Below are positions 1 through 64,000 of a stretch of DNA of 64,000 nt, piece after piece. This DNA is from an uncultured Solirubrobacterales bacterium (lineage in GTDB: Bacteria > Actinomycetota > Thermoleophilia > Solirubrobacterales > Solirubrobacteraceae). Location of the stretch: positions 524 through 64,523 of the forward strand of contig CAVWOK010000010.1 of the NCBI GenBank assembly GCA_963756585.1, written 5' to 3'. Each line of letters starts with the position of its first letter. Positions within the stretch are counted from its first letter, which is position 1. Under the pieces are notes generated by a model. That model did not search any database, had not been told where the DNA came from, and was given only the letters and a program-made list of their open reading frames with translations. A program made the position numbers and the translations under genes.

Positions 1-708
1 AACGATCTCAAGTACGTGCTGTTCGAGCCCGACGCCTGCGCGTTACACGCACGGCGTGCGGTGCGCGCGCTCTGTGAGCACGCGCTGGTCGGCGGGGCGC
101 GCTTCGTCGGCGGGCGGGCACGGCCGGTGAAAGGCGGGATCGAGATAGAGGGCCGTCTGATGACCGCAGACCGAATCGTTTGGGCGTGCGGCGCCTGGAC
201 TGTCAAGCTCTTCCCGGAGCTGGTCCGCGGGACGGTTATCCAGCAGGACCTGTACTACTTTGGCGTGCCCCTCGGTTGGCAATGCCCGGCCGTGCCGGCG
301 TGGGGACAGTACGGCGAGCGCGTCACCGGCCTCGGAGACCTGTTGGGGCGCGGGTTCAAGCTGGGCGCAGACTGCCCCGGGCCGGAGTTCGATCCAGACA
401 CCGGGCAGCGAATACCTGACCCCAGGCAGGAGGCGCAAGCCCGCGCCTACCTGGCAAAGCGCTTTCCGGCGATCGCAGACGCTCCGTTGATCGGCACCGA
501 GACTTGCCAGACGACAGTCCTCAGCACAGCCGTGGACGACGAGATCCCCACCCACGCTGGCCAGCGCATGATGCGACACCCCGAGCACCCTAATATGTGG
601 ATACTTGGCGATGGCAGCGGGAGTGTGTTCAAGCACGGACCTGCCATCGCACGACACATGGAGGAGATCCTGAGCAGAGAGTCCAGAGGTGTGTGTGCAT
701 CGCCATGA
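1..708 (+). CDS. FAD-dependent oxidoreductase (DAO/sarcosine oxidase-like), 5'-partial
   Basis: Frame is open from base 1 (NDLKYVLFEP...). Motifs 'ADRIVWACGAWT' and C-terminal 'GDGSGSVFKHGPAIA' are typical of the DAO family. Confidence 0.75.
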   Translation, partial: NDLKYVLFEPDACALHARRAVRALCEHALVGGARFVGGRARPVKGGIEIEGRLMTADRIVWACGAWTVKLFPELVRGTVIQQDLYYFGVPLGWQCPAVPAWGQYGERVTGLGDLLGRGFKLGADCPGPEFDPDTGQRIPDPRQEAQARAYLAKRFPAIADAPLIGTETCQTTVLSTAVDDEIPTHAGQRMMRHPEHPNMWILGDGSGSVFKHGPAIARHMEEILSRESRGVCASP

Positions 709-786
709 CGCCGCCCGTATTGACCTGCTCGCGCCAAGGTCGTCCCCTGCCGCGCCGCGACGGCGGTCCCCGACAGCAGAACCCGC

Positions 787-1887
787 TCAGCTGGCGTGCC
801 ACGCCGCACGCGCAGCACGTAATGCAGAGTCCAGCTTGCCGGCGTTCCCAGACCCGAGCGCCTCGAGGGCCTCGGCCAGCGCGATCAGCGCGATCAGCAC
901 ATCAGCCAACGCAGCCTGGCGGCCGGTGTGACTGATCCGGACGGCATCCGCGTCAAGCACGCTGGGGGCTCGCTCGACGATGCTTGAGTGCGCATCGTCA
1001 GCGGCCTGAACCAGCGAGGCGGCCGTGATCCCATCCGGCGCGTGCACCAGTGTGGCTACTGCGGCCCTGTCAGCAGCGATCGGTACCCAGGGCCGGAGAC
1101 CGAGCTCCTCCGCGCCGGCCTGGCTCGCGGCTGCCGCGCGCTGGTGTCTTCGCACCACCGCGGCCAAACCCTCCCCCAACGCTCGATTCACCGCCGCCGC
1201 CAGGGCACGTGTCTCCAGTATGGGCAGATAACCCGGGATCGCCGACCGCTTGGAGTCGATCCACGCCTCCTTCCAGTCGAGCAACGACAATGACGATCGT
1301 CGTATCGCGGGGGACCGGGACCGAAACACATCCCAAGCTTGACTGCTCACCGTGACGGCAGACAGGCCACACGGTCCGGCAAGGGCCTTGTGAGCTCCAA
1401 CCGCGCACACGTCGATGCCCCACGTGTCGAGCTCCAGCCGCTCCGCCCCGACCGATGCCACGGCGTCAACAACTACCAGAGCGCCATGTCGACGAGCTGC
1501 CTCGGATATCGCCTGCAGACCATTGACCACCCCGGTCGCTGCCTCGGCATGCACGACGCATACGAGGTCAAATGACCCTGCCGCCAACGCTTGAGTGACC
1601 TCTCCGGTCAAAACGCCTCGATCGAACTCCACGGCAACCTCGACCACGTCACAACCGGCTCGGCTCAGCCATTCACCAAACAGCCGTCCGTATGGACCGG
1701 TCACGATGTTGAGCGCGCGTCCCCCCGGGCGCCCCAGACCAGCGGCCGCCGCCTCCAGCGCCAATGTCGCCTCCGCGGGGACGAGCACCACGTCCTGGCC
1801 GGTCGCGAGCAGTTCCGAAATCGAGCGCTCCAGTCGGACCACCTCGGCAGCGGTGAGCGGCGGAGGGTCGAGCAGCAGAGAGCTCAT
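787..1887 (-). CDS. Class V PLP aminotransferase, divergent pyridoxamine-pyruvate transaminase-like paralog
   Basis: 'LALEAAAAGL', 'VVDAVASVG', PLP-Lys motif 'GAHKALAGPCG' and 'SLSLLDWKEAW' parallel the 8971..10167 protein. Lacks the N-terminal TLTAGP segment. Confidence 0.75.
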   Translation of the reverse strand: MSSLLLDPPPLTAAEVVRLERSISELLATGQDVVLVPAEATLALEAAAAGLGRPGGRALNIVTGPYGRLFGEWLSRAGCDVVEVAVEFDRGVLTGEVTQALAAGSFDLVCVVHAEAATGVVNGLQAISEAARRHGALVVVDAVASVGAERLELDTWGIDVCAVGAHKALAGPCGLSAVTVSSQAWDVFRSRSPAIRRSSLSLLDWKEAWIDSKRSAIPGYLPILETRALAAAVNRALGEGLAAVVRRHQRAAAASQAGAEELGLRPWVPIAADRAAVATLVHAPDGITAASLVQAADDAHSSIVERAPSVLDADAVRISHTGRQAALADVLIALIALAEALEALGSGNAGKLDSALRAARAAWHAS

Positions 1888-3005
1888 TCGGCCGCGCTGT
1901 TCGCGCTCAGCGCCGGCATTGCCAGCTGATCGCGGAAGTGGCAGGCCGATAGATGCCGCGCATCTCCGTGGACCGGTCCGAGTTCCGGATCATCCGTGCT
2001 GCAAATCCTCTCCGCGAGCGGGCATCGTGGATGCAGGCGGCATCCATCCGGGATCGCGGACGGGCTCGGAGGCTCTCCATGCAATGCCAACCGAGCAGCA
2101 TCCGGAGCATCCGGATCGAGCAGCCTGCTCTCCAATGTCGACTCTCGCCGCGTGGGGACCCAGTCGCCGCGGGCCGCCGGGTCGCGTCGCGCCCACCCGG
2201 CGTTTACAAGGCTCGGTGCCGAGGCCAGCAGGGCCCGTGTGTACGGATGAGAAGGGTGCTGGAACACTTCATCGCGCGCTCCACGCTCAACTATCCGTCC
2301 CAGATACATCACATCGATTTGGTCGCACAGCGCTCTCGTGGCCGCCAAATTGTGCGATATCAGGATCACTCCAATACCCAGCGTCGCGCGAAGCTCGGCG
2401 AACAAGCGCAGTATCGTGGCCTGCACTGACACGTCGAGAGCAGACGTCGGCTCGTCCGCCACGATCACTTGGGGTTCGACCGCGAGCGCCCTTGCGATAG
2501 CCACTCGCTGCCGCTGTCCGCCGGACAGCTCGCGAGGGTACCGCTGCAGCGTCGATGGCGGTAATCCGACCAGGGAGAGTAACTCGCCGCTGCGATCGCT
2601 CGCTTTTTCGCCGCGCCGACCAAAGTGCGCGAACAGCAGCTGGCGCAGCATCGTTCCGATTGTCATCCTCGGGTTTAGCGACGAGGTCGGATCTTGAAAC
2701 ACCATCTGCACAGCCCGGCGCTGACTCGCCGTGCGCTTGGTCGGCAGCGATTGTCCGTGCAGTTGCACAACGCCCTCCGACGCAGGCTGCAGGCCCGCCA
2801 ACACCCGGGCGACCGTCGTCTTGCCGCACCCCGATTCCCCCACCAGGCCGAGAGCCTCGCCGGTACCGAGGTCGAGGTCGACGCCATCGACCGCGACAAC
2901 GTCGCGGCGCCTGCGGGCCCGGAACACGACCCGCAGTCCCGTCGCCCCCAGCAGTGGGGCGCCCTTGGTCGAGGGAGCTCCAAGCCGACTATCCACGGCG
3001 GTCAA
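1884..3005 (-). CDS. Dipeptide/oligopeptide ABC transporter ATP-binding subunit (DppF/OppF-like)
   Basis: Walker A GESGCGKTT, LSGGQRQR, Walker B VADEPT, and C-terminal 'GCRLHPRCP' oligo_HPY domain. Confidence 0.93.
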   Translation of the reverse strand: MTAVDSRLGAPSTKGAPLLGATGLRVVFRARRRRDVVAVDGVDLDLGTGEALGLVGESGCGKTTVARVLAGLQPASEGVVQLHGQSLPTKRTASQRRAVQMVFQDPTSSLNPRMTIGTMLRQLLFAHFGRRGEKASDRSGELLSLVGLPPSTLQRYPRELSGGQRQRVAIARALAVEPQVIVADEPTSALDVSVQATILRLFAELRATLGIGVILISHNLAATRALCDQIDVMYLGRIVERGARDEVFQHPSHPYTRALLASAPSLVNAGWARRDPAARGDWVPTRRESTLESRLLDPDAPDAARLALHGEPPSPSAIPDGCRLHPRCPLAERICSTDDPELGPVHGDARHLSACHFRDQLAMPALSANSAAE

Positions 3006-4006
3006 AGCGTCACCAGTGCATGCCGGCGGCAGGCGGTGGCGTGCGGACTGCCCTCGGTTTGGAGCTCAACGAGCGGTACGGGCCCGGTCGTGCAGGCGAG
3101 TTCGGCCAGGTAGCATCGAGGAGCGAACGGACAGCCGTGTCCACGGCGCGCTGGATCCGGCAGTCTCCCCGGGATCGACTCTGGCATGACGACCGGGCCG
3201 GCGACGTCGGGCGTGGCGTGAAGCAGGCCGACTGTATAAGGGTGCCTCGGGCGATGGAGAATCGCGTCGACCGACCCCCGCTCGACGACGTCTCCGCTGT
3301 ACATCACGACGACAGAATCGCATACGTCCCCGATCACAGCCAGGTCGTGGCTCACCAGCACGATCGCGACACCGAGGGTCTCACGCAGTTCGTCCAGGAG
3401 CGCCAGGATCTCGGCCTGGATGGTCACGTCCAGCGCAGTCGTCGGCTCATCGCACAACAGCACGCGGGGACGCGACGCCAGCGCGACGGCGATCATGACT
3501 CGCTGGCGCAGCCCTCCCGAGAGCTGGTGAGGATAGGCTCCGAGGCGGTCTTCCGGATCAGGTAGCCGGACCATCCGGAGGAGCTCGATCGTGCGCTGCC
3601 GCGCCGTCGCGCGCGATAGACCCTCGATCCGCCGGGGCACCTCGGCAACCTGATCGCCGATCGTCATCACCGGATCGAGCGCGGCGAGCGGATCTTGGAA
3701 GATCATCGCAAGCCGGCCGCGGCGAGCCTTTCCGAGCCGGTTACCCCGAAGCGGCAGCGCTTCTCCAGAGAAGGTGATCTCACCACTGGCCTCAAGGCCG
3801 GACGGCAGGATTCCCATGATCGCCCGCAGCAGCAGAGTCTTCCCCGATCCCGACTCACCGACGATGCCCAACGACCGTCCGGGCGCGACCTCTACGTGCA
3901 CTCGCCGCACCAGGTCGACGGAGGGCGCGCTCTTCGTCGAGACCCTCACCAAAGCCGAAAGCGCAGCCTCGCCGTTTGCTTCAACAATCGTCGCGGCTGG
4001 TCTCAT
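3002..4006 (-). CDS. Dipeptide/oligopeptide ABC transporter ATP-binding subunit (DppD/OppD-like)
   Basis: GESGSGKT, LSGGLRQR, LCDEPTT and 'GCPFAPRC'. Start moved to ATG 4006, which overlaps the upstream stop (TGATG). Confidence 0.92.
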   Translation of the reverse strand: MRPAATIVEANGEAALSALVRVSTKSAPSVDLVRRVHVEVAPGRSLGIVGESGSGKTLLLRAIMGILPSGLEASGEITFSGEALPLRGNRLGKARRGRLAMIFQDPLAALDPVMTIGDQVAEVPRRIEGLSRATARQRTIELLRMVRLPDPEDRLGAYPHQLSGGLRQRVMIAVALASRPRVLLCDEPTTALDVTIQAEILALLDELRETLGVAIVLVSHDLAVIGDVCDSVVVMYSGDVVERGSVDAILHRPRHPYTVGLLHATPDVAGPVVMPESIPGRLPDPARRGHGCPFAPRCYLAELACTTGPVPLVELQTEGSPHATACRRHALVTL

Positions 4007-4896
4007 CAGGGCCGCAACACGTCGGCGAGGCCATCGCCGATCAGCGACAGGCCGAGCCCAGTCACGACCACGGCCAAACCCGGAATCGTCGCCAGTGCCC
4101 AGTGCGTGGTTATGAACTGCTGACCATCGGAGATCATCGTTCCCCAATCGGGCGTAGGCGGCTGCACTCCCAAGCCCAAATAACCGAGCGTTACGACCGC
4201 GACAATGATCAGCACTATGTCTGACATCGCATATACCAGACCCTGCGCGACAACGTTCGGCAGCACGTGGCGCAGGAGGACGCTCCTTTCCGGCAGACCT
4301 CCGCCACGCGCCGCTGCGACATAGTCAAGCTGCGACACGGTCAGGGTCGCGCTCCGGACCAGCCGGGCATAGACCACCCAGTCGACGAGGGCAACCGCTA
4401 CAAAGACGCCAGTGACTCCGGGCCCGAACACGAACACCAGCGCGATCACCAGAACGTAGAACGGGAAGGCCAAGACAACATCGACTACCCGCATCGTAAG
4501 CCAGTCGAGCCGACCTCCAACCGAGCCGGCGATCAGTCCGATCAGACTGCCCGCGAAAAAGGGCACAACCACTGCACCGAAGCCCACCGCCAAATCGATG
4601 CGGGCCGCGTACAGTAATCTACTCAGCACATCTCGGCCGAGGTCATCGGTGCCGAGTAGGTGGGCTGAGGACGGGCCTGCGAGGATGTGCGAGAGATCTT
4701 GCTGATCGGGAGGATACGGACTGATCACTGGCGCGAGCAGCGCAAGGAGGACGATTACGCTTGTGATCACCAGTCCCGCGATCAGCACCCGCGACCGGCG
4801 GGCGCGGGCCACGAACCTGGCGTCACGTCCAGCGTCGCGGCCCTCGGCGTCGGACTCATCGTGAAGCCCGGCGAGTGGCGGCAGTGCGGTGCTCAT
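4006..4896 (-). CDS. Peptide/nickel ABC permease (DppC-like)
   Basis: 'HLLGTDDLGRDVLSRLLY', EAA-like loop 'YVAAARGGGL...LRHVLPN', multiple TM segments. Confidence 0.93.
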   Translation of the reverse strand: MSTALPPLAGLHDESDAEGRDAGRDARFVARARRSRVLIAGLVITSVIVLLALLAPVISPYPPDQQDLSHILAGPSSAHLLGTDDLGRDVLSRLLYAARIDLAVGFGAVVVPFFAGSLIGLIAGSVGGRLDWLTMRVVDVVLAFPFYVLVIALVFVFGPGVTGVFVAVALVDWVVYARLVRSATLTVSQLDYVAAARGGGLPERSVLLRHVLPNVVAQGLVYAMSDIVLIIVAVVTLGYLGLGVQPPTPDWGTMISDGQQFITTHWALATIPGLAVVVTGLGLSLIGDGLADVLRP

Positions 4897-5828
4897 GCGA
4901 GCCGGGCCCTCGGATCCAGCGAGGCGACGACCAGATCGGTCACCAGGGTGACCACGACGACCGCGACCGCGAACACGAGCGTCACGCCCTGTACGACCGG
5001 AAAGTCCCGATTCGAGATCCCGGTGAGCATCAGCTGACCGAGCCCGTTGAGCGCGAACACCTGCTCGATCACCACCGTGCTCCCGATCAGGTAGGCGATG
5101 TTCACGCCGAGCAGCGTCACGGTTGGAATCGCGGCGTTGCGCACCACATGGACCAGCAGTACCCTCAGCCTCCCCAGACCCTTCCCGCGCGCGACTGCGA
5201 CGAAGTCCGCGTCCAGGATGTCGAGCATCCCGGAGCGCAAGCTGCGCACGAGTATCGGCGTGATCGCCAACGCGGCGGTTAGCCCCGGCAGGATCAGCGA
5301 GCGAACGTGGCCGACAAAGCCCGTGCCCCAGCCGCCCACTGGCACTAGATGCAGGCGGACGGCGAAGATCTCGATCGCCACGATTCCGATCCAGAATGAC
5401 GGCATCCCGAGGCCAATCAGCGGCACCGTGCGGATCACGTGGTCACTCGCGCGGCCATGCCGGCTCGCGGCGATTGACGCCAACGGCACGGTAATCAGTA
5501 CCGCAAACAGCGCTGCCACGGCGACCAACGAGGCGGTTACCACGATCCGCTGCCGGATCAGCTCAGCGGTCGAGACGCCGTAGAAGAGAGAGTGGCTCAG
5601 GTTCCCATGGGCGAGTCCGTCAAGAAAGTGCACCAGCTGAGTCGGCAGCGACTCCGACAGCCCCCACCTCCGCTGCAGGGTAGCCACCGCCTCCGGTGTG
5701 GCGTGCTCCCCCAGCACCGCGCGCGCTGGATTGCCGGGCAGGAGGTGTAGGAGCAGAAACGTCGCGACGCAGACGCCGAGGATGACGCCGACGCTACCGA
5801 CCAGGCGCCGAGACGCGTAACGCACCAC
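4893..5828 (-). CDS. Peptide/nickel ABC permease (DppB-like)
   Basis: 'LLPGNPARAVLG', 'FVAVARGKGL...HVVRNA' and terminal 'LDPRARL'. Confidence 0.93.
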   Translation of the reverse strand: MVRYASRRLVGSVGVILGVCVATFLLLHLLPGNPARAVLGEHATPEAVATLQRRWGLSESLPTQLVHFLDGLAHGNLSHSLFYGVSTAELIRQRIVVTASLVAVAALFAVLITVPLASIAASRHGRASDHVIRTVPLIGLGMPSFWIGIVAIEIFAVRLHLVPVGGWGTGFVGHVRSLILPGLTAALAITPILVRSLRSGMLDILDADFVAVARGKGLGRLRVLLVHVVRNAAIPTVTLLGVNIAYLIGSTVVIEQVFALNGLGQLMLTGISNRDFPVVQGVTLVFAVAVVVVTLVTDLVVASLDPRARLA

Positions 5829-5834
5829 CCGCGG

Positions 5835-7478
5835 TCAGTCCAGCCAGACGTCCTCGAGCCGGTAGGCGCCCCCGGGATTCACCGCGAACCCGTGCACGCT
5901 CGAACTCGTCGCAAACAAATATGGCTGGTAATCGAGCGGCACGTACGGCACCTCGGCCGCCACGATGCCCTGGATCTGTGCGTACAGCTTGGCCCGTTCC
6001 GCATCGCTCGAGGCCCCTTCGGCCTGGACGATCAGCCGCGTCACCGCCGGATTGTTGTAGCTCGACCAGTACGACGAGGATCCACCGTTCTTGTAGTTCA
6101 GGTTGAAGTTCGCCATCTCGTCCGGATCGCTGATGTCGTTGATCGCGTAGTCGATGAACATCTCGTAATCAAACTTTTGAAAGGTGGTCTCGAAGGAGGC
6201 GTGGTCTAGCGAGTTGATCGATACGTTGATCCCGATCTGCTTGAGATCCGCCTGGATGATCTGAGCGATCGTCGCATATTTCGCATCGCCGGCCGACACC
6301 AGCAGGGTCGTGTCAAAGCCGTGCGGATACTTCGATTTCGCCAGCTCCGCCTTTGCCGCGGCAACGCTGTACGGAAGGACGGGTGTTTTGGGATCGAAGA
6401 ACTCCAAGCTCGATGGCAGAAAGGAGGTCGCCGTCGTGGCGGTGCCGAACGTGGATGCTTGTGTCAGTTTCTTCAGATTTATCGCCTGGTAGATCGCGCG
6501 GCGCACGTGCATGTCGGCAAACTTCGGGACCTTCTCGTTGAAGACGAGCACGTCGACCTCCCATGCGGGCCACGACGACGCTTGCACGCCCGAGGCCGCC
6601 TTGAGACTGGCATACTCCGCGGGCGGCACCGCGTCGATGACGTGGACCTGTCCGCCCTTGATCTCGAGAATCCGCTGGTTGTCATCTGTGACATAGGTGA
6701 TGACGACCTCCTTGACGTACGGCCGGCCGGTCCGCCAGTAGCCAGGGTTCGCCTTGAGGTTCAGGGTCGCGCCTTGCGAGAACGCGGGGAGGAGGAACGG
6801 CCCAGTCCCAACCGGCGCGGCGAAGAAAGCCTTCTCGCTCTTCCCCCCGAACTTGGCGGGGATGATCGCGTTCGCGAACACCGAGATGTCCGACAGAAAT
6901 GGAGCCCATGGCTGACTGAGCTTGAACACCACCGTCCCCTGATCGGGCGTCGAGACCGACTTGATCGCCTCGTCGAGGAACGTCAGCGGCCCAGCGGAGT
7001 TGTGGCGAGCTCGATTGATCGAGAAGGCCACGTCCTTGGACGTCATCGGCGTGCCATCTGAGAACTTCACGCCTGGCCGCAGCCGGAAGGTCCACGTCAG
7101 CTGATCCGAGCTCACCGTGTGACCGGACGAGAGCCAAGGCTGCAGCTTCCCGGCGACATCGGTGATGTACAGCGGCTCAAAGATCTTGTCCAGCGTGTAT
7201 ATGTCACCGGCGATGATCGTATTCGCGGGGTCGAGCGTCGTGGGCTCAACGCTGCGAGCAAACTTCAGAGTTCCACCCTTCTTGGGAGCCGAGCTCGCCC
7301 CAGCCGTCGTTGAGCTGGAGGAGCCCCCGCATGCTGCAAGCACCGGCGCCGACATCAGAACCATCGCGCCGCCCGTCGACCATCGCAGGAACGACCGGCG
7401 GCTGATCTCGGGAGCGTTCATTGATGTCCCGGACGCGTCCGGCAGAAACGGTGAGCCAGCGGGTGAACCGGTCGGCAT
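5835..7478 (-). CDS. ABC substrate-binding lipoprotein, family 5 (DppA-like), Tat/lipoprotein signal
   Basis: 'SRRSFLR' twin-Arg, 'LAAC' lipobox, 'WTFRLRPGVKFSDG' and 'PVGTGPF'. RBS AAGGAG precedes ATG 7478. Confidence 0.9.
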   Translation of the reverse strand: MPTGSPAGSPFLPDASGTSMNAPEISRRSFLRWSTGGAMVLMSAPVLAACGGSSSSTTAGASSAPKKGGTLKFARSVEPTTLDPANTIIAGDIYTLDKIFEPLYITDVAGKLQPWLSSGHTVSSDQLTWTFRLRPGVKFSDGTPMTSKDVAFSINRARHNSAGPLTFLDEAIKSVSTPDQGTVVFKLSQPWAPFLSDISVFANAIIPAKFGGKSEKAFFAAPVGTGPFLLPAFSQGATLNLKANPGYWRTGRPYVKEVVITYVTDDNQRILEIKGGQVHVIDAVPPAEYASLKAASGVQASSWPAWEVDVLVFNEKVPKFADMHVRRAIYQAINLKKLTQASTFGTATTATSFLPSSLEFFDPKTPVLPYSVAAAKAELAKSKYPHGFDTTLLVSAGDAKYATIAQIIQADLKQIGINVSINSLDHASFETTFQKFDYEMFIDYAINDISDPDEMANFNLNYKNGGSSSYWSSYNNPAVTRLIVQAEGASSDAERAKLYAQIQGIVAAEVPYVPLDYQPYLFATSSSVHGFAVNPGGAYRLEDVWLD

Positions 7479-7601
7479 TATGCCTCTCCTTCTTTGCGTT
7501 GGCCAAGCCAACTCGTAAACACTGAATGGGCAGGCGTCCGCTTAACGTCGTCCGCCTCGAGCGATCGGTCGACCAGCGTCCCGCGCGCGGTGCGGCACGG
7601 C

Positions 7602-8080
7602 CTAATACCGCTGGTTCTTGTCGTAGACGTTGTTGATGCTTGTGCACTCACTGCTTAGATCAGCTCCGTAGACGTGGAGCGAGATGACGAGCGAACGACC
7701 TACATTTGTGACCTGGTGAATATCCTGGTTGGGAGGCACCAGAATCGAGGTGCTGCCGGGCGTAGGCAACGAGCCACCGGTCGCCGCGAGACACCTTCCC
7801 CCGGGATCCGACCAAATCGTAGTGCTCCTCTCGCTCCAGACCCTCGTAGACCCCGACCACGCACCAGCAGCGATGATCGTGTATTGGCGTTCGCTTTGGC
7901 CAGGACTCCACACTAGTGACACGATCGAGAAGCAGCTATCCGCATAAAGGAGATGCTGACGCTAAGCATGCTCGTCTGGCTCTCGGTCCTCCTGGGTGAG
8001 AAGGTGCGGCTGAGAGGAAGAGAATAAAGACTGTCGCTGATCCGCGCGACGGTTTCGTCGGGGTTGTCAACATTGGCTGT
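7602..8080 (-). pseudogene. Cysteine/thiol dioxygenase family pseudogene
   Basis: Fragments in changing frames: 'LLTQEDREPDEHA*RQHLLYADSCFSIVSLVWSPGQ', 'TPIHDHRCWCVVGVYEG' and 'DIHQVTN...SLHVYGAD'. One in-frame TAG and about 3 frameshifts. Confidence 0.8.
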
Positions 8081-8095
8081 AGCAATCGGCGCTCC

Positions 8096-8974
8096 TTAGC
8101 CGGAGATCTCCAGCCGCGCCTGAGCGATGGCCTCGCGGATGCAGCGGGCGGTGAGCACACGCACGAGTTGACGCTTGTACTCGACCGACCCGTTCGAGTC
8201 GGCCATCGGCTCGGTTTCGGTGGCGGCGACCTCCGCGCAGGCTGAAAGCTCCTCGCTCGATGCGCCGGCCGCGAGTCCCACGAGCGCCTGTTCGGCGCCT
8301 GGGCAGCGCCGTGCCGCCACGCCGACCGAGCCGACCACCAGTCGAGCCTGCTCGAGGCGTTCATCCCGCACCTTCACGTTGGCCGCGACGGTGATCGCCG
8401 GCCGCTCGCGGAACGACATCTTGCGGTGAACGAGCGCCGATCCGGGGGCCGGCTCCGGGACGTGCACACTGACGAGCAGCTCGTCGGGAGCGAGTGCGTT
8501 CTGGTAGGGGCCACGCGTGAATCCCTCGACCGATATCTGCCTTGGCGTGCCTCCGGCGCGCCGGGCCGTGACCCATCCACCAGCCGCGATCAAGTACGTC
8601 GCCGGATCGGAATGTGGATCGGCGAAGCAGAGGTTGCCGCCGAGCGTCCCCACGTTGCGTACCCGGATGTTGCCGACGTGCCGCTCCATCGCCGCCAGCG
8701 ACGGCCAGCGCTCGCGGACCGCGGGTGCGCGCTCGAGCTCGCGATGGGTCGTGGTCGCACCGATGCGAAGCTCACCGTCCACCTCGATCCCGGTCAGCTC
8801 CTCGATGTGCTTGACGTCGATCAGGTCGGTGAAGTCAGTCAATCCAAGCTTTGCCACCAGAAGCAGCTCGGTGCCGCCGCAATACGGCACCGCGGCGGAA
8901 TCTAACTCGGCCAGCAGCTCGCTGGCTTGCTCCAGTGTCTGGGGACAATGCAACCGAAACGGCGCCAGTCTCAC
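8096..8974 (-). CDS. Molybdenum hydroxylase FAD-binding (medium) subunit, CoxM/XdhB-like
   Basis: 'YCGGTELL', 'IRNVGTLGGNLCFADPHSD' and 'GSVEYKRQL'. Confidence 0.92.
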   Translation of the reverse strand: MRLAPFRLHCPQTLEQASELLAELDSAAVPYCGGTELLLVAKLGLTDFTDLIDVKHIEELTGIEVDGELRIGATTTHRELERAPAVRERWPSLAAMERHVGNIRVRNVGTLGGNLCFADPHSDPATYLIAAGGWVTARRAGGTPRQISVEGFTRGPYQNALAPDELLVSVHVPEPAPGSALVHRKMSFRERPAITVAANVKVRDERLEQARLVVGSVGVAARRCPGAEQALVGLAAGASSEELSACAEVAATETEPMADSNGSVEYKRQLVRVLTARCIREAIAQARLEISG

Positions 8975-10167
8975 GACGGCAAACCCGCGAGCAGCGTGGC
9001 TGGATCCTGCGCGAGCACTTCCATCACCGCCTGGGCTCCCCCGCCGATATCGACCGAGACGCCAAGGTCAGACAACCCCCGCCCCAGCGCTGATACCGCG
9101 ACCAGGGGATAGAGCGAGCGGCTCGCGGGACCCATGTGGCCGAGGCGAATCAGCTTCTCCTTCAGATCTCCGTAGCCGCCCGACAACATGACCCCGTAGC
9201 GCTCGCGCACGTGCCCGAGCACGTCACCTACGGTGACTCCGGCGGGAACACGCACGGCGGTCACGCAGCTGGCGGCGTAAGCCTCGTTTCGCGGCCACAG
9301 TTCGAGGCCCAGCGCCCGGATCCCGGCACGGCATGCCCGAGCGGCCCGCGCGTGAGCTGCGATCACGGCATCGAGGCCCTCGTCCAGCGCCTCCTGAAGC
9401 GCGGCGTGGACGCCGTTGAGGTCGCTGACCGATGGCGTGTAGGGAAAGGCAACGCGGCCGCCGTCGATCCAGCGATGCTTCCAGTCGAGCAGCGACAAGA
9501 AGGAGCCTCGCGGGGCGCTTGGGTTTGCCTCCATCGCCTCCCAGGCACGCGGGCTAGCAGTGATCAGCGACACTCCGGGCGGACCGGCCAGGCATTTCTG
9601 GGGACCCGCCACGGCGAGATCGACGTGCCATTCGTCGATCAGCAACCGCGCCCCACCGAGCGATGAAACCACGTCGGCGAGGACCAGCGCCCCGTGCTCG
9701 TACGCGAGCGGTCCGATCTCCGACAGCGGGTTCTCGACCCCGGACGGCGTCTCTGAGTGCACAACCGACACCAGCTCAAACGGACCCTGGGCGTCCAGCG
9801 CCTGCTTGACCACCGCGGGGTCGATCGCCTCGTCGTATGAAACCCGCACCTCGTGAACCTCGGCCCCATAATCACGCAGCCAGTCGCCGAACCAGGAGGC
9901 GTACACGCCGGAGACCAGATTAAGGCAGCGGGTTCCGGGCTTCACCAGCGCCCGGGCGGCGGCCTCCAGTCCGAGCACGGCCTCGCCCTGCATCAGCACT
10001 ACGTCGTTGGTCGTGTTATAGACCTCGGCCAGCATCCGCTCGGTGTCCCGGAAGTGCTCCAAAAAGACCGGGTCGTAATCGAACAGGATCGGCGATCCCA
10101 GGGCTGCGAGCACGCGCGGGGAGGCCATCGTCGGTCCGGCAGTGAGGGTGAAATCTGGTGGGCGCAC
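8971..10167 (-). CDS. ppaT: Pyridoxamine--pyruvate transaminase
   Basis: 'TLTAGP', 'LFDYDPVF', 'GEAVLGLEAAA', 'LNLVSGVY', 'GPQKCLAGPPG', 'FPYTPSVS' and 'RLGHMGP' match M. loti PPAT as recalled. Confidence 0.85.
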   Translation of the reverse strand: MRPPDFTLTAGPTMASPRVLAALGSPILFDYDPVFLEHFRDTERMLAEVYNTTNDVVLMQGEAVLGLEAAARALVKPGTRCLNLVSGVYASWFGDWLRDYGAEVHEVRVSYDEAIDPAVVKQALDAQGPFELVSVVHSETPSGVENPLSEIGPLAYEHGALVLADVVSSLGGARLLIDEWHVDLAVAGPQKCLAGPPGVSLITASPRAWEAMEANPSAPRGSFLSLLDWKHRWIDGGRVAFPYTPSVSDLNGVHAALQEALDEGLDAVIAAHARAARACRAGIRALGLELWPRNEAYAASCVTAVRVPAGVTVGDVLGHVRERYGVMLSGGYGDLKEKLIRLGHMGPASRSLYPLVAVSALGRGLSDLGVSVDIGGGAQAVMEVLAQDPATLLAGLPS

Positions 10168-10212
10168 GGCGGTCCTCCTAGGTGTTCGTGAGCCTCTTCG
10201 GGTCTGTGCGCA

Positions 10213-10707
10213 TCAACCGTAGGTGATGAGCTTGGGGATGCGGCCTGCGTTGTCCGGGCCACATGGGATCGCCGGGTCATCCTCGCTTGTCAAGAGCCGC
10301 TCACCCTGCAGGACCGAGCAATAGGCCTCGACGTGCGGATCGATGCCGAAATCGACGTTGCATCGAACAATCCGGACGCGCTGGAAGCGGCGACCGCTGC
10401 GCACGCAGGCCACCCACTGGTAGTTGAGATGCTGGGCGCGGAGGCGGTGGATGATGGCCGCGCGGACCACGGCCGGGCTGCCGGTGTGGAGGCCGGCGGC
10501 GCTGCCGGTGTGGACGCTGGGAGCATTGCCGGTGTGGACGCCAGTTGGGCTGCCGGTGCTGGCTCGGCCGGGCCCGGCAGGCTTTCCCGCGGCACCGCCC
10601 CCTGAGCTGGCGAGCACAATCCCGGCGGCCGCCAGACACGCGCCAACGATCAACGCCAAGGACCACCGGCGAGCCGCAGGTGCCCGGGCAGCTTGCGTAT
10701 TCATCAT
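10213..10707 (-). CDS. Hypothetical secreted/membrane protein with 8-aa HTG repeats and a 4-Cys C-terminal domain
   Basis: Hydrophobic N-terminal helix, repeats TGSPTGVH/TGNAPSVH/TGSAAGLH/TGSPAVV, and -10-like TATTAT just upstream of ATG 10707. Confidence 0.6.
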   Translation of the reverse strand: MMNTQAARAPAARRWSLALIVGACLAAAGIVLASSGGGAAGKPAGPGRASTGSPTGVHTGNAPSVHTGSAAGLHTGSPAVVRAAIIHRLRAQHLNYQWVACVRSGRRFQRVRIVRCNVDFGIDPHVEAYCSVLQGERLLTSEDDPAIPCGPDNAGRIPKLITYG

Positions 10708-10722
10708 CGCTGATAATACTCT

Positions 10723-10884
10723 TGTTGACAGTTCACAGCCGACGCTTGACCGGACCGGCGCGTGGCCCCCGAGCGCTCCGAGCGCCCAGCGCATCGTTCA
10801 TTAAGACTGGATGGAGCTTGCTTGACGTCGTCATCGAGCCAACTATATGGTCCTGTTGACAGTCCACAGCACACAGCCGACGCT
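10723..10884 (+). promoter_or_regulatory. Divergent promoter region with duplicated operator-like motif TGTTGACAGTYCACAGC
   Basis: Copies at 10723-10746 and 10854-10884. TTGACG(10822)-18 nt-TATGGT promoter lies immediately upstream of the second copy. Confidence 0.6.
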
Positions 10885-10928
10885 AGCCAGCGATGCGCTG
10901 CGTGAGTTTCCACCCAGGAGGAGTTGGG

Positions 10929-12014
10929 ATGCACATCAGCTTTAAGGGACTCGGAGCGGCCCTGGTTGGGCTTGCGCTCATGGGCGGCGTGGCGGCCTGC
11001 GGTTCTAGCAGCTCTACGAGCACGCCCGCAAGCAGCGGGGGTGCTTCGAACGCATCGAGCTCGAAGAAACTGCCCTTCAGCAGCGTGGCCATCGCGACCC
11101 CGGCGAAGACCAACGACTACGGCTGGAACGCGCAGGGCGTCAACGGCATCAAGGAGGCGGCAACACCGTACGGGCTGAACGTCAAAGTGGTCCAGGACAT
11201 CGGCTATGACAACACCACCGCGGTACTGCGTCAGCTGGCCCTGAGCCACCCCGGACTGATCGTCGCGCACGCGAGTGGCTTTGACACCAACGCCCAGCGG
11301 GTCGCGCAGCAATACCACGTGCCGATGATCACCTATGACATCCCGTCGCTGCTGTCCAAGGGAACGCTGTCGAACATCACCACGTCCAGTCAGCAGGGCG
11401 CCTACCTGGCGGGAATTCTCGCGGCGCATACAACCAAGACCAACAAGGTCGGCGTGATCATCTCCGCATCTGACACGAACTGGTACGAGATGACCGGTGG
11501 CTACGCCGCGGGCGTGCACAGCGTCAACCCGAAGATCCAGATCGTGTTCGGCCAGATCGGCCCCGCATCCTACGACGACGCGGCGGGTGGCAAGCGAGTC
11601 GCTACAAGCATGATCGCCTCCGGAGCCGACGTGATCTTCGCGATGGGCGATGACGCCTCGTTCGGCTACCTGCAGGCAATCGGCAGCGCTCACCCTGGTC
11701 ACAAGGTCTGGTACATCGGTGACATCGGCAACATGACACCGATCGACACCAACCACGTGCTGTTGTCCTCGGTGTTGTGGAACTTCGCCGGCGTCTACAA
11801 GCAGGCGCTCCAGGACATCAAGGCGGGCACGTTCGGGACGCATGGTTACAACCTGACGCTGGCAAACGGCGGGATCTCGCTGCTGCACAGCAAGTACATC
11901 CCGGCGAGCGTCTGGGCAAAGATCGTCGCCGCTCAGAAGAAGATCGAGTCGGGCGCGATCAAAGTGCCGCAAACGACCAAGGCGGCACAGGCCCAGGCGG
12001 AACTGAAGGGCTGA
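10929..12014 (+). CDS. BMP-family (nucleoside-type) ABC substrate-binding lipoprotein
   Basis: Lipobox 'VAAC', 'NDYGWNAQG', 'QQGAYLAGILAA' and 'GADVIF'. Confidence 0.9.
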   Translation: MHISFKGLGAALVGLALMGGVAACGSSSSTSTPASSGGASNASSSKKLPFSSVAIATPAKTNDYGWNAQGVNGIKEAATPYGLNVKVVQDIGYDNTTAVLRQLALSHPGLIVAHASGFDTNAQRVAQQYHVPMITYDIPSLLSKGTLSNITTSSQQGAYLAGILAAHTTKTNKVGVIISASDTNWYEMTGGYAAGVHSVNPKIQIVFGQIGPASYDDAAGGKRVATSMIASGADVIFAMGDDASFGYLQAIGSAHPGHKVWYIGDIGNMTPIDTNHVLLSSVLWNFAGVYKQALQDIKAGTFGTHGYNLTLANGGISLLHSKYIPASVWAKIVAAQKKIESGAIKVPQTTKAAQAQAELKG

Positions 12015-12059
12015 GTCACGTCGGAGTCCGCGTCGCCGCTCGCCGAGCCAGATCCGACC

Positions 12060-13658
12060 GTGCCCGCCCGGTCCGATGAGACCTCCGCGGTCGAGCTGCT
12101 CGGGATCACCAAGACATTCCCCGGCGTGGTTGCCAACGACGATGTCTCGTTGGCGCTGCGCCGAGGCGAGGTGCATTGCCTGCTGGGCGAGAACGGGGCC
12201 GGCAAATCCACGCTGATGGCGATTCTGGCGGGGATGCAACAGCCCGATGCCGGGTGCATCCGGGTCGCCGGCGACGAGGTCCGGATCTCTTCCCCCCGGG
12301 TCGCGCTGAAGCTCGGTATCGGCACGGTCTATCAGCACTCGACGCTGATCGGTGCGTTGTCGGTGATCGAGAACCTGATGCTCGGCGACAGCCGGGCCCT
12401 GCGCCTGGACGTTGCGCGAGCGCGTAAACGGCTCGAGGAGTTCGGCTCGATGCTCGGAGTCGAGATCGATCCCGACGCGCGCGCGGGGGACCTCGCGCTC
12501 GGACGTCAGCAACAGGTCGAGATCATCAAGGCCCTGTGGCGGGGCTCGCGGGTGCTGATCCTCGACGAGCCGACATCGATGCTCACCCCACAGGCCGTGG
12601 CCGAGCTCCAGAACGTGCTTCAGCGGCTCAAGCCGACCGGCCTGGCGATCGTGTTCATTACCCATAAGCTGCACGAGGCAGTAGCCCTTGGCGACCGAAT
12701 CTCCGTCCTTCGGCAGGGCCGGGTGACCGGCACCATCGATCACGAGCGTGTTCGCTCGAGTTCACCGGAGGAGCTCGAGGCCGAGATCGTGCGGCTGATG
12801 TTCGGCGAGTCCGAGGCCGTCGCCGAGCTGCCCGAGCTGCAGTTGGAGGCCGAGGGTCATAGACCCGAGACGATCTCGCGCAACGATGATCAGGTAGCGC
12901 TCGAGCTCAGCCACGCCTCCGCGCGCGGCGAAGGCGCGCAGCCCGGGATCGAGGACGTGTCGCTGACCCTGAGGCTTGGCGAGGTACTGGGTGTGGCCGG
13001 CGTCGATGGCAATGGACAGCGCGCTCTGGCCGAGGTGATCAGTGGCCAGCGGCGCCTGACGCATGGCGAGGTGCGCTTTCTCGGCGCGCCGATCGCGTCG
13101 CTCAGCGTCGCCCAGCGCGAGAAGCTCGGTCTTCGCCATGTCACCGACGATCGCCTCGGCGAGGGGATCGTCGCCGGGCTACCGGTGTCGATCAACCTCG
13201 TGCTCAAGCGAATCGGCCACAGCCCGTACTGGCGCCGCGGCACGATCCGTCGGGACGTCATCGATCGCCAGGCCGAGGCGCTGGTGGATCGCTTCGACAT
13301 CCGCACGCCCAGCGTCCACACTCGAGCCGGGACCCTGTCCGGCGGCAATGTCCAGAAGCTGCTGCTCGCCCGCGAGCTGTCCTTCGATGCCAAGGTCGTG
13401 GTGTTCCACAAGCCCACCTACGGTTTGGACCTGAAGACGACCCGCGCCGTTCGCGGCATCATCGGAGGCCTTCGTGAGCGGGGAGCCGCGCTGCTGATCT
13501 CGACTGACCTCGACGAGCTCCTCGAAGTGTCTGATCGGATCGCGGTCCTGTCCCGGGGGCGGATCGTGGGGATCGTCGACAACGGACCGGGCGCGGGCGA
13601 GCAGGTCGGCAGGCTGATGATCGGTGACGTGACGCTCGGCGTGGAGGCGGTTGTATGA
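12060..13658 (+). CDS. Sugar/nucleoside ABC transporter ATP-binding protein (two NBDs)
   Basis: GENGAGKST, LILDEPT, LSGGNVQK and 'LLISTDLDE'. Confidence 0.93.
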   Translation: MPARSDETSAVELLGITKTFPGVVANDDVSLALRRGEVHCLLGENGAGKSTLMAILAGMQQPDAGCIRVAGDEVRISSPRVALKLGIGTVYQHSTLIGALSVIENLMLGDSRALRLDVARARKRLEEFGSMLGVEIDPDARAGDLALGRQQQVEIIKALWRGSRVLILDEPTSMLTPQAVAELQNVLQRLKPTGLAIVFITHKLHEAVALGDRISVLRQGRVTGTIDHERVRSSSPEELEAEIVRLMFGESEAVAELPELQLEAEGHRPETISRNDDQVALELSHASARGEGAQPGIEDVSLTLRLGEVLGVAGVDGNGQRALAEVISGQRRLTHGEVRFLGAPIASLSVAQREKLGLRHVTDDRLGEGIVAGLPVSINLVLKRIGHSPYWRRGTIRRDVIDRQAEALVDRFDIRTPSVHTRAGTLSGGNVQKLLLARELSFDAKVVVFHKPTYGLDLKTTRAVRGIIGGLRERGAALLISTDLDELLEVSDRIAVLSRGRIVGIVDNGPGAGEQVGRLMIGDVTLGVEAVV

Positions 13659-14851
13659 CCGAACCGCTCTCGTTTCGCGCGCATCCGACCGATGTCGTCG
13701 AGGTTGCGCCGCCGCGCACTGACGAGGGTCCCGCGCCGCCGCGCTCGCGCCGCGTGGCCAAGTTCAACGAAGCGTTGATCCGCTCGATCGTGCCGGTGAT
13801 CCTGGCCCTGCTCGCAGGTGCGCTGCTCCTGGCGATCCTCGGGCGCGACCCCGTCACCTTCTACAGCGACATCTGGCAGAACGGAATCCAGCAGGGGTCC
13901 TGGGCCGACAGCGCGATGCTGGCCGCGCCGCTGCTGCTCATCGCGGTTGGCCTAATCGTCATCTTTCGCGCCAACATCTGGAACCTGGGCTACGACGGCC
14001 AGTACCTCCTGGGGGCGGTCCTGATCACCGGGCTGGCGCCCCACCTGCAGCACGAGCCTCTGGTAGTGGCGATGTTGATCCTGTTTGCCGTCTCGGTGGC
14101 CGCGGGCGCGGCCTGGACGCTCATACCCGCGCTGCTGAAGGCGCGCTATGAGACCAACGAGATCATCACCACGCTAATGATGTCGTTCATCGGGGTGGGC
14201 GTCGCGAACATCCTGGTCAAGGGGCCGTTTCAGGATCCCACGGTCAACATTCCGCAGACGCGCGTGATCCCGCTGAACCGGATGCTTCCGTCGATCCCGG
14301 GGACGAGGGTGCACGTGGGGGTGCTCGTGGCCCTGGCGGCGGCACTTATCGCCTACTACGTGTTGACCCGCACGTCCTTTGGGCTGCGCCTGCACGTGCT
14401 CGGGGCCAACCCGCGCGCTGCCGCGCACGTCGGCGTCAACGTCAAGCGCTTGATCATCAACGCGTTTCTGGTCAGCGGAGCGCTGGTCGGATGCGCGGCC
14501 GCCGTCGACATTCTGGGCGTGTGGGGCTACATGAGGGCGAACTGGAATCCCGCCTACGGGGACACCGTGATCCCGTTCGTGTTCCTGGCCCGGCTGAACC
14601 CGATCGCAGTGATCCCGTTCATCGCGTTCTTCGCGGTTCTGACGACCGGTGGCGACATCGCCGCCTCCAACGCCAACCTGCCGACCGACTTCCTGCTCGT
14701 ACTGGTGGCGCTGATCCTGCTGTTCATGACGATCATCGAATACCTCGGTCGTCAGCGGGAAATGGGTCGCAGCTATCTGACCCCGGGGCTCAGACAGGCG
14801 CTGCGTTGGCCGTTGCTCGGTCGCAAGTCAAGCCGGGAGGCGAGCGCGTGA
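13655..14851 (+). CDS. Nucleoside-type ABC permease 1
   Basis: 'IWNLGYDGQY', 'NEIITTLMM' and 'GANPRAA...G'. Confidence 0.9.
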   Translation: MTEPLSFRAHPTDVVEVAPPRTDEGPAPPRSRRVAKFNEALIRSIVPVILALLAGALLLAILGRDPVTFYSDIWQNGIQQGSWADSAMLAAPLLLIAVGLIVIFRANIWNLGYDGQYLLGAVLITGLAPHLQHEPLVVAMLILFAVSVAAGAAWTLIPALLKARYETNEIITTLMMSFIGVGVANILVKGPFQDPTVNIPQTRVIPLNRMLPSIPGTRVHVGVLVALAAALIAYYVLTRTSFGLRLHVLGANPRAAAHVGVNVKRLIINAFLVSGALVGCAAAVDILGVWGYMRANWNPAYGDTVIPFVFLARLNPIAVIPFIAFFAVLTTGGDIAASNANLPTDFLLVLVALILLFMTIIEYLGRQREMGRSYLTPGLRQALRWPLLGRKSSREASA

Positions 14852-15807
14852 TCACACTTCAATTCGCTGCGGCGAGCAACATCTTCAGCCAGGCGGTGCT
14901 GACCTCGCTGATCGCCGGCGGTCTGGTCGCGGGCGTGCCGCTGATGTTCACGGCGCTGGGCGAGACCATCTCCGAGCGCGCCGGGGTTCTCAACCTGGGG
15001 CTCGAGGGAATGATGCTCCTGGGCGCCTATATCGGCTTCATTGGCGCCTACTACGTGCATTCGGAGATGGTCGGTTTCCTGTTCGGGATCGCCGGCGGCA
15101 TGATCGGCGCCTCGCTGATGGTGATCCTGTGCGTATGGCTGGGGCTCGATCAGATCGTCGTCGGGATCGCCATTACGCTTGCCGGTGAGGGGATCACCAG
15201 CGTGCTCCAAGGCGCACAGTTCGGCACCAGCTATCCACGGCTGGGCGCGCCGTCAACCGTATCGATCCCGATCCTGGACAAGATCCCGGTGCTGGGCCCC
15301 AGCCTCTTCAATCAGTCTCTGCTGGTGTACCTGGGATTTGCCTTCGCGGGTTTCCTGGTGTGGATATTTCGGGCCACCAACCTGGGGCTGAACCTGCGCG
15401 CTGCCGGTGAGAAGCCCGAAGCGCTCGACGCCGCCGGGGTCAGTGTGCTCGCCACCCGGAGCTGGGCGGCGCTCAGCACCGGGGCCCTCGCGGGTCTGGG
15501 AGGCGCGTATCTGGCGATCGTGAGCGCAGGCGTGTTCACACCCTTCATGACCCAGGGTCAGGGCTTTATGGCAATCGTGATCGCCATGCTGGCGCGCGGC
15601 AAGCCGCTATGGGTGGTACTGGGGTCGTTCCTGTTTGGAATCTGCCTCTCGATCGCGACCGCGTTGCAGCTCGCTGGGGTGAACATTTCCACTGATCTGG
15701 TCAACATGCTTCCGTTCATCGCGATCATCGTGTCGCTGGTGGTCTTCGCCCGCAAGTCCTACCTCCCGCCGGCGCTCTGCATTCCCTACGTACGCGGAGC
15801 CAAATGA
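14848..15807 (+). CDS. Nucleoside-type ABC permease 2
   Basis: 'LGETISERAGVLNLGLEGMML', 'GEKPEALDAAGV' and 'GQGFMAI'. GTG start overlaps the upstream stop. Confidence 0.9.
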   Translation: MITLQFAAASNIFSQAVLTSLIAGGLVAGVPLMFTALGETISERAGVLNLGLEGMMLLGAYIGFIGAYYVHSEMVGFLFGIAGGMIGASLMVILCVWLGLDQIVVGIAITLAGEGITSVLQGAQFGTSYPRLGAPSTVSIPILDKIPVLGPSLFNQSLLVYLGFAFAGFLVWIFRATNLGLNLRAAGEKPEALDAAGVSVLATRSWAALSTGALAGLGGAYLAIVSAGVFTPFMTQGQGFMAIVIAMLARGKPLWVVLGSFLFGICLSIATALQLAGVNISTDLVNMLPFIAIIVSLVVFARKSYLPPALCIPYVRGAK

Positions 15808-16535
15808 GCGCAGCTCGTCCCGCCACCGACATACCGTTGGAGAACCGCACACTGCGCGAGCAGGTCGCGGATCACCTCCGCGAGGAGATCCTGGCCAGCC
15901 GCCTGGCGCCGGGGACCGAGCTCGGAGAAGTGATGCTGGCCCAGTCGCTCGGGATCAGCCGGGGGCCGCTGCGCGAGGCGCTGGGCCAGCTCGCCGCCGA
16001 AGGGCTAGTGACGATCGTTCCCCGGCGCGGCGCGGTTGTGAAGACCCTCACCCGGCAGGAGTTCCTGGACGCTTATCAGGTCCGCGAGGCGCTCGAATCT
16101 CTGGCCATCAAGCTCGCCGTCCCGCGCCTGAGCAAAAGCCAGCGCGGAGAGCTGCGCCGCATGTGCCGAGAGATGGAGGCCGAGGCGGCGGCAGGCAACA
16201 CCGAGCGGTTCTTCGAGATCAACCACGACTTCCACGCGCTGCTGGTCCAGGCGTCAGGCAACCAGAAGCTCGAAGAGATGCACGCGCAACTGATCGCTCA
16301 GATGGGGCGCCTGCTCAAAAAATCAGTCGAGCTCCGCGGCGGCGTGCAGCAGTCGGCGGCCGAGCATCGAGAGATCCTGGCCGCGGTCGACGCGGGAGAC
16401 CCCGCGGAAGCGTCTCGCTTGCTCGAGGAGCACATCGAGGTCCCCCAAAGGGTCCTGCGCGCAAGCGCAGCGGGTTCGCTGTTCGAGGCCGACGATGCAC
16501 ACCCACAAGACGAGGAGTCGCGCGCCGATGGCTGA
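15804..16535 (+). CDS. GntR (FCD) family transcriptional regulator
   Basis: 'LAQSLGISRGPLREAL' wHTH followed by FCD domain ('NHDFH...SGN', 'AEHREILAA'). Confidence 0.93.
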   Translation: MSAARPATDIPLENRTLREQVADHLREEILASRLAPGTELGEVMLAQSLGISRGPLREALGQLAAEGLVTIVPRRGAVVKTLTRQEFLDAYQVREALESLAIKLAVPRLSKSQRGELRRMCREMEAEAAAGNTERFFEINHDFHALLVQASGNQKLEEMHAQLIAQMGRLLKKSVELRGGVQQSAAEHREILAAVDAGDPAEASRLLEEHIEVPQRVLRASAAGSLFEADDAHPQDEESRADG

Positions 16536-17568
16536 GTCCAAGCCGCTCCAGTTCGGAGTCAACCTCAACAACCGGGAACCGCTTATCGCTCCGGACTATG
16601 ACCTGCAGGCACTGCTGGCGCTTTCCGAGACCGTGGAGGAGCTCGGCTTTGATTCGGTGTGGGTGGGCGACAGCCTGTTCTCCAAACCTCGCTACGAAGC
16701 GATGACGCTGCTCGCGGCGATCTCGCAGCGGACCCGGCAGGTGTCGCTGGGCACAGCCTGCCTGGTCAGCTCGACGCGCAACCCCTTGTACCTGGCGCTG
16801 GAGTGGGCGACCCTGGACACGATCTCCTCAGGTCGCACGATCCTCGGCCCTTGCATGGGTAACCCCGAGCAGGGTGTGCGGCGCGAGTTCGAGGCGCTGG
16901 GCCTGCCGTTCTCCGACCGCGCGACGGTCTTCGAGGAGGGGCTTGAGGTAATCAACGAGCTGTTCCGGACGGGCAAGACCAGCTTCAAGGGCAAGTACTA
17001 CCGCTACGACGAGGTGGCGTTTCACTCCGGTACGGAGATGGCGCCGCTGGGCCCGTTGCAGACTCCCCCGCCGATCTGGATCGTTTCCAATCCTCGGTTG
17101 GTGGGTGACAAGCCGACCGAGAAGATGCGAGCCATCATGGAGCGCGCTTGCGACAGGATCATCCGGCTCGGCGACGGCTGGATGACCTGCTGCCGGGCCG
17201 AGCATCCCGAGGAGCTCACCGAGCAGATCGGCTATCTGCGCCAGGCGGCAGACCGCCACGACCGCGAGTTCGACGACTACACGGTCGCCTACCAGGTGAC
17301 GATGAACATCGGGGAGTCAAAGGAGCAGGCGCGCGCGGACTTCGACGATTACATCTCCAAGTACTACCCCGAGCTCTCGAGGGCGATGGATCTCTCCAAC
17401 TGGGGACCGGTGGGAACTCCGGAGGACATCGCCGAGTGGCTGCGGGAGTTCCGCGAACGAGGCGTGACCCATTTCATCTGCCGCTTTGGAGCGATCGATC
17501 AGTTCGGGCAGGTGCAGCGCTTCGCACGCGAAGTGTTGCCGGCATTTCAGACCCAGGAGGTGAGCTGA
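16528..17568 (+). CDS. Luciferase-like (LLM) flavin-dependent oxidoreductase
   Basis: 'EELGFDSVWVGDSL', 'LDTISSGRTILG', 'PPIWI' and 'RLGDGW'. Confidence 0.9.
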   Translation: MAESKPLQFGVNLNNREPLIAPDYDLQALLALSETVEELGFDSVWVGDSLFSKPRYEAMTLLAAISQRTRQVSLGTACLVSSTRNPLYLALEWATLDTISSGRTILGPCMGNPEQGVRREFEALGLPFSDRATVFEEGLEVINELFRTGKTSFKGKYYRYDEVAFHSGTEMAPLGPLQTPPPIWIVSNPRLVGDKPTEKMRAIMERACDRIIRLGDGWMTCCRAEHPEELTEQIGYLRQAADRHDREFDDYTVAYQVTMNIGESKEQARADFDDYISKYYPELSRAMDLSNWGPVGTPEDIAEWLREFRERGVTHFICRFGAIDQFGQVQRFAREVLPAFQTQEVS

Positions 17569-17571
17569 AAC

Positions 17572-18600
17572 ATGAGCGTGACCGAAGCAGCGCAGACACC
17601 GACCGACGACGCGATTCGGGCAGACGCCGAGCTGGTCGTCGATGTCTGCATGTCAGTCGAGGCCGACGACGTGGTGACGATCATCACCGACGACGACCAC
17701 ACCGACCAGGCGCGTATGGTGGCCGACGTATGCGTCGACCGCGGTGCCTGGCCCGTGGTCATGAACAACGAGACCCAGGTCCGCCGGGGGTTGGCCGACA
17801 CGCTGTTTCCGATGGCCCCGCCTCGCAACCTGCACCAGGCGATGGTGAGCTCGGACGAGATCATCATCATCACCAACCTCGAGTGGGCCAACCGCTTCGC
17901 CCACGTGTCGGCGGTCAAGGAGTCGTGCGGGGCCAACGCCAAGATCGCCTCGGTCGAGCCCGGGATGGGCTCCTGGGGGCTGACCGAAGAGGCGCTGCTG
18001 CGAGCCCAGCGGCGTGCCTGGGACGCGATGGCGGCGCTGGAGGGCGTTGAGAAGGTGCGCGTCACCTCGGCCAGGGGGACCGACTTCACCGTCACGATCA
18101 AGGACCGCCCCGCGCTCGAGGTCGCCTCGATCAAGAAGCGCGGCCAGATGATGGGGCCACTGCCGCTGTGGGCCGAGGTTGCTTTCGCGGCCGTCGAGGA
18201 CAAGACCGTGGGCAGGATGGTCGTCGACGGCGTGATGCTGGGAATCGGGCTGCCCGGCCAGGTCAAGGAGCCGATCACATGGACGATCGAGAACGGTAAA
18301 GCGGACAAGATCGAGGGCGGCGAAGAGGCGCGCCGGCTGCGCGAGGTGGTGGAAGGAGTCGAGAACTCGACCGTGATTGGCGAGTTCGCCTTCGGCGTCA
18401 GCGAGGTGGCTCCGTTCGGGACGCCGTCGGAAAAGGGCCGCGTCGGAACCGTGCACTGCGCGCTGGGCGACAACCACAACGCCTATCCAGGCGGCCAGAA
18501 CGTGTGCACACTGCACCTCGACGGGGTGGTGCTCGATGCCTCGATGCAGATCGTCGACAACGGCCGCTGGATCCTCAAGGACGGCCAATGGGTGCTGTAG
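17572..18600 (+). CDS. M29/aminopeptidase T-fold metallohydrolase
   Basis: 'VRVTSARGTDFT', 'LPLWAEV', 'IGEFAFG', 'SEKGRVGTVHCALG' and 'HLDG' give the E/E/E/H/H/D ligand pattern. Confidence 0.75.
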   Translation: MSVTEAAQTPTDDAIRADAELVVDVCMSVEADDVVTIITDDDHTDQARMVADVCVDRGAWPVVMNNETQVRRGLADTLFPMAPPRNLHQAMVSSDEIIIITNLEWANRFAHVSAVKESCGANAKIASVEPGMGSWGLTEEALLRAQRRAWDAMAALEGVEKVRVTSARGTDFTVTIKDRPALEVASIKKRGQMMGPLPLWAEVAFAAVEDKTVGRMVVDGVMLGIGLPGQVKEPITWTIENGKADKIEGGEEARRLREVVEGVENSTVIGEFAFGVSEVAPFGTPSEKGRVGTVHCALGDNHNAYPGGQNVCTLHLDGVVLDASMQIVDNGRWILKDGQWVL

Positions 18601-18977
18601 ACCGAGAAGCGGTCAAGACCGTCACGCTCGAGGACATCGAGCCGATCCCGCTGCCGGGCGGGAGCTGGAGCCGGATGGTACTCAACAACAAGTCGCTGCG
18701 CGGAAATGGGTCGTCGCTGGGCTATTCGGTGTTCACCCCTGGATGTGTCACTGCGATGGTGTCGCACGAGACCGAAGAGGTGGCATATGTGGTCTCGGGG
18801 TCCGGTGAACTACGTCTCGAAGCTGAATGCGTGCCGTTCGCGGCCGGACAGGGGCTGTTCATCCCCGCCCGGACTTGGCACGCGGTGGCCAACACCGGCG
18901 AGCAGGACGTGATCATGGTGTTCGGGTTCCCGTATCCCGATTACCCGCCGACCGAGCGCAAGGACACCGCGGCGTGA
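18588..18977 (+). CDS. Cupin domain protein
   Basis: 'SHETEEVAYVVSGSG' and 'LFIPARTWHAVANTG' cupin motifs. Confidence 0.85.
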   Translation: MGAVDREAVKTVTLEDIEPIPLPGGSWSRMVLNNKSLRGNGSSLGYSVFTPGCVTAMVSHETEEVAYVVSGSGELRLEAECVPFAAGQGLFIPARTWHAVANTGEQDVIMVFGFPYPDYPPTERKDTAA

Positions 18978-19723
18978 GCTTGTCGGCAACAGCGGGAGGG
19001 CGCCTCACCGGCGAGGACCGACGCCTGGTCCACGACGTGGCCTGGGCGTGCCGGATCCTGGCCATGGTCGGCTATGAGGACCTGACGCTCGGTCATGTCA
19101 GCGCGCGCGGCTCCGATGACCGCACGGTCTACATCAAACGCAAGGGCATCGCACTTGGCGAGGTGACGCCGGCCGATGTGCTGGCAGTAGATCTCGGCGA
19201 TAACACCTCCGGGGGCGGCAACGGGATGCACCTGGAGACCGTGCTCCATACCGAGGTCTACAAGCGCCGCCCGGACGTGCGCAGCGTAGTTCATGGTCAT
19301 CCGGTGTACGCGACCGCGTTCGGCGCCACCGACGCCGAGTTCTCGTTTCTGACCCATGACAGCGTGCTGTTCATAAAGGGCATCTCGACCTATGACGGGG
19401 TGCCTGATCTGATCATGGATCAGCGCCAGGGAGCGCTCGTGGCGGAGGCCCTCGGAGACGGCACGGCGCTGCTGTTGCGCAACCACGGCGTGCTGGTGGC
19501 CGAGCGTGACGTCCGCTGGGCGGTGCTGGCCAGCGCTCTGCTCGAACGTGCCACTCAGATGCAGCTGCTGGCTACCTCGTTCGGTCCGCTGCACCCGATC
19601 CCGGAGCCGATGCTGGAGGGCATACACGCCTCCAAGTACCAGCACGACTTCGCCGTTGAGTACTGGGACGCCTGGATCCGGGAGCTTCGCCGACGCGGGC
19701 GAGCGTTCGAGATGGCGCAATAG
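18974..19723 (+). CDS. Class II aldolase/adducin family protein (candidate HMPDC decarboxylase)
   Basis: 'GHVSAR', 'ETVLHTEVYKRRPDVRSVVHGHP' and 'LLRNHG'. Confidence 0.85.
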   Translation: MSLSATAGGRLTGEDRRLVHDVAWACRILAMVGYEDLTLGHVSARGSDDRTVYIKRKGIALGEVTPADVLAVDLGDNTSGGGNGMHLETVLHTEVYKRRPDVRSVVHGHPVYATAFGATDAEFSFLTHDSVLFIKGISTYDGVPDLIMDQRQGALVAEALGDGTALLLRNHGVLVAERDVRWAVLASALLERATQMQLLATSFGPLHPIPEPMLEGIHASKYQHDFAVEYWDAWIRELRRRGRAFEMAQ

Positions 19724-19728
19724 AGCTG

Positions 19729-20181
19729 ATGGATCTGTGCCTGACCGTCAACGGCCGAGAGGTCCGCGAAAGTATCGAGCCCCAAGAGCTGCTGCTCGAC
19801 TTCCTGCGCGAGCGGCTGCGGCTGACCGGGGCCAAGCGTTCGTGTGACGTCCAGGTCTGCGGGGCCTGCACCGTGCTCGTCGACGGCGGGCCGGTGAGCG
19901 CCTGTAACTATCTGGCGGTCGAGGCCCAAGGACGTGAGGTGCTGACTGTGGAGGGGTTTGCCCAGACGCTCGAGTTCGCGCAGTTCGAGGCGGCGTTCGT
20001 GCGCCACGCGGCGCTCCAGTGCGGGTACTGCACTCCGGGGCTGCTGTTGACCCTCAAGAGCCTGCGCGACACCGGCGAGCTTGCCACCGAGGATGACATT
20101 CGCCACGGGCTCGACGGCAACCTGTGTCGCTGCACCGGGTATCGATCCATACTTGAAGCCGCCCGGGAGATCGCCCGGTGA
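19729..20181 (+). CDS. Molybdenum hydroxylase [2Fe-2S] small subunit (CoxS-like)
   Basis: 'GAKRSCDVQVCGACTV', 'QCGYCTPG' and 'GNLCRCTGY'. Confidence 0.95.
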   Translation: MDLCLTVNGREVRESIEPQELLLDFLRERLRLTGAKRSCDVQVCGACTVLVDGGPVSACNYLAVEAQGREVLTVEGFAQTLEFAQFEAAFVRHAALQCGYCTPGLLLTLKSLRDTGELATEDDIRHGLDGNLCRCTGYRSILEAAREIAR

Positions 20182-22478
20182 CGGTCATCGAGCGGCCCGC
20201 GCTGCGCGAGGTCGGAACTTCGCGACCGCGCAAGGACGCGCGCGAAAAGCTATCGGGCGAGGCTCAGTTCGTGGGCGACATGGAGGTCGCCGGGATGCTG
20301 CACGGCAGCGTCGTGCGCAGCCCGTATGCCCACGCCCTGATTCGCGGCATCGACTCAAGCGCAGCCCTCGAGCGCGACGGAGTCGTTGCCGTGCTGACCA
20401 GCGCCGACCTCCAGGACATCGAGCCCTATTACGGCCACGCCATCAAGGACCGGCCGATCGTGGCGCTGGACCGGGTTCGATTCGCCGGTGAGCCCGTCGC
20501 CGCTGTAGCGGCGGTCGACGAAGCGACCGCCGAGGCGGCGGTGCGCGCGATCGAGGTCGACTACGAGCCGCTGCCGGTGCTGGACACCCTCGATCTGGCC
20601 CTGTCGCCTGGAGCTCCGCGGCTGCACGACCGCCGCCCGCAAATCGGCCTGTTTCACGGCCTCGGAGAGCTCGGCGAGGAGCAGGGCAACATCTGCTACC
20701 GCCACCTGATCTCCGCCGGGGACATCGATCAAGCCCGTGCGGAGGCGTCGATCACGGTGGAGGGGGAGTACCTATTCCCCGCCGTTTACCAGTACGCGAT
20801 GGAGACCCACGCCACGATCGCCCATTACCACGGCGACGGAGTGACCCTGTGGGCCAACTGCCAGCACCCATTCCTTGTCCAGGCCGAGATCGCGGACCTG
20901 TTCGGTCTGGAGATCGGACAGGTCCGGATCATCGTCTCCTACCTGGGCGGCGGCTTCGGCTCGAAGTCCTACACGAAGATCGAACCGCTGACCGTCGCCC
21001 TGGCGCGCAAGGCGGGACGGCCGGTGAGGATCGTCAACCGGGTCGAGGAGTCGATGGTGACTTCGCGCCGCCACGGAATGCGCTGCTGGATGCGCACCAG
21101 CGCTGCGGCCGACGGAAGGTTGCTGGCGCGCGAGGTGAACTTTTGGATGGACACCGGAGCTTATGCCGACAATGGGCCGCGGGTGACGGCCACGGCCGCG
21201 GACGCCGCGCCCGGCCCGTACCGCTTCACAGCTGTCGAGGTGGACGGCAACTGCGTGTACTGCAACACCCCCCCGTCGGGCTCCTACCGCGCATTCGGTG
21301 CCACCCATCTGCAATGGATCGGCGAGTCGCAGCTCGACGAGGTGGCGCGACGGGCGGGCCTCGACCCGTTGGAGCTGCGCCAGCGCAATCTGGTGGTGAC
21401 CGGTGATCCGGTCCGGCCCGACGGCAGCGGCAAGCCGCTCGACGCAGACCTGATCGGCGACGTCGAGCGAGCGGCCTTGGGGGTCGGCTGGGATGAGCCC
21501 AGACGACCATGGGTGGGTCGCGGGGTCAGCGTAGGGTTGCTGGCCGCCGGGGCCCACCCGGTCTCGCGGGCCTCGGTCCGTCTGTGCTCGGATGGGTCGG
21601 CCGACGTGTACGTGGGGACCACCGAGCTTGGACAGGGGCCCCGCACGGTCATGGCTCAGATTGCCGCCGAGGAGATCGGAATCACCAGCGACCTCGTGCG
21701 CGTCCACGGCGCCGACACCCGGTTCACTCCGTACGACCGCTCGACCGGCGCCAGCCGTTCGACGACGATTGCCGGCCTGGCGGTCAAGCGCGCCGCCAAT
21801 GCCGTGGCCGACCGTCTGCGCGAGACGGCGGCCGAGGCGTGGGACGTCGAGCCCGAAGTGGTCGAACTTACGGGCGGGCGGGCTGAGTTCGCCGGCGAGG
21901 AGATCTCATTCGAGGACCTGATCTTTCGACGGTTTGGGTTCCGCGGCGGGGAGATCATCGAAGGCGGCGAGGTCAGGCCCACCGGAGGCGACACCGGGTC
22001 ATACGCGGAGGGCCCGCATTTCTGGGAAGTTTGCGTCGCGGGCGCTGAGGTCGAGGTGGACCCGAACACAGGCGTGGTTACGGTTTTGCGCACGTCGACC
22101 GTCGCCGACGTCGGCAAGGCGATCAACCCGCAGCTTGTCGAGCGCCAGGACGAGGGCGCGACCCTCCAGGGCATCGGCAACGCGCTGTTTGAGGAGATGC
22201 GGTTCGACGGTGGCCAGGTCGTCAACGACAGCCTGCTCGAGTATCGGGTCCCGCGGATCGCCGACCTGCCTCGCGAGATGACCTCGATCATCGTCGAGAA
22301 TGAAGACGGCCCTGGACCGTACGGCGCCAAGGGATGCGGCGAGGGTGCATTTGCGGCGGTGCCCGCGGCCATCGTCTGCGCGCTGGCCGACGCGGGGGTG
22401 CCGATGAATGAGTTGCCGCTGACCCCCGAGCGCGTGTGGCGCCGGATCCAAGAGCTGTCGAAGGTGCCAACCCCCTGA
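20178..22478 (+). CDS. Molybdenum hydroxylase large (MoCo-binding) subunit, xanthine dehydrogenase family
   Basis: 'RSPYAHA', 'AMETH', 'LGGGFGSK', 'YRAFG', 'GTTELGQG' and 'GAKGCGE'. Confidence 0.95.
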   Translation: MTVIERPALREVGTSRPRKDAREKLSGEAQFVGDMEVAGMLHGSVVRSPYAHALIRGIDSSAALERDGVVAVLTSADLQDIEPYYGHAIKDRPIVALDRVRFAGEPVAAVAAVDEATAEAAVRAIEVDYEPLPVLDTLDLALSPGAPRLHDRRPQIGLFHGLGELGEEQGNICYRHLISAGDIDQARAEASITVEGEYLFPAVYQYAMETHATIAHYHGDGVTLWANCQHPFLVQAEIADLFGLEIGQVRIIVSYLGGGFGSKSYTKIEPLTVALARKAGRPVRIVNRVEESMVTSRRHGMRCWMRTSAAADGRLLAREVNFWMDTGAYADNGPRVTATAADAAPGPYRFTAVEVDGNCVYCNTPPSGSYRAFGATHLQWIGESQLDEVARRAGLDPLELRQRNLVVTGDPVRPDGSGKPLDADLIGDVERAALGVGWDEPRRPWVGRGVSVGLLAAGAHPVSRASVRLCSDGSADVYVGTTELGQGPRTVMAQIAAEEIGITSDLVRVHGADTRFTPYDRSTGASRSTTIAGLAVKRAANAVADRLRETAAEAWDVEPEVVELTGGRAEFAGEEISFEDLIFRRFGFRGGEIIEGGEVRPTGGDTGSYAEGPHFWEVCVAGAEVEVDPNTGVVTVLRTSTVADVGKAINPQLVERQDEGATLQGIGNALFEEMRFDGGQVVNDSLLEYRVPRIADLPREMTSIIVENEDGPGPYGAKGCGEGAFAAVPAAIVCALADAGVPMNELPLTPERVWRRIQELSKVPTP

Positions 22479-22492
22479 ACAAGGAAGCGACT

Positions 22493-23419
22493 ATGAGCGT
22501 GAGCGAACCGAGCCGGGCCACAATTCTCGGAACGGGCACGATGGGCCCAGGCATGGGCGCTGTCCTCGCCCGGGCCGGTATGCCGGTGACACTGTTCGAC
22601 GTCAACTCCGAAGCGCTCGACCGCGCCAAAGTCACGGTGGGCATGGTCGAGGGAGTGCTCGACCGGCTCGAGGTCCCAGTGCGTGACGGCGGCGGCCTTG
22701 CCTACGAAACCGATCAGCCGTCGGCACTCGATGGGGCCGAGATCGTGGTCGAGGCGATCCCCGAGCAGATCGAGCTCAAGCGTCAGGTGTTCGCAGAGAT
22801 CGAGGATCAGATCTCTGCCGAGGCGATCATCGCCTCCAACACGTCAGGCATCCCGGTGACCAAGCTCGCCGAGGGACTGAAGCATCCCGAACGGGTGATC
22901 GGCTGGCACTGGTCGAACCCGCCGCATCTGATCCCCATGAACGAGGTGATCCCCGGCGAGCAGACCGCTCCCGAGGTCACGAGCGCGATCGAGGCCCTCA
23001 CCCGGCGGATCGGCTATCACCCGGTGACGCTGAAGAAGGAGGCCCCGGGATTCGTAGAGAATCGGGTGCTGTACGCGATCATGCGCGAGTGCCTGGCGCT
23101 CGTGGATGAGGGCGTGATCGACGTCGAAGGCCTCGACCTGTGCGTGAAATGGGGGATCGGCTACAAGCTCGCGGTGGTGCCGCCGATCCAGCTGCTCGAC
23201 ATGGCCGGGCTGGACATCTACACCAGCGTGGCCAGCTATCTCAACCAGTCGCTCTCAAACGAGACCGGGGTGTCCAGCACGGCGACCGGACTCAAGGAGG
23301 ACGGGCGGCTGGGGATCAAGACCGGCGGGGGCTTCTTCGACTACACGCCAGAGCGAGTCAAGGAGCTTGGACAACAACGGGCTGCGGCCCTGGTGGCCGT
23401 ACGAAAGGCACTGGACTGA
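22493..23419 (+). CDS. 5-formyl-3-hydroxy-2-methylpyridine-4-carboxylate 5-dehydrogenase (3-hydroxyacyl-CoA dehydrogenase family)
   Basis: 'GTMGPGM', 'HWSNPPH', 'PGFVENRVLYA', 'WGIGYKLAV' and 'LLDMAGLDIY' match M. loti FHMPCDH as recalled. Confidence 0.82.
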   Translation: MSVSEPSRATILGTGTMGPGMGAVLARAGMPVTLFDVNSEALDRAKVTVGMVEGVLDRLEVPVRDGGGLAYETDQPSALDGAEIVVEAIPEQIELKRQVFAEIEDQISAEAIIASNTSGIPVTKLAEGLKHPERVIGWHWSNPPHLIPMNEVIPGEQTAPEVTSAIEALTRRIGYHPVTLKKEAPGFVENRVLYAIMRECLALVDEGVIDVEGLDLCVKWGIGYKLAVVPPIQLLDMAGLDIYTSVASYLNQSLSNETGVSSTATGLKEDGRLGIKTGGGFFDYTPERVKELGQQRAAALVAVRKALD

Positions 23420-23422
23420 ACG

Positions 23423-24214
23423 ATGGCAAAGGCAACGAAGGTACGGCTGCTCGACAGCGGAACGCTGGTGATCGACCAGTCACATATCACCTGGAACATC
23501 GGCTGCGGCACGCCGGTGCGCTTTCCGGTGTACAGCGTGCTCATCGAGCACCCTGACGGGCTGTTCATGTTTGACAGTGGCTATGACCTCGATCTGGTCA
23601 ACGCGATGCTGCCGTTTGAGTTGCCCGAGCAGACGCCGGACCAGACCGTTGCCTCCCAGCTGGACAAGTGTGGCTTCAAGCCCGCGGACGTCGGCGCGCT
23701 GATCAACTCGCATCTCCATTTCGATCACTGCGGCGGTAACAAACAGCTCGCCAACGCGGTGACCTACCTGCATCGCGAAGAGCTCCGCGAGGCGCGCTCA
23801 CCGGAGCCGTTTGAGCGGCTGGGGTATGCGGATAAGGGGTACGACCATCCCGATTCGAGGTTTGAGCTGCTCGACGGCGACGTGTTGTTCGCCGACGGCG
23901 TTCATCTGTTCCACACCCCGGGCCACACGGTGGGCCACTACTCGATGCTCATCGAGCTCGAAGGCAGCCATCCCCTGCTGTTCATGGCCGATGTCTCCTA
24001 TACCAAGACGGCGTTTGAGCACGACCAGCAGGCTGGCTTTCACAACAATCCCGTCGATGGCGTTCGCTCCATCGCCCGGATCAAGCGCCTGGCTAAGGAG
24101 TGGGGCGCCGAGGTCATCTTCACCCACGACATGGATGCGTTTAGGTCCTATGCGCTGGCGCCCGAGCCGTTTACCGGCAGCCGTGCACTCTCGGCTGCGG
24201 GAGGCGGCGCATGA
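23423..24214 (+). CDS. 4-pyridoxolactonase (metallo-beta-lactamase fold)
   Basis: 'VRFPVYSVLIEH', 'LPFELP', 'NSHLHFDHCGGNK', 'PFERLGY', 'GFHNNPVDGV' and 'HDMD' match M. loti lactonase as recalled. Confidence 0.85.
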   Translation: MAKATKVRLLDSGTLVIDQSHITWNIGCGTPVRFPVYSVLIEHPDGLFMFDSGYDLDLVNAMLPFELPEQTPDQTVASQLDKCGFKPADVGALINSHLHFDHCGGNKQLANAVTYLHREELREARSPEPFERLGYADKGYDHPDSRFELLDGDVLFADGVHLFHTPGHTVGHYSMLIELEGSHPLLFMADVSYTKTAFEHDQQAGFHNNPVDGVRSIARIKRLAKEWGAEVIFTHDMDAFRSYALAPEPFTGSRALSAAGGGA

Positions 24215-24942
24215 AGCTCGAGGGAAGAGTGGCCATCGTCACCGGAGCGGCGCAGGGAATCGGCAAAGCGATCGCCGACAAGCTGCACGCCGAAGGCGCG
24301 CGCGTAGCCATCGTCGATCTGAACGGCGAGGGCGCGGAGGCTGTGGCGTCGGGGCTCAACGGCCTGGCGATCCAGGCGGACATCTCCAGCGAGACCGATG
24401 CCGAGCGCATGGCGCAGGAAACGCTCGATCGCTATGGCAAGATCGACGTGCTCGTCAACGCTGCGGCGATCGTGCCCTTCATCCCCTGGGACGAGGTCGA
24501 CTTCGCCTACTGGCGGAAATTGCTGTCGGTCAATCTCGACGGTGCATATCTCGTTTCCCGCGCCGTCGAACCGCCGATGCGCGAGGCGGGCTACGGCCGG
24601 ATCGTGCAGATCGCCTCCAACGCGTTTCTGGCCGGGACGCCGAACATGGGGCCTTACCTGGCCTCCAAGGGCGGGGTGGTGGGGCTCACCCGGGCGCTGG
24701 CGACCGAGCTGGGCAAGTACGGCATCACCGCCAATGCGGTGGCACCGGGCATCACCAGGACCGAGGGGGCGCTGGCCACGCCGCACAAGGATTCATTCGA
24801 CTTTGTGCAAGCGCTGCAGGCGATTCCGCGCCACGGACTCCCAGAGGACATAGCGCCGGCCGTCGCTTTTTTGGCCTCCGAGGAGTCAGGCTGGGTCACG
24901 GGCCAGGTCCTGGTCGCCGACGCCGGGCACATCCGCGACTGA
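24211..24942 (+). CDS. Pyridoxal 4-dehydrogenase (SDR)
   Basis: 'TGAAQGIGKAIA', 'IVPFIPWDEVD', 'IASNAFLAGTPNM..Y..SKGGV' and 'ALATELGKY' match M. loti PLDH as recalled. Confidence 0.85.
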   Translation: MKLEGRVAIVTGAAQGIGKAIADKLHAEGARVAIVDLNGEGAEAVASGLNGLAIQADISSETDAERMAQETLDRYGKIDVLVNAAAIVPFIPWDEVDFAYWRKLLSVNLDGAYLVSRAVEPPMREAGYGRIVQIASNAFLAGTPNMGPYLASKGGVVGLTRALATELGKYGITANAVAPGITRTEGALATPHKDSFDFVQALQAIPRHGLPEDIAPAVAFLASEESGWVTGQVLVADAGHIRD

Positions 24943-25340
24943 TGGCGGTGGACGTCGCCCGCGCCGGCGTGATCCTGGCGGTGTCCGACTTCGCGCGCTC
25001 GGTGGCCTTCTACCGCGACCAGCTCGGCTTTGAAGTCGAGGCGGAGTACGACGATCCGCCGTATGCGACGCTGGACAGAGCCGGCATGCGTCTCTCGCTG
25101 GCCGAGCAGGGCCACCCGGCCGAGGACCGGCCGGGGGTGGAGATGGTGGCTCCCTCGGACCCGTCGCGGTTGCCCGCGATCCTGGTACTCGAGGTGAGCG
25201 ACTGTCTGCGCAGTTTTCGCGAGCTCAGCGCGGTCGGCGTGCCGTTTCTGGCCGACCCCTACTCACCACCGTGGGGAGGCCACCGTTGCTTTGCTATCGA
25301 TCCGGACCGCAACCTGATCGAACTCGAGGAGCCGGCGTGA
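24942..25340 (+). CDS. VOC/glyoxalase family protein
   Basis: 'VSDFARSVAFYRDQLGF' and 'PPWGGHRCFAIDPDRNLIEL'. ATG overlaps the upstream TGA. Confidence 0.85.
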   Translation: MAVDVARAGVILAVSDFARSVAFYRDQLGFEVEAEYDDPPYATLDRAGMRLSLAEQGHPAEDRPGVEMVAPSDPSRLPAILVLEVSDCLRSFRELSAVGVPFLADPYSPPWGGHRCFAIDPDRNLIELEEPA

Positions 25341-26374
25341 GAGCGGTCAAGCTGGTCGGCATCGAAGCCATCGAGGTCCGGGACGTGGCCGACCCTCGGC
25401 TTGAAAGCGACACCGACGCGATCGTTCGCGTCACCCACACGGCGATCTGCGGCGCGGACCTGCTCCCGTACCACGGCTACACGCCCGGATTCGAGCTGGG
25501 GACGACCCTCGGCCACGAGTTCGTCGGGGTGGTGCAGGATGCGGGTGATGCCCTGGGGGATTGGGCCTCCGGTCAGCGTGTCGTCAATACCAGCATGACC
25601 TCCGATGGCACCTGTGCCCACTGCCGCGCCGGGCGGCCGACGCAGTGCGCATCCCGAGCGATGTTCGGGTACTCCGGGGTGTATCCGCGCCTGGAGGGAG
25701 GCCAGGCGGACTTGGTACGCGTTCCCCAGGCCGACCGTTGTCTGTGGCCGGTTCCCGACGATGTCGCCTCGGAGGACGCGGTGTTCGTCGCCGACATCCT
25801 CCCCACCGGCTTGCTCGCCGTTCAGCGGGCCGGCGTGGCCGCGGGGGACGTGGCCGTTGTGCTCGGCTGCGGCCCCGTGGGGCTGATGGCGTTGATCTGC
25901 GCGGTCGGGAACGCGCGGCGGGTGATCGCGGTGGACGGGATTCCCGCCCGGCGCAAGCTGGCGGACGCGCTGGGTGCTCTGGCGGTTGATCCTTCGGGCG
26001 CTCCGGAAGCGGTTCTGGCTTCGACCGGAGGCCTCGGTGCCGATGCCGTGATCGAGGCCTCGGGCGCGCCGGCGGCGTTGAGCGCGGCCCTGGACCTGGT
26101 GCGGCCGCAGGGCGTGATCTCCGTCGTCGGGGCCCACTTCGAGCCAGATTTCCCCCTCAACAACGGCCTGATGTTCGAAAAGGAGATCACGCTGGCCTTC
26201 GCGATTGGCAATCCGGGCCGCGACCGGGAGCGGCTGCTCGCGATGATCCAGGAAGGCGCCTTGCGGCCCTCGGCGGTGATCAGCGACACGATGGGGCTCC
26301 AGGACGCGCGGGACGGATACCGGGCCTTCGACGCGCGCGAGGCGACAAAGGTCGTTTTGACAACGTCGGGATAG
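25337..26374 (+). CDS. Zn-dependent alcohol dehydrogenase (MDR)
   Basis: 'ICGADL', 'LGHEFVG', 'CAHCRAG..TQC' and 'GCGPVG'. Confidence 0.9.
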   Translation: MRAVKLVGIEAIEVRDVADPRLESDTDAIVRVTHTAICGADLLPYHGYTPGFELGTTLGHEFVGVVQDAGDALGDWASGQRVVNTSMTSDGTCAHCRAGRPTQCASRAMFGYSGVYPRLEGGQADLVRVPQADRCLWPVPDDVASEDAVFVADILPTGLLAVQRAGVAAGDVAVVLGCGPVGLMALICAVGNARRVIAVDGIPARRKLADALGALAVDPSGAPEAVLASTGGLGADAVIEASGAPAALSAALDLVRPQGVISVVGAHFEPDFPLNNGLMFEKEITLAFAIGNPGRDRERLLAMIQEGALRPSAVISDTMGLQDARDGYRAFDAREATKVVLTTSG

Positions 26375-26392
26375 CCGGCAGTTGAGGACGTG

Positions 26393-27097
26393 ATGAAACG
26401 TTGTGCTCTGGTGACGGGCGCCTCGAGTGGAATCGGGCTTGCCCTGGCGCGGATGCTTGCCACCGAGGGATACGGGGTGACGATCTCGGCGCGGCGCGCC
26501 GAGCGCCTGCGTGAGATCGCCGACGCCGGCGAGGGGCGGCTGTTTGCCGTTGCTGCCGACGTGGCCCGGGAGGAGGACGTGGTGAGGCTCGTGCAGGCCC
26601 ACGCCGAACGGTTCGGACGGCTCGATGTGTTGGTCAACGCCGCCGGGATCGCCGGGGCGAAGCCCTCGGACGCGGCCGACACGGCGGAGGTCGATCGCCA
26701 GGTCGCGGTCAATCTGCGGGCCCCGCTGCTCGTCACCCGGGAGGCGCTCCCCTGGTTACGCAAGGCCGGCGCCGAGCACGGCAAGGCACTGGTCGTCAAC
26801 ATGTCCTCGGTGGCCGGAAAGGAGGGCCAGCCGGGCAACACGATCTACTCGGCCACCAAGGCCGGCCTGATCTCGCTCACGCAATCGCTTCAGCGCGAGA
26901 CGGCCGCCGACGGAATCCAGGCCACCGCCGTGTGCCCGGGGCTGGTGGCCACGCCGATGACCGCTGACTCGTCCGTCCCCCAGGGAGAAATGGTCTCCCC
27001 CGATGACGTGGCCGAGGCGATGCGCTTCCTGCTGCGCACGTCAACCTGGTGCCTGGTCCCCGAGATCGTGCTCAATCGGCGAGGTGCCGTCGGGTGA
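26393..27097 (+). CDS. SDR family oxidoreductase
   Basis: 'TGASSGIG', 'VNAAG' and 'YSATK'. Confidence 0.9.
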   Translation: MKRCALVTGASSGIGLALARMLATEGYGVTISARRAERLREIADAGEGRLFAVAADVAREEDVVRLVQAHAERFGRLDVLVNAAGIAGAKPSDAADTAEVDRQVAVNLRAPLLVTREALPWLRKAGAEHGKALVVNMSSVAGKEGQPGNTIYSATKAGLISLTQSLQRETAADGIQATAVCPGLVATPMTADSSVPQGEMVSPDDVAEAMRFLLRTSTWCLVPEIVLNRRGAVG

Positions 27098-28709
27098 CCC
27101 GCGATCGTCCCGACGTGCTGATCATCGGCGCCGGCCCCTCGGGCGCCGTCACCGCGCGCCACCTGGCCGAGCACGGGTTCTCGGTGGTCTGCCTCGAGCA
27201 GGGCCGCTGGATCAACAACACCGACTTTCCCGGTGACAAGTTCGACTTCGAGCTGCAGGCGCTGAAACGGTGGAGTCACGACCCCAACGTCCGCCAGCTC
27301 GACGAGGACTACCCGTGTGAGGTGAGCAAGGCCGAAGTTCACCCGGTCATGTACAACGCCGTCGGCGGCGGGAGCATCCACTACGGGGCCCAGTGGCCGC
27401 GTCACCTGCCATCCGATTTCCGCGTTCGCACGCTCGACGGGGTGGCCGACGACTGGCCGCTCACCTACGAGGATCTGGTCCCGTTCTACGAACAGAATGA
27501 CATCGATCTCGGGGTATCGGGGATGGCGGGTGACCCCGCCTATCCCGACGGCGCCCCGCCGCCGCTGCCGGCCCTGCCGATCAACAGGTACGGACGAAAG
27601 TTCGCCCAGGGGCTCAACGCCCTGGGCTGGCATTGGTGGCCGGCGCCGAACGCGATCGCCTCACGCGACTATCGAAACCTGGGAGCCTGCGCACGCTACG
27701 GCACCTGTGAGAACGGCTGCCCCAACGGCTCCAAGGCGTCAGTCGACATGACGCACTGGCCCGAGGCTCAGCGCCACGGCGACGCGGGTGATCACCGGCG
27801 CGCGGGTACGAGAGATCACCACCGACGAGCGTGGCCTGGCCACCGGGGCCATCTACATCGATCGCCACCACGTCGAGCACCATCAGCCGGCCAGCACGGT
27901 GGTGTTGGCCGCCAACGGCGTGGGAACACCGCGGCTGCTGCTGCTGTCGCGCAGCGCACGCTTCCCCGAGGGGCTGGCGAACGGGTCGGGATTGGTCGGT
28001 AAACGGCTGATGCTGCACCCGACGAGCCTGCTCGTCGGTGTCTTTGACGAGGCACTCGACAGCTGGCTCGGGCCGGCCGGGCAGAACGTGCACTCGATGG
28101 AGTTCTACGAGAGCGATCCCGCGCGGGGCTTCGTCCGCGGTGCCGACTGGAAGACGATGCCCACCGGCGGCCCGCTGATGGCGCTCCTGTTCGGCGTGCT
28201 CGACGGTTCACCGGCCTGGGGCGAGGGGATGTATGACGTGATCCGCAGGACGCTCGGCCATTCGGTCGCGGTGGCCATCGTCAGCGAAGACCTGCCATCG
28301 GTCGCCAATCAGGTCTCGCTGGATCCGAACCTGGCCGACTCCGACGGGGTACCGGCGCCGCACATCGAATACCGGCGCGAGCAGAACAACCTCGAGCTGC
28401 TCGCTTGGCACATCGACCGCACCCGTGAGGCGCTCGAGGCGGCAGGCGCGACACGTGTGCTCGTGGAGCCGATCATGCCCGAGCAGCCGGGTCACCTGCT
28501 GGGCACGGCGCGGATGGGAGACGATCGTTCCTGCTCTGTTGTGGATCCAGTTCGGGCGCAGCCACGAGGTGCCCAACCTGTTCATCGTCGACGGGTCGAT
28601 CTTCGTGACCAGCGGCGGCGTCAACCCCACCAACACGATCGGTGCGCTGGCGCTCCGCTGCGCCGCCCATATCGTCAGCACGGCCCGTCTGCAGGCGGTC
28701 CCGGCATGA
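27094..28709 (+). pseudogene. GMC oxidoreductase with two +1 frameshifts (pseudogene or assembly error)
   Basis: 'IIGAGPSG' FAD motif, 'AVGGGSIHY', 'HLLGTARMG' and 'HEVPNLFIVDGSIF...NPTNT' lie in three frames. Shifts near 27782 and 28550. Confidence 0.85.
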
Positions 28710-29158
28710 GTGCGGCCGCGCTTCCGTCAGATCAGCAGGTGGCGATGTTGCGTCGCCTCGGTGACACGCTGGTCCCGGCCGTGGACGGAATGCCGTCGTT
28801 TTCGGAGGCCGACAAGTCGGGGCGCTTTCTGAGCAGGGCCTTCGAAGCGCTGCCACACTTCGCTGTGCTGGTGCTGGCCGCCGCCGACGGGCTGGGGGCG
28901 CAGGCGCCGTTGGACTACCTGCGACGGCTGGAGGCCGAACAGCCTGACACCTTCGCGGCGCTCCACCTCACGCTGGTCGGCGCATACCTGGTCAATCGCC
29001 GGGTTTGGAGGCGGCTCGGCTATCCGGGACGAAAGCCCACGCCGGTGCTCGACGATGAGGCAGAGTTCTTTCTCGAGGGTGGCCTGCTCGAGCCGGTTAT
29101 CGCCCGAGGTCCGATCTACCGGCCTACGCCTCGCAGTCGAGCCGCCGCCGCCGAGTGA
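28706..29158 (+). CDS. Small partner subunit of GMC dehydrogenase (gluconate 2-dehydrogenase subunit 3-like)
   Basis: 'LGDTLVP...PS', 'GAYL...VWRRLGYPG' and 'GPIYRPTP'. ATGA overlap with the GMC stop. Confidence 0.65.
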   Translation: MSAAALPSDQQVAMLRRLGDTLVPAVDGMPSFSEADKSGRFLSRAFEALPHFAVLVLAAADGLGAQAPLDYLRRLEAEQPDTFAALHLTLVGAYLVNRRVWRRLGYPGRKPTPVLDDEAEFFLEGGLLEPVIARGPIYRPTPRSRAAAAE

Positions 29159-29580
29159 TCCTTACCGTCACGCTGAACCTGGCGCTCGACGTCACCTATC
29201 ACGTGGCTGACTTTGAGCCCGGAAGCGCGGTACGCGTCGAGGACGTGGCTCGGCGGGCCGGCGGCAAGGGGGTAAACGTTGCCCGGGTGTTGCAGGCGCT
29301 CCGACATGAGGTCACCGTCTCGGGGATGGTCGGTGGATTCACCGGACAGGTCGCGCGCCGAGCTGAAATCTGCCGGCTTGCGGGACGAGCTGGTCGAGAT
29401 CGAGGGAGAATCGCGGCTGACGGTTGTCGTCGTCGATGGCGAAGGGTTGGCCACGGCACGACGTGTTACGAGCGGCGCCGCCCGAGGTTCTCACCGGTAA
29501 CCCAACCGGTGCCGGAGATGCAGCCTCAGCCGCCATCAGCCCGGTCATCTCCGGCGGGGCGCACCTCATATCTCAGAGTC
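29155..29580 (+). pseudogene. 1-phosphofructokinase/PfkB family remnant with large internal deletion
   Basis: N-terminal 'VTLNLALDVTY...GGKGVNVARVL' joins, after a frameshift, almost directly to C-terminal 'NPTGAGDA'. Confidence 0.8.
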
Positions 29581-29913
29581 GTGGGCGCCGTTCTGTTGCG
29601 GCTCCTCCTCTGTTTCGTCTGGCCCGACAAAGAAGATCTCCTCGCAGATTGCATGGGTCACGTCGCCGACGAGCCTGCAGGCAACCTTGATGTCTCTCTT
29701 TGAGTACCGCTTTCCCGCATCGCCGATGACGCTCCGGATCAGAAACCGAGCGACCTCGGGAATGGGTGCGGCGTCAGGCGAGGATCTACCCGACCGCTCG
29801 GAGGCAACCATGTGGCTGACGATCTGGCTCAGGACGCCGCCGCAGAGCAGTAGCTCGTTGACGAGCTCGTCGAGTGGATCTGAGGGTGGGGAAGCAGTGA
29901 TCTGGTCGCTCAT
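29566..29913 (-). CDS. Hypothetical protein (115 aa)
   Basis: ATG start and protein-like helical composition. No family recognised. Confidence 0.55.
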   Translation of the reverse strand: MSDQITASPPSDPLDELVNELLLCGGVLSQIVSHMVASERSGRSSPDAAPIPEVARFLIRSVIGDAGKRYSKRDIKVACRLVGDVTHAICEEIFFVGPDETEEEPQQNGAHDSEI

Positions 29914-30046
29914 ACGAGCATGGAGGCGCTGGGGACACGAGAATCACCCCCTGGTCGGCGGGCATGACCCGAGTCGACGAGCCATCATGGTCAGCGATCG
30001 CCGCAGACTGGCGCAACGGCATGCGCCTCTTGAGTGCGGCGATCCT

Positions 30047-31222
30047 CTATCCCTCCGACCCCACGCGCTCAAAGGCCGCCAGTGCCCGGTCGATGACCGA
30101 CTCGTCCATCGCCGTCGAGGTGGCGGCAAGGCCATTGGGTGCGATCATCACGCCCTCGGCGTAGAGGCGCCACCACAGCGCCGCGGGATCTTGCCCGTGG
30201 ATCCTCAACAGCGATCCGCGGCCGGTGACCCTCCAGCCCTGCTTTCCCAGCTCCCGCCGTAGGCGGTCGCCGTAACCGTTGATGCGCTCGATCTCCTCGG
30301 CCGTGAGAAGCCTGAGCGAGGCCAGCCCGGCGCGCATGCTCACCGGATTGGCCGAAAACGTTCCCCCGTGGGCGAGGTGGTCGGGCGCGCGCGGATCAAA
30401 TCCACTCATCACCTCGGCGCGACCGCCGATGGCGCCGATCGGCAAGCCGCCCCCGATCAGCTTGCCCAGCGTGGTTATGTCGGGGCGCAGTCCGTACAGG
30501 CTCTGGATCCCGCCCGGAGCGATCCGGAAGGTGATGACCTCGTCGAGGAGCAGCAGAATCCCGCGCCGCTCTGTCTCCTGGCGCAGCCACCGCACGAATT
30601 CCGGGCTCGCCGGAACGAGCCCGGCCCGGTTGGGCATGGCATCAAAGAGCACGCAGGCGATGCGCGCGCCGTGCTCCTCGAACGCCGTGGCGACGGCATC
30701 GGCGTCACCGACGGGCACGCTCAGTACCTGCTCGCTGACTGCGGGGGGCACACCCGGCGCGCCGGGCATCAGCGCCCCGTCGTAGGTGCCGTGGTAGCAG
30801 CCGTCGAAGCGCAGGATCAGGGGCCGGCCGGTATGGAACCGCGCCAGCCGAAGCGCCATCATCACGGCCTCGCTGCCGGAGTTGGCAAAGCGCCAGCGCT
30901 CGGCGCTCGGAACGCGTTCGCTCAACTCCTGGGCAAGCTCGACCTCGTCGGCCGTGGGAAGACCAAAGCAGGAACCATCGCGAAGTGCCGAGCTCGCGGC
31001 CTCCACGATCTCGCGGCGCCCATGCCCGTGCACGAGGACGGTGTAGTTGCCCTGCAGATCGAGCAGCTCATGCCCGTCGGCGTCGGTGAGCACGCACCCC
31101 TGGCCGCGGGCGGCATACGGAGGGTGCGGTGAGACGAACACGGTCGTGCGCGAGTTGCCGCCGGGGAGGCAGGCCAGCGCCCGGGCGTAGAGCTCGTCAG
31201 ATTTAAGCCGCGGGCCGGTCAC
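30047..31222 (-). CDS. Class III PLP aminotransferase (GSA aminomutase-like)
   Basis: 'LPGGNSR', 'NSGSEAVM', 'YHG', 'LLLDEVIT' and 'GKLIGGGLPIG'. GTG start overlaps the upstream stop. Confidence 0.88.
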   Translation of the reverse strand: MTGPRLKSDELYARALACLPGGNSRTTVFVSPHPPYAARGQGCVLTDADGHELLDLQGNYTVLVHGHGRREIVEAASSALRDGSCFGLPTADEVELAQELSERVPSAERWRFANSGSEAVMMALRLARFHTGRPLILRFDGCYHGTYDGALMPGAPGVPPAVSEQVLSVPVGDADAVATAFEEHGARIACVLFDAMPNRAGLVPASPEFVRWLRQETERRGILLLLDEVITFRIAPGGIQSLYGLRPDITTLGKLIGGGLPIGAIGGRAEVMSGFDPRAPDHLAHGGTFSANPVSMRAGLASLRLLTAEEIERINGYGDRLRRELGKQGWRVTGRGSLLRIHGQDPAALWWRLYAEGVMIAPNGLAATSTAMDESVIDRALAAFERVGSEG

Positions 31223-32289
31223 CGGCGGGCCGCCCTGAGACCAGATAGCGCGGCCACGACCAGCTCCCCGATCGCGGCCAGGTCGTAGCCGCCTTCCTGG
31301 ACCACGACCGCGGGCCCGAGCCCGCCGATCCGTTTGGCCGCCTGCCGGTACCCATCCGCGCTCACGCGTAGCGGGCTTTCCGGATCCGAGGCGGCCGCAT
31401 CCAGACCGAGCGAGACGACGAGCGCGTCGGCACCGTGAGCGCGGACGTCGGCGCAGAGCACGTCCACGGCCGCCAACCAATCGGAGTCTGTGGTGCCGGG
31501 GGCCAGCGGAATGTTGCGGTTAGCGCCCCGCCCGTCCCCGCTCCCGCGCTCGCCGGCATACCCCACATAGTGCGGGAACCACCCGGTGCCGGGATCGACG
31601 TGCAGGCTGCCCACGTACACGTCGCCGCGACCATAGAAGATCGCCTGGCTGCCGTTGCCATGGTGGGCGTCCAGGTCGACGACGGCCACCCGGGCGGCAC
31701 CCGCCTGGCGCAGCGCCTGCGCGGCGATCGCTGCGTTGTTGAGGTAGCACGACCCTCCATGGGCGGCGGGTCCGGCGTGGTGGCCCGGCGGCCGGCACAG
31801 CGCGTAGGCGGCGGGCGCTCCGCCGGCAACCAGGTCTGCCGCGGTCAGGGCGGCGTCGGCGGCGGCCCGGACCGCCGGCCAGGTGCCAGGCCCGATCAGG
31901 GTCATCGTGTCGTAGCAGAACCTCCCGACCCGCCCGTGGAGGGCGGTCGGTGACCGCGGTGGCAGCCCCGACAGCAACCCGGTCGTGGGAAACACGTACG
32001 GCACCACCCGACGGCGGCCGTGGTCAGCCGGATAGCCGTCCGCCTCCCAGTCGGTCCAGACGGTGGCCAGGTGATCGACGAGCGCCGCCTCGTGGACCGC
32101 CAGGATGGCGGCATCGTCATGCTCGGTTGCCTCGGTTACCTTCGCTCCCGCCGACGTGAGCGCGTCGAGCAGCACGGTGGCCCGCTCCGGGACCTCGGTG
32201 CCAGCCTCCCACACGCCCAGCCATACCTCGCCGCCGGGCTCGTGCAGGAGGCAGTCGGGGTGCCAGACGACCGGCAAGCCCGTCAGCGA
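31219..32289 (-). CDS. Histone deacetylase-family acetylpolyamine amidohydrolase
   Basis: 'RPPGHHAG', 'YLNNAA', 'DLDAHHGNG', 'SLGLD' and 'QEGGY'. Start uncertain (no ATG; CTG or TTG). Confidence 0.88.
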   Translation of the reverse strand, partial: SLTGLPVVWHPDCLLHEPGGEVWLGVWEAGTEVPERATVLLDALTSAGAKVTEATEHDDAAILAVHEAALVDHLATVWTDWEADGYPADHGRRRVVPYVFPTTGLLSGLPPRSPTALHGRVGRFCYDTMTLIGPGTWPAVRAAADAALTAADLVAGGAPAAYALCRPPGHHAGPAAHGGSCYLNNAAIAAQALRQAGAARVAVVDLDAHHGNGSQAIFYGRGDVYVGSLHVDPGTGWFPHYVGYAGERGSGDGRGANRNIPLAPGTTDSDWLAAVDVLCADVRAHGADALVVSLGLDAAASDPESPLRVSADGYRQAAKRIGGLGPAVVVQEGGYDLAAIGELVVAALSGLRAARR

Positions 32290-32312
32290 CGCGTGTGCGT
32301 AATGATCAGTTC

Positions 32313-33422
32313 GTGACACGTGCAGCTGACCTGGGGATCACGATCGGCTTCTGGCCCAGCGGTTCGACGGCGTCGATCGTCGACGTGCCTGGGGTCGGCG
32401 TGGGCCACGCCACCGTGTGGCGCGACGAGCCGCCCCCGCCGGCCGGCCGCGGGGTGGCCAGGACCGGGGTTACCGTCGTCGACCTGGGCGGGAACCTGTT
32501 CCGCAGCCGGGTCCCAGCGGGCGGCGCCGTCCTCAACGGCGCCGGGGAGTGCACCGGGTTCCTGGCCGCCAGCGAGTGGGGCGTGGCGGAGACGCCGGTG
32601 TTCCTGACCTCGACCATGCAGCTGGGCCGGGTATACGACGCGGCCTGCGAGCTGCTGATGGCGGAGGACCCGGGGATCGGCTCCGACGAGGTCATCATCC
32701 CGATCGTGGCCGAGTGCGACGACAGTTTCCTCAACGATGCGCGGTGCATGCAGGTAACCGCCGCGGATGTCAGCGCCGCCCTTGAGGCCGCCCGGGCGGG
32801 GGCCGGCGGGGCCGCGCCGGCCGAAGGCGCCGTCGGTGCCGGGACGGGAATGAGCTGCCTCGGGTTCAAGGGCGGCATCGGAACCGCGTCACGGGTGACT
32901 CCGTCCGGACACGTCGTCGGCGTGCTGCTGCTGTCCAACTTCGGCGAGGGTCGGAGGCTGACCGTTGCCGGGGTTCCCGTCGGGCGCCTGCTGCCGCCGC
33001 CCGGCGAGTCGCCCGTCCGCCCGTCGCCCGCGGGCTCGTGCATCGTGATCGTCGTCACCGATGCGCCGCTCGACTCGGCCGCGTGCGCGCGGCTGGCCCG
33101 GCGCGCCGGGCTCGGCCTGGCCAGGACCGGGTCCACCGCCAGTCACGGCAGCGGCGAGATCTTCCTGGCCATGGCCACCGGCCTGCGCGACCCCGCGACC
33201 GACACACGCCGAGCGCGGCCCACCCCCGCCGAGGCTTGGCCCGCCCCTCTGACCGGGACGGCGCTGGACCCGTTCTTCGCCGCGGTCGTGGAGGCCACCG
33301 AGGAAGCCGTCCTCAACAGCATGCTGGCCGCGCCCACGGTCACCGGCCGGGACGGGAACACCTCCTACGGCCTGCCTGCGGAGCGGGTGGGTGAGCTGCT
33401 GCGGGCGGCTGGCCATGCGTAA
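32313..33422 (+). CDS. P1/S58 family peptidase (DmpA-like)
   Basis: 'IVDVPGVGVGH', 'NGAGE', 'GAVGAGTGM', 'FKGGIGTASR' and the 'GS' cleavage site in 'PAGSCIV'. Confidence 0.88.
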   Translation: MTRAADLGITIGFWPSGSTASIVDVPGVGVGHATVWRDEPPPPAGRGVARTGVTVVDLGGNLFRSRVPAGGAVLNGAGECTGFLAASEWGVAETPVFLTSTMQLGRVYDAACELLMAEDPGIGSDEVIIPIVAECDDSFLNDARCMQVTAADVSAALEAARAGAGGAAPAEGAVGAGTGMSCLGFKGGIGTASRVTPSGHVVGVLLLSNFGEGRRLTVAGVPVGRLLPPPGESPVRPSPAGSCIVIVVTDAPLDSAACARLARRAGLGLARTGSTASHGSGEIFLAMATGLRDPATDTRRARPTPAEAWPAPLTGTALDPFFAAVVEATEEAVLNSMLAAPTVTGRDGNTSYGLPAERVGELLRAAGHA

Positions 33423-33658
33423 AGAGCCTACGCAACCGGGCGATCGATCCCGAGCCGATCAGGAGCCACTACTTAGTCATCGGTACACGACGATTTCCCC
33501 CAGAGCAGGTCCTGAGCGAGCTCACCGGCCTTGACCGAGCCGACTTCACGACACATCAGGCGAGGCGAACGCTCGTCCGCCTCGGCTTCTCGGTCGGTCG
33601 GCGGCCCGCCAAGACCTCAGCTCCACGCAGTGACCACCGATAAACGGTCGATGCACCT

Positions 33659-33880
33659 TTGGCCGAGCGACTGCAACCCCTGTCTGGTAAATGGGTCGCA
33701 ATCAAGCATGACGACGTACTCCACGCGACCGGATCCCCGCAGGAGCTTGTCGGCTGGCTGAGCCGGCACGGCCAAAGGCTGACAGCATGTTTTCGAGTGG
33801 CCGAGCGTGAGCTTGCCACGACTGGCCTAGCGCCCTGTGCGGTTCAACTTCCGAGAAGCACTACCGGCACTGACTTTTTG
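33659..33880 (+). pseudogene. Small DUF5678-like gene remnant (frameshifted)
   Basis: 'SGKWVAIKHDDVLHA..SPQELVGWLSRHGQ' continues as 'ADSMFRVAE' in another frame. Confidence 0.35.
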
Positions 33881-33949
33881 GCGAGGGTGGGTGAGGGAAA
33901 CTGCGTGACACGACGGCACGAGACCGAGGGACAGCCGAGGGTAGTTAAG

Positions 33950-35227
33950 TTAGATCCGCCCTCGTGGCACCGCTCGCGCGGGCGCTGACCACTTGGTGTC
34001 ACCCAGTGGGCTGCCGAGCCGTCGCTCGAGCTCGGTGAAGGCATCGATGAGTTCGCTCGCCTCGAAAGCACGATTCCGGCGACCCATTGTGGTCTGCGTG
34101 AGGATGCCTGCTTCGACCAGCCGACGGACGGCCTCGTTGACGGCTTGCTCGCTGCGTCCAATGAGCGATGCGGCGCTCTGGACGTTTATGACGGGCGCAC
34201 CTGGTAGGCCGCCGATGAGCAGGTCTAGGGCCGAGCCCGCTCGGACCTTTCCAAGCCGCGTTCGCCACGAATCCTGCAGTTCAAGGGTGCTTACCTCATA
34301 CAGCTCCGCGTCGGATACAGCGCGGGTTGTGGCCGAGGCGAACAATCCGATCCAGCTGTCGAGGCCGGTCCGCGCTGCGGGCAAGTCGGAACGCCCGCGA
34401 TAGCGAGTCTCCATCAGCGCGTTGACGTAGTCGGTGGACCATGTCGCGAGCACGAGCGAAACCGGGGGCAGCACGTTTGTGGCCAAGCCACGGCGGCGCA
34501 GGATGACATGGATTAGCGCACGTCCCGTCCGTCCGTTGCCATCCACAAATGGGTGAATGGTTTCGAATTGAGCGTGGGCAATCGCGGCCTGCACGATCGC
34601 CGGCAGAGAGTCCAGGCCGCAAAAGGCGCTGAGGTCGTCGAGAAGCTGCTCAACACGCTCGGGCGGCGGGGGCACGAACGCAGCACTGCATGGGTTGTAG
34701 CTGCTACCACCGATCCAGTTCTGCTCTGCACGTACCTTGCCGGCGTACTCATCAAGCCGCGTGCCAGCAAGAAGCTGCCGGTGGATATCGAGAAGGTCGG
34801 TGGTGGTGATCTTCTTCTTCGGGTCGCTGACGTGCTCGATGGCCCAGTTCATGGCCGCGACGTTGTTGAGCACCTCGAGCGCAGTGAGGTCGGACGACTG
34901 TTCACCGATGAGCTGCTCTGTCTGAGCGTGAAGGAGGCGACGCGCTCCCACTTCCAGGCCCTCTATCCGGGAAGAGGCGACAGCCTCGGCGCGCAGCAGG
35001 AGGCGAGCCATGGCCTCAGAGTTGATGAGGCTTCGTGACTGCAGGTTGAGGCGGACAACGGCGGCCTCGGCGTCCGCGACGTCGGCAGCTGTGTCCCCCA
35101 TGAGGGTGATCGACCTGCCAATGAGAGGATCGGGCACGTACGCTTCATACGTGCAGCCCTGGCGGTCCCGCCGACGAAGGCCCGGCGAAAGGTTCGACGT
35201 CCAGCGTCGACGCAATACAGAAGCCAC
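33950..35227 (-). CDS. Fic family protein with C-terminal HTH
   Basis: Canonical HPFVDGNGRTGR, 'EAVASSRIEG', and C-terminal 'AVNEAVRRLVEAGIL'. GTG start at 35227 preferred. Confidence 0.92.
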   Translation of the reverse strand: MASVLRRRWTSNLSPGLRRRDRQGCTYEAYVPDPLIGRSITLMGDTAADVADAEAAVVRLNLQSRSLINSEAMARLLLRAEAVASSRIEGLEVGARRLLHAQTEQLIGEQSSDLTALEVLNNVAAMNWAIEHVSDPKKKITTTDLLDIHRQLLAGTRLDEYAGKVRAEQNWIGGSSYNPCSAAFVPPPPERVEQLLDDLSAFCGLDSLPAIVQAAIAHAQFETIHPFVDGNGRTGRALIHVILRRRGLATNVLPPVSLVLATWSTDYVNALMETRYRGRSDLPAARTGLDSWIGLFASATTRAVSDAELYEVSTLELQDSWRTRLGKVRAGSALDLLIGGLPGAPVINVQSAASLIGRSEQAVNEAVRRLVEAGILTQTTMGRRNRAFEASELIDAFTELERRLGSPLGDTKWSAPARAVPRGRI

Positions 35228-35249
35228 GTAATCCAGGCTAGCATACAAC

Positions 35250-35298
35250 CTTGATTATAATGTGAATATAATCAAGCGTAGCTAGTAGGCTTGATTAT
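35250..35298. promoter_or_regulatory. AT-rich palindromic operator between divergent fic and jet operon
   Basis: Perfect IR CTTGATTATA-N7-TATAATCAAG (35250-35276) containing TATAAT on each strand. Third half-site CTTGATTAT at 35290. Confidence 0.65.
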
Positions 35299-35437
35299 GG
35301 AGTACCCTCAGCGCCAGGTTAGGGCGGCATCGCCCCACCGAGAGTGAGCGCCGGCTGGGTGCATTGATTTTGGGACGTTCTTGCCGAAGCTGGCGGACCC
35401 CATTGTTCCGTCCGGCCCGCGCGTCATCCTCACCACA

Positions 35438-35929
35438 ATGGGTGAGAAGTCGGATCGGCGGCCTCCGGGGGACTGGGAAGGCTTCGCCAGCCGCTGGCTT
35501 GCCTGCCTGCTCGTCGTTTTGGTGCGCTGCGTTCGCCGCCCCGCGCTCGCGTACGACCTCGCAACCGAGACGCTGTCCGCGGCGCGGCTCTGGTGGCAGT
35601 CGGTGCCCGACGACGACGATGCTGCCGGGGTCTGGCTGCTCGAGCACGCCGCGCGCGTGCTGCAGACGTCGGTCGAGCGCAAGCGCGTCCCGGCGATCGA
35701 GCGTCGCCGCGGCCACCAGCCTGCCCCCTACGGTCTCAGTGCCGCCGAGCAGCAGGAGATCGCGCGGCTCGCCGAGGCGCAGCTCGAGCTATCGCCATCG
35801 GTCCAGGACGCGGTGGACGCGCTCGTCCGCACCGCGCCCCCGCCGCACCTGCTGGCCGAGCTGAGGCTCTCGGGCCTCGTCGACGCCGAGCCGCTGCCCA
35901 ACTCCGACCGGCATCACCATGGCGCCTGA
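35438..35929 (+). CDS. ECF sigma-factor region-2-like protein lacking region 4
   Basis: 'PALAYDLATETLSAA' and 'VWLLEHAARVL' resemble sigma2 (AxDLxxETFxxA...WLxxIAR). No HTH follows. Overlaps the jetA start. Confidence 0.5.
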   Translation: MGEKSDRRPPGDWEGFASRWLACLLVVLVRCVRRPALAYDLATETLSAARLWWQSVPDDDDAAGVWLLEHAARVLQTSVERKRVPAIERRRGHQPAPYGLSAAEQQEIARLAEAQLELSPSVQDAVDALVRTAPPPHLLAELRLSGLVDAEPLPNSDRHHHGA

Positions 35930-37529
35930 GCTGTCCCCGGCCCTGGTTCGCTCGGCGCTCGAGCTCGCGGGTAGCCCGGAGCCGGCAGCGACTCCGTCTC
36001 CGCGCGTCGAGCGCCTCGGTGCCCACCAGGTCCTGCGCTACGCCACCGCCGAGGAGGCCGAGACCTACCGCCGGATCATGCGCGTGCTCTACCTCGAGCA
36101 TCAGTCGTTCGGCCTCCGCTTGCGGCCGGCGCAGGTCGCCGACCGGCTGCGTCACCGCTACGCGCGCGACATCGATCTCGAGTGGCTCGAGGAGCGCCTC
36201 GCGCAGCTCGACCACTGGGGCGCTCTCGAACGCGACCACGACGCGAGCCTCGCCTCGACGGCGGCCGAATGGCGGCGCAACCGCTACACCTATGACGTCA
36301 CCCCGGCCGGCAGGCTGACCGAGGAGCTGCTGGCGCGGCTCGACGCGCTCGGCGAGGAGATCGGCCGGCTCGACACGGCGCGTCTGCCGGCGATCCGCGA
36401 CGCGCTCGCGCAGCTCGCCGCCGAGCTCGAGCGGGCCGAGCCGGACGGCACGCAGCTGAGGGCGCTGTTCGAACGGCTGCTGGCCGAGGTGGAGGCGCTG
36501 CACGCCGGAGCCCTGACCTTCATGCGCTCGCTCGGCGACCTGATGCGAACGGTCGAGCACGTCGGTGAGGACGAGTTCGAGCGCGGCAAGGGAGCCTTGC
36601 TCGAGCACCTGCAGGGGTTTCGCAAGAGCCGCATGCGACACTCGGCCGAGATCCTGGCGCTGATCGAGCGGATCGAGGAACGCGGCCCTCACCACCTCGT
36701 CGACTTGATCGTCGGCGCGGAGGCGTTCGTCGCCCTGCCCGGGGGCACGACCGTCGAGGAGCAGCGCGCACGGCGGCACGCCGAGCTGCTCGGTCGCTGG
36801 CAGGGCCTTCGCGGATGGTTCGTCGGCGATCAGGACAGCGGCTCGCCGTGGCGCACGCTCAACGATCAGGTCGTGGACGCGATTCGCGCCGTGCTCGCGA
36901 TCGCCGAACGGCTGATCGAACGCCGTTCCCAGCGGATCGATCGCACCGGCGCACTGCTGCACCTCGCCGCCCGCGTGGCGGCCGCGCCCGCCGGGGAGGC
37001 GACCGCGTGGTTGCGAGCGGCATTCGGTGTCCGAACGCCTCGTCACGTCTCCGTGCCGCACGCCGACGACGAGCAACTCGCCGATCGTGGTCGCGTCTCC
37101 TGGCTGCAGGCGCCGCCGGCCCCGGTGGTCGCCCACCTGCGAACTCCGGGAGCCCGCACACCCGGAACCGGGAGGGGGGCGCAGGTCGTGGACCTGTCGG
37201 ACGGGCGCGAGCAGTTCGAACAGCGGCGGCAGGCTGAGCGCCGCGAGCTGGCGAAGCTGCTGGCACGGTTGGCCGACAGCGCTCCAATCAAGCTTTCCTC
37301 ACTCGGGCGGGTCAACGCGTACGAGTTCCGGCACCTGCTCGCCTGGATCGGCCGTGCCTACGAGTCTCCGCCGGGCCGCGACGGCATGCGGCGGGCGAGC
37401 TCGACCGACGGCCGCGCCACGATCGCGCTGCGCCAGCCCCGCGACCCCCTGCGCGAGCGCGCGCGCTTGCACGCACCCCACGGCAGGCTGGATCTGCCGG
37501 ACTTCGAGATCGAGGTGTTGACCAGGTGA
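35919..37529 (+). CDS. jetA: Wadjet type II JetA (TIGR02677/DUF2397-like)
   Basis: 'LRYATAEEAETYRRIMR', 'LAQLDHWGAL', 'EWRRNRYTYDVTPAG'. First gene of a 4-gene overlapping operon. Confidence 0.8.
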   Translation: MAPELSPALVRSALELAGSPEPAATPSPRVERLGAHQVLRYATAEEAETYRRIMRVLYLEHQSFGLRLRPAQVADRLRHRYARDIDLEWLEERLAQLDHWGALERDHDASLASTAAEWRRNRYTYDVTPAGRLTEELLARLDALGEEIGRLDTARLPAIRDALAQLAAELERAEPDGTQLRALFERLLAEVEALHAGALTFMRSLGDLMRTVEHVGEDEFERGKGALLEHLQGFRKSRMRHSAEILALIERIEERGPHHLVDLIVGAEAFVALPGGTTVEEQRARRHAELLGRWQGLRGWFVGDQDSGSPWRTLNDQVVDAIRAVLAIAERLIERRSQRIDRTGALLHLAARVAAAPAGEATAWLRAAFGVRTPRHVSVPHADDEQLADRGRVSWLQAPPAPVVAHLRTPGARTPGTGRGAQVVDLSDGREQFEQRRQAERRELAKLLARLADSAPIKLSSLGRVNAYEFRHLLAWIGRAYESPPGRDGMRRASSTDGRATIALRQPRDPLRERARLHAPHGRLDLPDFEIEVLTR

Positions 37530-38725
37530 CGCTGCGCGAGGTCGATGACCGCGACGAGCGCACCCAGGCGTTGAGGGCGCTGCTCAGCTCTCCGTTCGTC
37601 GGCTCCGGCGACCCCGCCTATGCATTGATCCGCCGCCACGAGCGCGAGCTCGCCGCCACAGTGCAGTCCACGTACGGCTACCAGCTCGAGGTGGTCAGCA
37701 CCGCGGCCCGCGCGTCGGGGCCGCCCACGCCGGCCGGACTGCGGCGGCCGCTGCGAGTGCGGCCGGCGTCGATCAGCGGACGCAAGCGACCCCCCGACGA
37801 ATGGCCGGCGCTCAGCGACCGGGGATGCGTGATCCTCCTGTTGACGCTGGTCGCGCTCGAACGCAGCGGCGCCCAGACCGCAATCGCCGAACTCGCCCGG
37901 GACGTCGAGCGCGCCGGCAGCGACGTCGAGCCGCAGGTCAGAATCGACTTCCGAGATCGCTCCGAGCGAGTGGCGTTCGCCGACGGGCTCGACCTGCTGT
38001 GCTCGTGGGGGGTGCTCGAGCATACGGCGGGCTCGCACGACAGCTACCTGCGCCACGAGCAGGGCGACGACGAGGCGCTGTTCACGGTCGACCACCGGCG
38101 GCTCGCGCTGCTGCTGCGCGACCCGGCCGCGGCGCTCGAGGCAGCCACGCTCGAGCAGCTCGTCGATGACAGCCGGTGCCATCCCCCGACCCCGGAGGGC
38201 GCGAACCGCGCCCGCGCCGAGCGGCTGGCGCGCGCGCTGACCGAGGATCCGGCCCTACTGCTGGCCGATCTCGACGAGGACGACCGCGCCTATTTCCTCG
38301 GCCAGCGCGCGCGGATCGAGGGCGCGGTCGCTGCCGCAACCGGCTATCAGGTCGAGCGCCGCGCCGAGGGCAGCTCGCTGGTCGTGGACGACCGCTCGTT
38401 CACCGATGTGCCCTTCCCGACCAACTCGACCGTCAAGCAGCTCGCGCTGCTGCTGTGCGACGCGCTGGCCGCCGCCGGGCCGGACGGAGAGCTCACCACC
38501 GAGGCGATCCGCGACTCGGTCGCGGCCCTAGTCCAGGCTCACGGCCGCCACTGGGAGCGAAGCGCCGACGATCCGGCGCAGGTGACCGCGCTGACCGAGG
38601 CCGCCACCGACGTGCTGCTCGCGTGCGATCTCGCCCGCCGTTCGGGACCGTCGAGCCTCCGGGCACGTCCGCTCGCCGCCCGCTTTCGCGCTCCCGAGGT
38701 CCGCACCAGCGAGAGTCGCGCATGA
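37526..38725 (+). CDS. jetB: Wadjet type II JetB (TIGR02678/DUF2398-like)
   Basis: 'ALRALLSSP', 'RLARALTEDPALL', 'GYQVERRAEG' and 'FPTNST'. Coupled to both neighbours by 4-nt overlaps. Confidence 0.8.
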   Translation: MTLREVDDRDERTQALRALLSSPFVGSGDPAYALIRRHERELAATVQSTYGYQLEVVSTAARASGPPTPAGLRRPLRVRPASISGRKRPPDEWPALSDRGCVILLLTLVALERSGAQTAIAELARDVERAGSDVEPQVRIDFRDRSERVAFADGLDLLCSWGVLEHTAGSHDSYLRHEQGDDEALFTVDHRRLALLLRDPAAALEAATLEQLVDDSRCHPPTPEGANRARAERLARALTEDPALLLADLDEDDRAYFLGQRARIEGAVAAATGYQVERRAEGSSLVVDDRSFTDVPFPTNSTVKQLALLLCDALAAAGPDGELTTEAIRDSVAALVQAHGRHWERSADDPAQVTALTEAATDVLLACDLARRSGPSSLRARPLAARFRAPEVRTSESRA

Positions 38726-41700
38726 GCCCGAGCTCCGGCCGGTGGCGACCGCGGCGCGCCGGGATCATCAACCTGTACGAGTACGCCAACCAGGTGTTCG
38801 ACTTCGCCGGCGGACGGCTGCTGCTTCGCGGCCACAACACGTCGGGCAAGACCAAGGCGCTGGAGCTGCTGCTGCCGTTCTGTCTCGACGGCGACATCAA
38901 CCCGCGCAAGCTCGATCCCTTCGGGGCCGGATACAAGGACATGAAGTGGAACCTCGTCGGGTGCACCGGTGACGTCAAGCGCATCGGGTACGCGTGGCTT
39001 GAGTTCGAGCGTCTCGACGAATCGGGCGCGAGGCAGCGCTTCACGGCCGGGGTCGGGATGCGCGCGCACCAGGACGTGACCGACGTCACCCGCTGGTACT
39101 TCGTGGCTCGCAACCGCACTGTCGGCGCCGACCTGTCGCTGCTCAGCGGCCGCGACCCGCTGAGCAAGGCCGAGCTGGTCGCGGTGCTCGGCGACGACGG
39201 CGAGGTGGTCGACACCCAGCGCGACTACCGCGGCCGCCTCAACGACGTGCTGTTCGGGTTCGGCGGCGAGGAGCAGTACCAGACGATGCTCCGGTTGATG
39301 CGGGATCTGCGACGGCCGCACCTGTCGAAGACGCTCGATCCCGAGCGGGTCGCCGCGCAGCTGACGGTCGGACTCCCGGAGGTCGACGAAGCGCTGATGC
39401 GGCGCCTGGCCGGTGGCCTCGAGCAACTCGAGACGCTCGAGCGCGGCCTGGGGCGCCTGCGGGACGTGCGCGAGCGCGTGCGGCGCTTCCACCAGCGGAC
39501 CTACAGCGCCTACGCCCGCGCTGTCGTGCGCGAGCGCGCCGACTCGCTGCGCCAGGCCCAGACGGCGGTCGACGGCGCCGCCGAGCGGTTGCGGGCGACG
39601 CGCGCCGAGCTCGAAGCAGAGCGCGAGCGGGCCGCGCGAGCCAGCGACGCGAGCGATGCGGCCGAGGCCGCGCTCGAGCGCCTGAACGCCGAGCAGCACG
39701 CGCTCGTCAGCGAGGCGGCGTGGTCGTCGGTGACCGAGGTCGAGACGCTTCGCGAGCTTGCCCAGACGCAGGCACGAGCCGCCGCGGCGGCGCGCCAGCA
39801 CGCCGACGACGCCGGCGCCGCGGCCAGCTCGCTCGAGGCCGAGCTGATCACCGCGCGGGCGGCGGCCGCCGAGCAGCGCGAGCGTGCGGGCGGCGAGCTC
39901 GACGCCCTGATCGCGCTCGCCATGGAGGCGGGGCTCGAGCGGCGTGCGACGGTGCTAACGGACCAGCTGCGCGTCGGCTCGCTCGACGCGGACACGTGGG
40001 GGCCGCTGCTGCGCGAGCTCACGGGCGATTGGCTCGACGTGCTGCACCGCCACCGCGAGCTGTTGCGCGAGCAGGCCGGCGCCGCGGCGGTCGCCGAGCG
40101 CGCCCGCGCCGAGGAGCGCACGGCCGCCGCGCGGGTCGAGCAGGTCGCAGCCCGGCGAGCGGCCTGCGAGCAGCAGCTCGAACAGGCTTGCTCGGCGCTC
40201 ACCGCCGCGGTTACCAGCTGGCGCTCCGGGCTCGCGCAGCTCGAGCTCGACGACGACACCGCGGCGGCGGTGCTGGAGCTCGGGCACGCGGGCAAATCGC
40301 CGCTGCCGGCGCTGTCTGAAGTGGTCGACGGTGCGCGGATGACGTTCGCCGAGGAGCGCTCGGCGCTCGCGAGCGCGCGGGACGTCGCGGTCGCGGCGGT
40401 GAACGAGACCGAAGCCGAGATCGACGGGCTGGCGACCGCCCGCGACGACGGCCCGCGGCTGCCCGACTGGTCGCGGTCGGACCGGGCCACGCGCGCCGGA
40501 GCGCCGCTCTGGAAGCTGATCGACTTCCCGGCGGACCTACCGGCCGCCCGTCGGCCGGCGATCGAGGCGGCGCTCGAGGCGTCCGGGCTCCTCGACGCGT
40601 GGGTGACGCCGAGCGGCTCGGTCGAGGATCCCGCGCTCGCCGACGTCGTGTTCACGGGCGCCCGGGCCGCCGACGGCGAGTCGCTGCTCGGCGTGCTCGA
40701 GCCGGTTCCCGATCAACCCGTCGCCGCCGACGTCGTGCGCCGGCTGCTCGCCAGCATCGGGCTCGGGAAGCGCGAGGCCGGACCATGGATCGACGTCGAG
40801 GGTCGGTTCGCGCTCGGCCCGCTCCGCGGCCGCGGCGCCAAGCAGCAGGCAGAGCACGTCGGAGCCGCCGCCCGCGAGGCCCGCCGCGCCGCGCGGGTCG
40901 CCGCGCTGCGTGAGCAGATCGGTTCACTCGAATCGAAGATCGCACGCTGCGACGCCGCACTCTCCGAGGTCGACCGGCGCCGCGAGGCGCTTACGGCCGA
41001 CCTGGACGCGCTGCCCGGGGCCGACGCGGTCGCGTCGGCGCTCGAAGCAGTGCGAGTGTGCGCCGCCCTCGAGTCCGACGCCGAGCGCACCCACGAGCAG
41101 GCGTCAGCCACGGCTCGCTCGGCCGCCGACGCCGAGCTGGCCGCGGACGCGGCGCGCCGTGAGCACGGGGTCGCGCATGGCCTGGTGGCCGCCCTCGATG
41201 AGCCCGGGCTCGACCGGCTCCGCGACGCAACCGCCGAGCTGGCGGCCTCGGGTGCCACCGTCGGCCGATCGTGGGCGCTGGCCGAGCGCGAGGGGCAGGC
41301 CGCGGACGCGCTGGCGGGGCGGCTGTCGGAGGCCCAGGAGGCGGCGACCGAGCGCCAGCGACGAGCGCGTGACGAGCAGGCCGAGGCCAGCCGTCTCGCC
41401 GCCGAGCACGCGGCGCGCGAGCAGGCGCTGGGCACAACCGGTGCCGAGCTGCGCCGCCGGCACGAGCAGGTCGTGACCGAGCTGAAGGCCACACGCGAGT
41501 CGCACCGGGGGGCCGGGGAGGCGGCGCGGGACGCGCTGGTCGCGGTCGCCGGGCTGGAGCGCGATGACCGCTCGCGTGCCGATGACCACGAGGCCGCGCG
41601 CGAGCAGCGAGAGCGCGCGAGCGTCGCCTTCCGGCAGCTCGCGCAGGCGAAGATCCTGCAGCTGGTGATGGCAGACGGCGCGCCCGCCGACGCCGGCCAG

Positions 41701-42753
41701 GCCGCCGCCTGGACGTTCACGCGAACGCTCGAGGTCGCGCGGGCGCTGCCGCCGGAGCTTGTGTCGGTGCGCAGCGGCTCCGGTGAGCTCGGGATCGAGG
41801 TGCAGCGCGGCGTGCAACTTTTGGACCGGGAGCTGGCCGAGGCCGACATGGGAGCCTACGCGCGCCGGGGCGAGGACGGGCTGCTGCTGGTGCAGGTCAC
41901 CGAGGGCGGCGGCGAGCAGCCACTCGGGCAGATCCTCGACACCCTCGCGACGGAGATCGCCGATCGCGAGCAAATCCTGACCGCCGAGGAGCGCCGGGTG
42001 TTCAACGACGCGCTCGTGGAGGAGATCGCCGACCACATGCGACACCGCATCCACGAGGTGCGAGGCCGCGTCGAGCGGATGACCGAGGTGCTCCGTCGCA
42101 GCCCCACCGCCGCTGGCAAGACCGTCGAGCTCGAATGGCGTCCGGTCGAGGACGACCAGGGAACCCAACGTGCGGCGCTGGCGCTGTTGCGGCGCGACGT
42201 GCGCCATCTCGGCGAGGACTCGCGTGCCGAGCTGGTGGCGTTCTTCAGGGCCAGGATCGAATCGGCGCGCCGCGAGCACGCCTTCGGCGCGGAGCCGAGG
42301 CCGATGGCGGACACGCTGATTGAGGCGTTCGACTACCGCAAGTGGTTCGCGTTCGAGCTGCACGAGCGCAGCGACGCGGGGCGGATGAGGCTGACCAAGC
42401 GCCGGCACGCGGTCGGGTCAGGTGGGGAGCAGTCGGTGCTGATCCACCTGCCCCTGTTCGCCGCCGCCGCCGCGCTGTACGCGGACTCGCAGGCGCCGCG
42501 CTTGATCATGCTCGACGAGGCGCTGTCGGGCATCGACGACGAGACCCGGGAGCGCGTGCTCGAGGCGACGGTCGCGTTCGACCTCGACCTGGTGATGACC
42601 TCGCACGAGCTGTGGGGCACGTATCGCTCCGTGCCGCAGCTCGCGATCTACCAGCTGCACCGCGAGAACGGCGCCTTCGGCGTGCACGCGATCCCGTTTT
42701 TGTGGGATGGCGACGTGCTGCGCGAGCTGGAGCAGGACGAGCTGCTGGTTTGA
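38722..42753 (+). CDS. jetC: Wadjet type II JetC, SMC-like ATPase (TIGR02680-like), about 1343 aa
   Basis: Walker A 'RGHNTSGKTK', long coiled coils with central 'PLWKLIDF...LEASGLLDAWV' hinge, signature 'SGGEQS' and Walker B 'IMLDEA'. ATG 38722 overlaps the jetB stop. Confidence 0.9.
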   Translation: MSPSSGRWRPRRAGIINLYEYANQVFDFAGGRLLLRGHNTSGKTKALELLLPFCLDGDINPRKLDPFGAGYKDMKWNLVGCTGDVKRIGYAWLEFERLDESGARQRFTAGVGMRAHQDVTDVTRWYFVARNRTVGADLSLLSGRDPLSKAELVAVLGDDGEVVDTQRDYRGRLNDVLFGFGGEEQYQTMLRLMRDLRRPHLSKTLDPERVAAQLTVGLPEVDEALMRRLAGGLEQLETLERGLGRLRDVRERVRRFHQRTYSAYARAVVRERADSLRQAQTAVDGAAERLRATRAELEAERERAARASDASDAAEAALERLNAEQHALVSEAAWSSVTEVETLRELAQTQARAAAAARQHADDAGAAASSLEAELITARAAAAEQRERAGGELDALIALAMEAGLERRATVLTDQLRVGSLDADTWGPLLRELTGDWLDVLHRHRELLREQAGAAAVAERARAEERTAAARVEQVAARRAACEQQLEQACSALTAAVTSWRSGLAQLELDDDTAAAVLELGHAGKSPLPALSEVVDGARMTFAEERSALASARDVAVAAVNETEAEIDGLATARDDGPRLPDWSRSDRATRAGAPLWKLIDFPADLPAARRPAIEAALEASGLLDAWVTPSGSVEDPALADVVFTGARAADGESLLGVLEPVPDQPVAADVVRRLLASIGLGKREAGPWIDVEGRFALGPLRGRGAKQQAEHVGAAAREARRAARVAALREQIGSLESKIARCDAALSEVDRRREALTADLDALPGADAVASALEAVRVCAALESDAERTHEQASATARSAADAELAADAARREHGVAHGLVAALDEPGLDRLRDATAELAASGATVGRSWALAEREGQAADALAGRLSEAQEAATERQRRARDEQAEASRLAAEHAAREQALGTTGAELRRRHEQVVTELKATRESHRGAGEAARDALVAVAGLERDDRSRADDHEAAREQRERASVAFRQLAQAKILQLVMADGAPADAGQAAAWTFTRTLEVARALPPELVSVRSGSGELGIEVQRGVQLLDRELAEADMGAYARRGEDGLLLVQVTEGGGEQPLGQILDTLATEIADREQILTAEERRVFNDALVEEIADHMRHRIHEVRGRVERMTEVLRRSPTAAGKTVELEWRPVEDDQGTQRAALALLRRDVRHLGEDSRAELVAFFRARIESARREHAFGAEPRPMADTLIEAFDYRKWFAFELHERSDAGRMRLTKRRHAVGSGGEQSVLIHLPLFAAAAALYADSQAPRLIMLDEALSGIDDETRERVLEATVAFDLDLVMTSHELWGTYRSVPQLAIYQLHRENGAFGVHAIPFLWDGDVLRELEQDELLV

Positions 42754-43994
42754 GCCAGGCGCAGCTCGACCCAGCTCTTGACCGAGCCCTGCTGGCCGCG
42801 CGCGACAAGCGCGAACAGCGCGGCGCGGCGGGCGACGGGCGGATCGTCGTCGGCGATTTGACGGCGGAGGAGGCGCTCGCCCTCGACGGGCTGCTGTCGC
42901 CGTCGCGCCGCAAGCCGGTGCTCGCCGGCGCGACGGTGAGAGTGGCGCTGTCGCAGTTCGAGGCGGCGCTGCGGTCGTGCGGGATCGATCCTGGGCGCGA
43001 GTACGAGCGCGCCGCCGGCAGGCCGCTGCGTGACCTTCCCGCCGAGCGCGCCGCGCAGAAGGTGCGCCGGGGCGAGTTCCGCTCCTGGCTGGCCTCGAAT
43101 CCCGTGGTTGTGTCGCGGCCGGGTTTGGCGCAATGGTTTGACCAGTCGGTCCGCCAGGGCCGGGTGCACGAAGGGATGCGCAGGCTGGTTTCGCAGGCGC
43201 TCTCGGTCCTTGCCGCGCTTCCCGCATTGGAGCCGATCCAGCGCCCGGTGCTGGCGGCGAGGCTGCTCGACGGAGACCCGCACGCGCTCGATGTCGGCAC
43301 GCCGCTGCACGGCCTGACGGTGTCGCTGCTCGCGGCCGCCGCCGGTCTCGATCCCGACTTGGGTGCCCGTGACGTCTGGGCGGCGTGGAACGTGATCGTC
43401 GACCCGATCTCGTCGAACGTGGCGGTGCTCAACCTGCCGTTGCTCGGAGACGGTCCAGCCGTGGCTGCCGTCCGCACGACGCGCGGGACGCACACGATCC
43501 TGACCTACGGTCAGCTGGCCGCCAGCGATCTGGCCTGGCCGCCCGGGGTGGCTTGCTTGAGCTGTGAGAACCCGTCGGTTCTGGTGGCGGCGGAGCGACA
43601 GCTCGGTGCCGCCTGCCCGCCGCTGATCTGCACCGGCGGGCGCCCGTCGGACGCGGTGCGGTTGCTGCTGTCAGTTGTTTGGCGTGCGGGCGTGCGGGTG
43701 CGCCACCACGGCGACTTCGACGAGGCCGGCGTTCAGATCTTTCGCGACCTTGAGGAGCGTTACGGCGCGTTGCCGTGGCGGTTCGATGTGCCGTCGTTGT
43801 CCGACGCACTCGAGCGGATCGGAGGGCTTGTGCCGGCGCCGCGGCCCGTGACGCTCGAGGAGTGCGTGCGGCGGCTTGACCGGTTGGTGGCGGAGGAGCT
43901 GGTGATCGATCAGCTGATCGCCGATTTGGCTCAGGCCGGCCGTCGTGACGCTCTCACCCACCCTGCCGTGACGCTCTCATCCGCCCTGCCGTGA
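42750..43994 (+). CDS. jetD: Wadjet type II JetD, Toprim nuclease (TIGR02679/DUF2399-like)
   Basis: 'GDPHALD.GTPL', 'CENPSV' and 'HHGDFDEAG' Toprim acidic residues. TTG start overlaps the jetC stop. Confidence 0.85.
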   Translation: MSQAQLDPALDRALLAARDKREQRGAAGDGRIVVGDLTAEEALALDGLLSPSRRKPVLAGATVRVALSQFEAALRSCGIDPGREYERAAGRPLRDLPAERAAQKVRRGEFRSWLASNPVVVSRPGLAQWFDQSVRQGRVHEGMRRLVSQALSVLAALPALEPIQRPVLAARLLDGDPHALDVGTPLHGLTVSLLAAAAGLDPDLGARDVWAAWNVIVDPISSNVAVLNLPLLGDGPAVAAVRTTRGTHTILTYGQLAASDLAWPPGVACLSCENPSVLVAAERQLGAACPPLICTGGRPSDAVRLLLSVVWRAGVRVRHHGDFDEAGVQIFRDLEERYGALPWRFDVPSLSDALERIGGLVPAPRPVTLEECVRRLDRLVAEELVIDQLIADLAQAGRRDALTHPAVTLSSALP

Positions 43995-44013
43995 CGCTCT
44001 CATCCACCCTGCC
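43945..44013 (+). repeat. 3 x 23-bp tandem repeat GTGACGCTCTCAYCCRCCCTGCC
   Basis: Units at 43945, 43968 and 43991. The third contains both the jetD stop and the antitoxin stop. Confidence 0.9.
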
Positions 44014-44326
44014 GGTCTGGCTCGTGGAGCAGGGTCACGCTCTCGTCTTCGAACACGGCGAGCACTTCGATGTGCCCTCCGAGCTCGGCGACGTAGCGCG
44101 CGATCGTCGCCAGATACAGGTCGTCCTGGGGCTCGATCACTGATCCGTCCCCCTCCATTGCGTCGAGCGCGTCGGCGATCGCCGTCTCGGAGAGCCCTCG
44201 ACGCCGACGCACCTCGTCGAGGCGCACCTCAGCGTCCATCAGGCGCTGGTAGGTGTCCATCCGCTGCTCGCTCAGCGCCCCGCGCCCGCGGATCGATCGC
44301 CAGCTCTTCTCGCTGTTGCTGCCCAT
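44000..44326 (-). CDS. XRE-HTH antitoxin (HigA2-like)
   Basis: 'LDEVRRRRGLS' and 'DLYLATIARYVAELGG'. Strong RBS GGAAAGGAGG before ATG 44326. Confidence 0.8.
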   Translation of the reverse strand: MGSNSEKSWRSIRGRGALSEQRMDTYQRLMDAEVRLDEVRRRRGLSETAIADALDAMEGDGSVIEPQDDLYLATIARYVAELGGHIEVLAVFEDESVTLLHEPDRQGG

Positions 44327-44736
44327 GCTCCCTCCTTTCCAAGCGAGCGTAGATGCTTCTCGTAGAGCTTGTCCGCGATCGGGATGTTCCGCTCGTACCA
44401 ACCCCTCCAGTTGCCCGTCTTATCCCCGCCGACGAGCAGGACCGCGTGTTTGTTCCGGTCGAACGCGAACAGCACGCGCATGTGGCCGCCGACCGACCGC
44501 AGCTCCTTCATGTTGTGATGGCTCGAGCTTTTGATCAGTTTCGCGCGGCCCTTGCCGAGGGTGGGTCCCTCACGCTCGAGCTGCCTAATCGCGGCGCCGA
44601 TCCGATTCGCGTCCTTCTCGCTGAGGGTTCTGAGCCATTTAGCGACCTGCTGCGTGTAATCGATCTTCCATGGGCCGGGATCCTTTCCGGTGGCTGGCGG
44701 GGGACCTGCGGCGGGCCTCTGCGGGGTGGTTCCCAT
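44272..44736 (-). CDS. RelE/HigB2-like toxin (Gp49/DUF891-like)
   Basis: 'LEREGPTLG', 'HHNMKELR', 'RVLFAFD', 'LLVGGDKTGNW..WYERNIPIAD'. Toxin-first order. Start uncertain. Confidence 0.85.
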   Translation of the reverse strand: MGTTPQRPAAGPPPATGKDPGPWKIDYTQQVAKWLRTLSEKDANRIGAAIRQLEREGPTLGKGRAKLIKSSSHHNMKELRSVGGHMRVLFAFDRNKHAVLLVGGDKTGNWRGWYERNIPIADKLYEKHLRSLGKEGAWAATARRAGDRSAGAGR

Positions 44737-44912
44737 GTGCGGTGAGGCGGGCACCTGCGGGGCTGATCCCATCCTGGACAGGATCAGCTGAACGCCTGTC
44801 ATGGAACAAGACGCGGTTGTGGCAGCACTGCAACATTTCTGTGAAGTCCGGGGGCGCGGCCGGGCCCTGAGCCCGCTTTCTGACCGCGTCGCGGCTAGCG
44901 TGGTTGCCATTG

Positions 44913-44924
44913 GAACGTACGTTC
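44913..44924. promoter_or_regulatory. Candidate LexA (Cheo-type) SOS box GAAC-GTAC-GTTC
   Basis: Perfect GAAC-N4-GTTC palindrome about 180 bp upstream of the toxin gene, overlapping a TACGTT -10-like hexamer. Confidence 0.5.
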
Positions 44925-44940
44925 GCCAAACAGCTTTGAC

Positions 44941-45078
44941 CGGGCGTTCCTCGTCGGCGCCGCCCTCGCCGTCGCCGGAGCGATCCTCGCCGCCGTGCTG
45001 ATCTCGTCGCGCGACAGCCACGAGCACTCGGTGACCGCCCGCAGCGGCGACCCGGCTCCCGCAGCCGCCGCCGGCTGA
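44941..45078 (+). pseudogene. C-terminal remnant of an MFS (DHA2-type) transporter
   Basis: 'RAFLVGAALAVAGAILAAVLISSRDS...*' is a last-TM-helix-like segment with no start or upstream body. Confidence 0.55.
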
Positions 45079-45087
45079 CACCCCCCA

Positions 45088-45139
45088 CGGCTCGGCGAGT
45101 GCGCGGCTTTCAGGGCTGCCGCGCGCATTCGCCGAGCCG
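45088..45139 (+). terminator. Long GC-rich stem-loop after the MFS remnant
   Basis: CGGCTCGGCGAGTGCGCGGC...GCCGCGCGCATTCGCCGAGCCG, about 20-bp imperfect stem. Confidence 0.6.
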
Positions 45140-45617
45140 CCGCGTAACAGCGCGAGCGCTTCCAGCCCTCGGCGGGATAACGAGCGCAACAGCCACACCC
45201 AGCCACGCCTGCGCGTCCGGCCGTGGCCCCCCGCTCTTGACGCACGCCGAACCGCGCGACCCCGAGGACGAGGTTCGCTACGGAGCGGGAGCATGCACCA
45301 AGCACATCCTTGATGAGCACCAGCAGCTCGAGCACGCCGAATCTCCTAGCCGTCGCGACGAGCATCTGGGCGTCGCGGCCCGCGCACCCGCAAGCGCGAA
45401 AAGCGGAAGAATCGTTCAGCCGAGGGCCCGGGCACCTGCTTGGTCGCCGCGGCGGCAGTAAGGGCGGGACTTCCGCTCTTAAACCAGAAAGGAGGCACCG
45501 GCCGACGACGCAGAGAACGCTGATGCTCTGCCAGGTTTGCGAGCACGCTGCTCGCCGGTGTCCGCGTTGTCGCGTGGGACGAGGAGCAGCGGCGATGCTT
45601 GGTAGCTCCTTTTGCCT

Positions 45618-47321
45618 GAGGGTGTCGCGGAAAGGTTCGTGGGTCGGGCTGGGACAGGCCGGCGGTGGGGGCGTCGGTGGTGCTGGGCCCGTTGTGTGGG
45701 GCGGTGTGATCTCGTGGGGGGCGGTTCAGGCCGCCAGAGTGGCTATCTGGTGATTGTGGAGCTTGGTGAGGTTGTGGGTCATCATCTGTAGGCGCCACTC
45801 GGTGCGCACCGCTTTGCGGCCTCGTCGGTGGAAGCGATTGAACTTTCGGTTGTGTTTGGTGTGACCGATCACTGGCTCCACGGTCTGTTTGCGTAATCGG
45901 TAGAGCGCTTGACCAAGTTCGGTCTCGAGCACGCGGCGCATGAAGGTGTAACGGCCGCCGGTCCAGCCGGGTCGTTCGCCCTTGCGCCGGCTTGAGTCAG
46001 GTGGGATGAGCACCTGGATGCCGTGCTCGCCGATGACCTCGTCCATGTGCTGCTCGTTCCAGTACCCCGCGTCAGCCACCGCGGCCCGCGGCTTCTCGCG
46101 GATTCCGGCCTGCTCGAGCTCCCGCAGCGTGGCGTCGACCATCGGCTTGAGCTGCGAGAAGTCGACCGACTCGACGGTGATCTCAGCGGCTAGGACGATG
46201 TGCTGCTCGTTGACTGCCGCCTGCACGTTGTAGCCCTGCACGTAGCCGCGGAACGCCTTCATCACCCGCGCGTCGGGATCGGTCAGGTTGACCTCGCCCT
46301 GCGGGCTTGACGGCGGCTGATAGGGCTTCGGTGGGCCCCCGAACCGGCGGCCGTCCTTCATCTGCCCCTGCGCGCGATACCCCTGATACGCCTCGTTCCC
46401 ACGCCGCTCAGCCCCAAGATCCTGCTCAAGCCGCCGGCCCGCCTGGAGCAACCGCTCAGACCGCGACCGCGGGACCGGCTCAGCCTCACGCCACCGATCC
46501 TGGTCAAGCTGGCGCTTGGCCTCCCGCAACCACCCCTCGCGGCCCTGTACCCGCGCCACGATCCGCTCGGCATCGAACTCATGACCGGCCGCCGCCTCGC
46601 CCTTGGCCTCCTCCGCCTCGGCGTCCAGCTCGCGCTCAGCGGCCTGCGGCTCCAGGTGGCGAGCCAGCCACTGTCGCCGACCCTCCTCGCTCCGCAGCTC
46701 GGGCGGAAGTTCATCCCCGCGCGCATCGCCATGACACTCATCCTCCGCCTCATCGGTGGCGATCGTCTCCGCGATGATCTCCCGGGCGATCCCGTCATAG
46801 TCAACGTTGGAGTCACGGCTCGCGTTGGCGTGCAGCTTCGTGCCGTCGATCGCGACCACCCCGGACCCCACCAACCCAGCCTCATCGCACAGCCCTAACA
46901 CCTGGGAGAACAGTTCACCCAGCGTCTGCTCATGGCGGCAGATAAATCTCGCGATCGTCGCGTGATCCGAAATCAAATTACCGGTAATCACACGGTAAGC
47001 CACGTCCTGGCGACAGTGACGCTCGATCGCTCGCGAGGACTGCCCGTTGGTCGCGAACGCGAACAAGATCAGCGTCACCATCACCGACGGCTCATACGCC
47101 GCCCGGCCGTGACCATCCGCCCGATACGCGCCATAGAACGCCGACAGATCCATCCGGCCCACGACGTCGATCACGAACCACGCCAAATGATCCTCCGGCA
47201 ACCACTCCCGCACGTCCGGCGGCAACAAAAACCCCTGCTCACGACGACTCTCAATGAAGTTCTGCGGCATACCACAATTGTGTTAAACGTGGCGGACGGA
47301 ACCCCTTTGTGCGACACCCTC
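45618..47321 (-). mobile_element. IS1182-family element A
   Basis: TIRs GAGGGTGTCGCGGAAAGG (45618) and CCTTTGTGCGACACCCTC (47304), 16/18 match. 4-bp TSD GCCT at 45614-17 and 47322-25. Confidence 0.9.
45726..47270 (-). CDS. IS1182-family DDE transposase
   Basis: 'LLPPDVREWLPEDHLA', 'DHATIARF', 'AIDGTK', 'GYNVQAAV', 'ADAGY' and 'RKQTVEPVIG'. Confidence 0.95.
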   Translation of the reverse strand: MPQNFIESRREQGFLLPPDVREWLPEDHLAWFVIDVVGRMDLSAFYGAYRADGHGRAAYEPSVMVTLILFAFATNGQSSRAIERHCRQDVAYRVITGNLISDHATIARFICRHEQTLGELFSQVLGLCDEAGLVGSGVVAIDGTKLHANASRDSNVDYDGIAREIIAETIATDEAEDECHGDARGDELPPELRSEEGRRQWLARHLEPQAAERELDAEAEEAKGEAAAGHEFDAERIVARVQGREGWLREAKRQLDQDRWREAEPVPRSRSERLLQAGRRLEQDLGAERRGNEAYQGYRAQGQMKDGRRFGGPPKPYQPPSSPQGEVNLTDPDARVMKAFRGYVQGYNVQAAVNEQHIVLAAEITVESVDFSQLKPMVDATLRELEQAGIREKPRAAVADAGYWNEQHMDEVIGEHGIQVLIPPDSSRRKGERPGWTGGRYTFMRRVLETELGQALYRLRKQTVEPVIGHTKHNRKFNRFHRRGRKAVRTEWRLQMMTHNLTKLHNHQIATLAA

Positions 47322-47437
47322 GCCTGGATGCAGCAGCACTCGGGTGCCGTCTGGAGACGGGCGAGCTGCGACGTCCGCGGCGGCGTCGAAGGGCCGCCAC
47401 TCCCCGGAAAGCAGCCGTCGGGCGACGTCGCTCCTCC

Positions 47438-47502
47438 TCGTCCGGAGCGGTCACGAGGTCAGCGACATCGCCGACTACTGCTCGTAGAGGCAAAGCAGGC
47501 GC
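47438..47502 (+). repeat. 65-bp repeat, left copy (inverted relative to 52642-52706)
   Basis: TCGTCCGGAGCGGTCACGAGGTCAGCGACATCGCCGACTACTGCTCGTAGAGGCAAAGCAGGCGC. 64/65 identical to the reverse complement of the right copy. Confidence 0.9.
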
Positions 47503-47604
47503 GGGACCCCGCCTGAGGCGAAAAGGGGGTTCGCGACCCGGGTCAGGGTCGGAGGCCTGCTTCGTGCCGGCGCCGTGCTTCTCGCCGCCACGCCGACGGG
47601 CTGT

Positions 47605-49050
47605 TCAGCCTCTCCCGAGGGATCGGTTTCGGCTGGCGGGCGGGCTGCCCCGGTTCGTGTGGGCAGTTGCGAATGTCGCTGCGGAGTGGGCGCTGGTTGC
47701 CGGCGGGAATGAGACTTCGATTGTGAGGCCGCCGTTTGGTCGCGCGCGCGCGTTGAGTTCGGCGTGGTGCGCAGTGGCGATTGCTTGGACGATGGAGAGT
47801 CCGAGCCCGTGCCCGTACGTGTGGTGTGTCCGGCGGGGATCGAGTCGTTGGAAGGGCTGGAAGAGGCGTTCGACTTCGGCCGGTGGGATCAGCGCTCCGG
47901 TATTGGTCACCGACAGGAACGCCCTGCCGTCCTTGACCCCGGTGACGACCCCGACACGGCCGTCGACAATGTTGTGGCGGACGGCGTTGGTGAGCAGGTT
48001 GGCGACGAGCCGCTGCACGAGCAGCGGGTCGCCACCGAGGGGTGCCGGTGTCGTCGTCGTGTCGATGTGGATCCCGAGTCGGTCGATCTCCGGTTCGAGG
48101 TCGGTGAGGGTCGCGGCGACGGTGGCGGCGAGGTCGACGGGTTCGTGTCCGTTCGGCTCGCTTTGGCTGCTGGCGAGGGTGAGGAGGGCTTCGATCAGGC
48201 GCGCATGCTCGTCGTTGGAGGCGAGCACCTGCTGGGCGGTGGAACGCCAAGCCGTGTTGGCGGTCTCGGGGTCGTCGAGCGCAACCTGGAGCAGGGTGCG
48301 CTCGGCGGTCAGGGGGGTGCGCAGCTCGTGGGAGGCGTTGGCGACGAACTGCCGTTGGGCCTCGAAGGCGTCCTGGAGGCGGGTGAAGAGGCTGTCGAGG
48401 GTGTCCCCGAGTTCCTTGAGCTCGTCGTTGGGGCCGTCGAGCGCGAGGCGTTCGTGCAGGTTTGTGGAGGAGATTCTGCGGGCGGTGCGGGTGATCGTTC
48501 GGATCGGTCGCAGCATTCTGCCGGCAACGAGCCAGCCTGCGAGGATCGCGAGTACCGCCACGACGGCCAGCGCGATCGCCGAGTTGACGAGCAGCTGGTG
48601 CGAGTCGGCGGCGCGCTGCGCAGCTTCGGCGGGCCCGGTCTGTGCGAGCTGGTGCACGGCCTGTGCGAGCTGGTGCACCGCTTGTGCCAGCTGATGTTGG
48701 TCTTTGGTCAGCTGATGCTGCTGATTGAGGGCAAGCCGACCCGGCGGGAACGGATGCTGGGCCTGCGCCAGCTGACGCTCGGCTCGCTCGACTGTCGCCA
48801 GCTGAGGTAGAGGCGGCTTAAACGAAGCCAGAGGTTCGAGATCCTTGATCGCGGGGGCGTGAGGGACCTTCGGTAGGTGCGGGGTCTTGTATTGCGTCGC
48901 CCGTTGGAACAGGATGTAGGTGCTTGCTAGGAGCGCGACGCCGGAGAGGAGGAAGAGACCGCCGTAGAGAGCGGTGAGCCGGAGCCGAGCGGTGCGGCGA
49001 GGCAATCGCTGCCAAGTGGATCGTGTGAGCCGGGGGCGCGCGATCGCCAT
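47605..49050 (-). CDS. Sensor histidine kinase (HAMP, CutS/BaeS-like)
   Basis: 'FVANASHELRTPL', 'NLLTNAVRHN' and 'GHGLGLSIV'. Confidence 0.93.
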   Translation of the reverse strand: MAIARPRLTRSTWQRLPRRTARLRLTALYGGLFLLSGVALLASTYILFQRATQYKTPHLPKVPHAPAIKDLEPLASFKPPLPQLATVERAERQLAQAQHPFPPGRLALNQQHQLTKDQHQLAQAVHQLAQAVHQLAQTGPAEAAQRAADSHQLLVNSAIALAVVAVLAILAGWLVAGRMLRPIRTITRTARRISSTNLHERLALDGPNDELKELGDTLDSLFTRLQDAFEAQRQFVANASHELRTPLTAERTLLQVALDDPETANTAWRSTAQQVLASNDEHARLIEALLTLASSQSEPNGHEPVDLAATVAATLTDLEPEIDRLGIHIDTTTTPAPLGGDPLLVQRLVANLLTNAVRHNIVDGRVGVVTGVKDGRAFLSVTNTGALIPPAEVERLFQPFQRLDPRRTHHTYGHGLGLSIVQAIATAHHAELNARARPNGGLTIEVSFPPATSAHSAATFATAHTNRGSPPASRNRSLGRG

Positions 49051-49712
49051 CAGTGTCCGCCGATGCGATAGCCGCGCTCGCGGACGGTTTCGATCATCGG
49101 CGGGTCACCGAGCTTGGTCCGCAGCCGGTTGATCGTGGCTTTGACGGTCGTGGTGAACGGGTCCGTCTCCTCGTCCCACACCCGTTCGAGCAATTCCTCA
49201 GCTGACACCGGCCTTCCTTCGGCAGCGAGCAAGCATTCCAACACGGCGAACTCCTTCGGGCTGAGCGCCAGCCGGTGTCCGGCGCGCGCCGCGACACATT
49301 GTTCGGGGTCTAATGTCAGGTCGCGATAGCCCAAGCGTTCGGGCTTCGGCGCACCGGGTCGGCGGCCCAGCGCCTGGACCCGGGCGAGCAGCTCGCTGAA
49401 GTCGAACGGCTTGGGGAGATAGTCGTCAGCACCCAGGCCGAGGCCTTCGACCCGATCGCGCACCGAACTGGCCGCGGTCAGCATCAGCACTCGGCTCTCA
49501 CTTCGCTCCGCAGTAAGCCTGCGACAGATCTCATCGCCGTGTGTGCCCGGGAGGTCCCGGTCGAGCACCACCACGTCGTAGCGGTTCGCGCGCAGACGCG
49601 CCAGCGCGGCGTCGCCGTCCAGCACCAGATCCACGAGCATCCCGCGGCGGCGCAGCCCCGCCAGCAGAGCCCTGGCCAACGGCTCGTGGTCTTCTACTAC
49701 AAGCACCCTCAT
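49050..49712 (-). CDS. OmpR-family response regulator (CutR-like)
   Basis: 'MRVLVVED', 'VVVLDRDLPG', 'DDYLPKPF' and 'IETVRERGYRI'. Confidence 0.93.
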   Translation of the reverse strand: MRVLVVEDHEPLARALLAGLRRRGMLVDLVLDGDAALARLRANRYDVVVLDRDLPGTHGDEICRRLTAERSESRVLMLTAASSVRDRVEGLGLGADDYLPKPFDFSELLARVQALGRRPGAPKPERLGYRDLTLDPEQCVAARAGHRLALSPKEFAVLECLLAAEGRPVSAEELLERVWDEETDPFTTTVKATINRLRTKLGDPPMIETVRERGYRIGGH

Positions 49713-49800
49713 CGTTTTCTTGATCAGAAGCCTGGCAGCCGTCGCGGCCGGTCGGGCCGTCTCGCCCGCGGTTCGAGGTCGGGCAACACGATGCCAGTCG

Positions 49801-49839
49801 CAGGTCACAGCCAGGTCACGGCTATGACGGGGCTGTGAC
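49801..49839. promoter_or_regulatory. Candidate OmpR-type operator
   Basis: 11-bp-period direct repeat CAGGTCACAGC/CAGGTCACGGC followed by inverted half-sites GCTATGAC and GCTGTGACC, between the regulator and the divergent lipoprotein genes. Confidence 0.55.
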
Positions 49840-49896
49840 CCGGCGGGCTGTAGAACTGCGCTCGAGCCCCTTCCCATCGACCAAGGAGCAGACCAG

Positions 49897-50658
49897 ATGA
49901 AATGGATCTCGACATGCCGACGAACGGGCGGACTGGCGTTGCTACTTGCGGCTGCCGCGGTCACGCTGGCCGCGCTCGGCGGAGCCGGCTCCTCGCACGC
50001 CGCCAGCCTCGCAAAGCACACCGGCCGCCGCAACAGCGCCAGGCGCTCCAACGCCAATCACGAGCGCGCGCACTCGACGGGCACGCCAGCGAACGACAGC
50101 TCGACCGGGCCGCTGGAGCAGTGGGCGGTCTGCGAGCGTGGAAGCGGCGATTCAACCCAGGCCGACCCGACCGTCGAGCACCAGGTGATCTACATCGCGG
50201 TCCAGATGGGGATGCTGGGGAACTGGAATCCGGACGATGCGACCGCCGCATGCGGCGGGTACCTGGCCGCGGCCCGCAGCGCGGTGGCGGGCGGCCCGCC
50301 CGTCAAGGGATGGGGGAACAACGCCTTGTACGTGCGGTACGCCAACTGTATGCGCGCCGACGGGTACCCCACCTTCCCCTACCCGTCCGGAATCGAACCG
50401 GACGGGAATGAGAGCACCGATTTCAACGGCACCGGCATCGACCCGAACAGCCCGGCGTTCCTGAACGGGAACGCCAACCAGACCTGCGGCAAGCAGATCG
50501 GCGCACCTGCCTGGTGGATCAACAACTGGGGACCCCCCGGAAGCGTCGACGTCTACCCCGCCGGCACGAACCCCAACAGCCCCCTACCAGGCCACCTACC
50601 GGCGGCGCGGCCGGGCGCGCTCAAGCTGGTCGCGACCTCGCCGAGACCAGTCTCCTGA
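49897..50658 (+). CDS. Secreted protein, divergent CMRxxG-PxFPDP family
   Basis: Signal peptide, 'WAVCERGSG...ADP' and 'YANCMRADGYPTFPYP'. RBS AAGGAG. Confidence 0.7.
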   Translation: MKWISTCRRTGGLALLLAAAAVTLAALGGAGSSHAASLAKHTGRRNSARRSNANHERAHSTGTPANDSSTGPLEQWAVCERGSGDSTQADPTVEHQVIYIAVQMGMLGNWNPDDATAACGGYLAAARSAVAGGPPVKGWGNNALYVRYANCMRADGYPTFPYPSGIEPDGNESTDFNGTGIDPNSPAFLNGNANQTCGKQIGAPAWWINNWGPPGSVDVYPAGTNPNSPLPGHLPAARPGALKLVATSPRPVS

Positions 50659-50707
50659 CACCGCGGTTCCTGTCCTGCCCGGCCGTGATGCGGCCGACGC
50701 CGACGAC

Positions 50708-50740
50708 GCCCAGGACCACGCAAGCCGCGTGGTCCTGGGC
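50708..50740. terminator. Perfect 14-bp stem-loop
   Basis: GCCCAGGACCACGC-AAGCC-GCGTGGTCCTGGGC downstream of the first secreted gene. Confidence 0.6.
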
Positions 50741-50964
50741 ACAGGTGCGGATGAGTTCTCGGCCCGCGCACCCGCCGCGGCGCACAGACCGCCGGCACGA
50801 CCGGGCGAAGCAGATCGTGGCCCGGAGGCTGGCACAGCGGGGGGTCGCGTTCGTCGGGCGGTGGCGGCCGGCAGATCGCTCGATCCCGAGGGAGCGAAAC
50901 CGTGCTGAAACCGCCGATCGCCTACACCGCCGTTGACCCCCGCGCGACCGCGGGAGAAGAGCAA

Positions 50965-51627
50965 ATGCCAGTCACGACGCCATCAGTGCGGCCGGCCCGC
51001 TCACGGCGGGCACGCTTGCTCGCCTTCGCAACACTCGTGATCGGGGTTCTGGTCGCGGGCTGTGGGGGAAGCTCGCCGCACCCGGCCACGGCGGGCCACG
51101 CGACCGGCGCCGGGTTGACAAGCGCAACCGGCGGCGCGACGACCTCGAGCTCGACGGCGCCAGGCGCGTACGGATCGGGGCTGCTCACGTTCGCCAGGTG
51201 CATGCGCGCCAACGGCGCGCCCAACTTCCCAGACCCTCAACCCGGAGGCGGGGGCTTCGACTTCCACGCGAGCGCTGCGGTCATCTCGTCGCCTGCGTTC
51301 AGGGCCGCGCAGGCGCAGTGCGCGAAGTTGATGCCAGGCGGCGGTCCGCTCAGCCCCGGGCCGCCCCCCTCCGCCCAGACGATGGCGCAGCTCGTGAGGA
51401 TCGCTGCATGCATGCGCCAGCACGGCGTCCCGCAGTTCCCCGACCCCAGGATCACGCCCCCATCCCGGTCCGGCCTCAGCCTACTTGGCGCGTACAGGCT
51501 GATCACCAATTACAAAGGAGCGATCCTTCTGTTCCCGGCCACGCTCGACATGCAGTCGCCCGCGTACGAGCAGGCCGCGGCCGCGTGCGGCGCCGGCTTC
51601 CTCGGCACCGGTCCCCACCCCCACTGA
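50965..51627 (+). CDS. Lipoprotein with two CMRxxGxPxFPDP repeats
   Basis: Lipobox 'VAGC', 'FARCMRANGAPNFPDP' and 'IAACMRQHGVPQFPDP'. Confidence 0.8.
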   Translation: MPVTTPSVRPARSRRARLLAFATLVIGVLVAGCGGSSPHPATAGHATGAGLTSATGGATTSSSTAPGAYGSGLLTFARCMRANGAPNFPDPQPGGGGFDFHASAAVISSPAFRAAQAQCAKLMPGGGPLSPGPPPSAQTMAQLVRIAACMRQHGVPQFPDPRITPPSRSGLSLLGAYRLITNYKGAILLFPATLDMQSPAYEQAAAACGAGFLGTGPHPH

Positions 51628-51652
51628 TCGCCCCGGAGTCGAAGGAGACCAG

Positions 51653-52345
51653 ATGCCAGAGAACCCTCATACGGACCGGTCGGCCCGCTCCCGGCGAGCG
51701 CGGATGCGCGCCGGCGCAGCACTCGCGAGCGGGGTCCCAGTCGCCGGGTGCGGCGCAAGTCTCCCAGCCAGACCGCAGCGACGGGCGGCGGCGCGAGCAC
51801 CCGGGCGTCGACCCCCGCAGCCGGCACGGCGACCACCACTGGATCGAGCGCCGCAACCCGCGGCCGTGCCAAAAGCACGCGCGCGACCGCGCCGGGTGCC
51901 GACGGGTCGGGGCCGCTCGCGTTCGCCAGGTGCATGCGCGCCAACGGCGTGCCCAGCTACTCAGACCCGACCACCGGCGGAGGTCCCGGCCGCATACCGA
52001 TCGGCAACAACCCCCGCCGCGCCCGCGTTCAACTCGGCGGCGACCAAGTGCGGACACCTCGTCCCCGGCAGCGGCCCTCCCACTGGCCCCGGCCAGTCAA
52101 CGCACCCGACCGCACAGACGCTGACGATGCTGCTCAGGATCGCGACCTGCATGCGCCGGCACGGCGTCCCCCAGTTCCCCGACCCCAGGACGACCATGCC
52201 GTGCCGCCCACCGGCCGGCATCCAAGAGATAACCGATTACGACAACGCGATCCTTCTGTTCCCGACCACGATCAACATGCAGGCGCCCGCCTACAAGCAG
52301 GCCTTGGCCGCGTGCGGCGCGCCGCCACTTGGCCTCCCCCACTGA
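51653..52345 (+). pseudogene. Paralogous CMR-FPDP lipoprotein with compensating -1/+1 frameshifts
   Basis: Lipobox 'VAGC' and the second repeat are in one frame. Linker and first repeat 'FARCMRANGVPSYSDP' are in another frame (about 51757-52012). Confidence 0.75.
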
Positions 52346-52641
52346 TGGGAACCGGAGCCGACGCGGGCGCCGCTCGGCCGTTCCCCCGCCGTCCCGGCGG
52401 CGACGGCTCGTGCTCGCGCTGCTCCATCGACGCAGGATAGTGGTGATCGTGCTCGGCACCCGCCGCACCCGCGCGCTGGCCCGTCTGGCCACCGACTCCA
52501 ACACGCGAAGCCAGCTGGCTCCAAACCGCGCTCGCGTGGTCTTCCCGGCCGCGGCCCAGCACCGGCTCGTCCGTTCCGACAGACATCTCGCCGAGGGCCA
52601 CGCCGGCACCCCGCCTTCCGCGCGGAAGGGAGGGGGCCTCG

Positions 52642-52706
52642 GCGCCTGCTTTGCCTCCACGAGCAGTAGTCGGCGATGTCGCTGACCTCGTGACCGCTCC
52701 GGACGA
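52642..52706 (-). repeat. 65-bp repeat, right copy
   Basis: Reverse complement of 47438-47502 with one mismatch. Confidence 0.9.
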
Positions 52707-53095
52707 CGACCACTCGTCTCGTCGTCGGGCGCGAGACCGCTGCATCGCCGGGGCCGTGCGTCAGTCGGTGCGGCTCGAAGTCGGTGTCGAGGTGCAGCAG
52801 CGCTGTTTTCACAGGCAAAGCATCAGCCGCGTCGAGCGATCCAGTGCTTGCCCACCTTCGCGCGGATGACCGGGAGCAAGCAGCGCCGCACACACATCGC
52901 GCGCCGCGGGCGGAGTATCGGAGCAACAGTCAAGGCTGCCACGCCGCGCCGATGCAATCTCAAAGCAGGCGTCCGCCGGCCCAACACGGGGCCTGCAACG
53001 CCACGAAGGCAGTCGCCCGCAGCCGACGGGTGCGGACGAGTGCAAAGGCGACCCAAGGGTGCTGTGTGGTGCCTCTCTGGCAGTTAGCTCGCTGC

Positions 53096-53275
53096 GACGC
53101 ACTCCACATCCACGTCCAGTCGCCTGAAGGCGAGGCGAAGTTCTGGATCGAGCCGAACATCGAACTCGCACGCAACTATCAGCTCAGCGCTCAGGACTTG
53201 AGCCGCGTCCTACGGTTAGTCGTCGACCACGAGCAGAAGATCAGGGATGCCTGGCAGCGCCATTTCGGCCGCTGA
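53096..53275 (+). pseudogene. 5'-truncated DUF4160 family gene
   Basis: 'HIHVQSPEGEAKFWIEP...ELARNY.LS...IRDAWQRHFG'. The usual N-terminal 'PTVFR..G.RFFFFS.EE' is absent. Confidence 0.7.
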
Positions 53276-53498
53276 AGTCACCAACATTTCCAAGCATGGC
53301 TTCTGGATGCTCATCGACGGTCGCGAGCTCTTCCTTCCCTTCGAAGAGTTCCCGTGGTTCAAACAGGCCACCGTTGAAGCGATTCTGCGGCTCGAGCGCC
53401 CCACACCAGGACATCTGTACTGGCCTGAGCTCGATGTCGATCTCGCGCTTGGCTCAATCGAGAACCCCGAGCGGTACCCGCTCACATCAAGACTCTGA
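53247..53498 (+). CDS. DUF2442 family protein (putative antitoxin partner of DUF4160)
   Basis: 'EVTNISKHGFW', 'LPFEEFPWFK.A' and 'LYWPELDVDL...SIENPERYPL'. Confidence 0.8.
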   Translation: MPGSAISAAEVTNISKHGFWMLIDGRELFLPFEEFPWFKQATVEAILRLERPTPGHLYWPELDVDLALGSIENPERYPLTSRL

Positions 53499-53634
53499 TC
53501 GCGCTCCACGTCCGCCCGTCGCGCGAGCGCTCTCGCCACAAACGATCGCCCCAGCGCCCGCACTCCCCGGTGATCGACGCGTCGCCGAAGCGATGGCGCC
53601 GCCCCGACGCTTTGCGGTTCTCAGGCCCACGGGG

Positions 53635-54250
53635 ATGAGTTCCGGCGGCGAAGGGGGAAAGGTTCACGATCGGTGCTGACGTGGACGCCACCGACGGGCG
53701 TTGCGGGAGCCTGATCCGTGTGATCGTCGATCCAACGACCGAGTCGCTCACGCATCTTGCCGTTCAGCCCGGGCGCCACGCGGAGCGTGCGCGACTCGTC
53801 CCGGTCGATCTCGTGGCGGGCGTCGAGGACGAGGTGATCCGGCTCAGCTGCACCACGAAGCAGTTCGCGCAACTCGACGCCGCCGAGGACATCGAGCTTC
53901 TTTCCTCGGCCGATTTGGTCTCGACGCAATCGGGCATCGGGGTCGCCCTGCCGCTCGGCCACCACTCTAAGCCGAGGTTCAGCGATGTTGTGCCGATGGG
54001 CGAGGTTGCGGTCCGTCGCGGCGCTGCCGTGCATGCCAAGGATGGTTGGATCGGTGCGGTGGACGGTCTCGTGATCGACCCGGCCAGCGATCAGGTCACG
54101 CACCTGATCCTGCAGGAGGGCCACCTGTGGGGCCGCAAGCAGGTCGCGATCCCGATCGGGGCTGCCAATCGTGTGGAGAACGAGATCCGGGTTGACCTCA
54201 CCAAAAGAGATCGAAGCGCTTCCCCGGTGACTCACCGCTCTGGCCGCTGA
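53635..54250 (+). CDS. PRC-barrel domain protein (likely frameshifted near both ends)
   Basis: 'FTIGADVDATDG.CG...VIVDP....LTHL', 'VHAKDGWIGAVDGLVIDP' and 'EGHLWGRKQVAIP'. ATG 53635 is out of frame with the body. Confidence 0.7.
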
Positions 54251-54986
54251 CGCCCGATGCGCGTTGATCCTTACCGCCAACCCGACCGAGGTGATGATTT
54301 AGGTGTGCTGCTGCTCTCGGCTGCTTAGCGCGAACCCAGCAGCCAGCCCCGTGTGAGCCTACCTAGTGAGTTGGGCTGGCAGCATCGTCGTCGGGGTGCG
54401 TGTGACAGCGCTGGATCTCCCCGGTAATTCAGCAGTCGACACCAGCGGCAGCCAGACCTCGTGCGCGCCGCCGTTCAGCAGAGCCCCGCTCTGCCACCCA
54501 AAGCAGCAGACCTCCTCAGGACGGCCACCTCCGCCAAGCAACAGTCAGCGACGCTTGCGCCACAGAGTTGCTCCCGCGTGACAGCAGCACTCGGCGCCGG
54601 CATCGGCGGACGATCGCAATCTCTGAATGCGATCACCTGCTCAGCCCCCCGCCGCGATCGGATCGGCGACCGAACAGCCGCGCGGGGACCTGCGTCTAGA
54701 GAATACGAGGTGCGCCGCCGGACGCTCGAGACCCGCTTCGGTGTCAGCACGCGGCATCGCGCTGCTCACTGGACAGCAATTCTTCTGCTTCCTGCGAGAG
54801 GATCGGGGGGCCGGCATCAGGCCCGAGCTCTCGCGTTTCGTCCAAACCAGGCGCGCGAGAGGCGGCGAGCCGGGCGCTCGCTTGGTGTATCTGAGCGGAA
54901 GAGGCGACCTGTGTCCCGTTTGGGGATCCCCTAACGGCCACGAGATCCTGGGTGGCCCGAGCCCGCGCCGATCCGAGGTCGGGTAT

Positions 54987-55550
54987 TCAGCGCCTGGTCT
55001 CGTACCTGGTCAGGAGCACGCCGTCGGGAAACGTCCGGGTCTCCACCAGGTTCAGGTTCACCCAGTTGTCCAGGGCCGTGAAGAACGGCGTGCCGCCGCC
55101 CACCAGGACCGGGTGGGTGACGATCGCGTACTCGTCGATCAGCCCGGCCCGTATGGCCGCCGCGGCGAGGGTGGCGCCGCCGACGTCCATGGGACCGCCA
55201 TCCTCAGTCTTGAGCCGGGTGATCTCGGTGACCGCGTCGCCGGTGACCAGGCGAGCGTTCCAGTCGACCGCGCCGGTCGTCGAGGAGAACACCACCTTCG
55301 GCATGTCCCGCCAGCGGCGGGCGAACTCGATCTGCGCCGGTGTGGCGCCAGGCTGCTGGTCGACGGTCGGCCAGTGGGAGCTCATCGTCTCCCACAGTTT
55401 GCGCCCGTACAGCGCCAGGCCCGTCGCCCCCACCCGGTCGGACCACCACTGGAACAGCTCGTCGCTCGGCACGCTCCAGCCGAGGTCGTCGCCGGGCGCG
55501 GCGATGTAGCCGTCCAGGCTCAGGTTCATGCCAAAGGTCAGTTTCCGCAT
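54987..55550 (-). CDS. Dihydrofolate reductase/RibD C-terminal family protein
   Basis: 'MNLSLDGYIA', 'LYGRKLWE', 'GGATLAAAAIRAGLIDEY...HPVLVGGGTPFF'. Confidence 0.9.
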   Translation of the reverse strand: MRKLTFGMNLSLDGYIAAPGDDLGWSVPSDELFQWWSDRVGATGLALYGRKLWETMSSHWPTVDQQPGATPAQIEFARRWRDMPKVVFSSTTGAVDWNARLVTGDAVTEITRLKTEDGGPMDVGGATLAAAAIRAGLIDEYAIVTHPVLVGGGTPFFTALDNWVNLNLVETRTFPDGVLLTRYETRR

Positions 55551-56064
55551 GGCGTCAGCCTCCCGTGAGCCGGTATTCGGCGTACAGACCAACACGGCGC
55601 GGAAAATTCATCGGTCAGACCACACCGAGGACCGGCTGACCACCGCGCCAAGCCGATACTGCGTACGGAAGGGAACCCCTTGCGGGCACTCGGCCTACGT
55701 GCGGGTGAGCCTTTCGCGGCGGCCTCGGCTCCGGTGTCCCATAAGACCCGCCCGGTGATGTGTCGCAATGACCGGGCGTCAACCGGGACACCCGGCGCTC
55801 CCGTTCTCGCGGCGGAAGCAGACGTCCCACGCAGCTTCGCGCCGCTCTCGCTCCGGACGAAACGCGAGTGCGCGCCGACGCCGACGCAGGCTCCTGCAAC
55901 CTCGGGACGATGCGGAAGCTGGCTGCGCCAAAGACCCCCCTGTGTTCGGCCGCGGTAATGGCGGCCCTCCGAACCGCGGACCTGAGTTGCGCGGCAAGCG
56001 GGAATCCCGCGGACGATCGCATTCGTCATCTGGCGCCGGCACGAGCGCGCGATCGCAATGGCGA

Positions 56065-57764
56065 GAGGCCGTCGGAAAATGCGCAACGAGCGAGAAAGTT
56101 GACTCGTCGGCGTGTCACCGACGGAGGCGAAGCCGGCAGGGTGTAGATCGCCGACCCGGCGTGTCAGGCCGGTGTGGCGATCCAGTGGCTGTGGAGCTTC
56201 AAGAGATTGTGGGTGGCGGTGACGAGCCGCCACTCTGACTGCGCGGCGGATCTGCCTCTTCGCATGAACCGGTCGATGTGGCGGTTGTATTTGATCTGGC
56301 CGAACACCGGCTCGATCGTGATCTTGCGCTGCGCGTAGAGCTTGCGCCCGCGGTCGGTGCTCAGCTTCTCGCGCATCTGCTCATAGACGCCGTCTTCCCA
56401 GCCGCGGCGTTTGCCCTCGCGCAGGTTCCCGTCGGGCGGAACGAGCACCTCGATCCCGTGCTCGCTGATGGCCTGCATCTGCGGGTGATGCCAGTAGCCG
56501 GCGTCGGCGATCACCACCTCCGGCGTGTCGGTCAGGCCCTGTGCGGAGAGCTGGCGCATCGTCGCGTCGAACATCGGCGCGAGCTGTCCGAAGTCCGGGG
56601 CGGCGTTGGTGATCTCTGCGGCCAGGATCACCTGCCGGTCGTTGACGGTGGCTTGGGCGTTGTAGGCCTGGCGGGGCGGGGTCCCCTGCGTGCGCATCAC
56701 CCGCGAGTCCGGGTCTGACAGGTTGATCTTGCCCTCCGGCAGCTCCGGGGCGACGAACGGTTTGCTGTTGCCCTTGAGCACCCGACCCTTCGTGTCGCGC
56801 GCCGTCGCCCGCCACCGCTCATAACTCTCAACGGCGGCGAGATCAACCCGGTGGTTCTCCTCCAGGCGCTCAAGCGCACCGATCATCCGGTCGTCACGAT
56901 CGCGCGCAACCGCGGCGCCTTGGCGTGTGCGGTGGGCTTCCAGCTCGCGCCGGGCGACCCGCAGCCACTCGATCCGACCGCCGCGCTTGAGCACCCGACG
57001 ACCGAGGACCAACGACGCTAGGTCCATCTCGAGCTTCTCAGGCTCGGGCTTTGTCTCATCACCCGGCGGGCGGCCCTTGCGCTCAGCAAGACGACGCTTC
57101 GCGTCCGCCAGCGCCTGCCGACGACCCGCGGCCGTCCGCAGCTGCTCAGGCAACTCATCACCGCGATCCTCGCCATAGAGCTCGTCCTCGCGCCGGTCGA
57201 CCTCCTCGGCTTCGCGCAGGATCTCGGTAACCAGCTCCCGATAGTCGCGGTTCTGATCCATCGACGCGTTCGCCTTGATCTTCGTCCCATCGATCGTGAT
57301 CACCCCCACCGACACCAACCCGGCCTCCCGGCACAGACCGAGGATCTCGTCAAACAGCTCCCCGATCTCCACCTCATGCCGACGGCGGAACTCCGCGATC
57401 GTCGAGTGATCCGGGCACCGCATCCCCGTGATTACTTTGAACGCCACATCCTCGAGGCACGCCCGCTCGATCCCCCGCGAAGACCTGATCCCGCGGGCAT
57501 ACGCGTAGAGCAGTAACGCCACCATCACCTGCGGGTCAAACGGCGCGCGACCCGCAGCACCCAGCCGATACGCCTGCCGGAACCGATCCAGGTTCATCTG
57601 GTCAACCGCGCCCAGCACCGACCACACCAGATGATCCTCCGGCAGCCACTCCCCCAACGACGGCGGCATCAACAACAACTGACCACGATCAACCCCAGCG
57701 AATTCAAGAGCCATACCGCAAGTGTCTTAAACCGGCCAGACAGCACCGATATTCCGACAGCCTC
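56065..57764 (-). mobile_element. IS1182-family element B
   Basis: TIRs GAGGCCGTCGGAAAAT (56065) and ATATTCCGACAGCCTC (57749), 14/16 match. 4-bp TSD GCGA at 56061-64 and 57765-68. Confidence 0.88.
56164..57714 (-). CDS. IS1182-family DDE transposase
   Basis: 'LMPPSLGEWLPEDHL', 'PDHSTIAEFRRRH', 'TIDGTK', 'AYNAQ', 'ADAGY' and 'RKITIEPVFG'. Confidence 0.95.
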   Translation of the reverse strand: MALEFAGVDRGQLLLMPPSLGEWLPEDHLVWSVLGAVDQMNLDRFRQAYRLGAAGRAPFDPQVMVALLLYAYARGIRSSRGIERACLEDVAFKVITGMRCPDHSTIAEFRRRHEVEIGELFDEILGLCREAGLVSVGVITIDGTKIKANASMDQNRDYRELVTEILREAEEVDRREDELYGEDRGDELPEQLRTAAGRRQALADAKRRLAERKGRPPGDETKPEPEKLEMDLASLVLGRRVLKRGGRIEWLRVARRELEAHRTRQGAAVARDRDDRMIGALERLEENHRVDLAAVESYERWRATARDTKGRVLKGNSKPFVAPELPEGKINLSDPDSRVMRTQGTPPRQAYNAQATVNDRQVILAAEITNAAPDFGQLAPMFDATMRQLSAQGLTDTPEVVIADAGYWHHPQMQAISEHGIEVLVPPDGNLREGKRRGWEDGVYEQMREKLSTDRGRKLYAQRKITIEPVFGQIKYNRHIDRFMRRGRSAAQSEWRLVTATHNLLKLHSHWIATPA

Positions 57765-57964
57765 GCGACGGAGGAGTCGTCCAGACACACCCAGCCGCGG
57801 GGCCGGCGCCGCACGATCGGTTTCGCCCACGAGCAGTCGCTCGCGCAGGTCGCGCCGGACGCTCCAGATCACGGAGCGGAGGCGCGAGCGCCGCAGTACC
57901 AAGCACGGTGGGTTTCGAAGGCTCCGGGCACAGCGGTGGCTCGGCTAGCGAGGATGCGAAATGC

Positions 57965-59422
57965 CTAGCTGACGGCCTCCAGGCGGACGCCGGTCGTCAG
58001 GCCGCGGCGTGCGAAGAAGTCGGCTTCGGCCTTCCCCAGCGGCGTCGTGGGTGGCTCCTCGTGCAGGTACTCACCGGCGATGGCACCCCAGTCGGCGCCT
58101 GCCCGGAGTTGCTCCAGAACGACGGCGACGATGCCGTGCATCCGCCGGATCAGGATCGATTCTGGCGGCAGGGTGAACCGGTTGACCTGCGTCCTCGCAG
58201 CGGCCCGCTGCTCGCTGTCTGAACGCTCACGATCTCGGCCGCGGCGGGCGTGCTCGGGTGAGAAGCGGCGCTGTCCCGGCACGGCGTACCACTTGATCGC
58301 CATTCGCATCAGCCTTAGCACGAAGTCGACGTCGACCGCGTCGGCCCGGCTGGCGGGAAGATAGCCGGCTGCGAGCAGGGCCGCCTTCAGCGCCTCCGCA
58401 TCCCGGTCGCGGACGGCGAGCGCGATCGCCCGCTCGCCTGCGACGCGGGGGGCGTCGACGTCGCGCAATAGGCCGAAGTCCAGGAAGCAGACCCGGCCAT
58501 CGGGGCAGAGCAGGTAGTTACCCGGGTGAGGGTCTCCGAGCGCGATCCGATCGCGATACAGGAGGCCGAAGTAGAACCGGAAGACGATCTCGCCGTAGCG
58601 GTCGCGTTGCGCCTCGTCCGCCCGGCGGACGGCCTCGAAGCGTTCCCCCTCGACGTACTCGGACACGAGCACGCGCCGGGTCGAGAGGTCCGTGCGGATC
58701 CGGGGCACGCGCAGGAACGGATGTCTCCCCACCAGCCGCTCGATCCGGCGCTGGTTCTGAGCCTCGAGCTCGTAATCGAGCTCCTCTCCGATCCGCTCGC
58801 GCATCTCCGCGGCGAGCGCCTTCGCGTCCAGCCCCGGGGCGAGCCGCTTGACGAGCGGCAGCAGCAGCGTCGCGTTGCGCAGGTCGGTCTCGACCGCCTC
58901 CGCGACTCCCGGGTACTGGATCTTCACCGCGACCTCGTCGCCGTCGGTGGTGACCGCGCGATGGACCTGGCCGATCGAGGCCGCCGCGAACGCACGTTCG
59001 TCGAAGTCGGAGAACGCGTCCTTGAGCGGCCCGCCGGACTCGTGGCGCATCAGCTTTTCGAGGCGCGCGAACGGCATGGGCGGGACGTCGTCGCGGAGCC
59101 CGGCGAGGCTGCGTTGCAGCTCGTCCTGCTGGTCCTCGGGGAGGCCGTCGAACTCGACCATCGAGATCATCTGGCCAACCTTCATCGCCGCCCCGCGCAT
59201 CTGCCCGAGCTGCTCAACGAGCTCCTGGACCAGCGCCGCGGTCCGCTCGCCTTGCGCGGCGGCGGCCCGCTCGGGCGTCCGGACCCGATTAGCGGTTCGC
59301 ATCCCGGCCCACCGCAGCCCCTGCCCCGTCACCAGGCCACCGACCCGCGCTGTCCGCGCGAGCCGTCCGGTAGGCACCTTTCCCGCCTCCGACTGCTGTT
59401 CGTCGGGCTTCGTACTCATCAA
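57965..59422 (-). CDS. ABC1/AarF/UbiB family atypical kinase
   Basis: 'RGAAMKVGQ', 'AAASIGQVHRA', 'VAVKIQYPG', 'DPHPGN' and 'LDFG'. Confidence 0.92.
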   Translation of the reverse strand: MMSTKPDEQQSEAGKVPTGRLARTARVGGLVTGQGLRWAGMRTANRVRTPERAAAAQGERTAALVQELVEQLGQMRGAAMKVGQMISMVEFDGLPEDQQDELQRSLAGLRDDVPPMPFARLEKLMRHESGGPLKDAFSDFDERAFAAASIGQVHRAVTTDGDEVAVKIQYPGVAEAVETDLRNATLLLPLVKRLAPGLDAKALAAEMRERIGEELDYELEAQNQRRIERLVGRHPFLRVPRIRTDLSTRRVLVSEYVEGERFEAVRRADEAQRDRYGEIVFRFYFGLLYRDRIALGDPHPGNYLLCPDGRVCFLDFGLLRDVDAPRVAGERAIALAVRDRDAEALKAALLAAGYLPASRADAVDVDFVLRLMRMAIKWYAVPGQRRFSPEHARRGRDRERSDSEQRAAARTQVNRFTLPPESILIRRMHGIVAVVLEQLRAGADWGAIAGEYLHEEPPTTPLGKAEADFFARRGLTTGVRLEAVS

Positions 59423-59557
59423 CCGAGCCTAGCGGGGCGACGAGAGTGCCAGCTTCGGACAGATCCGCGGCCGCCACCTGGTGGAACCGTTCGTTGCACC
59501 ACCCCGACGGTTTCGGTTTCGAGGCCTGCGAACGGCCCGCGTGAGTCCTCGGCGCGG

Positions 59558-60538
59558 TTATGAGGAGCCGCGAAGCAGTAGCTCCCGCATGTGCTCGAAG
59601 TCGGTATCGGTGAACTCCATCTGCGTCGGGTCGCTCGATTCGACGAAGTCGATCAGCGTGTGGGCGAAGCGCACCGGGTCATGCAGCTGGGGAAAGTGAC
59701 CTGCGTCCTCGAAGACCTCGAGGCGGCTGTTGGGGAGCCCGCGGTTCGCTACGGTGGCGTGCTCGACTGGGATCAAGGGATCTTGGCCACCCCAAATGAT
59801 CAGGGAGGGAAGCAGTGCCGCGAGGTACAGCCGGTCGGTCGCGCTTACGCGCTGCCCGCCGATGTCGAGCACCGCGCGCAGGCTGTGGATGAACGCTTGC
59901 CGAGCGCCGGCGTCTGCCAGCGACCCATAGCCGCGCGCCATCTCCGCCAGGTCGGTGCCAGCCTGCAACCCCAATCTGCCAAGCAGGCCGCCAAGCGCGC
60001 CGGCGACTCCGTGGAGACGCTCGTGGGCGATCAGTGGGAGCACGACCTCCGAGCCGGGCAGCGTCGCGGCCCGGAGCATTAGATGGACCTCGCGACCGAG
60101 GCCACCGCTCGAGACCAGCACCAGCCGCTCGGCGAACGGGGGGTACTCGTACGCGAACTGCATCGCCACCCCGCCGCCCAGCGAATGCCCGACCACGGTG
60201 GCGCGCCGGTGCCCGAGCGCAACGAGCAGGTCGCGCACGCTGGCGGCGTACGCGCCGAGCGAGTAGTCGGCCCGCGGCTTCGCGGAGTGCCCGTGTCCCA
60301 GTAGGTCGGGGGCGACGACCGTGTACCGCTCGGCCAGCAGCGGAACCACTTGGTCCCACTGCTTGGCACACCCCACGATTCCGTGAATCAGCAACACCAC
60401 GGGACCGCCGTCTCCGGCCGTCCGGTAGCTGACCCGGTGGCCATGGAGCACGATCTCGTGCTGGGTTGGCTTCAGCTCAGAAAGGGTGGGGCGCCGGCGC
60501 TGGCCGGAGGCTGGGCTGCTCGTTGCGGCGATGATCAC
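59558..60538 (-). CDS. Alpha/beta fold hydrolase
   Basis: 'LIHG', 'APDLLGHG', nucleophile 'GHSLGG' and 'GHFPQ'. Start uncertain. Confidence 0.9.
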   Translation of the reverse strand: MIIAATSSPASGQRRRPTLSELKPTQHEIVLHGHRVSYRTAGDGGPVVLLIHGIVGCAKQWDQVVPLLAERYTVVAPDLLGHGHSAKPRADYSLGAYAASVRDLLVALGHRRATVVGHSLGGGVAMQFAYEYPPFAERLVLVSSGGLGREVHLMLRAATLPGSEVVLPLIAHERLHGVAGALGGLLGRLGLQAGTDLAEMARGYGSLADAGARQAFIHSLRAVLDIGGQRVSATDRLYLAALLPSLIIWGGQDPLIPVEHATVANRGLPNSRLEVFEDAGHFPQLHDPVRFAHTLIDFVESSDPTQMEFTDTDFEHMRELLLRGSS

Positions 60539-60603
60539 TACTACCCGATCGGCTACCTGTGGTCACGCGAAAGGATCCTGGCCGTGTCTATCGTCACTAA
60601 CCG

Positions 60604-62442
60604 ATGGCCACGCGTAATGACATCCGCAACATCGGAATCATCGCCCACGTCGATCATGGCAAGACGACCCTGGTCGATGCTCTGCTGTGGCAGTCCGGGG
60701 CGTTTCGGGCTGGCCAGGATGTCGCGGACCGGGTGCTTGACTCGATGGATCTGGAGCGAGAGAAGGGGATCACGATCCTCGCCAAGAACACGGCCGTTTA
60801 CTACGGCGGGGTCAAGCTGAACATCGTCGATACGCCAGGGCACGCCGACTTCGGGGGAGAGGTGGAGCGCGGTTTGACGATGGTCGACGGCGTGCTGCTG
60901 CTGGTCGACGCGAGTGAGGGACCGCTGCCGCAGACGCGGTTCGTGCTCCGTAAGGCGCTCGAGGCCCGGCTGCCGGTGATCCTCGTCGTCAACAAGGTGG
61001 ACCGGCTCGACGCGCGCATCGCCGAGGTCGTCGACGAGGTCTATGAGCTTTTCCTGGACCTCGACGCTGATGAGACGCAGATCGAGTTCCCGATCGTCTA
61101 CACCAACGCAAAGAAAGGTCAGGCCTCGCTTGACCCGTCGACTCCGGGGACCGACCTCGGGCCGCTGCTGGACCTGCTGCTCTCGCATATTCCCGCTCCC
61201 GAGTACGACCCGGCCCATCCGCTCCAGGCGCACGTCACCAACCTCGACGCCTCCCCGTACGTCGGGCGGCTCGCGATCTGTCGCGTGCGCCACGGCAAGA
61301 TCCGCCGGGGCGAGATGGTCGCCTGGTGCCGCACGGACGGGCAGATCGAGCCCGTGAAGGTCGGCCAGCTGTACGTGACCGAGGCGCTTGATCTCGTCGA
61401 GGCCGAGGAGGCCGCAGCCGGTGAGATCATCTGGGTCGCCGGGATCCCAGAGATTATGATCGGCGAGACGCTGGCCGCCGCAGATGATCCGCGACCGCTG
61501 CCGGTGATCACCGTGGACGAGCCGTCGCTGTCGGTCACGGTCGGGATCAACACCTCTCCTTTGGCCGGGCAGGACGGCGACAGGCTGACCGCCAGCCAGG
61601 TCAAGGACCGCCTCGTTCGCGAGCTCGTCGGGAACGTCTCGCTCCGGGTCCTCGAGACCGACCGCTCCGAGGCATGGGAGGTCCAGGGCCGCGGCGAGCT
61701 GGCGCTCTCGGTGTTGGTCGAGCTGATGCGCCGCGAGGGGTTCGAACTGACGGTCGGCAATCCCCAGGTCGTCACCCGGCAGGTGGACGGGAAGCTGTGC
61801 GAGCCGATCGAGCGGATGAGCGTCGACGTACCCGAGGACTACGTGGGTGTGATCACGCAGATGCTCGCGATGCGCAAGGGACGTATGGAGCAGATGGTCA
61901 ACCACGGAACCGGCTGGGTACGGATGGAGTACCTGGTCCCCGCGCGGGGGCTGATCGGGTTCCGCACAGAGTTCCTCACCGAGACCCGGGGCACCGGCCT
62001 CGTGCACCACGTGTTCGACCGCTGGGAGCCGTGGCAGGGTGAGCTGCGCACCCGACCGACCGGTTCGCTGGTCGCCGACAGGCGCGGCACCGTCGCGGCG
62101 TTCGCCCTGTTCAAGCTCCAGGAGCGAGGAACGCTGTTCGTCGCGCCCGGCGACGAGGTCTACGAGGGGATGATCATCGGCGAGAGCTCGCGCGCGGAGG
62201 ATCTCGACGTCAACGCGACTAAGGAAAAGCATCTGACCAACATGCGTTCCTCGACCGCGGACGAGCTCGTGAGGCTGGTGCCCAAGCGCGAGCTCTCACT
62301 CGACCAGGCGCTCGAGTTCCTCCGCGTCGACGAGGCCGTCGAAGTCACGCCACACGCGGTCAGGCTGCGCAAGGTGGTGCTGGATGGGATCGCCCGGCGC
62401 AAGCAGGCGCGGTCGGCGCGACAGCCGGCTGCTGCCCGGTAG
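60604..62442 (+). CDS. typA: Translational GTPase TypA/BipA
   Basis: '[18 protein letters not shown]', '[14 protein letters not shown]', 'NKVD' and 'GRGELAL'. Confidence 0.97.
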
Positions 62443-62541
62443 GTCGGGTCGGTCTGGCGCGGGGGGACGAGCGCGCCACCGCGTGACAGGCGTGCAACAA
62501 ATTGGTCTAGCTGTCCACGCAGGCGCCTACGCTGGCACCGG

Positions 62542-64000
62542 ATGAGCGACTTCTGCACCCGGGCGCGCTCGCTGGTAGAGCAGATCGAGTCCAACCCGAG
62601 CGACCCGGGGCTGGAGGAGGAGCTCGACGCGATGCGGGCGCTGTGGCGCTCACTCCCGGATGGGGAGCGCTCCGAGGCGGCCGGTGCGGCGCGTGCGGTG
62701 GCATCCGCCCGGGCGGCCCTCGCACCACGGGCGAGCGTCAGTGATGACAGCGCCGCCCAGCTCGCGCTCCAGGGCTTGGACCGGATTGACGTCGACGCTC
62801 CGCCGGAGCGCCGCTACGAAGGGCCGCGAGATCCGGACGCGCTGCTCGCCTGGTTTGGTCTGGATGAGTTCCGCCCCGGACAGCGCGAGACGGTCGGGGC
62901 GGCGCTCGCCGGTCGCGACAGCCTCGTGGTGATGCCCACGGGCGGTGGCAAGAGCCTCTGCTATCAGCTGCCCGGCATCGCCTCGGATGCGCTGACAGTC
63001 GTGGTCTCACCGCTGATCGCGCTGATGGCAGACCAGTACCGGCGGCTGGTGCTCGGTGGACACCCGGCCGCGATGATCGCCTCGGGGATGGAGGCCGGCG
63101 CCGCCGCTCGCGCAGTGGCGGACGTGCGTGGCGGCCGCGCGCGCATCGTTTTGTGCTCCCCCGAACGGTTCGCCTCACCCCAGTTCCTGGAGGCGCTGGC
63201 GCAACGGGATGTGGACCTGTTTGCAGTGGATGAGGCCCATTGCGTCTCGGAGTGGGGCCATGACTTCCGGCCTGACTATCTGCGCCTCCGCGGCGTGATC
63301 GAGCGGCTGGGTGCCTCCGCCGTGATGGCTTGCACCGCGACCGCGACCGAGCAGGTGGCGGAGGAGATCCGCGCCCGACTCGGCCTTCGCGACCCGCACG
63401 TGATGCGCGCCGGCTTCGACCGGCCGAACCTGTCGTTTGACGTGATCGCGCTCGAAGGGACGGGGTCCAAGGCGCGCAAGCACATGCTGCTCTCGCTCGC
63501 GCTGTCGGACCCGGCCAATCGGCCGGCAATCGTCTACTGCGGCACCCGCCGTGACGTGGAGGAGGTGACCGAGCGACTGCGGTCTGAGGGATTACTGGCC
63601 GTCGGCTACCACGCCGGGATGCCGGCGGACGAGCGCGCCTCGGCCCAGCACCGCTTCATGGAGGGCGACGCCGAGATCGTGGTCGCCACCAACGCATTCG
63701 GGATGGGCGTGGACAAGGCCGACGTCCGCGCGGTCGTCCACTGGGCGATCCCCAAGAGCGTCGAGGCCTACTACCAGGAGGTAGGCCGAGGCGGCCGCGA
63801 CGGCGAGCCCGCGCGCGCGATCCTGCTGGCGAGCCGTGCCGACTTGGGCCGGCTGATCAACTTCATCACGGGCGACGCTGTCGAGCCCGACGATGTGCTC
63901 GCCTACGTACGGAGCCTGAAGGCCTCGTCGGAGGGCGCGACCGCGGTCATCGAAACGCCCCGCTCCGATCGCGACCGGATCATGCTTGGGGTCGCCGAGC
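62542..64000 (+). CDS. recQ: RecQ-family ATP-dependent DNA helicase, 3'-partial
   Basis: Open frame from ATG 62542 to the window end with 'FRPGQ', 'MPTGGGKSLCYQLP', 'VDEAHCVSEWGHDFRP', 'ATNAFGMGVDK' and 'YYQEVGRGGRDG'. Confidence 0.93.
   Translation, partial: MSDFCTRARSLVEQIESNPSDPGLEEELDAMRALWRSLPDGERSEAAGAARAVASARAALAPRASVSDDSAAQLALQGLDRIDVDAPPERRYEGPRDPDALLAWFGLDEFRPGQRETVGAALAGRDSLVVMPTGGGKSLCYQLPGIASDALTVVVSPLIALMADQYRRLVLGGHPAAMIASGMEAGAAARAVADVRGGRARIVLCSPERFASPQFLEALAQRDVDLFAVDEAHCVSEWGHDFRPDYLRLRGVIERLGASAVMACTATATEQVAEEIRARLGLRDPHVMRAGFDRPNLSFDVIALEGTGSKARKHMLLSLALSDPANRPAIVYCGTRRDVEEVTERLRSEGLLAVGYHAGMPADERASAQHRFMEGDAEIVVATNAFGMGVDKADVRAVVHWAIPKSVEAYYQEVGRGGRDGEPARAILLASRADLGRLINFITGDAVEPDDVLAYVRSLKASSEGATAVIETPRSDRDRIMLGVAE

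Follow-up and report, generated by a model that had tools for sequence, protein, structure and literature searches.

A conserved vitamin B6 breakdown cluster in a soil actinobacterium, probably with an undescribed route of ring opening

In the window, 64,000 nucleotides of DNA from a soil actinobacterium, the genes of a conserved cluster for vitamin B6 breakdown lie on both sides of a divergent control region. On the minus strand lie the gene for pyridoxamine-pyruvate aminotransferase (PPAT, 8971–10167) and, overlapping its stop by 4 nt, that for the FAD-binding subunit of a Mo-hydroxylase (8096–8974, PF00941 and PF03450). On the plus strand, a Bmp/PnrA-type ABC importer (10893–15807; SBP 10893–12014, ATPase 12060–13658, permeases 13655–14851 and 14848–15807) is followed by a PyrR-like GntR-FCD regulator (15804–16535, PF00392 and PF07729), a luciferase-like (LLM) oxidoreductase (16528–17568, PF00296), a NicX-family, M29-fold metalloenzyme (NicXl, 17572–18600), a small monocupin of 129 aa (18588–18977, PF07883 at 52 bits) whose gene shares 13 nt with the end of that for NicXl, and a class II aldolase-fold protein (18974–19723, PF00596) that is a candidate HMPDC decarboxylase. 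The 2Fe-2S subunit (19729–20181, PF01799 and PF00111) and the molybdopterin-binding large subunit (20178–22478, PF01315, PF02738 and PF20256; xanthine oxidase family) of the Mo-hydroxylase come next, then FHMPC dehydrogenase (22517–23419), 4-pyridoxolactonase (23423–24214), pyridoxal 4-dehydrogenase of the SDR type (PLDH, 24211–24942), a small VOC/glyoxalase-fold protein of 132 aa (24942–25340, PF00903 at 58.7 bits) and a Zn-dependent alcohol dehydrogenase (Zn-ADH, 25337–26374, PF08240 and PF00107), a candidate 4-pyridoxate 5-dehydrogenase. Overlaps of start and stop codons along the operon point to translational coupling. In the divergent control region, TGTTGACAGTnCACAGC(CGACGCT) occurs in two copies 131 bp apart (10720–10884, no strand assigned), with 0.25 matches to the pattern expected in the window against the 2 observed, and the pair is a candidate operator.

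Domain and profile searches found every gene that an earlier note on this DNA had named, and moved the end of the cluster from 29158 to 26374, where the conserved unit stops at Zn-ADH. The plus-strand segment beyond it (26387–29700), comprising an SDR, a GMC oxidoreductase disrupted by frameshifts, the small subunit belonging to it and a remnant of PfkB, is separate: it is 99.6% identical to contig C12, compared with whose intact copy the GMC gene (27097–28710) carries two frameshifting 1-nt insertions, and it shows no conservation among 80 related loci, so that SDR, GMC and PfkB were rejected as members of the system. At the opposite edge, the minus-strand genes at 787–7511, a class V aminotransferase paralogous to PPAT (787–1887; 40% identity to PPAT, NF046070 at 199 bits) and an Opp-type ABC transporter (1884–7511), do not recur in the other loci over the 10 kb covered, and their membership is uncertain.

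PPAT, PLDH, 4-pyridoxolactonase and FHMPC dehydrogenase are reciprocal best matches of the solved Mesorhizobium loti enzymes, at 45–52% identity and well separated from whatever scores next. For PPAT, 44.7% identical to that of M. japonicum, a PDB search returned 2z9u at E 2e-98 and the next match only at 9e-43; NF046070 is its best family by far at 434 bits, yet under the cut-off of 600. PLDH (3ndr, E 3e-78) and the lactonase (3aj3, E 2e-75) exceed the cut-offs of 325 bits set for NF047923 and NF047925, scoring 370 and 357, and FHMPC dehydrogenase (52% identity; NF042925, 407 bits) matches 4om8 at E 1e-94, the next match standing at 4e-40. Low similarity of the anchor enzymes to those of M. 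loti, which would have spoken against a B6 cluster, is thus the opposite of what was found, and the four anchors are strong; the aldolase-fold protein, if counted as a fifth, shares no more than 28% identity with HMPDdc. The importer is 43–56% identical to the Bmp transporter within the M. japonicum B6 cluster, its SBP reaching 387 bits where NF047927 ('putative B6 ABC transporter SBP') requires 400, and the regulator is the genome's best match to mll6786 (35% identity). Homology thus identifies a predicted uptake system for B6, control of the genes by a PyrR-like GntR regulator, the pathway I steps as far as 4-pyridoxate (PPAT, PLDH, 4-pyridoxolactonase), and the conversion of FHMPC to 3-hydroxy-2-methylpyridine-4,5-dicarboxylate by FHMPC dehydrogenase. 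Identities of this order leave room for a substrate that could be B6-like rather than B6 itself.

The closest known system is the pathway I cluster of M. loti/japonicum MAFF303099 (mll6785–mlr6807), which shares these four orthologous enzymes, the importer and the regulator, and likewise has a class II aldolase-fold gene immediately upstream of its oxidase and FHMPC dehydrogenase genes. The present operon differs in having no PNOX, GMC 4-pyridoxate dehydrogenase, MHPCO, AAMS hydrolase or mlr6789/6790, and instead has Zn-ADH, the three-subunit Mo-hydroxylase, LLM, NicXl, cupin and VOC proteins. The GMC enzymes PNOX and 4-pyridoxate (4-PA) dehydrogenase are absent from the 80 related loci as well, and the view that the upper M. 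loti pathway was kept therefore holds for PPAT, PLDH, the lactonase and FHMPC dehydrogenase, whereas 4-PA dehydrogenase has also been replaced. In the textbook Mesorhizobium pathway the two known ring-opening enzymes are MHPCO and AAMS hydrolase. Neither has an ortholog in the cluster, in agreement with the earlier note, nor in the 92%-complete host genome, nor within 10 kb of FHMPC dehydrogenase in the 80 related loci. A pair encoded elsewhere in the host genome was sought, and the best MHPCO-like match has 27% identity and 78 bits, compared with 245–286 bits for the anchors, while the best AAMS hydrolase match is a 63-bit fragment; almost nothing lies just upstream, as the window begins 523 bases into the contig. 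A wider search, for MHPCO alone, found no ortholog in 29 other operon-bearing genomes, many comparison genomes being incomplete MAGs (best match 31% identity and 94 bits; no match at E ≤ 1e-5 in 14 of the 30 genomes searched).

The genes that stand in place of the known ones recur together. Essentially every adequately long locus among the 80, from at least three classes including Thermoleophilia and Acidimicrobiia and from Chloroflexota, has, in strict collinearity and with translational coupling, the same order of GntR, LLM, NicXl, cupin, class II aldolase, Mo 2Fe-2S and large subunits, FHMPC dehydrogenase, lactonase, PLDH, VOC and Zn-ADH. VOC is present in 69 of the 80 and Zn-ADH, the final operon gene in most loci, in about 66; the Mo FAD subunit adjoins PPAT in Chloroflexota loci too. 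Loss of the additional genes from syntenic B6 clusters, another finding that would have counted against the earlier reading, was looked for, and the LLM, NicXl, cupin, aldolase and Mo-subunit genes were found to stay collinear with those for FHMPC dehydrogenase, lactonase and PLDH. Elsewhere, Mo-hydroxylase and NicXl co-occur in at least two other subfamilies, in one of them with the cupin as well; a UbiD or Amidohydro_2 decarboxylase, a DHO_dh-like or LLM candidate for ring reduction and an amidohydrolase of the M20 family accompany them there.

In profile searches of the PDB, NicXl matches NicX (7cn3) over its full length at E 1e-29 and PepS over the C-terminal half only at E 3e-16; its AF2 model (pLDDT 95) is likewise nearest NicX in Foldseek (TM 0.73–0.76, against 0.61–0.69 for M29 peptidases). 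NicX, or Hpo, is the 2,5-dihydroxypyridine 5,6-dioxygenase of the Pseudomonas putida nicotinate (nic) maleamate pathway (PMC7910607, PMC3831237), in which a Mo-hydroxylase also acts upstream and whose 2,5-dihydroxypyridine type of substrate would be matched here; equivalents of NicC, NicD, NicF and NicE are absent from the present operon. NicXl resembles NicX in length (about 345 aa) and conserves H105, H318 and D320 as H111, H315 and D317, but two of the four essential iron ligands are changed, H265 to Glu and S302 to Ala. It retains all five M29 dimetal ligands (E202, E271, H295, H315 and D317, with NicX counterparts F, H265, L300, H318 and D320, plus S302), and with them the second metal site lost in NicX. 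The M29 aminopeptidases (AmpS, AmpT, PepS) share these ligands and the C-terminal catalytic domain; NicXl is about 70 residues shorter, and its genomic context is catabolic, not proteolytic. The former description as an M29 hydrolase fits the metal site, while fold and profile are closest to NicX. Across 65 orthologs the cupin keeps its H-x3-E-E and W-H-x-V-x-N motifs, and with this 2-His/Glu-type motif it could itself be a ring-cleaving oxygenase.

The best NCBIfam matches of the LLM protein are F420 subfamilies (TIGR03619, 119 bits), although it scores under every NCBIfam cut-off, that of TIGR03619 included. Only Mer was found by PDB sequence search (E 2e-16); in a fold search Mer and FGD1 come out on top, with the FMN monooxygenases RutA and the luciferases scoring nearly equal. 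The host genome and 11 of 15 operon genomes contain cofE. The enzyme is probably F420-dependent, which leaves the LLM assignment of the earlier note in place and its monooxygenase label doubtful. Class II aldolase-fold metalloenzymes include HMPDdc (2z7b), pyruvic oxime dioxygenase (POD; 8il8/8iqa/8ix6; PMC11841055) and the PhtC decarboxylase, with which the present protein shares fold and HxH...H triad, and it occupies the operon position of HMPDdc. It lies outside the POD clade (E 9e-32 to 8ix6, against less than e-60 among PODs) and matches HMPDdc (Mlr6791, 2z7b) only at 1e-15; orthology with the latter was rejected. Its sequence fits a decarboxylase or an oxygenase, and with the Fe(II) dioxygenase POD as nearest relative it could be ring-cleaving instead. 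The Mo large subunit is closest in the PDB to 4-HBCR alpha (8e-96) and 6-hydroxypseudooxynicotine DH (2e-80), then to CODH, Qor, XDH and NDH, and hydroxylase/XDH-type models outscore aldehyde oxidoreductase models; the enzyme could nevertheless oxidise the aldehyde pyridoxal or FHMPC and not C6.

A conserved operon that does without the known ring-opening enzymes suggests that the B6 ring is opened in a manner not yet described. The cluster is probably a second, hitherto undescribed type of operon for the catabolism of pyridoxamine and pyridoxal, with a lower route that would hydroxylate, then reduce, then hydrolyse the ring. The earlier inference of an undescribed lower branch gains support, none of the three checks it had named (on anchor similarity, a displaced enzyme pair and loss of the extra genes) having spoken against it. 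The lower route is new, and we infer its chemistry; the sequences assign no specific lower-pathway reaction to any one gene, and the roles proposed here are putative. Zn-ADH would stand in for the GMC-type 4-pyridoxate dehydrogenase, and the aldolase-fold protein would take the place of HMPDdc as decarboxylase. Ring opening would then proceed without MHPCO or AAMS hydrolase: the Mo-hydroxylase would act on C6, the sole free ring carbon, next to N, giving a 6-pyridone, an intermediate of the 2,5-dihydroxypyridine type, whose ring NicXl and its partner cupin would open. In the preferred order, the F420-type LLM would reduce the pyridone, NicXl would hydrolyse the resulting lactam at its peptidase-type dimetal site, and the open-chain product would pass to the cupin and VOC proteins for further processing, perhaps with the PPAT-like aminotransferase taking part. 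Reductive pyrimidine catabolism is a route of this type. Others are the nicotinate fermentation of Eubacterium barkeri, with Mo nicotinate dehydrogenase, 6-hydroxynicotinate reductase and enamidase (for the last, PMC7356986), and the Aspergillus nidulans hxn pathway (PMC9304392). They have in common with the proposed route Mo hydroxylation beside N, ring reduction and metal-dependent hydrolysis of a cyclic amide, and in a paralogous cluster the genes for a DHO_dh-like reductase and an M20 amidohydrolase accompany that for NicXl. The correspondence is one of analogy only, since the families differ at each step past the Mo enzyme (an F420-type LLM, not an Fe-S flavoprotein or OYE; an M29/NicX fold, not the amidohydrolase_1 fold).

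Ring opening might instead be dioxygenolytic, NicXl or the adjacent cupin cleaving the C6-hydroxylated 2,5-dihydroxypyridine with O2, as NicX does, to an N-acetyl-maleamate-type product that the remaining enzymes deacylate and reduce. NicX is the closest solved relative and three of its residues are kept, one distant NicXl adjoins a maleate-isomerase-like Amdase gene, and a single Mo hydroxylation would suffice because B6 already has the para hydroxyl. The replaced iron ligands and the retained second metal site make this rather unlikely, as do the lack from the operon of a NicD-like deformylase, a NicF-like amidase and a maleate isomerase, and a paralogous UbiD/DHO_dh/Mo/NicXl/cupin/M20 cluster that holds no monooxygenase able to make the para-diol. 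Another reading, in line with the LLM monooxygenase and M29-fold hydrolase of the earlier note, is a like-for-like exchange, with LLM as a flavin monooxygenase opening MHPC as MHPCO does, NicXl as an amidohydrolase replacing AAMS hydrolase and the Mo enzyme oxidising only an aldehyde. PyrA and RutA are LLM precedents for opening N-heterocycles. The place of RutA among the top fold matches, the dimetal ligand set of NicXl, and the adjacency of LLM and NicXl both here and in locus L082 suit such an exchange, which we nonetheless consider improbable. The best sequence matches of the LLM are F420 enzymes, for which we know of no O2 activation, the operon has no flavin reductase, and the Mo large subunit is nearer hydroxylases than PaoC-type aldehyde oxidoreductases; moreover, Mo-hydroxylase and NicXl recur without LLM (together with the cupin in L101–L104), which ties NicXl to the Mo enzyme and not to LLM.

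Occurrence of the Mo/NicXl/cupin triad without B6 genes also bears on whether the cluster is a composite, in which the B6 genes would serve upper-pathway salvage or detoxification ending at 4-pyridoxate or MHPC, and Mo, LLM, NicXl and cupin another N-heterocycle. This is very hard to credit given that an upper pathway stopping at MHPC would gain little carbon or nitrogen, that the Mo FAD subunit gene overlaps PPAT, and that the additional genes sit within the operon itself, flanked by the regulator and the B6 genes and joined by stop and start overlaps, in an order invariant in essentially all 80 loci across several classes.

To our knowledge, bacterial catabolism of vitamin B6 is understood genetically only from pathway I of Mesorhizobium loti, the genes of other routes being essentially unassigned. 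Four enzymes of that pathway, PPAT, pyridoxal 4-dehydrogenase (PLDH), 4-pyridoxolactonase and FHMPC dehydrogenase (FHMPC-DH), have orthologs in the window, and the top PDB match of each of these anchors is the solved M. loti enzyme, with the next match 24 to 55 orders of magnitude weaker: 2z9u for PPAT (E 2e-98, next 9e-43), 3ndr for PLDH (3e-78, next 1.5e-54), 3aj3 for the lactonase (2e-75, next 1.5e-33) and 4om8 for FHMPC-DH (1e-94, next 4e-40). The M. loti and window FHMPC-DH sequences are 52% identical. PLDH and the lactonase lie above their NCBIfam equivalog cut-offs, while PPAT and FHMPC-DH fall below theirs, yet far ahead of every other family. A plasmid tblastn search with FHMPC-DH for annotated rhizobial B6 clusters returned only matches of at most 39.5% identity, which are not orthologs, and the M. 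japonicum MAFF303099 cluster (L081) was located via a PDB alignment, followed by homologous proteins and their encoding contigs. When its proteins were compared with the genome holding the window, the anchor genes emerged as reciprocal best matches, bearing out the strong similarity to the M. loti B6 enzymes on which the earlier note relied. The M. japonicum cluster (L081 14324–19032) also carries a Bmp/PnrA-family ABC transporter orthologous to that of the window (43–56% identity), and this location inside a B6 cluster speaks for uptake of B6 vitamers by Bmp-type transporters in the two lineages. The substrate-binding protein of the window's importer reaches 387 bits with the NCBIfam model 'putative B6 ABC transporter substrate-binding protein' (cut-off 400), and the GntR regulator is 35% identical to PyrR.

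Genes were assigned by GC3-guided ORF calling with Pfam and NCBIfam scans, in a genome of 5.29 Mb on 27 contigs that is 92% complete and 2% contaminated; the window is 524–64523 of contig C10. They are arranged as two divergent arms flanking a control region at ~10.7–10.9 kb. The minus-strand arm comprises a small, unconserved secreted protein (10213–10794), PPAT (8971–10167), the FAD subunit of a Mo-hydroxylase (8096–8974, overlapping PPAT by 4 nt) and, beyond a 585-bp gap, an Opp-type ABC transporter (1884–7511) and a class V aminotransferase that is a PPAT-like paralog (787–1887). The plus-strand genes (10893–26374) form a single tightly coupled string, its junctions mostly 1–13 nt overlaps or 3–5 nt spacers, in the order Bmp-type ABC importer, GntR-FCD regulator, luciferase-like oxidoreductase (LLM, 16528–17568), M29/NicX-like protein (17572–18600), cupin, class II aldolase-fold protein, Mo-hydroxylase 2Fe-2S and large subunits, FHMPC-DH, 4-pyridoxolactonase, PLDH, VOC protein (24942–25340) and Zn-ADH. 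The divergent promoter region contains the sequence TGTTGACAGTnCACAGCCGACGCT twice, at 10720–10746 and 10851–10884, 131 bp apart and with no further copy in the window, and the GntR regulator may plausibly use the pair as its operator. At 10455–10558, inside the unconserved ORF, three imperfect direct repeats with 24-nt spacing (TGCCGGTGTGGA...GCTGCCGGTG) code for a repetitive HTGS/PAG-rich segment.

This arrangement recurs in related loci. A GTDB scan queried with an alignment of two FHMPC dehydrogenases yielded, as the 80 closest loci (59–90% identity), representatives of Solirubrobacterales, Thermoleophilaceae, Gaiellales, Acidimicrobiia and Chloroflexota MAGs, with no Mesorhizobium locus among them. 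Essentially every locus that is long enough has the common order (GntR) LLM, NicX-like, cupin, aldolase, 2Fe-2S, Mo large subunit, FHMPC-DH, lactonase, PLDH; downstream of PLDH, 69 of the 80 continue with the VOC gene and about 66 have Zn-ADH. Related loci also carry the Bmp transporter and the PPAT/Mo-FAD pair near the operon, and members are degraded or absent in a few (L024, L032, L071). The extra genes (LLM, NicX-like, cupin, aldolase and Mo subunits) are thus not lost in syntenic B6 clusters and form a fixed part of the operon. The same comparison narrows the cluster extent of 787–29158 proposed in the earlier note, since the coupled string to 26374 stands, but the SDR, the GMC oxidoreductase and the GMC small subunit are not conserved among the 80 loci, and the window from 26387 onward is 99.6% identical to another contig of the genome, C12.

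The ring-opening pair of M. loti, MHPCO and AAMS hydrolase, is not recognisable in the cluster, as the earlier note had observed, and the best matches in the organism's own genome are weak (for MHPCO 78 bits at 27% identity, for AAMS hydrolase a fragment scoring 63 bits). In 29 further operon-carrying genomes MHPCO finds at best 31% identity (94 bits), and 14 of the 30 genomes searched lack any match at E ≤ 1e-5. In none of the 80 loci does a homolog of MHPCO, PNOX, 4-pyridoxate dehydrogenase, mlr6789 or mlr6790 lie within 10 kb of FHMPC-DH, and AAMS hydrolase gives only two spurious matches of ~55 bits. The claim that the upper M. loti pathway is kept therefore holds for the four anchors but not for the GMC-type 4-pyridoxate dehydrogenase (4-PADH, mlr6792) and pyridoxine 4-oxidase (PNOX, mll6785), both part of the M. 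loti cluster and both missing from the window operon; by sequence comparison, five of the nine M. loti pathway enzymes, not two, appear to lack orthologs here. The window's own GMC oxidoreductase was considered for either role and rejected, as it matches neither, belongs to a different subfamily, is absent from all syntenic loci, lies in the segment duplicated on C12 and is frameshifted. An unlinked GMC gene on contig C11 is 43% identical to mlr6792. It is one of two GMC oxidoreductases in a GntR-controlled catabolic cluster at C11:97000–113000 (L091) with DUF6282, RraA-like, two-domain VOC and SnoaL-like proteins, which was discarded as a hidden B6 locus, being a different cluster without MHPCO or AAMS hydrolase. 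The aldolase-fold protein is the sole gene in the genome resembling the decarboxylase HMPDdc (mlr6791; 28% identity, 78 bits), with which it shares fold and operon position. Its closest solved relatives are pyruvic oxime dioxygenases (POD; 8ix6, E 9e-32). Members of the POD clade match one another at E < e-60 and conserve an N-terminal helix (PMC11841055); the aldolase-fold protein falls outside the clade, given its E of 9e-32 to 8ix6 and an N-terminus that is not conserved among its orthologs.

The earlier note had described the product of 17572–18600 as an M29-fold hydrolase. Although a single-sequence phmmer search of the PDB with this protein found no match, a profile of 44 sequences retrieves NicX (7cn3) at E 1e-29 over the full length, whereas M29 peptidases align with the same profile over the C-terminal half only (residues 152–314), at 3e-16 or worse. 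Its model (pLDDT 95) is likewise closest in fold to NicX (TM 0.73–0.76, versus 0.61–0.69 for peptidases), and its relatives are assigned to PF26233 'NicX' by precomputed Pfam labels. In NicX a mononuclear Fe(II) site is formed by His265, Ser302, His318 and Asp320, all essential (PMC7910607). These align with E271, A297, H315 and D317, so that the iron site is not kept, His265 being replaced by E271 and Ser302 by A297; of the substrate-binding residues His105, Glu177 and His189, the first aligns with H111, the second falls one position away from E183, and the third aligns with Pro196. Instead, E202, E271, H295, H315 and D317 align with ligand positions of PepS, so that the full M29 dimetal set (Glu, Glu, His, His, Asp) is present; across the family these five residues vary little or not at all, E271 and H295 being invariant in the 44 members. 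The M29 label thus holds for the ligands, which are shared with the aminopeptidases AmpS, AmpT and PepS (~410 aa), but not for the protein as a whole, as full-length similarity to these is absent. Profile, fold and ligands together give the protein a NicX architecture with a peptidase-type two-metal site, and they place NicX, a mono-iron dioxygenase, within a larger family (44 diverse members in the alignment) that keeps such a site.

Genomic context ties this protein to a Mo-hydroxylase of the xanthine oxidase family, built from three subunit types: FAD (PF00941/PF03450), 2Fe-2S (PF00111/PF01799) and MoCo (PF01315/PF02738/PF20256). Relatives at 50–54% identity occur in four Thermoleophilia genomes of four genera (L101–L104), in a different conserved cluster that holds a UbiD decarboxylase, a DHO_dh-like flavoprotein, a Mo-hydroxylase with YqeC/MobA/XdhC maturation genes, a 301-aa unknown protein, the NicX-like protein, a cupin and an M20 amidohydrolase, and that probably serves the breakdown of another N-heterocyclic carboxylate. 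A single-protein metagenome scan gave 9 loci; relatives at ~33% identity adjoin Mo-hydroxylase large subunits, accompanied in L082 by LLM, VOC and Amidohydro_2 genes, and another relative neighbours Amidohydro_2 and a cupin. Since the Mo-hydroxylase, often with a cupin, is the constant partner, and the decarboxylase and candidate ring reductase are exchangeable, the NicX-like enzyme is tied to the product of Mo-hydroxylation.

A pathway can be proposed on these grounds. B6 vitamers would be imported by the Bmp transporter and converted to 4-pyridoxate by PPAT, PLDH and the lactonase; Zn-ADH would oxidise 4-pyridoxate to FHMPC, from which FHMPC-DH would make the 4,5-dicarboxylate, to be decarboxylated by the aldolase-fold protein. 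The Mo-hydroxylase would then hydroxylate C6, the only free ring carbon alpha to the nitrogen, a step with chemical precedent in 6-methylnicotinate oxidoreductase, which hydroxylates C2. Ring opening would fall to the NicX-like protein and the cupin, and here three routes can be weighed. Dioxygenation by the NicX-like protein would agree with the fold, length and PF26233 membership it has in common with NicX-type dioxygenases, but the iron site is not kept, and the two-metal site favours hydrolysis. Alternatively, the LLM might act like MHPCO and the NicX-like protein like AAMS hydrolase, a division of labour that would also give the latter a hydrolytic role. The earlier note's LLM monooxygenase is sound as to family and doubtful as to activity: among NCBIfam models it scores highest with F420 subfamilies, each time under the cut-off, and the PDB sequence matches are to Mer only, while a fold search places Mer and FGD1 on top with RutA and luciferases almost equal and so separates F420 from FMN enzymes neither way. 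A cofE gene scores above cut-off in 11 of 15 operon genomes as well as in that of the organism itself; the hosts appear to come from F420-making phyla, and the LLM is likely F420-dependent.

The route preferred here, in which the LLM acts as a reductase before the lactam is hydrolysed, would parallel the nicotinate pathway of E. barkeri, the hxn pathway of A. nidulans and the reductive pyrimidine routes. In a more far-reaching reading, the B6 ring would be opened without a ring-cleaving oxygenase, the Mo-hydroxylase producing a 6-pyridone, an F420H2-dependent LLM reducing it and a dimetal enzyme of NicX/M29 fold hydrolysing the lactam, with the same module (Mo-hydroxylase, NicX-like hydrolase, cupin, and interchangeable reductase and decarboxylase) serving several N-heterocycle pathways of Thermoleophilia and Chloroflexota; we put this wider reading forward tentatively, as possible though somewhat improbable. 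If true, oxygenase-free ring opening would be the first function for the dimetal branch of the NicX family. The earlier note's view of the lower branch as undescribed has held up, in that full-text literature searches found no Mo-hydroxylase-based B6 pathway, and NCBIfam, which has models for the B6 genes of the operon, has none for its NicX-like, cupin and VOC proteins. Candidates for five or six novel enzyme functions can be drawn from the operon: a Mo-hydroxylase that attacks the pyridine ring of a B6 catabolite, a NicX-family enzyme with two metals, an LLM of F420 type, a cupin and a VOC protein, both small, and an NAD-type 4-pyridoxate dehydrogenase. In the class to which the organism belongs, 34 of 401 genomes (20 of 120 genera) have the NicX-like gene and none of six sampled congeners does, which makes it a patchy accessory trait. 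At least 80 species-level genomes, from abundant and poorly cultured soil lineages, carry the operon, which suggests that it could rank among the major sinks of B6 vitamers in the environment.

The 35.9-kb contig C12 near-duplicates the second half of the window's contig at 26387–44869 and 57934–64000, with 99.6% identity over 18.5 kb (18 indels) and 99.8% over 6.2 kb, and a different middle section; it could stem from another haplotype or strain, or from genuine duplication. On C12 the GMC gene is intact (552 aa), while the window copy has 1-nt insertions at 27782 and 28550, and cofE (C17:23547–24291) is split across two frames. The assembly thus seems to carry indel errors, and apparent pseudogenes in it are therefore not trustworthy. 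A PfkB-family kinase remnant at 29155–29560, also present on C12, retains an N-terminal motif and the C-terminal GAGD motif around a frameshift and a large internal deletion. At the end of C12, the SDR and GMC genes have a second 4-pyridoxolactonase (C12:34881–35669, 87% amino-acid identity) directly upstream, a hint of strain variation or of a further, truncated locus of B6 type.

Follow-up and report, generated by a model that had tools for sequence, protein, structure and literature searches.

Three genes divided between two divergent operons are strongly supported by sequence comparison as encoding a single Mo-hydroxylase. The genes around them in the window (the whole stretch of DNA analysed, 64,000 nucleotides) are vitamin B6 catabolic genes. 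The enzyme is proposed, with middling confidence, to be a heterotrimeric hydroxylase of the xanthine oxidase family, which in a variant B6 route would hydroxylate C6 of a 3-hydroxypyridine intermediate before ring opening. The proposed variant pathway occurs in soil Thermoleophilia, Gaiellales and Chloroflexota; the literature searched contains no description of a B6 route that depends on Mo.

Organization of the gene cluster

The following features were assigned (coordinates, strand, description):

8096..8974, minus: FAD-binding (medium) subunit of the Mo-hydroxylase, 292 aa, final gene of the leftward operon (Pfam domains)
8971..10167, minus: class-V aminotransferase, probable pyridoxamine-pyruvate transaminase (NCBIfam NF046070), translationally coupled to the FAD gene
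10720..10884, no strand: divergent control region (repeat search)
10893..15807, plus: Bmp/PnrA-type ABC importer, consisting of binding protein, ATPase and two permeases, first in the rightward operon (Pfam)
15804..16535, plus: GntR/FCD-family regulator (Pfam GntR and FCD)
16495..17568, plus: luciferase-like (LLM) oxidoreductase, probably F420-dependent (Pfam Bac_luciferase)
17572..18600, plus: NicX/M29-fold metalloenzyme, 342 aa (Pfam Peptidase_M29, partial)
18597..18977, plus: small cupin (Pfam Cupin_2, E 7e-14), start uncertain, ORF listed from 18504
18827..19723, plus: class II aldolase-family protein, probable pyridine-dicarboxylate decarboxylase (Pfam Aldolase_II), start probably near 18974
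19729..20181, plus: 2Fe-2S (small) subunit of the Mo-hydroxylase, 150 aa (Pfam Fer2 and Fer2_2)
20178..22478, plus: molybdopterin-binding (large) subunit, 766 aa, GTG start (Pfam)
22436..23419, plus: FHMPC dehydrogenase-like protein of the 3-hydroxyacyl-CoA dehydrogenase family (NCBIfam NF042925)
23423..24214, plus: 4-pyridoxolactonase (NCBIfam NF047925, 357 bits, exceeding the cut-off of 325)
24211..24942, plus: SDR-type pyridoxal 4-dehydrogenase (NCBIfam NF047923, 370 bits, exceeding the cut-off of 325)
25271..26374, plus: Zn-dependent alcohol dehydrogenase (Pfam ADH_N and ADH_zinc_N)

The open reading frames recognized in the initial annotation as FAD, 2Fe-2S and MoCo subunits were confirmed at these positions, and all three subunits keep complete cofactor and catalytic motifs. 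The FAD subunit contains the Pfam domains FAD_binding_5 (E 2.6e-41) and CO_deh_flav_C (E 1.3e-13) with the motifs GGTELL and TLGGNL. In the 2Fe-2S subunit (Fer2 and Fer2_2, E 1.5e-24) all eight cluster cysteines, arranged in two cluster motifs, are intact. The large subunit consists of an a/b-hammerhead (Ald_Xan_dh_C), MoCoBD_1 (E 3.8e-68) and MoCoBD_2 (E 8.3e-66); its Glu722 aligned with the catalytic Glu743 of quinoline 2-oxidoreductase and also with the catalytic Glu of nicotinate dehydrogenase and KdhL. It scored under the cut-off of all curated NCBIfam equivalogs.

The FAD gene had been described as coupled to ppaT, and this was found to be so: its GTG start overlaps the stop codon of the aminotransferase gene (8971-10167) as GTGA, and the best NCBIfam match of the aminotransferase was the pyridoxamine-pyruvate transaminase model NF046070 (434 bits, under the cut-off of 600). 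The 2Fe-2S stop and the GTG start of the large subunit overlap likewise as GTGA. The FAD and 2Fe-2S genes, 10.75 kb apart, belong to divergent operons. The control region carries a 27-34 nt motif with TTGACA in two direct copies (10720-10746 and 10851-10884); the pattern has two occurrences in the window against 0.25 expected.

The FHMPC dehydrogenase-like gene lies directly 3’ of the large subunit gene. Its best match was NF042925 (408 bits, under the cut-off of 500), and the length of its orthologues (306 aa) places the start near 22499. For the LLM oxidoreductase the top NCBIfam matches were F420-dependent LLM subfamilies, all under cut-off; the genome encodes CofD. The Zn-dependent alcohol dehydrogenase, which attained no NCBIfam equivalog, is a candidate for oxidation of the 5-hydroxymethyl group of 4-pyridoxate or for conversion of pyridoxine to pyridoxal.

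The three genes encode one enzyme

Scans of the genome detected 8 FAD, 8 2Fe-2S and 10 large subunits. A single FAD/2Fe-2S/large set lies on this contig and no further Mo-hydroxylase subunit was found in the window, in agreement with the initial annotation. That the FAD subunit might belong to another complex was not borne out, since each of the seven other FAD genes adjoins its own large subunit gene.

The arrangement was compared in 80 related loci. The FAD gene is on the divergent strand in 28 Actinomycetota loci, adjoining the transaminase gene in nearly all of them, and this gene pair is retained in relatives. In at least ten Chloroflexota loci decarboxylase, FAD, 2Fe-2S and large subunit genes are contiguous, with the orthologous FAD gene directly between those of the decarboxylase and the 2Fe-2S subunit. 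Other parts of the cluster were conserved as well: in most of these loci the core module starts with the GntR/FCD regulator, the importer is kept in relatives in either orientation, the cupin is kept at 54-85%, and in Actinomycetota loci the Zn-dependent alcohol dehydrogenase gene closes the operon.

In the FAD tree the cluster genes formed a single clade (SH-aLRT 95) with the paralogues of the same genome outside, and the two subclades of the large-subunit tree (support 99) matched those of the FAD tree. In five genomes the FAD gene was not within the fetched locus; an orthologue with 48-68% identity was located at a distance of 0.4-28 kb on the same contig. A class-wide sample contained a large-subunit orthologue in only 3 of 150 other genomes, and all three had the FAD orthologue. 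In total, the FAD orthologue was present in 8/8 other tested genomes possessing the large-subunit orthologue. Two genomes of the same genus without the large subunit gave FAD matches at paralogue level only. Synteny, matching trees and co-occurrence thus strongly support a single enzyme made up of the three gene products.

Two orphan large subunits (contig 8 at ~190 kb and contig 11 at ~128 kb) have neither an Fe-S nor an FAD gene nearby and could share the cluster subunits. The FAD subunit encoded beside the transaminase would in that case not be dedicated, and would serve, or also serve, these orphans. We consider this very unlikely: a spare FAD subunit would not be enough to complete the orphans, which are without a 2Fe-2S subunit too, and the phylogeny, synteny and presence or absence of the FAD gene follow the cluster large subunit in every genome examined.

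The split itself is real, although it is less remarkable than the initial annotation implied. Non-contiguous subunit genes have already been reported in Actinobacteria for HpdA, 3-hydroxypyridine dehydrogenase (bioRxiv 10.1101/2020.01.08.898148), which makes such gene splitting ordinary.

Proposed role of the Mo-hydroxylase

Two functions had been suggested for the enzyme, oxidation of pyridoxal or FHMPC and hydroxylation of ring C6 before cleavage; the gene context favours the latter. For this reaction we infer the substrate, the position of attack, the order of the steps and the electron acceptor as follows. The upper route would run as known, from pyridoxamine through pyridoxal, 4-pyridoxolactone, 4-pyridoxate and FHMPC to the 4,5-dicarboxylate, whose decarboxylation would yield 3-hydroxy-2-methylpyridine-5-carboxylate (MHPC). 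The Mo enzyme would then hydroxylate C6, the sole free ring carbon, which adjoins the nitrogen. The hydroxyl oxygen would come from water, and the electrons would pass from Mo through two Fe-S clusters and FAD to a further acceptor. The expected product is a 2-pyridone, a compound of the 2,5-dihydroxypyridine type. Two modes of ring opening are proposed: cleavage by an Fe(II) dioxygenase, for which the cupin and the NicX/M29-fold protein are candidates, or reduction by the F420-type LLM enzyme and hydrolysis of the ring amide by the M29-fold metalloenzyme. Conversion of 3-hydroxypyridine to 2,5-dihydroxypyridine by HpdA is a precedent for the hydroxylation (bioRxiv 10.1101/2020.01.08.898148).

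The NicX/M29-fold metalloenzyme is a candidate ring-cleaving dioxygenase or amide hydrolase. Its AF2 model (pLDDT 84) had NicX, 2,5-dihydroxypyridine dioxygenase, as top fold match (7cn3, TM 0.73, E 1e-20), followed by M29 peptidases. The protein is conserved across two phyla (66-93% identity); its identity to NicX is only 16%. It appears to retain the Glu/Glu/His/His/Asp ligands of M29 peptidases and not the His/Ser/His/Asp set of NicX (PMC7910607). Because of this ligand pattern and the low identity, the protein may act as a hydrolase. An orthologue of MHPC oxygenase was not found in the genome, whose top class-A monooxygenase scored only 52 bits against MHPCO. Alternatively, the hydroxylase could be the LLM enzyme itself.

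The main rival reading, which we regard as unlikely, takes the Mo enzyme for a B6-pathway aldehyde oxidoreductase that converts pyridoxal directly to 4-pyridoxate or FHMPC to the dicarboxylate. Aromatic aldehydes are commonly oxidized by enzymes of the xanthine oxidase family, and the animal Mo enzyme pyridoxal oxidase (EC 1.2.3.8) is a recognized route to 4-pyridoxate (PMC6253932). The Mo genes lie directly 5’ of the FHMPC dehydrogenase gene, and some Chloroflexota loci keep them without pyridoxal dehydrogenase and without clear lactonase or FHMPC dehydrogenase, for which the Mo enzyme could substitute. However, in the window, as in the majority of Actinomycetota loci, this role would be redundant, since dedicated NAD enzymes for both steps are encoded adjacently; the aldehyde steps are already covered because the cluster has pyridoxal 4-dehydrogenase, lactonase and FHMPC dehydrogenase. 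It would also leave ring opening without a hydroxylase. Moreover, the closest solved or annotated relatives of the large subunit were HcrA, then KdhL, CoxL and Qor, all of them ring-acting enzymes that ranked higher than the aldehyde oxidoreductases PaoC, MOP and AOX. Its sister branches in the tree were a Variovorax four-component N-heterocycle cluster and a 3hpd-like cluster of T. roseum.

The Mo genes occupy the slot between the decarboxylase and FHMPC dehydrogenase genes. In M. loti this is the place of mlr6792, which we take to encode 4-pyridoxate dehydrogenase, and the Mo enzyme could substitute for this membrane-bound GMC-type enzyme by converting 4-pyridoxate to FHMPC or the dicarboxylate. 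The conserved cluster contains no intact GMC oxidoreductase gene; the one nearby (27049-28550) is frameshifted and non-syntenic in relatives. Nevertheless, such a substitution seems quite improbable: it demands oxidation of an sp3 hydroxymethyl carbon, which is not among the known reactions of the xanthine oxidase family, and the step is assigned more simply to the Zn-dependent alcohol dehydrogenase, whose gene is conserved as the last of the operon.

The Mo enzyme was always accompanied by the LLM, NicX/M29-fold, cupin and class II aldolase-type decarboxylase genes, with which it is syntenic even in Chloroflexota loci without pyridoxal genes; genes of side-chain oxidation were not always present. 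This core, with the regulator, might degrade another pyridine or N-heterocyclic carboxylate, the compound hydroxylated by the Mo enzyme, and merely lie beside the B6 genes. The Chloroflexota core is associated with a Liv-type transporter and a CoxG gene, without transaminase, pyridoxal dehydrogenase or clear lactonase, and the decarboxylase resembles M. loti Mlr6791 only distantly (2z7b, E 1.4e-15). Against this, in Actinomycetota the core and B6 genes are closely packed in a pair of operons, where stop codons overlap starts and one control region is shared, translational coupling links the FAD gene to that of the transaminase, and several Chloroflexota loci carry an FHMPC dehydrogenase-like gene 3’ of the Mo genes. 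A substrate other than a B6 intermediate is therefore unlikely in our view, and C6 hydroxylation in the B6 route is preferred.

Comparison with known systems

The closest solved large subunits were those of HcrABC, 4-hydroxybenzoyl-CoA reductase (PDB 1rm6, 325 bits), and KdhLMS, 6-hydroxypseudooxynicotine dehydrogenase (PDB 7dqx, 274 bits), both matched over the full length. The three-subunit architecture is common to them, but their substrates are unrelated to B6. Against the NCBIfam model of 4-hydroxybenzoyl-CoA reductase the large subunit scored 459 with a cut-off of 995. The FAD subunit probably does not have the extra Fe-S insertion of HcrB, because its match to the HcrB model covered no more than the first third.

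Nicotinate dehydrogenase of Eubacterium barkeri is a Mo hydroxylase that introduces oxygen from water at the carbon beside the nitrogen of a pyridine carboxylate, and in this route the ring is opened without O2, by reduction and amide hydrolysis. Its catalytic Glu segment aligns with the large subunit described here. The E. barkeri enzyme differs in its split large subunit and selenium, the similarity is modest (189 and 148 bits), and the reductase and enamidase of that route belong to families unlike those of the LLM enzyme and the M29-fold protein. Animal aldehyde oxidase, in its role as pyridoxal oxidase (EC 1.2.3.8), belongs to the same Mo superfamily and acts on a B6 vitamer (PMC6253932), but it is a single fused, aldehyde-oxidizing polypeptide and was among the weakest matches (about 165 bits).

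HpdA1A2A3A4, encoded by the 3hpd cluster of Ensifer adhaerens HP1, is likewise a Mo enzyme of the xanthine oxidase family. It hydroxylates 3-hydroxypyridine beside the ring nitrogen to 2,5-dihydroxypyridine, which is then opened by a NicX-type dioxygenase, and the likeness to the present system is proposed to lie there. The 3hpd cluster also has a GntR regulator and an ABC transporter, and the T. roseum cluster, 3hpd-like in appearance, is a near outgroup of the large subunit (39% identity). In contrast, HpdA includes a separate SRPBCC protein as its fourth component and requires PEP-utilising partners, neither of which is encoded in the window; a CoxG gene follows the Chloroflexota version. 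The substrate proposed here bears methyl and carboxyl groups, and the downstream enzymes differ from the maleamate-pathway set.

With B6 pathway I of M. loti and Pseudomonas MA-1 the cluster has in common the transaminase, SDR pyridoxal 4-dehydrogenase, 4-pyridoxolactonase, FHMPC dehydrogenase, class II aldolase-type decarboxylase and GntR regulator. MHPC oxygenase, the alpha/beta-hydrolase and a syntenic GMC 4-pyridoxate dehydrogenase are absent from the conserved cluster, and in place of pathway I enzymes there are the Mo hydroxylase, the LLM, NicX/M29-fold and cupin proteins and the Zn-dependent alcohol dehydrogenase.

Subunit genes and cofactor motifs

The three molybdenum hydroxylase reading frames of the initial annotation were all found in the sequence, which belongs to a 92% complete, Solirubrobacterales-like genome of 5.29 Mb in 27 contigs.

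Subunit genes of the molybdenum hydroxylase
8096-8974, minus strand: FAD-binding medium subunit (Pfam PF00941, FAD_binding_5, and PF03450, CO_deh_flav_C)
19729-20181, plus strand: small subunit with two [2Fe-2S] clusters (Pfam Fer2 and Fer2_2)
20178-22478, plus strand: large subunit comprising an a/b-hammerhead and the pair of Mo-cofactor-binding domains (PF01315, PF02738 and PF20256 over residues 26-698)

The small subunit carries all eight cluster cysteines (Cys39, Cys44, Cys47 and Cys59; Cys98, Cys101, Cys133 and Cys135), and the motifs GGTELL and TLGGNL are present in the FAD subunit. Glu722 of the large subunit, located in GAKGCGEGAF, aligns with the catalytic Glu743 of quinoline 2-oxidoreductase and with the equivalent Glu of KdhL, NdhM (nicotinate dehydrogenase), CoxL and HcrA. 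Judged from its domains and the catalytic Glu, the predicted enzyme qualifies as a three-subunit (L/M/S) hydroxylase of the xanthine oxidase family. Enzymes of this family contain a sulfurated Mo cofactor acquired via an XdhC-type chaperone, and the oxygen used for hydroxylation is derived from water. An XdhC gene was not found in the window; two are present elsewhere in the genome.

Coupling of the FAD gene to the transaminase gene was confirmed, its GTG start overlapping the stop codon of the class-V aminotransferase gene in the sequence GTGA. The 2Fe-2S and large-subunit genes overlap in the same manner. The distance between the FAD and 2Fe-2S genes, originally estimated at about 11 kb, is 10.75 kb.

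Organization of the gene cluster

Arms of the cluster
Leftward arm, minus strand: transaminase-FAD gene pair
Rightward arm (tightly packed), start, plus strand: Bmp-type ABC importer, GntR/FCD regulator
Rightward arm, middle, plus strand: luciferase-like (LLM) oxidoreductase, M29-like protein (NicX/M29 fold), cupin, class II aldolase-type protein, 2Fe-2S and Mo subunits
Rightward arm, end, plus strand: FHMPC dehydrogenase-like protein, 4-pyridoxolactonase, SDR pyridoxal 4-dehydrogenase, Zn-dependent alcohol dehydrogenase

Together these genes make up a cluster for vitamin B6 catabolism. All four upper-pathway enzymes are represented: 4-pyridoxolactonase and the SDR pyridoxal 4-dehydrogenase exceed the NCBI curated cut-offs, and the other two are clear best NCBIfam matches below them (the transaminase to pyridoxamine-pyruvate transaminase, 434 bits; the FHMPC dehydrogenase-like protein, 408 bits).

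In the divergent region between the arms a motif that includes TTGACA is directly repeated (10720-10746 and 10851-10884). The copies of TCYTGTTGACAGTYCACAGC...ACAGCCGACGCT are 131-138 bp apart, and the pattern was found twice against 0.25 occurrences expected by chance. The first copy lies within a 193-aa ORF (10213-10794), which has no Pfam match, is kept only in the closest relatives and may not be a real gene. A spacer of 585 nt with reduced GC content separates the FAD gene from a downstream Opp-type ABC importer operon (787-7511), whose last gene encodes a second class-V aminotransferase, 40% identical to the cluster transaminase.

The three genes as probable parts of one enzyme

The genome contains 8 FAD, 8 2Fe-2S and 10 large-subunit genes, and the seven FAD genes outside the cluster each adjoin a large subunit of their own. 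Two large subunits elsewhere in the genome are orphans lacking both 2Fe-2S and FAD partners, and the FAD subunit could in principle be shared with them or serve them; this was considered very unlikely in view of the conservation described below. One of the two orphans, on contig 8 (within positions 183000-196000), has 761 aa, is 34% identical to the large subunit of the cluster, and is followed by an alpha/beta-hydrolase and a class-A FAD monooxygenase-cupin fusion; these genes occupy 4015-8976 of that segment on the minus strand. No 2Fe-2S or FAD subunit gene was detected near it.

Synteny was analysed in 80 loci retrieved via the M29-like protein. The order regulator-LLM-M29-cupin-decarboxylase-FeS-Mo is kept across Thermoleophilia, Gaiellales and Chloroflexota in this set. 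The FAD gene is on the divergent strand in 28 Actinomycetota loci, in nearly all of them adjoining the transaminase gene, and decarboxylase, FAD, FeS and Mo genes are contiguous in at least 10 Chloroflexota loci. The FAD genes of these loci form one clade (SH-aLRT 95) that leaves the paralogues of the window's own genome outside; the large subunits also form a clade (support 99) with the same Chloroflexota/Actinomycetota split. The alternative of a stray paralogue was rejected for the FAD gene, whose orthologue in Chloroflexota lies within the cluster. In five genomes whose FAD gene lay beyond the fetched locus, an orthologue (48-68% identity) was found on the same contig, 0.4-28 kb away, and in two of the five it was still beside the transaminase gene.

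In a class-wide sample the large-subunit orthologue was present in only 3 of 150 other genomes, and in none of four genomes of the same genus. All three carriers have the FAD orthologue, which is 9-11 kb away in the two assemblies that have both genes on one contig, and two same-genus genomes without the large subunit gave FAD matches only at the paralogue level. Gene bookkeeping, synteny, phylogeny and presence/absence thus all supported the original proposal that the FAD, 2Fe-2S and large subunits belong to one split enzyme, and the three genes very probably encode a single complex. The distribution of the cluster is patchy across the class, yet soil metagenomes contain very many close homologues of the cluster genes.

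Family placement of the molybdenum enzyme

Placement was based on ranking against solved structures, scores with curated models and a tree including context-annotated plasmid genes. The large subunit stayed below the cut-off of every curated NCBIfam equivalog. Its nearest solved relatives are 4-hydroxybenzoyl-CoA reductase, KdhL, CoxL-type proteins and quinoline oxidoreductase; xanthine dehydrogenases and aldehyde oxidoreductases rank behind these ring-acting enzymes.

Three known families were rejected. For aerobic CO dehydrogenase (CoxL form I) the TIGR02416 score was 275 against a cut-off of 991. The active-site loop of CoxL form I is the Cys-containing VAYRCSFR; by motif position its equivalent reads SYRAFGATH and the Cys is absent. 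The XdhA, PucD and XdhB types of xanthine dehydrogenase scored 448 vs 780, 438 vs 784 and 284 vs 850, respectively, and the residue after GGGFGSK is Ser, at the position of the substrate-binding Glu in xanthine dehydrogenases. With 4-hydroxybenzoyl-CoA reductase (HcrABC) the alpha, beta and gamma models gave 459 vs 995, 73 vs 405 and 140 vs 258, the beta model being matched only over positions 2-116 of 321.

Two plasmid-borne systems are sister branches of the large subunit. One is a four-component Variovorax enzyme with an SRPBCC subunit, whose neighbours encode a NicC-like monooxygenase and an isochorismatase. The other, a cluster of Thermomicrobium roseum, has PEP-utilising neighbours and is similar to the 3hpd cluster for 3-hydroxypyridine. 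HpdA, the dehydrogenase of the 3hpd cluster, is a four-component enzyme with a separate SRPBCC/CoxG protein and adjacent PEP-utilising proteins, whereas neither SRPBCC/CoxG nor PEP-utilising Pfam domains were found in the cluster, and tblastn revealed no CoxG-like sequence in the window. Although not a member of that group, the enzyme may act in the way HpdA does. In a Chloroflexota locus (L069) a CoxG/SRPBCC gene (17012-17494) follows the FHMPC dehydrogenase-like gene, and a Liv-type (Peripla_BP_6) ABC importer (1791-7702) replaces the Bmp type.

Possible function of the molybdenum enzyme

The initial annotation had offered two functions, oxidation of pyridoxal or FHMPC and hydroxylation of C6 of the pyridine ring. 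The genomic context favoured the second. Oxidation of either aldehyde by the Mo enzyme is unlikely, since the operon already encodes dedicated enzymes for these steps and aldehyde oxidoreductases are not among the closest solved relatives. Moreover, Chloroflexota loci without the transaminase, the pyridoxal dehydrogenase and a clear lactonase still combine the Mo genes with those for the LLM, M29-like, cupin and decarboxylase proteins, an association that also argues for ring hydroxylation. No orthologue of the ring-opening MHPC oxygenase was detected in the cluster, in the 80 loci or among the best class-A monooxygenases of the genome, which likewise favours ring hydroxylation. The same Chloroflexota loci can also be read as a sign of a substrate other than a B6 compound; in view of the cluster as a whole this appears improbable. 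A role as replacement of 4-pyridoxate dehydrogenase is still less probable.

C6 is the single free ring carbon of the B6 intermediates and adjoins the nitrogen. The position beside N is the typical site of attack by enzymes of the xanthine oxidase family in nicotinate, picolinate and quinoline. The Mo enzyme would hydroxylate C6 of a 3-hydroxypyridine intermediate to give a 2,5-dihydroxypyridine-type compound, an assignment for and against which we consider the chances about even. The proposed reaction is of the same type as that of HpdA, which converts 3-hydroxypyridine to 2,5-dihydroxypyridine (bioRxiv 10.1101/2020.01.08.898148).

Candidates for the ring-opening step

The AlphaFold model of the M29-like protein (17572-18600, plus strand; pLDDT 84) had 2,5-dihydroxypyridine dioxygenase NicX as best fold match (TM 0.73, E 1e-20), and NicX was also the top match by profile search (E 0.0015). 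However, identity to NicX is only 16%, and the BLASTP, PDB profile and hhalign alignments all end before the C-terminal metal site. The ligands of NicX are His/Ser/His/Asp (PMC7910607); unlike NicX, the M29-like protein seems, from its sequence, to keep the peptidase-type Glu/Glu/His/His/Asp pattern. Because of this ligand pattern and the low identity to NicX, the protein may be an amide hydrolase. The cupin could be a ring-cleaving dioxygenase. Neither protein matched an NCBIfam model.

The best NCBIfam matches of the LLM oxidoreductase are F420-dependent subfamilies, and the genome encodes CofD (F420 synthesis); a sequence of hydroxylation, reduction and hydrolysis is therefore possible. Oxygen from water would be placed on C6 by the Mo enzyme, the pyridone would be reduced by the F420-type LLM enzyme, and the cyclic amide would be hydrolysed by the M29-fold metalloenzyme. 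Nicotinate fermentation by Eubacterium barkeri offers a parallel. Dependence on F420 would also explain that the cluster was seen here only in F420-making phyla (Actinomycetota and Chloroflexota). Such a third, oxygenase-free route of B6 ring opening is conceivable but rather doubtful.

Duplicated segment and other genes of the window

Past the Zn-dependent alcohol dehydrogenase, the segment 26387-31000 contains a second SDR, a GMC oxidoreductase, PfkB fragments and the start of a class-III aminotransferase. It recurs with 99.8% nucleotide identity on the 36-kb contig 12 of the same genome (30232-34843) and with 85.6% on contig 8 (89045-91754), which may mean that the segment is truly duplicated or that the assembly combines different strains. 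In the GMC gene (27049-28550) the N-terminal half is in frame 1 and the C-terminal half in frame 2, the shift occurring near 27780, within ...WPEAQRHG / ATRVITGARV.... The same 7-nt offset is seen in both other copies, on contigs 12 and 8. Both halves look selected, because the contig 8 copy is 88-93% identical at the protein level and only 86% in DNA. The gene might be naturally split or recoded, or the shift might come from a systematic sequencing error near a GATC. Directly before the duplicated SDR-GMC segment, contig 12 carries a second 4-pyridoxolactonase copy (34859-35736, 88% protein identity); the pyridoxal dehydrogenase and alcohol dehydrogenase genes are absent between them.

Farther along the window there is a Fic-domain gene (33950-35248), and DUF2397 and DUF2398 proteins followed by a 1525-aa ORF (35919-43994) fit a Wadjet (JetABCD) anti-plasmid system.

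Comparison with known B6 degradation

To our knowledge only two bacterial routes of vitamin B6 destruction have been described, in both of which flavin or iron oxygenases open the ring. The literature searched contained no molybdenum hydroxylase of bacterial B6 catabolism and nothing relevant that connects pyridoxolactonase with molybdopterin. The cluster would add a molybdenum-dependent route and, if this is true, a B-vitamin intermediate as a new substrate class of the xanthine oxidase family and a first physiological context for the highly conserved NicX/M29-fold protein. It would also bear on vitamin turnover in soil. The cluster proteins of soil Thermoleophilia, Gaiellales and Chloroflexota are 60-90% identical, and close copies of the genes are very frequent in soil metagenomes. 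The split arrangement itself is ordinary, since it has already been reported for the HpdA subunit genes in Actinobacteria (bioRxiv 10.1101/2020.01.08.898148). For annotation it means that the missing third subunit of a two-subunit enzyme that seems to lack FAD may be encoded in a separate operon, as far as about 28 kb away.

No M. loti-type cluster was found in plasmid records with the transaminase, FHMPC dehydrogenase or pyridoxal dehydrogenase as query, and a protein-collection search with FHMPC dehydrogenase gave only soil-metagenome near-orthologues among the matches listed. A Rhizobium daejeonense plasmid (NZ_CP048425.1, 113770-154939) carries a different transaminase-centred cluster with genes for a lactonase-like protein, SDRs, a Bmp-type ABC importer, a GntR regulator, an annotated 2,5-dihydroxypyridine 5,6-dioxygenase, an HpaB-type monooxygenase with flavin reductase, two amidases and a GMC oxidoreductase. 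It may represent another undescribed B6-type route, and its dioxygenase points to the existence of dihydroxypyridine-type endings of B6 catabolism elsewhere.

The side-chain oxidation route is known from Pseudomonas MA-1 and Mesorhizobium loti (PMC3538738, PMC6253932), and the cluster matches the side-chain oxidation steps of M. loti-type pathway I. No counterpart of the alpha/beta hydrolase (AAMS amidohydrolase) of M. loti was found in the cluster. The 4-pyridoxate dehydrogenase of M. loti is of the GMC type; the GMC gene of the window is frameshifted and lies beyond the conserved part of the cluster. The class A flavoprotein MHPC oxygenase (MHPC, 3-hydroxy-2-methylpyridine-5-carboxylate) was found neither in the window nor in the 80 related loci, and in the 92% complete genome the best of four class-A monooxygenase candidates reached only 52 bits against MHPC oxygenase structures. 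Pathway I of M. loti opens the ring with this oxygenase, whereas the cluster has no detectable orthologue, so that its ring-opening chemistry must come from something different.

Follow-up and report, generated by a model that had tools for sequence, protein, structure and literature searches.

A proposed MHPCO-free route for the lower part of vitamin B6 catabolism, centred on a luciferase-like oxidoreductase, a NicX/M29-fold metalloenzyme and a cupin

In a Solirubrobacteraceae genome, an operon for vitamin B6 catabolism includes a trio of translationally coupled genes, encoding a luciferase-like (LLM) oxidoreductase, a NicX/M29-fold metalloenzyme and a small single-domain cupin. With a probability of about 0.5, this trio forms the centre of a different lower branch of B6 catabolism, one which works without MHPCO and with a molybdenum (Mo) hydroxylase and an aldolase-fold decarboxylase. 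The module probably opens the pyridine ring of B6 without a classical oxygenase, and possibly without any O2. No description of this pathway variant was found in the literature searched. The initial annotation had suggested that the trio replaces MHPCO and the AAMS hydrolase, and this idea is largely supported, with no convincing MHPCO orthologue found among the candidates checked; what it left out is the Mo hydroxylase.

The window is the whole 64,000-nucleotide stretch of DNA that was analysed. The three genes lie on its plus strand where they had initially been placed, overlapping or adjacent between a regulator and a decarboxylase candidate, and their boundaries were refined here. The regulator is of the GntR-FCD family (15804..16535, plus strand; PF00392 and PF07729), and its stop overlaps by 8 nt with the ATG start, at 16528, of the LLM gene (16528..17568, plus; 346 aa; PF00296, E 9.8e-45). 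The gene for the NicX/M29-fold enzyme, called the M29-like protein below, follows (17572..18600, plus; 342 aa; PF02073, 38.3 bits against a cut-off of 27), and then that for the cupin (18588..18977, plus; 129 aa; Cupin_2, PF07883, E 4.7e-14), whose likely start is ATG 18588, giving a 13 nt overlap with the M29-like stop. A class II aldolase-fold metalloprotein (18974..19723, plus; PF00596) starts at GTG 18974, in a GTGA overlap with the end of the cupin gene. Next on the plus strand are the 2Fe-2S subunit (19729..20181; PF01799 and PF00111) and the molybdopterin (MoCo) subunit (20178..22478; PF02738, PF20256 and PF01315) of an XDH-family Mo hydroxylase, and the FAD subunit (8096..8974, minus; PF00941 and PF03450) is found in a divergent arm in the window.

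The neighbouring genes belong to the upper part of B6 catabolism. On the plus strand they encode an FHMPC dehydrogenase (FHMPC-DH)-like member of the 3-hydroxyacyl-CoA-dehydrogenase family (22436..23419; NF042925, 408 bits, below the cut-off of 500), a 4-pyridoxolactonase (23423..24214; NF047925, 357.3 bits, above 325) and an SDR-type pyridoxal 4-dehydrogenase (PLDH; 24211..24942; NF047923, 369.9 bits, above 325). Translationally coupled to PLDH is a VOC/glyoxalase-fold protein of 132 aa (24942..25340, plus; PF00903, E 5.9e-16; start codon checked). After it comes a Zn-dependent alcohol dehydrogenase (25271..26374, plus; PF08240 and PF00107; 36/46 loci), whose true start is probably near 25340 and which is a candidate for hydroxymethyl oxidation of pyridoxine or 4-pyridoxic acid. 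The minus strand carries a class V aminotransferase resembling pyridoxamine-pyruvate aminotransferase (PPAT; 8971..10167; NF046070, 434 bits, below 600). A BMP-type 'putative B6' ABC transporter, consisting of a substrate-binding protein, an ATPase and two permeases (10893..15807, plus; NF047927-NF047930), has an ATPase at 727.8 bits against a cut-off of 670 and a second permease at 449.9 against 400. The PLDH, the lactonase and the transporter ATPase all exceed NCBIfam equivalog cut-offs.

Orthologous loci were surveyed to see how constant this arrangement is: 80 are of the LLM type, 46 of them have full flanks, and per-gene counts take those loci whose contig reaches far enough. The genes for the GntR regulator, LLM, M29-like protein, cupin, aldolase-fold protein and 2Fe-2S and MoCo subunits occur together in 46/46 full-flank loci, which come from Thermoleophilia and Actinomycetes (Actinomycetota) and from Chloroflexota. 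Counted over loci with sufficiently long contigs, four of these genes are never missing: the LLM gene is there in 75/75, the cupin gene in 77/77, that for the aldolase-fold protein in 72/72 and that for the MoCo subunit in 58/58. Chance falls far short of accounting for this constancy. The trio is thus only part of the functional unit, to which a Mo hydroxylase of the XDH type and a class II aldolase-fold protein always belong. The trio is not typically found without B6 genes, a possibility that the initial annotation had raised: the FHMPC-DH-like and lactonase genes are present in 43 of the 46 full-flank loci, and PLDH in 41. Minimal Chloroflexota clusters are reduced to little more than the trio plus genes for the decarboxylase, the Mo enzyme and the FHMPC-DH-like enzyme, and contain no other conserved amidase. 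VOC orthologues, 63% identical, are placed in the same way in at least 15 loci; the gene is found where it could be traced, which did not succeed for every LLM-type locus. In locus L083, an M29-like relative (33% identical) is again directly 3' of an LLM gene, with XDH-type MoCo genes, an Amidohydro_2 gene, CoxG and a VOC gene as neighbours.

The classical enzymes were also looked for. Across the 80 loci, the surrounding 10 kb contain no conserved MHPCO-type flavoprotein and no conserved alpha/beta (AAMS) hydrolase, and PF01494 proteins are absent from the cluster and its vicinity. In the genome, 3 of 18 PF01494 matches were scanned against NCBIfam, with no MHPCO-specific family among the matches listed; a 382-aa PF01494 protein, the sole one compared with the PDB, matched NicC at 1.6e-33 and MHPCO, over its N-terminal part only, at 2e-21.

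Four homologous loci are of an anaerobe type, from Thermodesulfobacteriota (L142), Ca. Aerophobetes (L143) and two other MAGs (L141 and L137). These clusters retain the M29-like, cupin, XDH-subunit, FHMPC-DH-like (38% identical) and PPAT-like genes and a B6-type ABC transporter, and they have no LLM, class II aldolase or VOC gene. Instead they encode a PreA/dihydropyrimidine-dehydrogenase-like FMN/Fe-S reductase (NF006183, 208.6 bits; DPD 1gt8, E 1.9e-26), a UbiD decarboxylase and aldehyde:ferredoxin oxidoreductases (AOR), homologues of which were found neither in the 80 LLM-type loci nor in this genome. In L142, as in the Chloroflexota loci, the FAD subunit gene is inside the operon, just 5' of the 2Fe-2S gene. 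The AOR and ferredoxin genes and the taxonomy suggest that the anaerobe MAGs run the cluster without oxygen, and set subtraction over the four loci points to the PreA-like reductase as the equivalent of the LLM. DPD-type enzymes reduce a heterocyclic C=C, which is followed by hydrolytic ring opening. Altogether these non-homologous gene swaps favour an O2-independent sequence of hydroxylation, reduction and hydrolysis.

The LLM was initially thought suited to flavin-dependent oxygenation or reduction of the ring. Because it is swapped for a PreA/DPD-like reductase in anaerobes, reduction of the ring or of an enoate is favoured over oxygenation, and we propose that it reduces the hydroxylated pyridone ring or its ring-opened enoate. 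Judging from its relatives, the enzyme is probably F420-dependent. Its best NCBIfam match is TIGR03619 (the F420 Rv2161c family) at 119.5 bits, below the cut-off of 166.9, and the next-best families, all below cut-off as well, are mostly F420 families too. Its best PDB matches are Mer and Fgd, with FMN-dependent luciferases close behind and RutA among the weaker ones; the score under the cut-off and the nearness of the luciferases weigh against this assignment. The genome encodes CofD (279.1 bits against a cut-off of 257.45) and, inside a 769-aa FbiC-like ORF, CofH (403.6 bits against 374.1), and the LLM version of the cluster is restricted to F420-producing phyla. The use of F420, which had been offered as one option, is therefore plausible, and the remark which accompanied it, that no flavin reductase was seen, holds across the orthologous loci surveyed, where none is conserved in the cluster.

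Of all proteins in the module, the M29-like one is best conserved, with 47-55% identity even to its homologues in anaerobe clusters. The dinuclear hydrolase pattern noticed at the outset is real. All five M29 metal ligands are kept (E202 in WAEV, E271 in IGEF, H295 in VH, and H315 and D317 in HLD; E287 is in SEK), and in profile-to-PDB alignments they fall on the five metal ligands of the aminopeptidases PepS, AmpS and AmpT. Among 36 family representatives of 25-52% identity, none departs from E271 or H295, and E202, H315 and D317 are each kept in at least 90%. Sequence comparison assigns the protein to the NicX branch (PF26233, listed for this family) and not to the classical M29 aminopeptidases. 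The profile match to NicX is full length at E 5e-29, versus 2.5e-15 for M29 peptidases, and the top Foldseek matches are the NicX structures 7cn3 and 7cup at TM 0.73-0.76, versus 0.59-0.70 for peptidases (0.51-0.61 for M29 aminopeptidases when normalised to the target). In direct pairwise comparison the match to NicX is marginal, at E 0.35. The PF02073 match is partial, with residues 154-302 covering profile positions 197-350 of 406, in a protein of 342 aa versus about 410. That the protein is overall nearer to NicX, an O2-dependent dioxygenase, than to peptidases is a point against an O2-free view.

The Fe(II) ligands of NicX are His265, Ser302, His318 and Asp320, and its substrate is bound by Glu177 and His189, with His105 assisting (PMC7910607). 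The four ligands align with E271, A297, H315 and D317, so that two of the four differ; of the substrate residues, E177 is V184 and H189 is P196, and the equivalent of H105, H111, is conserved. Conversely, E202 and H295 are conserved in the M29-like family and lost in NicX, which at the differing M29 ligand sites carries F, H265, L and S302 (PMC7910607). Some relatives of 37-42% identity adjoin a NicD-like alpha/beta hydrolase or a gene of the Amdase/maleate-isomerase family. The genomic context argues for a small-molecule amide substrate, with no sign of a peptidase role. Hydrolase is the better reading, and we propose a ring-opening or C-N-cleaving hydrolase. It counts against this proposal that, to our knowledge, no lactam hydrolase with an M29/NicX fold is known.

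The cupin gene is directly 3' of the M29-like gene in L137 and L141-L143 too. Its triad H60/E64/H98 is invariant in 76 orthologues, and V58 stands where the HxH motif has its first His. The initial suggestion was that it could isomerise or cleave. Since the LLM swap in anaerobes suggests that the M29-like protein and the cupin act without O2, ring cleavage by the cupin is disfavoured; it is probably an O2-independent isomerase, tautomerase or decarboxylase. The aldolase-fold protein matches pyruvic oxime dioxygenase (POD; E 7e-32) and NovR (6e-18) more closely than Mlr6791, the HMPDC decarboxylase of M. loti (1e-15). Its nearest solved relative being an Fe(II) dioxygenase is a further point against an O2-free view. 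Its replacement by UbiD in anaerobes still supports the decarboxylase role initially assigned to this neighbour, and it is a probable decarboxylase of a B6-derived pyridine carboxylate. The Mo hydroxylase is proposed to act at C6, the sole free ring carbon of the B6 skeleton. Hydroxylation there would yield exactly the 2,5-dihydroxypyridine core on which NicX-type enzymes act, which likewise sits uneasily with an O2-free view.

In the proposed pathway, upper-pathway enzymes would convert pyridoxal or pyridoxamine to 4-pyridoxic acid and then to a 3-hydroxy-2-methylpyridine carboxylate, from which one carboxyl group would be lost next. The Mo hydroxylase would place a water-derived hydroxyl on C6, which is unsubstituted and adjacent to the ring nitrogen, giving a 5-hydroxy-2-pyridone. 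With F420H2, the LLM would reduce the conjugated C=C of the lactam or of its opened form, and the NicX/M29-fold enzyme, using an M29-type metal site, would hydrolyse the ring C-N (lactam) bond. The cupin would tautomerise, isomerise or decarboxylate the product, and the nitrogen would be released as ammonia. O2 would be needed at no step. Gene content, residue conservation, fold, synteny, the gene swaps in anaerobes and the F420 biosynthesis genes of the genome are direct observations; from them we infer every substrate, whether reduction or hydrolysis comes first, and which cofactor and metal are used.

A different route would follow from taking the kinship with NicX at face value. The Mo hydroxylase would make a 2,5-dihydroxypyridine-type intermediate, the M29-like protein would be a mononuclear Fe(II) dioxygenase cleaving C2-C3 with O2 to an N-acetyl-maleamate derivative, and the LLM and cupin would act downstream, for example in ene reduction or decarboxylation. 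NicX is the best full-length profile and fold match, the equivalents of its H318, D320 and H105 are conserved, the gene neighbours of some relatives fit, and a 3-hydroxypyridine hydroxylated at C6 belongs to its substrate class. We consider this route unlikely, however, given the exchange of H265 and S302 for E271 and A297, the loss of E177 and H189 (PMC7910607), and the near or full invariance of two M29 ligands which NicX lacks. Furthermore, the M29-like protein and the cupin persist beside AOR and ferredoxin genes in anaerobic lineages, and the minimal cluster has no amidase to complete such a pathway. The oxygen-dependent step could also be sought in another small metalloprotein (the cupin, the VOC protein or the POD-like aldolase-fold protein) which would cleave a gentisate-like hydroxylated intermediate, leaving the M29-like protein as only a downstream amidase and the LLM as a downstream reductase. 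The best PDB match of the cupin is indeed gentisate 1,2-dioxygenase (E 1.6e-9), its invariant triad is of the 2-His-1-Glu kind, the aldolase-fold protein is closest to a POD and the VOC gene is conserved. This reading is highly improbable, as the cupin is kept in anaerobe clusters, the aldolase-fold protein lacks the POD residues Q53 and E164 and is exchanged for UbiD there, and the VOC gene is missing from those clusters and could be traced in only some of the LLM-type loci.

The scheme in the initial annotation made the LLM a flavin-dependent ring-opening monooxygenase on HMPC, replacing MHPCO, with the M29-like protein hydrolysing an AAMS-like acetamide; the Mo hydroxylase would then serve another step. 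LLM enzymes that open N-heterocycles exist, RutA is among the distant matches, and the M29 ligand set fits amide hydrolysis. The nearest relatives are nonetheless F420 enzymes with no linked flavin reductase, the anaerobe replacement is a reductase and not an oxygenase, and a Mo hydroxylase co-conserved in 58/58 loci is left unexplained, which makes the scheme quite improbable. Least probable of all is that the trio does not open the ring, the LLM being for instance an F420-dependent alcohol dehydrogenase on the 5-hydroxymethyl group of 4-pyridoxic acid, the other two proteins peripheral, and ring opening encoded elsewhere. F420-dependent LLMs do include the alcohol dehydrogenases Adf and Fgd, and the absence of MHPCO and the AAMS hydrolase was checked in part of the candidates. 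But no other members are as constant and as well conserved across the aerobic and anaerobic versions as the M29-like protein and the cupin, and the minimal Chloroflexota clusters carry little beyond the trio, a decarboxylase, a Mo enzyme and an FHMPC-DH-like gene.

Compared with known systems, the operon shares with B6 pathway I of Mesorhizobium loti and Pseudomonas MA-1 the PLDH, 4-pyridoxolactonase, FHMPC-DH-like and PPAT-like genes and a probable decarboxylation step. Where the lower branch of pathway I uses MHPCO and AAMS hydrolase, the present operon has its Mo hydroxylase, LLM, NicX/M29-fold enzyme and cupin, and the product of its decarboxylase-fold gene is no more than a distant relative of Mlr6791. 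The M29-like protein has the short two-domain fold, of about 340 aa, of the 2,5-dihydroxypyridine 5,6-dioxygenase NicX/Hpo (7CN3; PMC7910607), but its family occurs in anaerobe clusters too. With the M29 aminopeptidases AmpS (1ZJC), PepS (4ICQ) and AmpT (2AYI) it shares the five metal residues and a PF02073 match above cut-off; it differs from them in being about 70 residues shorter, in aligning well over only the C-terminal domain, and in its catabolic context. PyrA (pyridine), TpdA (tetramethylpyrazine) and RutA (uracil) likewise combine the LLM fold, an N-heterocyclic substrate and a subsequent amide hydrolase, but they depend on FMNH2 and O2 and are partnered by a flavin reductase, whereas the present LLM has F420 enzymes as its nearest relatives, lacks a linked reductase and corresponds in anaerobes to a protein that is itself a reductase. 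Eubacterium barkeri ferments nicotinate with nicotinate dehydrogenase, 6-hydroxynicotinate reductase and enamidase, and reductive pyrimidine catabolism uses DPD/PreTA and dihydropyrimidinase. The proposed B6 branch differs from both in that the reductase is an LLM, the hydrolase has a NicX/M29 fold and is not of the amidohydrolase superfamily, and the substrate is the B6 skeleton. By analogy with these two routes, a Mo hydroxylase would make a pyridone, a low-potential reductase would saturate the conjugated C=C, and a metal hydrolase would open the lactam.

The window has a GC content of about 67%, and its nearest proteins are named from Solirubrobacteraceae MAGs. The annotation of a divergent cluster at 8.1-26.4 kb makes a good case for vitamin B6 catabolism. 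The minus-strand arm of this cluster carries the FAD subunit of a xanthine-dehydrogenase (XDH) family Mo hydroxylase (8096-8974) and a gene resembling pyridoxamine-pyruvate aminotransferase (PPAT; 8971-10167). The plus-strand arm holds a BMP-type ABC transporter named "putative B6" by NCBIfam (10893-15807), a GntR-FCD regulator (15804-16535), a luciferase-like oxidoreductase (LLM; 16528-17568), an M29-like gene (17572-18600), a cupin (18588-18977), a class II aldolase-fold gene (18974-19723), the 2Fe-2S and MoCo subunits of the Mo hydroxylase (19729-20181 and 20178-22478), an FHMPC-dehydrogenase-like gene (22436-23419), the NCBIfam-named 4-pyridoxolactonase (23423-24214) and SDR-type pyridoxal 4-dehydrogenase (PLDH; 24211-24942), a VOC/glyoxalase-fold gene of 132 aa (24942-25340), and a Zn-dependent alcohol dehydrogenase that ends at 26374. 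Start and stop codons overlap throughout, from the GntR gene to the aldolase-fold gene. Four of the proteins exceed their NCBIfam equivalog cut-offs (the ABC ATPase, one permease, the PLDH and the lactonase); the PPAT-like and FHMPC-dehydrogenase-like proteins, the substrate-binding protein and the second permease fall slightly under theirs. NF047924 and NF047926, considered as further B6 models, were ruled out as an unrelated T6SS effector and an integrase.

Some features of the layout are side observations. The ATG of the VOC gene overlaps the PLDH stop codon (TGATG) and is masked by a spurious 509-aa ORF; at least 15 related loci have a 63% identical orthologue in this place. The FAD subunit (8096-8974, minus strand) is coupled to the PPAT-like gene, apart from its partners at 19729-22478 on the plus strand; in Chloroflexota and in a Thermodesulfobacteriota locus it is within the operon, directly upstream of the 2Fe-2S gene and, in Chloroflexota, directly after the aldolase-fold gene. 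Downstream of the cluster a GMC-family oxidoreductase is split across overlapping plus-strand frames (27049-28002 and 27788-29158) into an N-terminal FAD-binding part and a GMC_oxred_C part, possibly through a frameshift or as a pseudogene. The enzyme might formerly have been a pyridoxine 4-oxidase or 4-pyridoxic acid dehydrogenase; none of the 80 orthologous loci has a homologue. The class III aminotransferase, HDAC-family deacetylase and S58 (DmpA-like) peptidase at 30047-33422, just downstream of the cluster, are likewise not conserved with it in other loci.

A scan of one genome per species gave 129 confirmed relatives, of which the best 80 (66-93% identity) were analysed. Each of the 80 is a MAG; the hosts belong to Chloroflexota, to Thermoleophilia (Solirubrobacterales, Gaiellales, Miltoncostaeaceae) and to other Actinomycetota. 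Metagenome clusters of the same groups, soil Thermoleophilia among them, number in the hundreds and add to the 129 genome matches. Synteny was counted in the 46 loci that extend 9 kb or more to each side. The GntR, LLM, M29-like, cupin, aldolase-fold, 2Fe-2S and MoCo genes are each present in all 46, two seeming absences of the LLM being frameshifted assemblies. The FHMPC-dehydrogenase-like gene and the lactonase each occur in 43 of the 46, the PLDH in 41, the transporter ATPase and both permeases in 39 each, the substrate-binding protein in 37, the Zn-dependent alcohol dehydrogenase in 36 and the PPAT-like gene in 34. Only subsets of loci have the VOC gene, CoxG, an Amidohydro_2 gene (22 loci) or an M20 amidohydrolase (13 loci), and no FAD monooxygenase or alpha/beta hydrolase is conserved around the LLM-type loci. 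The initial annotation had proposed the LLM, M29-like and cupin genes as a candidate replacement for MHPCO and AAMS hydrolase. Their tie to B6 genes is borne out by the lactonase, PLDH and FHMPC-dehydrogenase-like counts, but the functional unit is larger than this trio, since the Mo hydroxylase and the aldolase-fold protein always come with it. Read from its genes, the module would be B6 catabolism with a different lower branch.

To our knowledge, vitamin B6 catabolism is known genetically from one oxygenase-dependent route only, that of MHPCO and AAMS hydrolase in M. loti. The window's own genome has 18 matches to PF01494, and on the window's contig the only one is the dinucleotide-binding motif of the GMC gene. 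Three of the 18 were scanned, and no MHPCO-specific NCBIfam family was among the matches listed for them. A 382-aa protein, the only one compared with the PDB, matched NicC better (1.6e-33) than MHPCO (2e-21, a match confined to the N-terminal part). With three of the 18 candidates scanned, this is suggestive of a genome that is missing MHPCO. A search with the lactonase against plasmids for a classical rhizobial B6 cluster returned AttM lactonases only, at about 33% identity. In the literature searched, no B6 pathway with a Mo hydroxylase, F420, an LLM or NicX is described. Elsewhere in the same genome as the window (G000:C7:209021-213316), about 3 kb separates two genes for class A flavoprotein monooxygenases. 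One of them is of the PRK06847 subfamily and closest to 6-hydroxynicotinate 3-monooxygenase NicC, and the pair may mark a further locus for pyridine or aromatic catabolism.

The metal-binding pattern that the initial annotation had read in the M29-like protein holds: E202 (WAEV), E271 (IGEF), E287 and H295 (SEK...VH), and H315 and D317 (HLD). Among 36 full-length representatives (25-52% identity), E271 and H295 are invariant and E202, H315 and D317 are at least 90% conserved, and in profile-to-PDB alignments the conserved residues line up with the five that bind metal in the aminopeptidases PepS, AmpS and AmpT. A single-sequence PDB search found barely anything (NicX at E 0.35). The family profile matches NicX over the whole length (E 5e-29) and M29 peptidases chiefly in the C-terminal half (E 2.5e-15 to 1e-8). 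The AlphaFold model (pLDDT 92.3) superposes best on NicX (TM 0.73-0.76) and then on M29 peptidases (TM 0.59-0.70), and in a wider collection the family carries the label PF26233 "NicX". NicX binds one Fe(II) through H265, S302, H318 and D320 and holds its substrate with E177, H189 and H105 (PMC7910607). In the M29-like protein the Fe(II) ligands align with E271, A297, H315 and D317 and the substrate residues with V184, P196 and H111, while the extra M29 ligands E202 and H295 are F194 and L300 in NicX. The predicted catalytic make-up thus differs from that of NicX. The protein falls outside NicX by its ligands and outside the M29 peptidases by its architecture: it combines the short NicX architecture with a full peptidase-type site.

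This is a large family (about 1300 clusters at 50% identity) whose members are everywhere annotated "aminopeptidase". In 20 Actinomycetota genomes, distant paralogues at 24-30% identity have neighbours of a housekeeping kind (formiminotransferase, HDAC-like, phosphatase) and were set aside as having no bearing on this subfamily. The window's own genome has a second short NicX/M29 paralogue at 27% identity (G000:C26:41647-42582; 9536-10480 of locus L117), which adjoins a formiminotransferase-like gene in a block that also holds metallo-beta-lactamase-fold and tRNA synthetase genes. An M29-like gene with a similar-sized upstream neighbour recurs in three related genomes (L126, L129 and L135).

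A sister subfamily about 50% identical to the window's M29-like protein occurs in Ca. Aerophobetes, Thermodesulfobacteriota, Anaerolineales and other lineages. Four of its loci, from metagenomes and MAGs, were examined: L137, L141, L142 (GCA_040752995.1, Thermodesulfobacteriota) and L143 (GCA_014859225.1, Ca. Aerophobetes). The clusters keep the M29-like gene with a cupin directly downstream (38-52% identity) and a gene 36-38% identical to the FHMPC-dehydrogenase-like gene; the PPAT-like gene is kept in L141 and L143. XDH subunits and a B6-type ABC transporter are present in L141 and L142 (in L142, NF047927 at 336 bits and NF047930 at 569 bits), and the L137 and L143 contigs stop before these positions. 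The LLM and the class II aldolase are in none of the four. The clusters instead have a PreA/dihydropyrimidine-dehydrogenase-like FMN/Fe-S protein (NF006183, 208.6 bits; DPD 1gt8, E 1.9e-26), a UbiD-family decarboxylase and one or two aldehyde:ferredoxin oxidoreductases (AOR), with a ferredoxin gene beside the AORs in L141 and L143; in L137, a short contig, this replacement set is partial. Neither the 80 LLM-type loci nor the window's genome has a homologue of the PreA-like, UbiD or AOR proteins.

Once the shared genes are subtracted, the aldolase-fold protein is paired with UbiD and the LLM with the PreA-like enzyme, and because of these counterparts we infer that the first pair are both decarboxylases and the second both reductases. 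In DPD/PreA chemistry the conjugated C=C bond of a heterocyclic lactam is saturated, and hydrolytic ring opening follows immediately. AOR-type enzymes are oxygen-sensitive, and finding them in one operon with the M29-like protein and the cupin implies that these two function without O2. These four clusters are candidates for an anaerobic vitamin B6 catabolic pathway. In another related locus (L083, 7000-9400) an M29-like relative of 33% identity directly follows an LLM, whose reading frame is broken by an N in the contig sequence. A VOC gene stands beside the M29-like gene, and CoxG, an Amidohydro_2 gene and two sets of XDH-type MoCo genes are nearby. This locus suggests that the Mo hydroxylase, the LLM and the M29-like protein can be reused together as a triad; the pathway it encodes is probably related and directed at another N-heterocyclic carboxylate.

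The LLM is probably F420-dependent. Its best family model is F420-type (TIGR03619, 119.5 bits, under the 166.9 cut-off), most of the next-best families are likewise F420 families, and its closest structures are Mer and Fgd, with FMN luciferases close behind. CofD and an FbiC-like protein containing CofH both score above cut-off in the window's own genome, the cluster has no linked flavin reductase, and the LLM version of the cluster is found solely in F420-producing phyla. A homologue search returned only orthologues with generic names, and so does not discriminate between F420 and FMN.

In the route that these genes make most likely, the upper pathway would yield a 3-hydroxy-2-methylpyridine carboxylate, one carboxyl group being taken off by the aldolase-fold protein (or UbiD). 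The Mo hydroxylase would hydroxylate C6, the sole free ring carbon and next to the nitrogen, with OH from water. The LLM with F420H2 (or the PreA-like enzyme) would reduce the conjugated double bond and the M29-like protein would hydrolyse the lactam C-N bond, in either order, and the cupin (invariant triad H60/E64/H98) would then act on the product. By mass balance, HMPC and four H2O could give succinic semialdehyde, acetate, CO2 and NH3. We put at roughly 0.4 the probability of the full reading: O2-independent B6 ring opening by Mo hydroxylation, F420H2 (in the anaerobes PreA-like) reduction and hydrolysis by a NicX/M29-fold enzyme of a new catalytic type among N-heterocycle ring hydrolases, as the first genetic basis of anaerobic B6 catabolism (in Thermodesulfobacteriota and Ca. 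Aerophobetes) and as a pathway widespread in soil Actinomycetota and Chloroflexota.

The main rival casts the M29-like protein as a NicX-like dioxygenase whose substrate would be the 2,5-dihydroxypyridine-type compound made by C6 hydroxylation. This is chemically attractive and backed by the overall homology, and some relatives adjoin an alpha/beta hydrolase or Amdase-family gene; however, the ligands differ, the protein is present in the anaerobe clusters, and the cluster has no downstream amidase. The initial annotation had seen the LLM as an oxygenase, but the F420 signal and its exchange for a PreA-like reductase in the anaerobe clusters make that role less likely. It is also possible that the cupin, the VOC protein or a POD-like protein serves as a dioxygenase in the aerobes only. 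The structures nearest to the aldolase-fold protein (18974-19723) are Fe(II) pyruvic oxime dioxygenases (POD; 8ix6, 8iqa and 8il8, E 7e-32 to 7e-28), ahead of the M. loti HMPDC decarboxylase (2z7b, E 1e-15). It retains the His triad and the H104 equivalent, but identity as a POD was rejected: the match is far short of the E<1e-60 typical for true PODs, and Q53 and E164 are replaced by H and Q. A gentisate-type dioxygenase role for the cupin was down-weighted, as the cupin is kept in the anaerobe clusters.

The hydrolytic, O2-independent reading has consequences beyond this cluster. Should the mechanism be borne out, both the NicX/M29-fold hydrolase and the anaerobic version would count as considerably more novel. 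If the chemistry is true, a vitamin that many microbes compete for could also be mineralised independently of O2, the large NicX/M29-short family would gain its first function that is neither dioxygenase nor peptidase, an uncharacterised F420-type LLM clade would have a physiological substrate, and NicX would have descended from hydrolase-like relatives already acting on hydroxylated pyridines. Whereas the classical B6 route consumes O2 and NADH, the route proposed here could, by the same mass balance, gain a net two reducing equivalents, following the same logic as nicotinate fermentation and reductive pyrimidine catabolism with other protein families.
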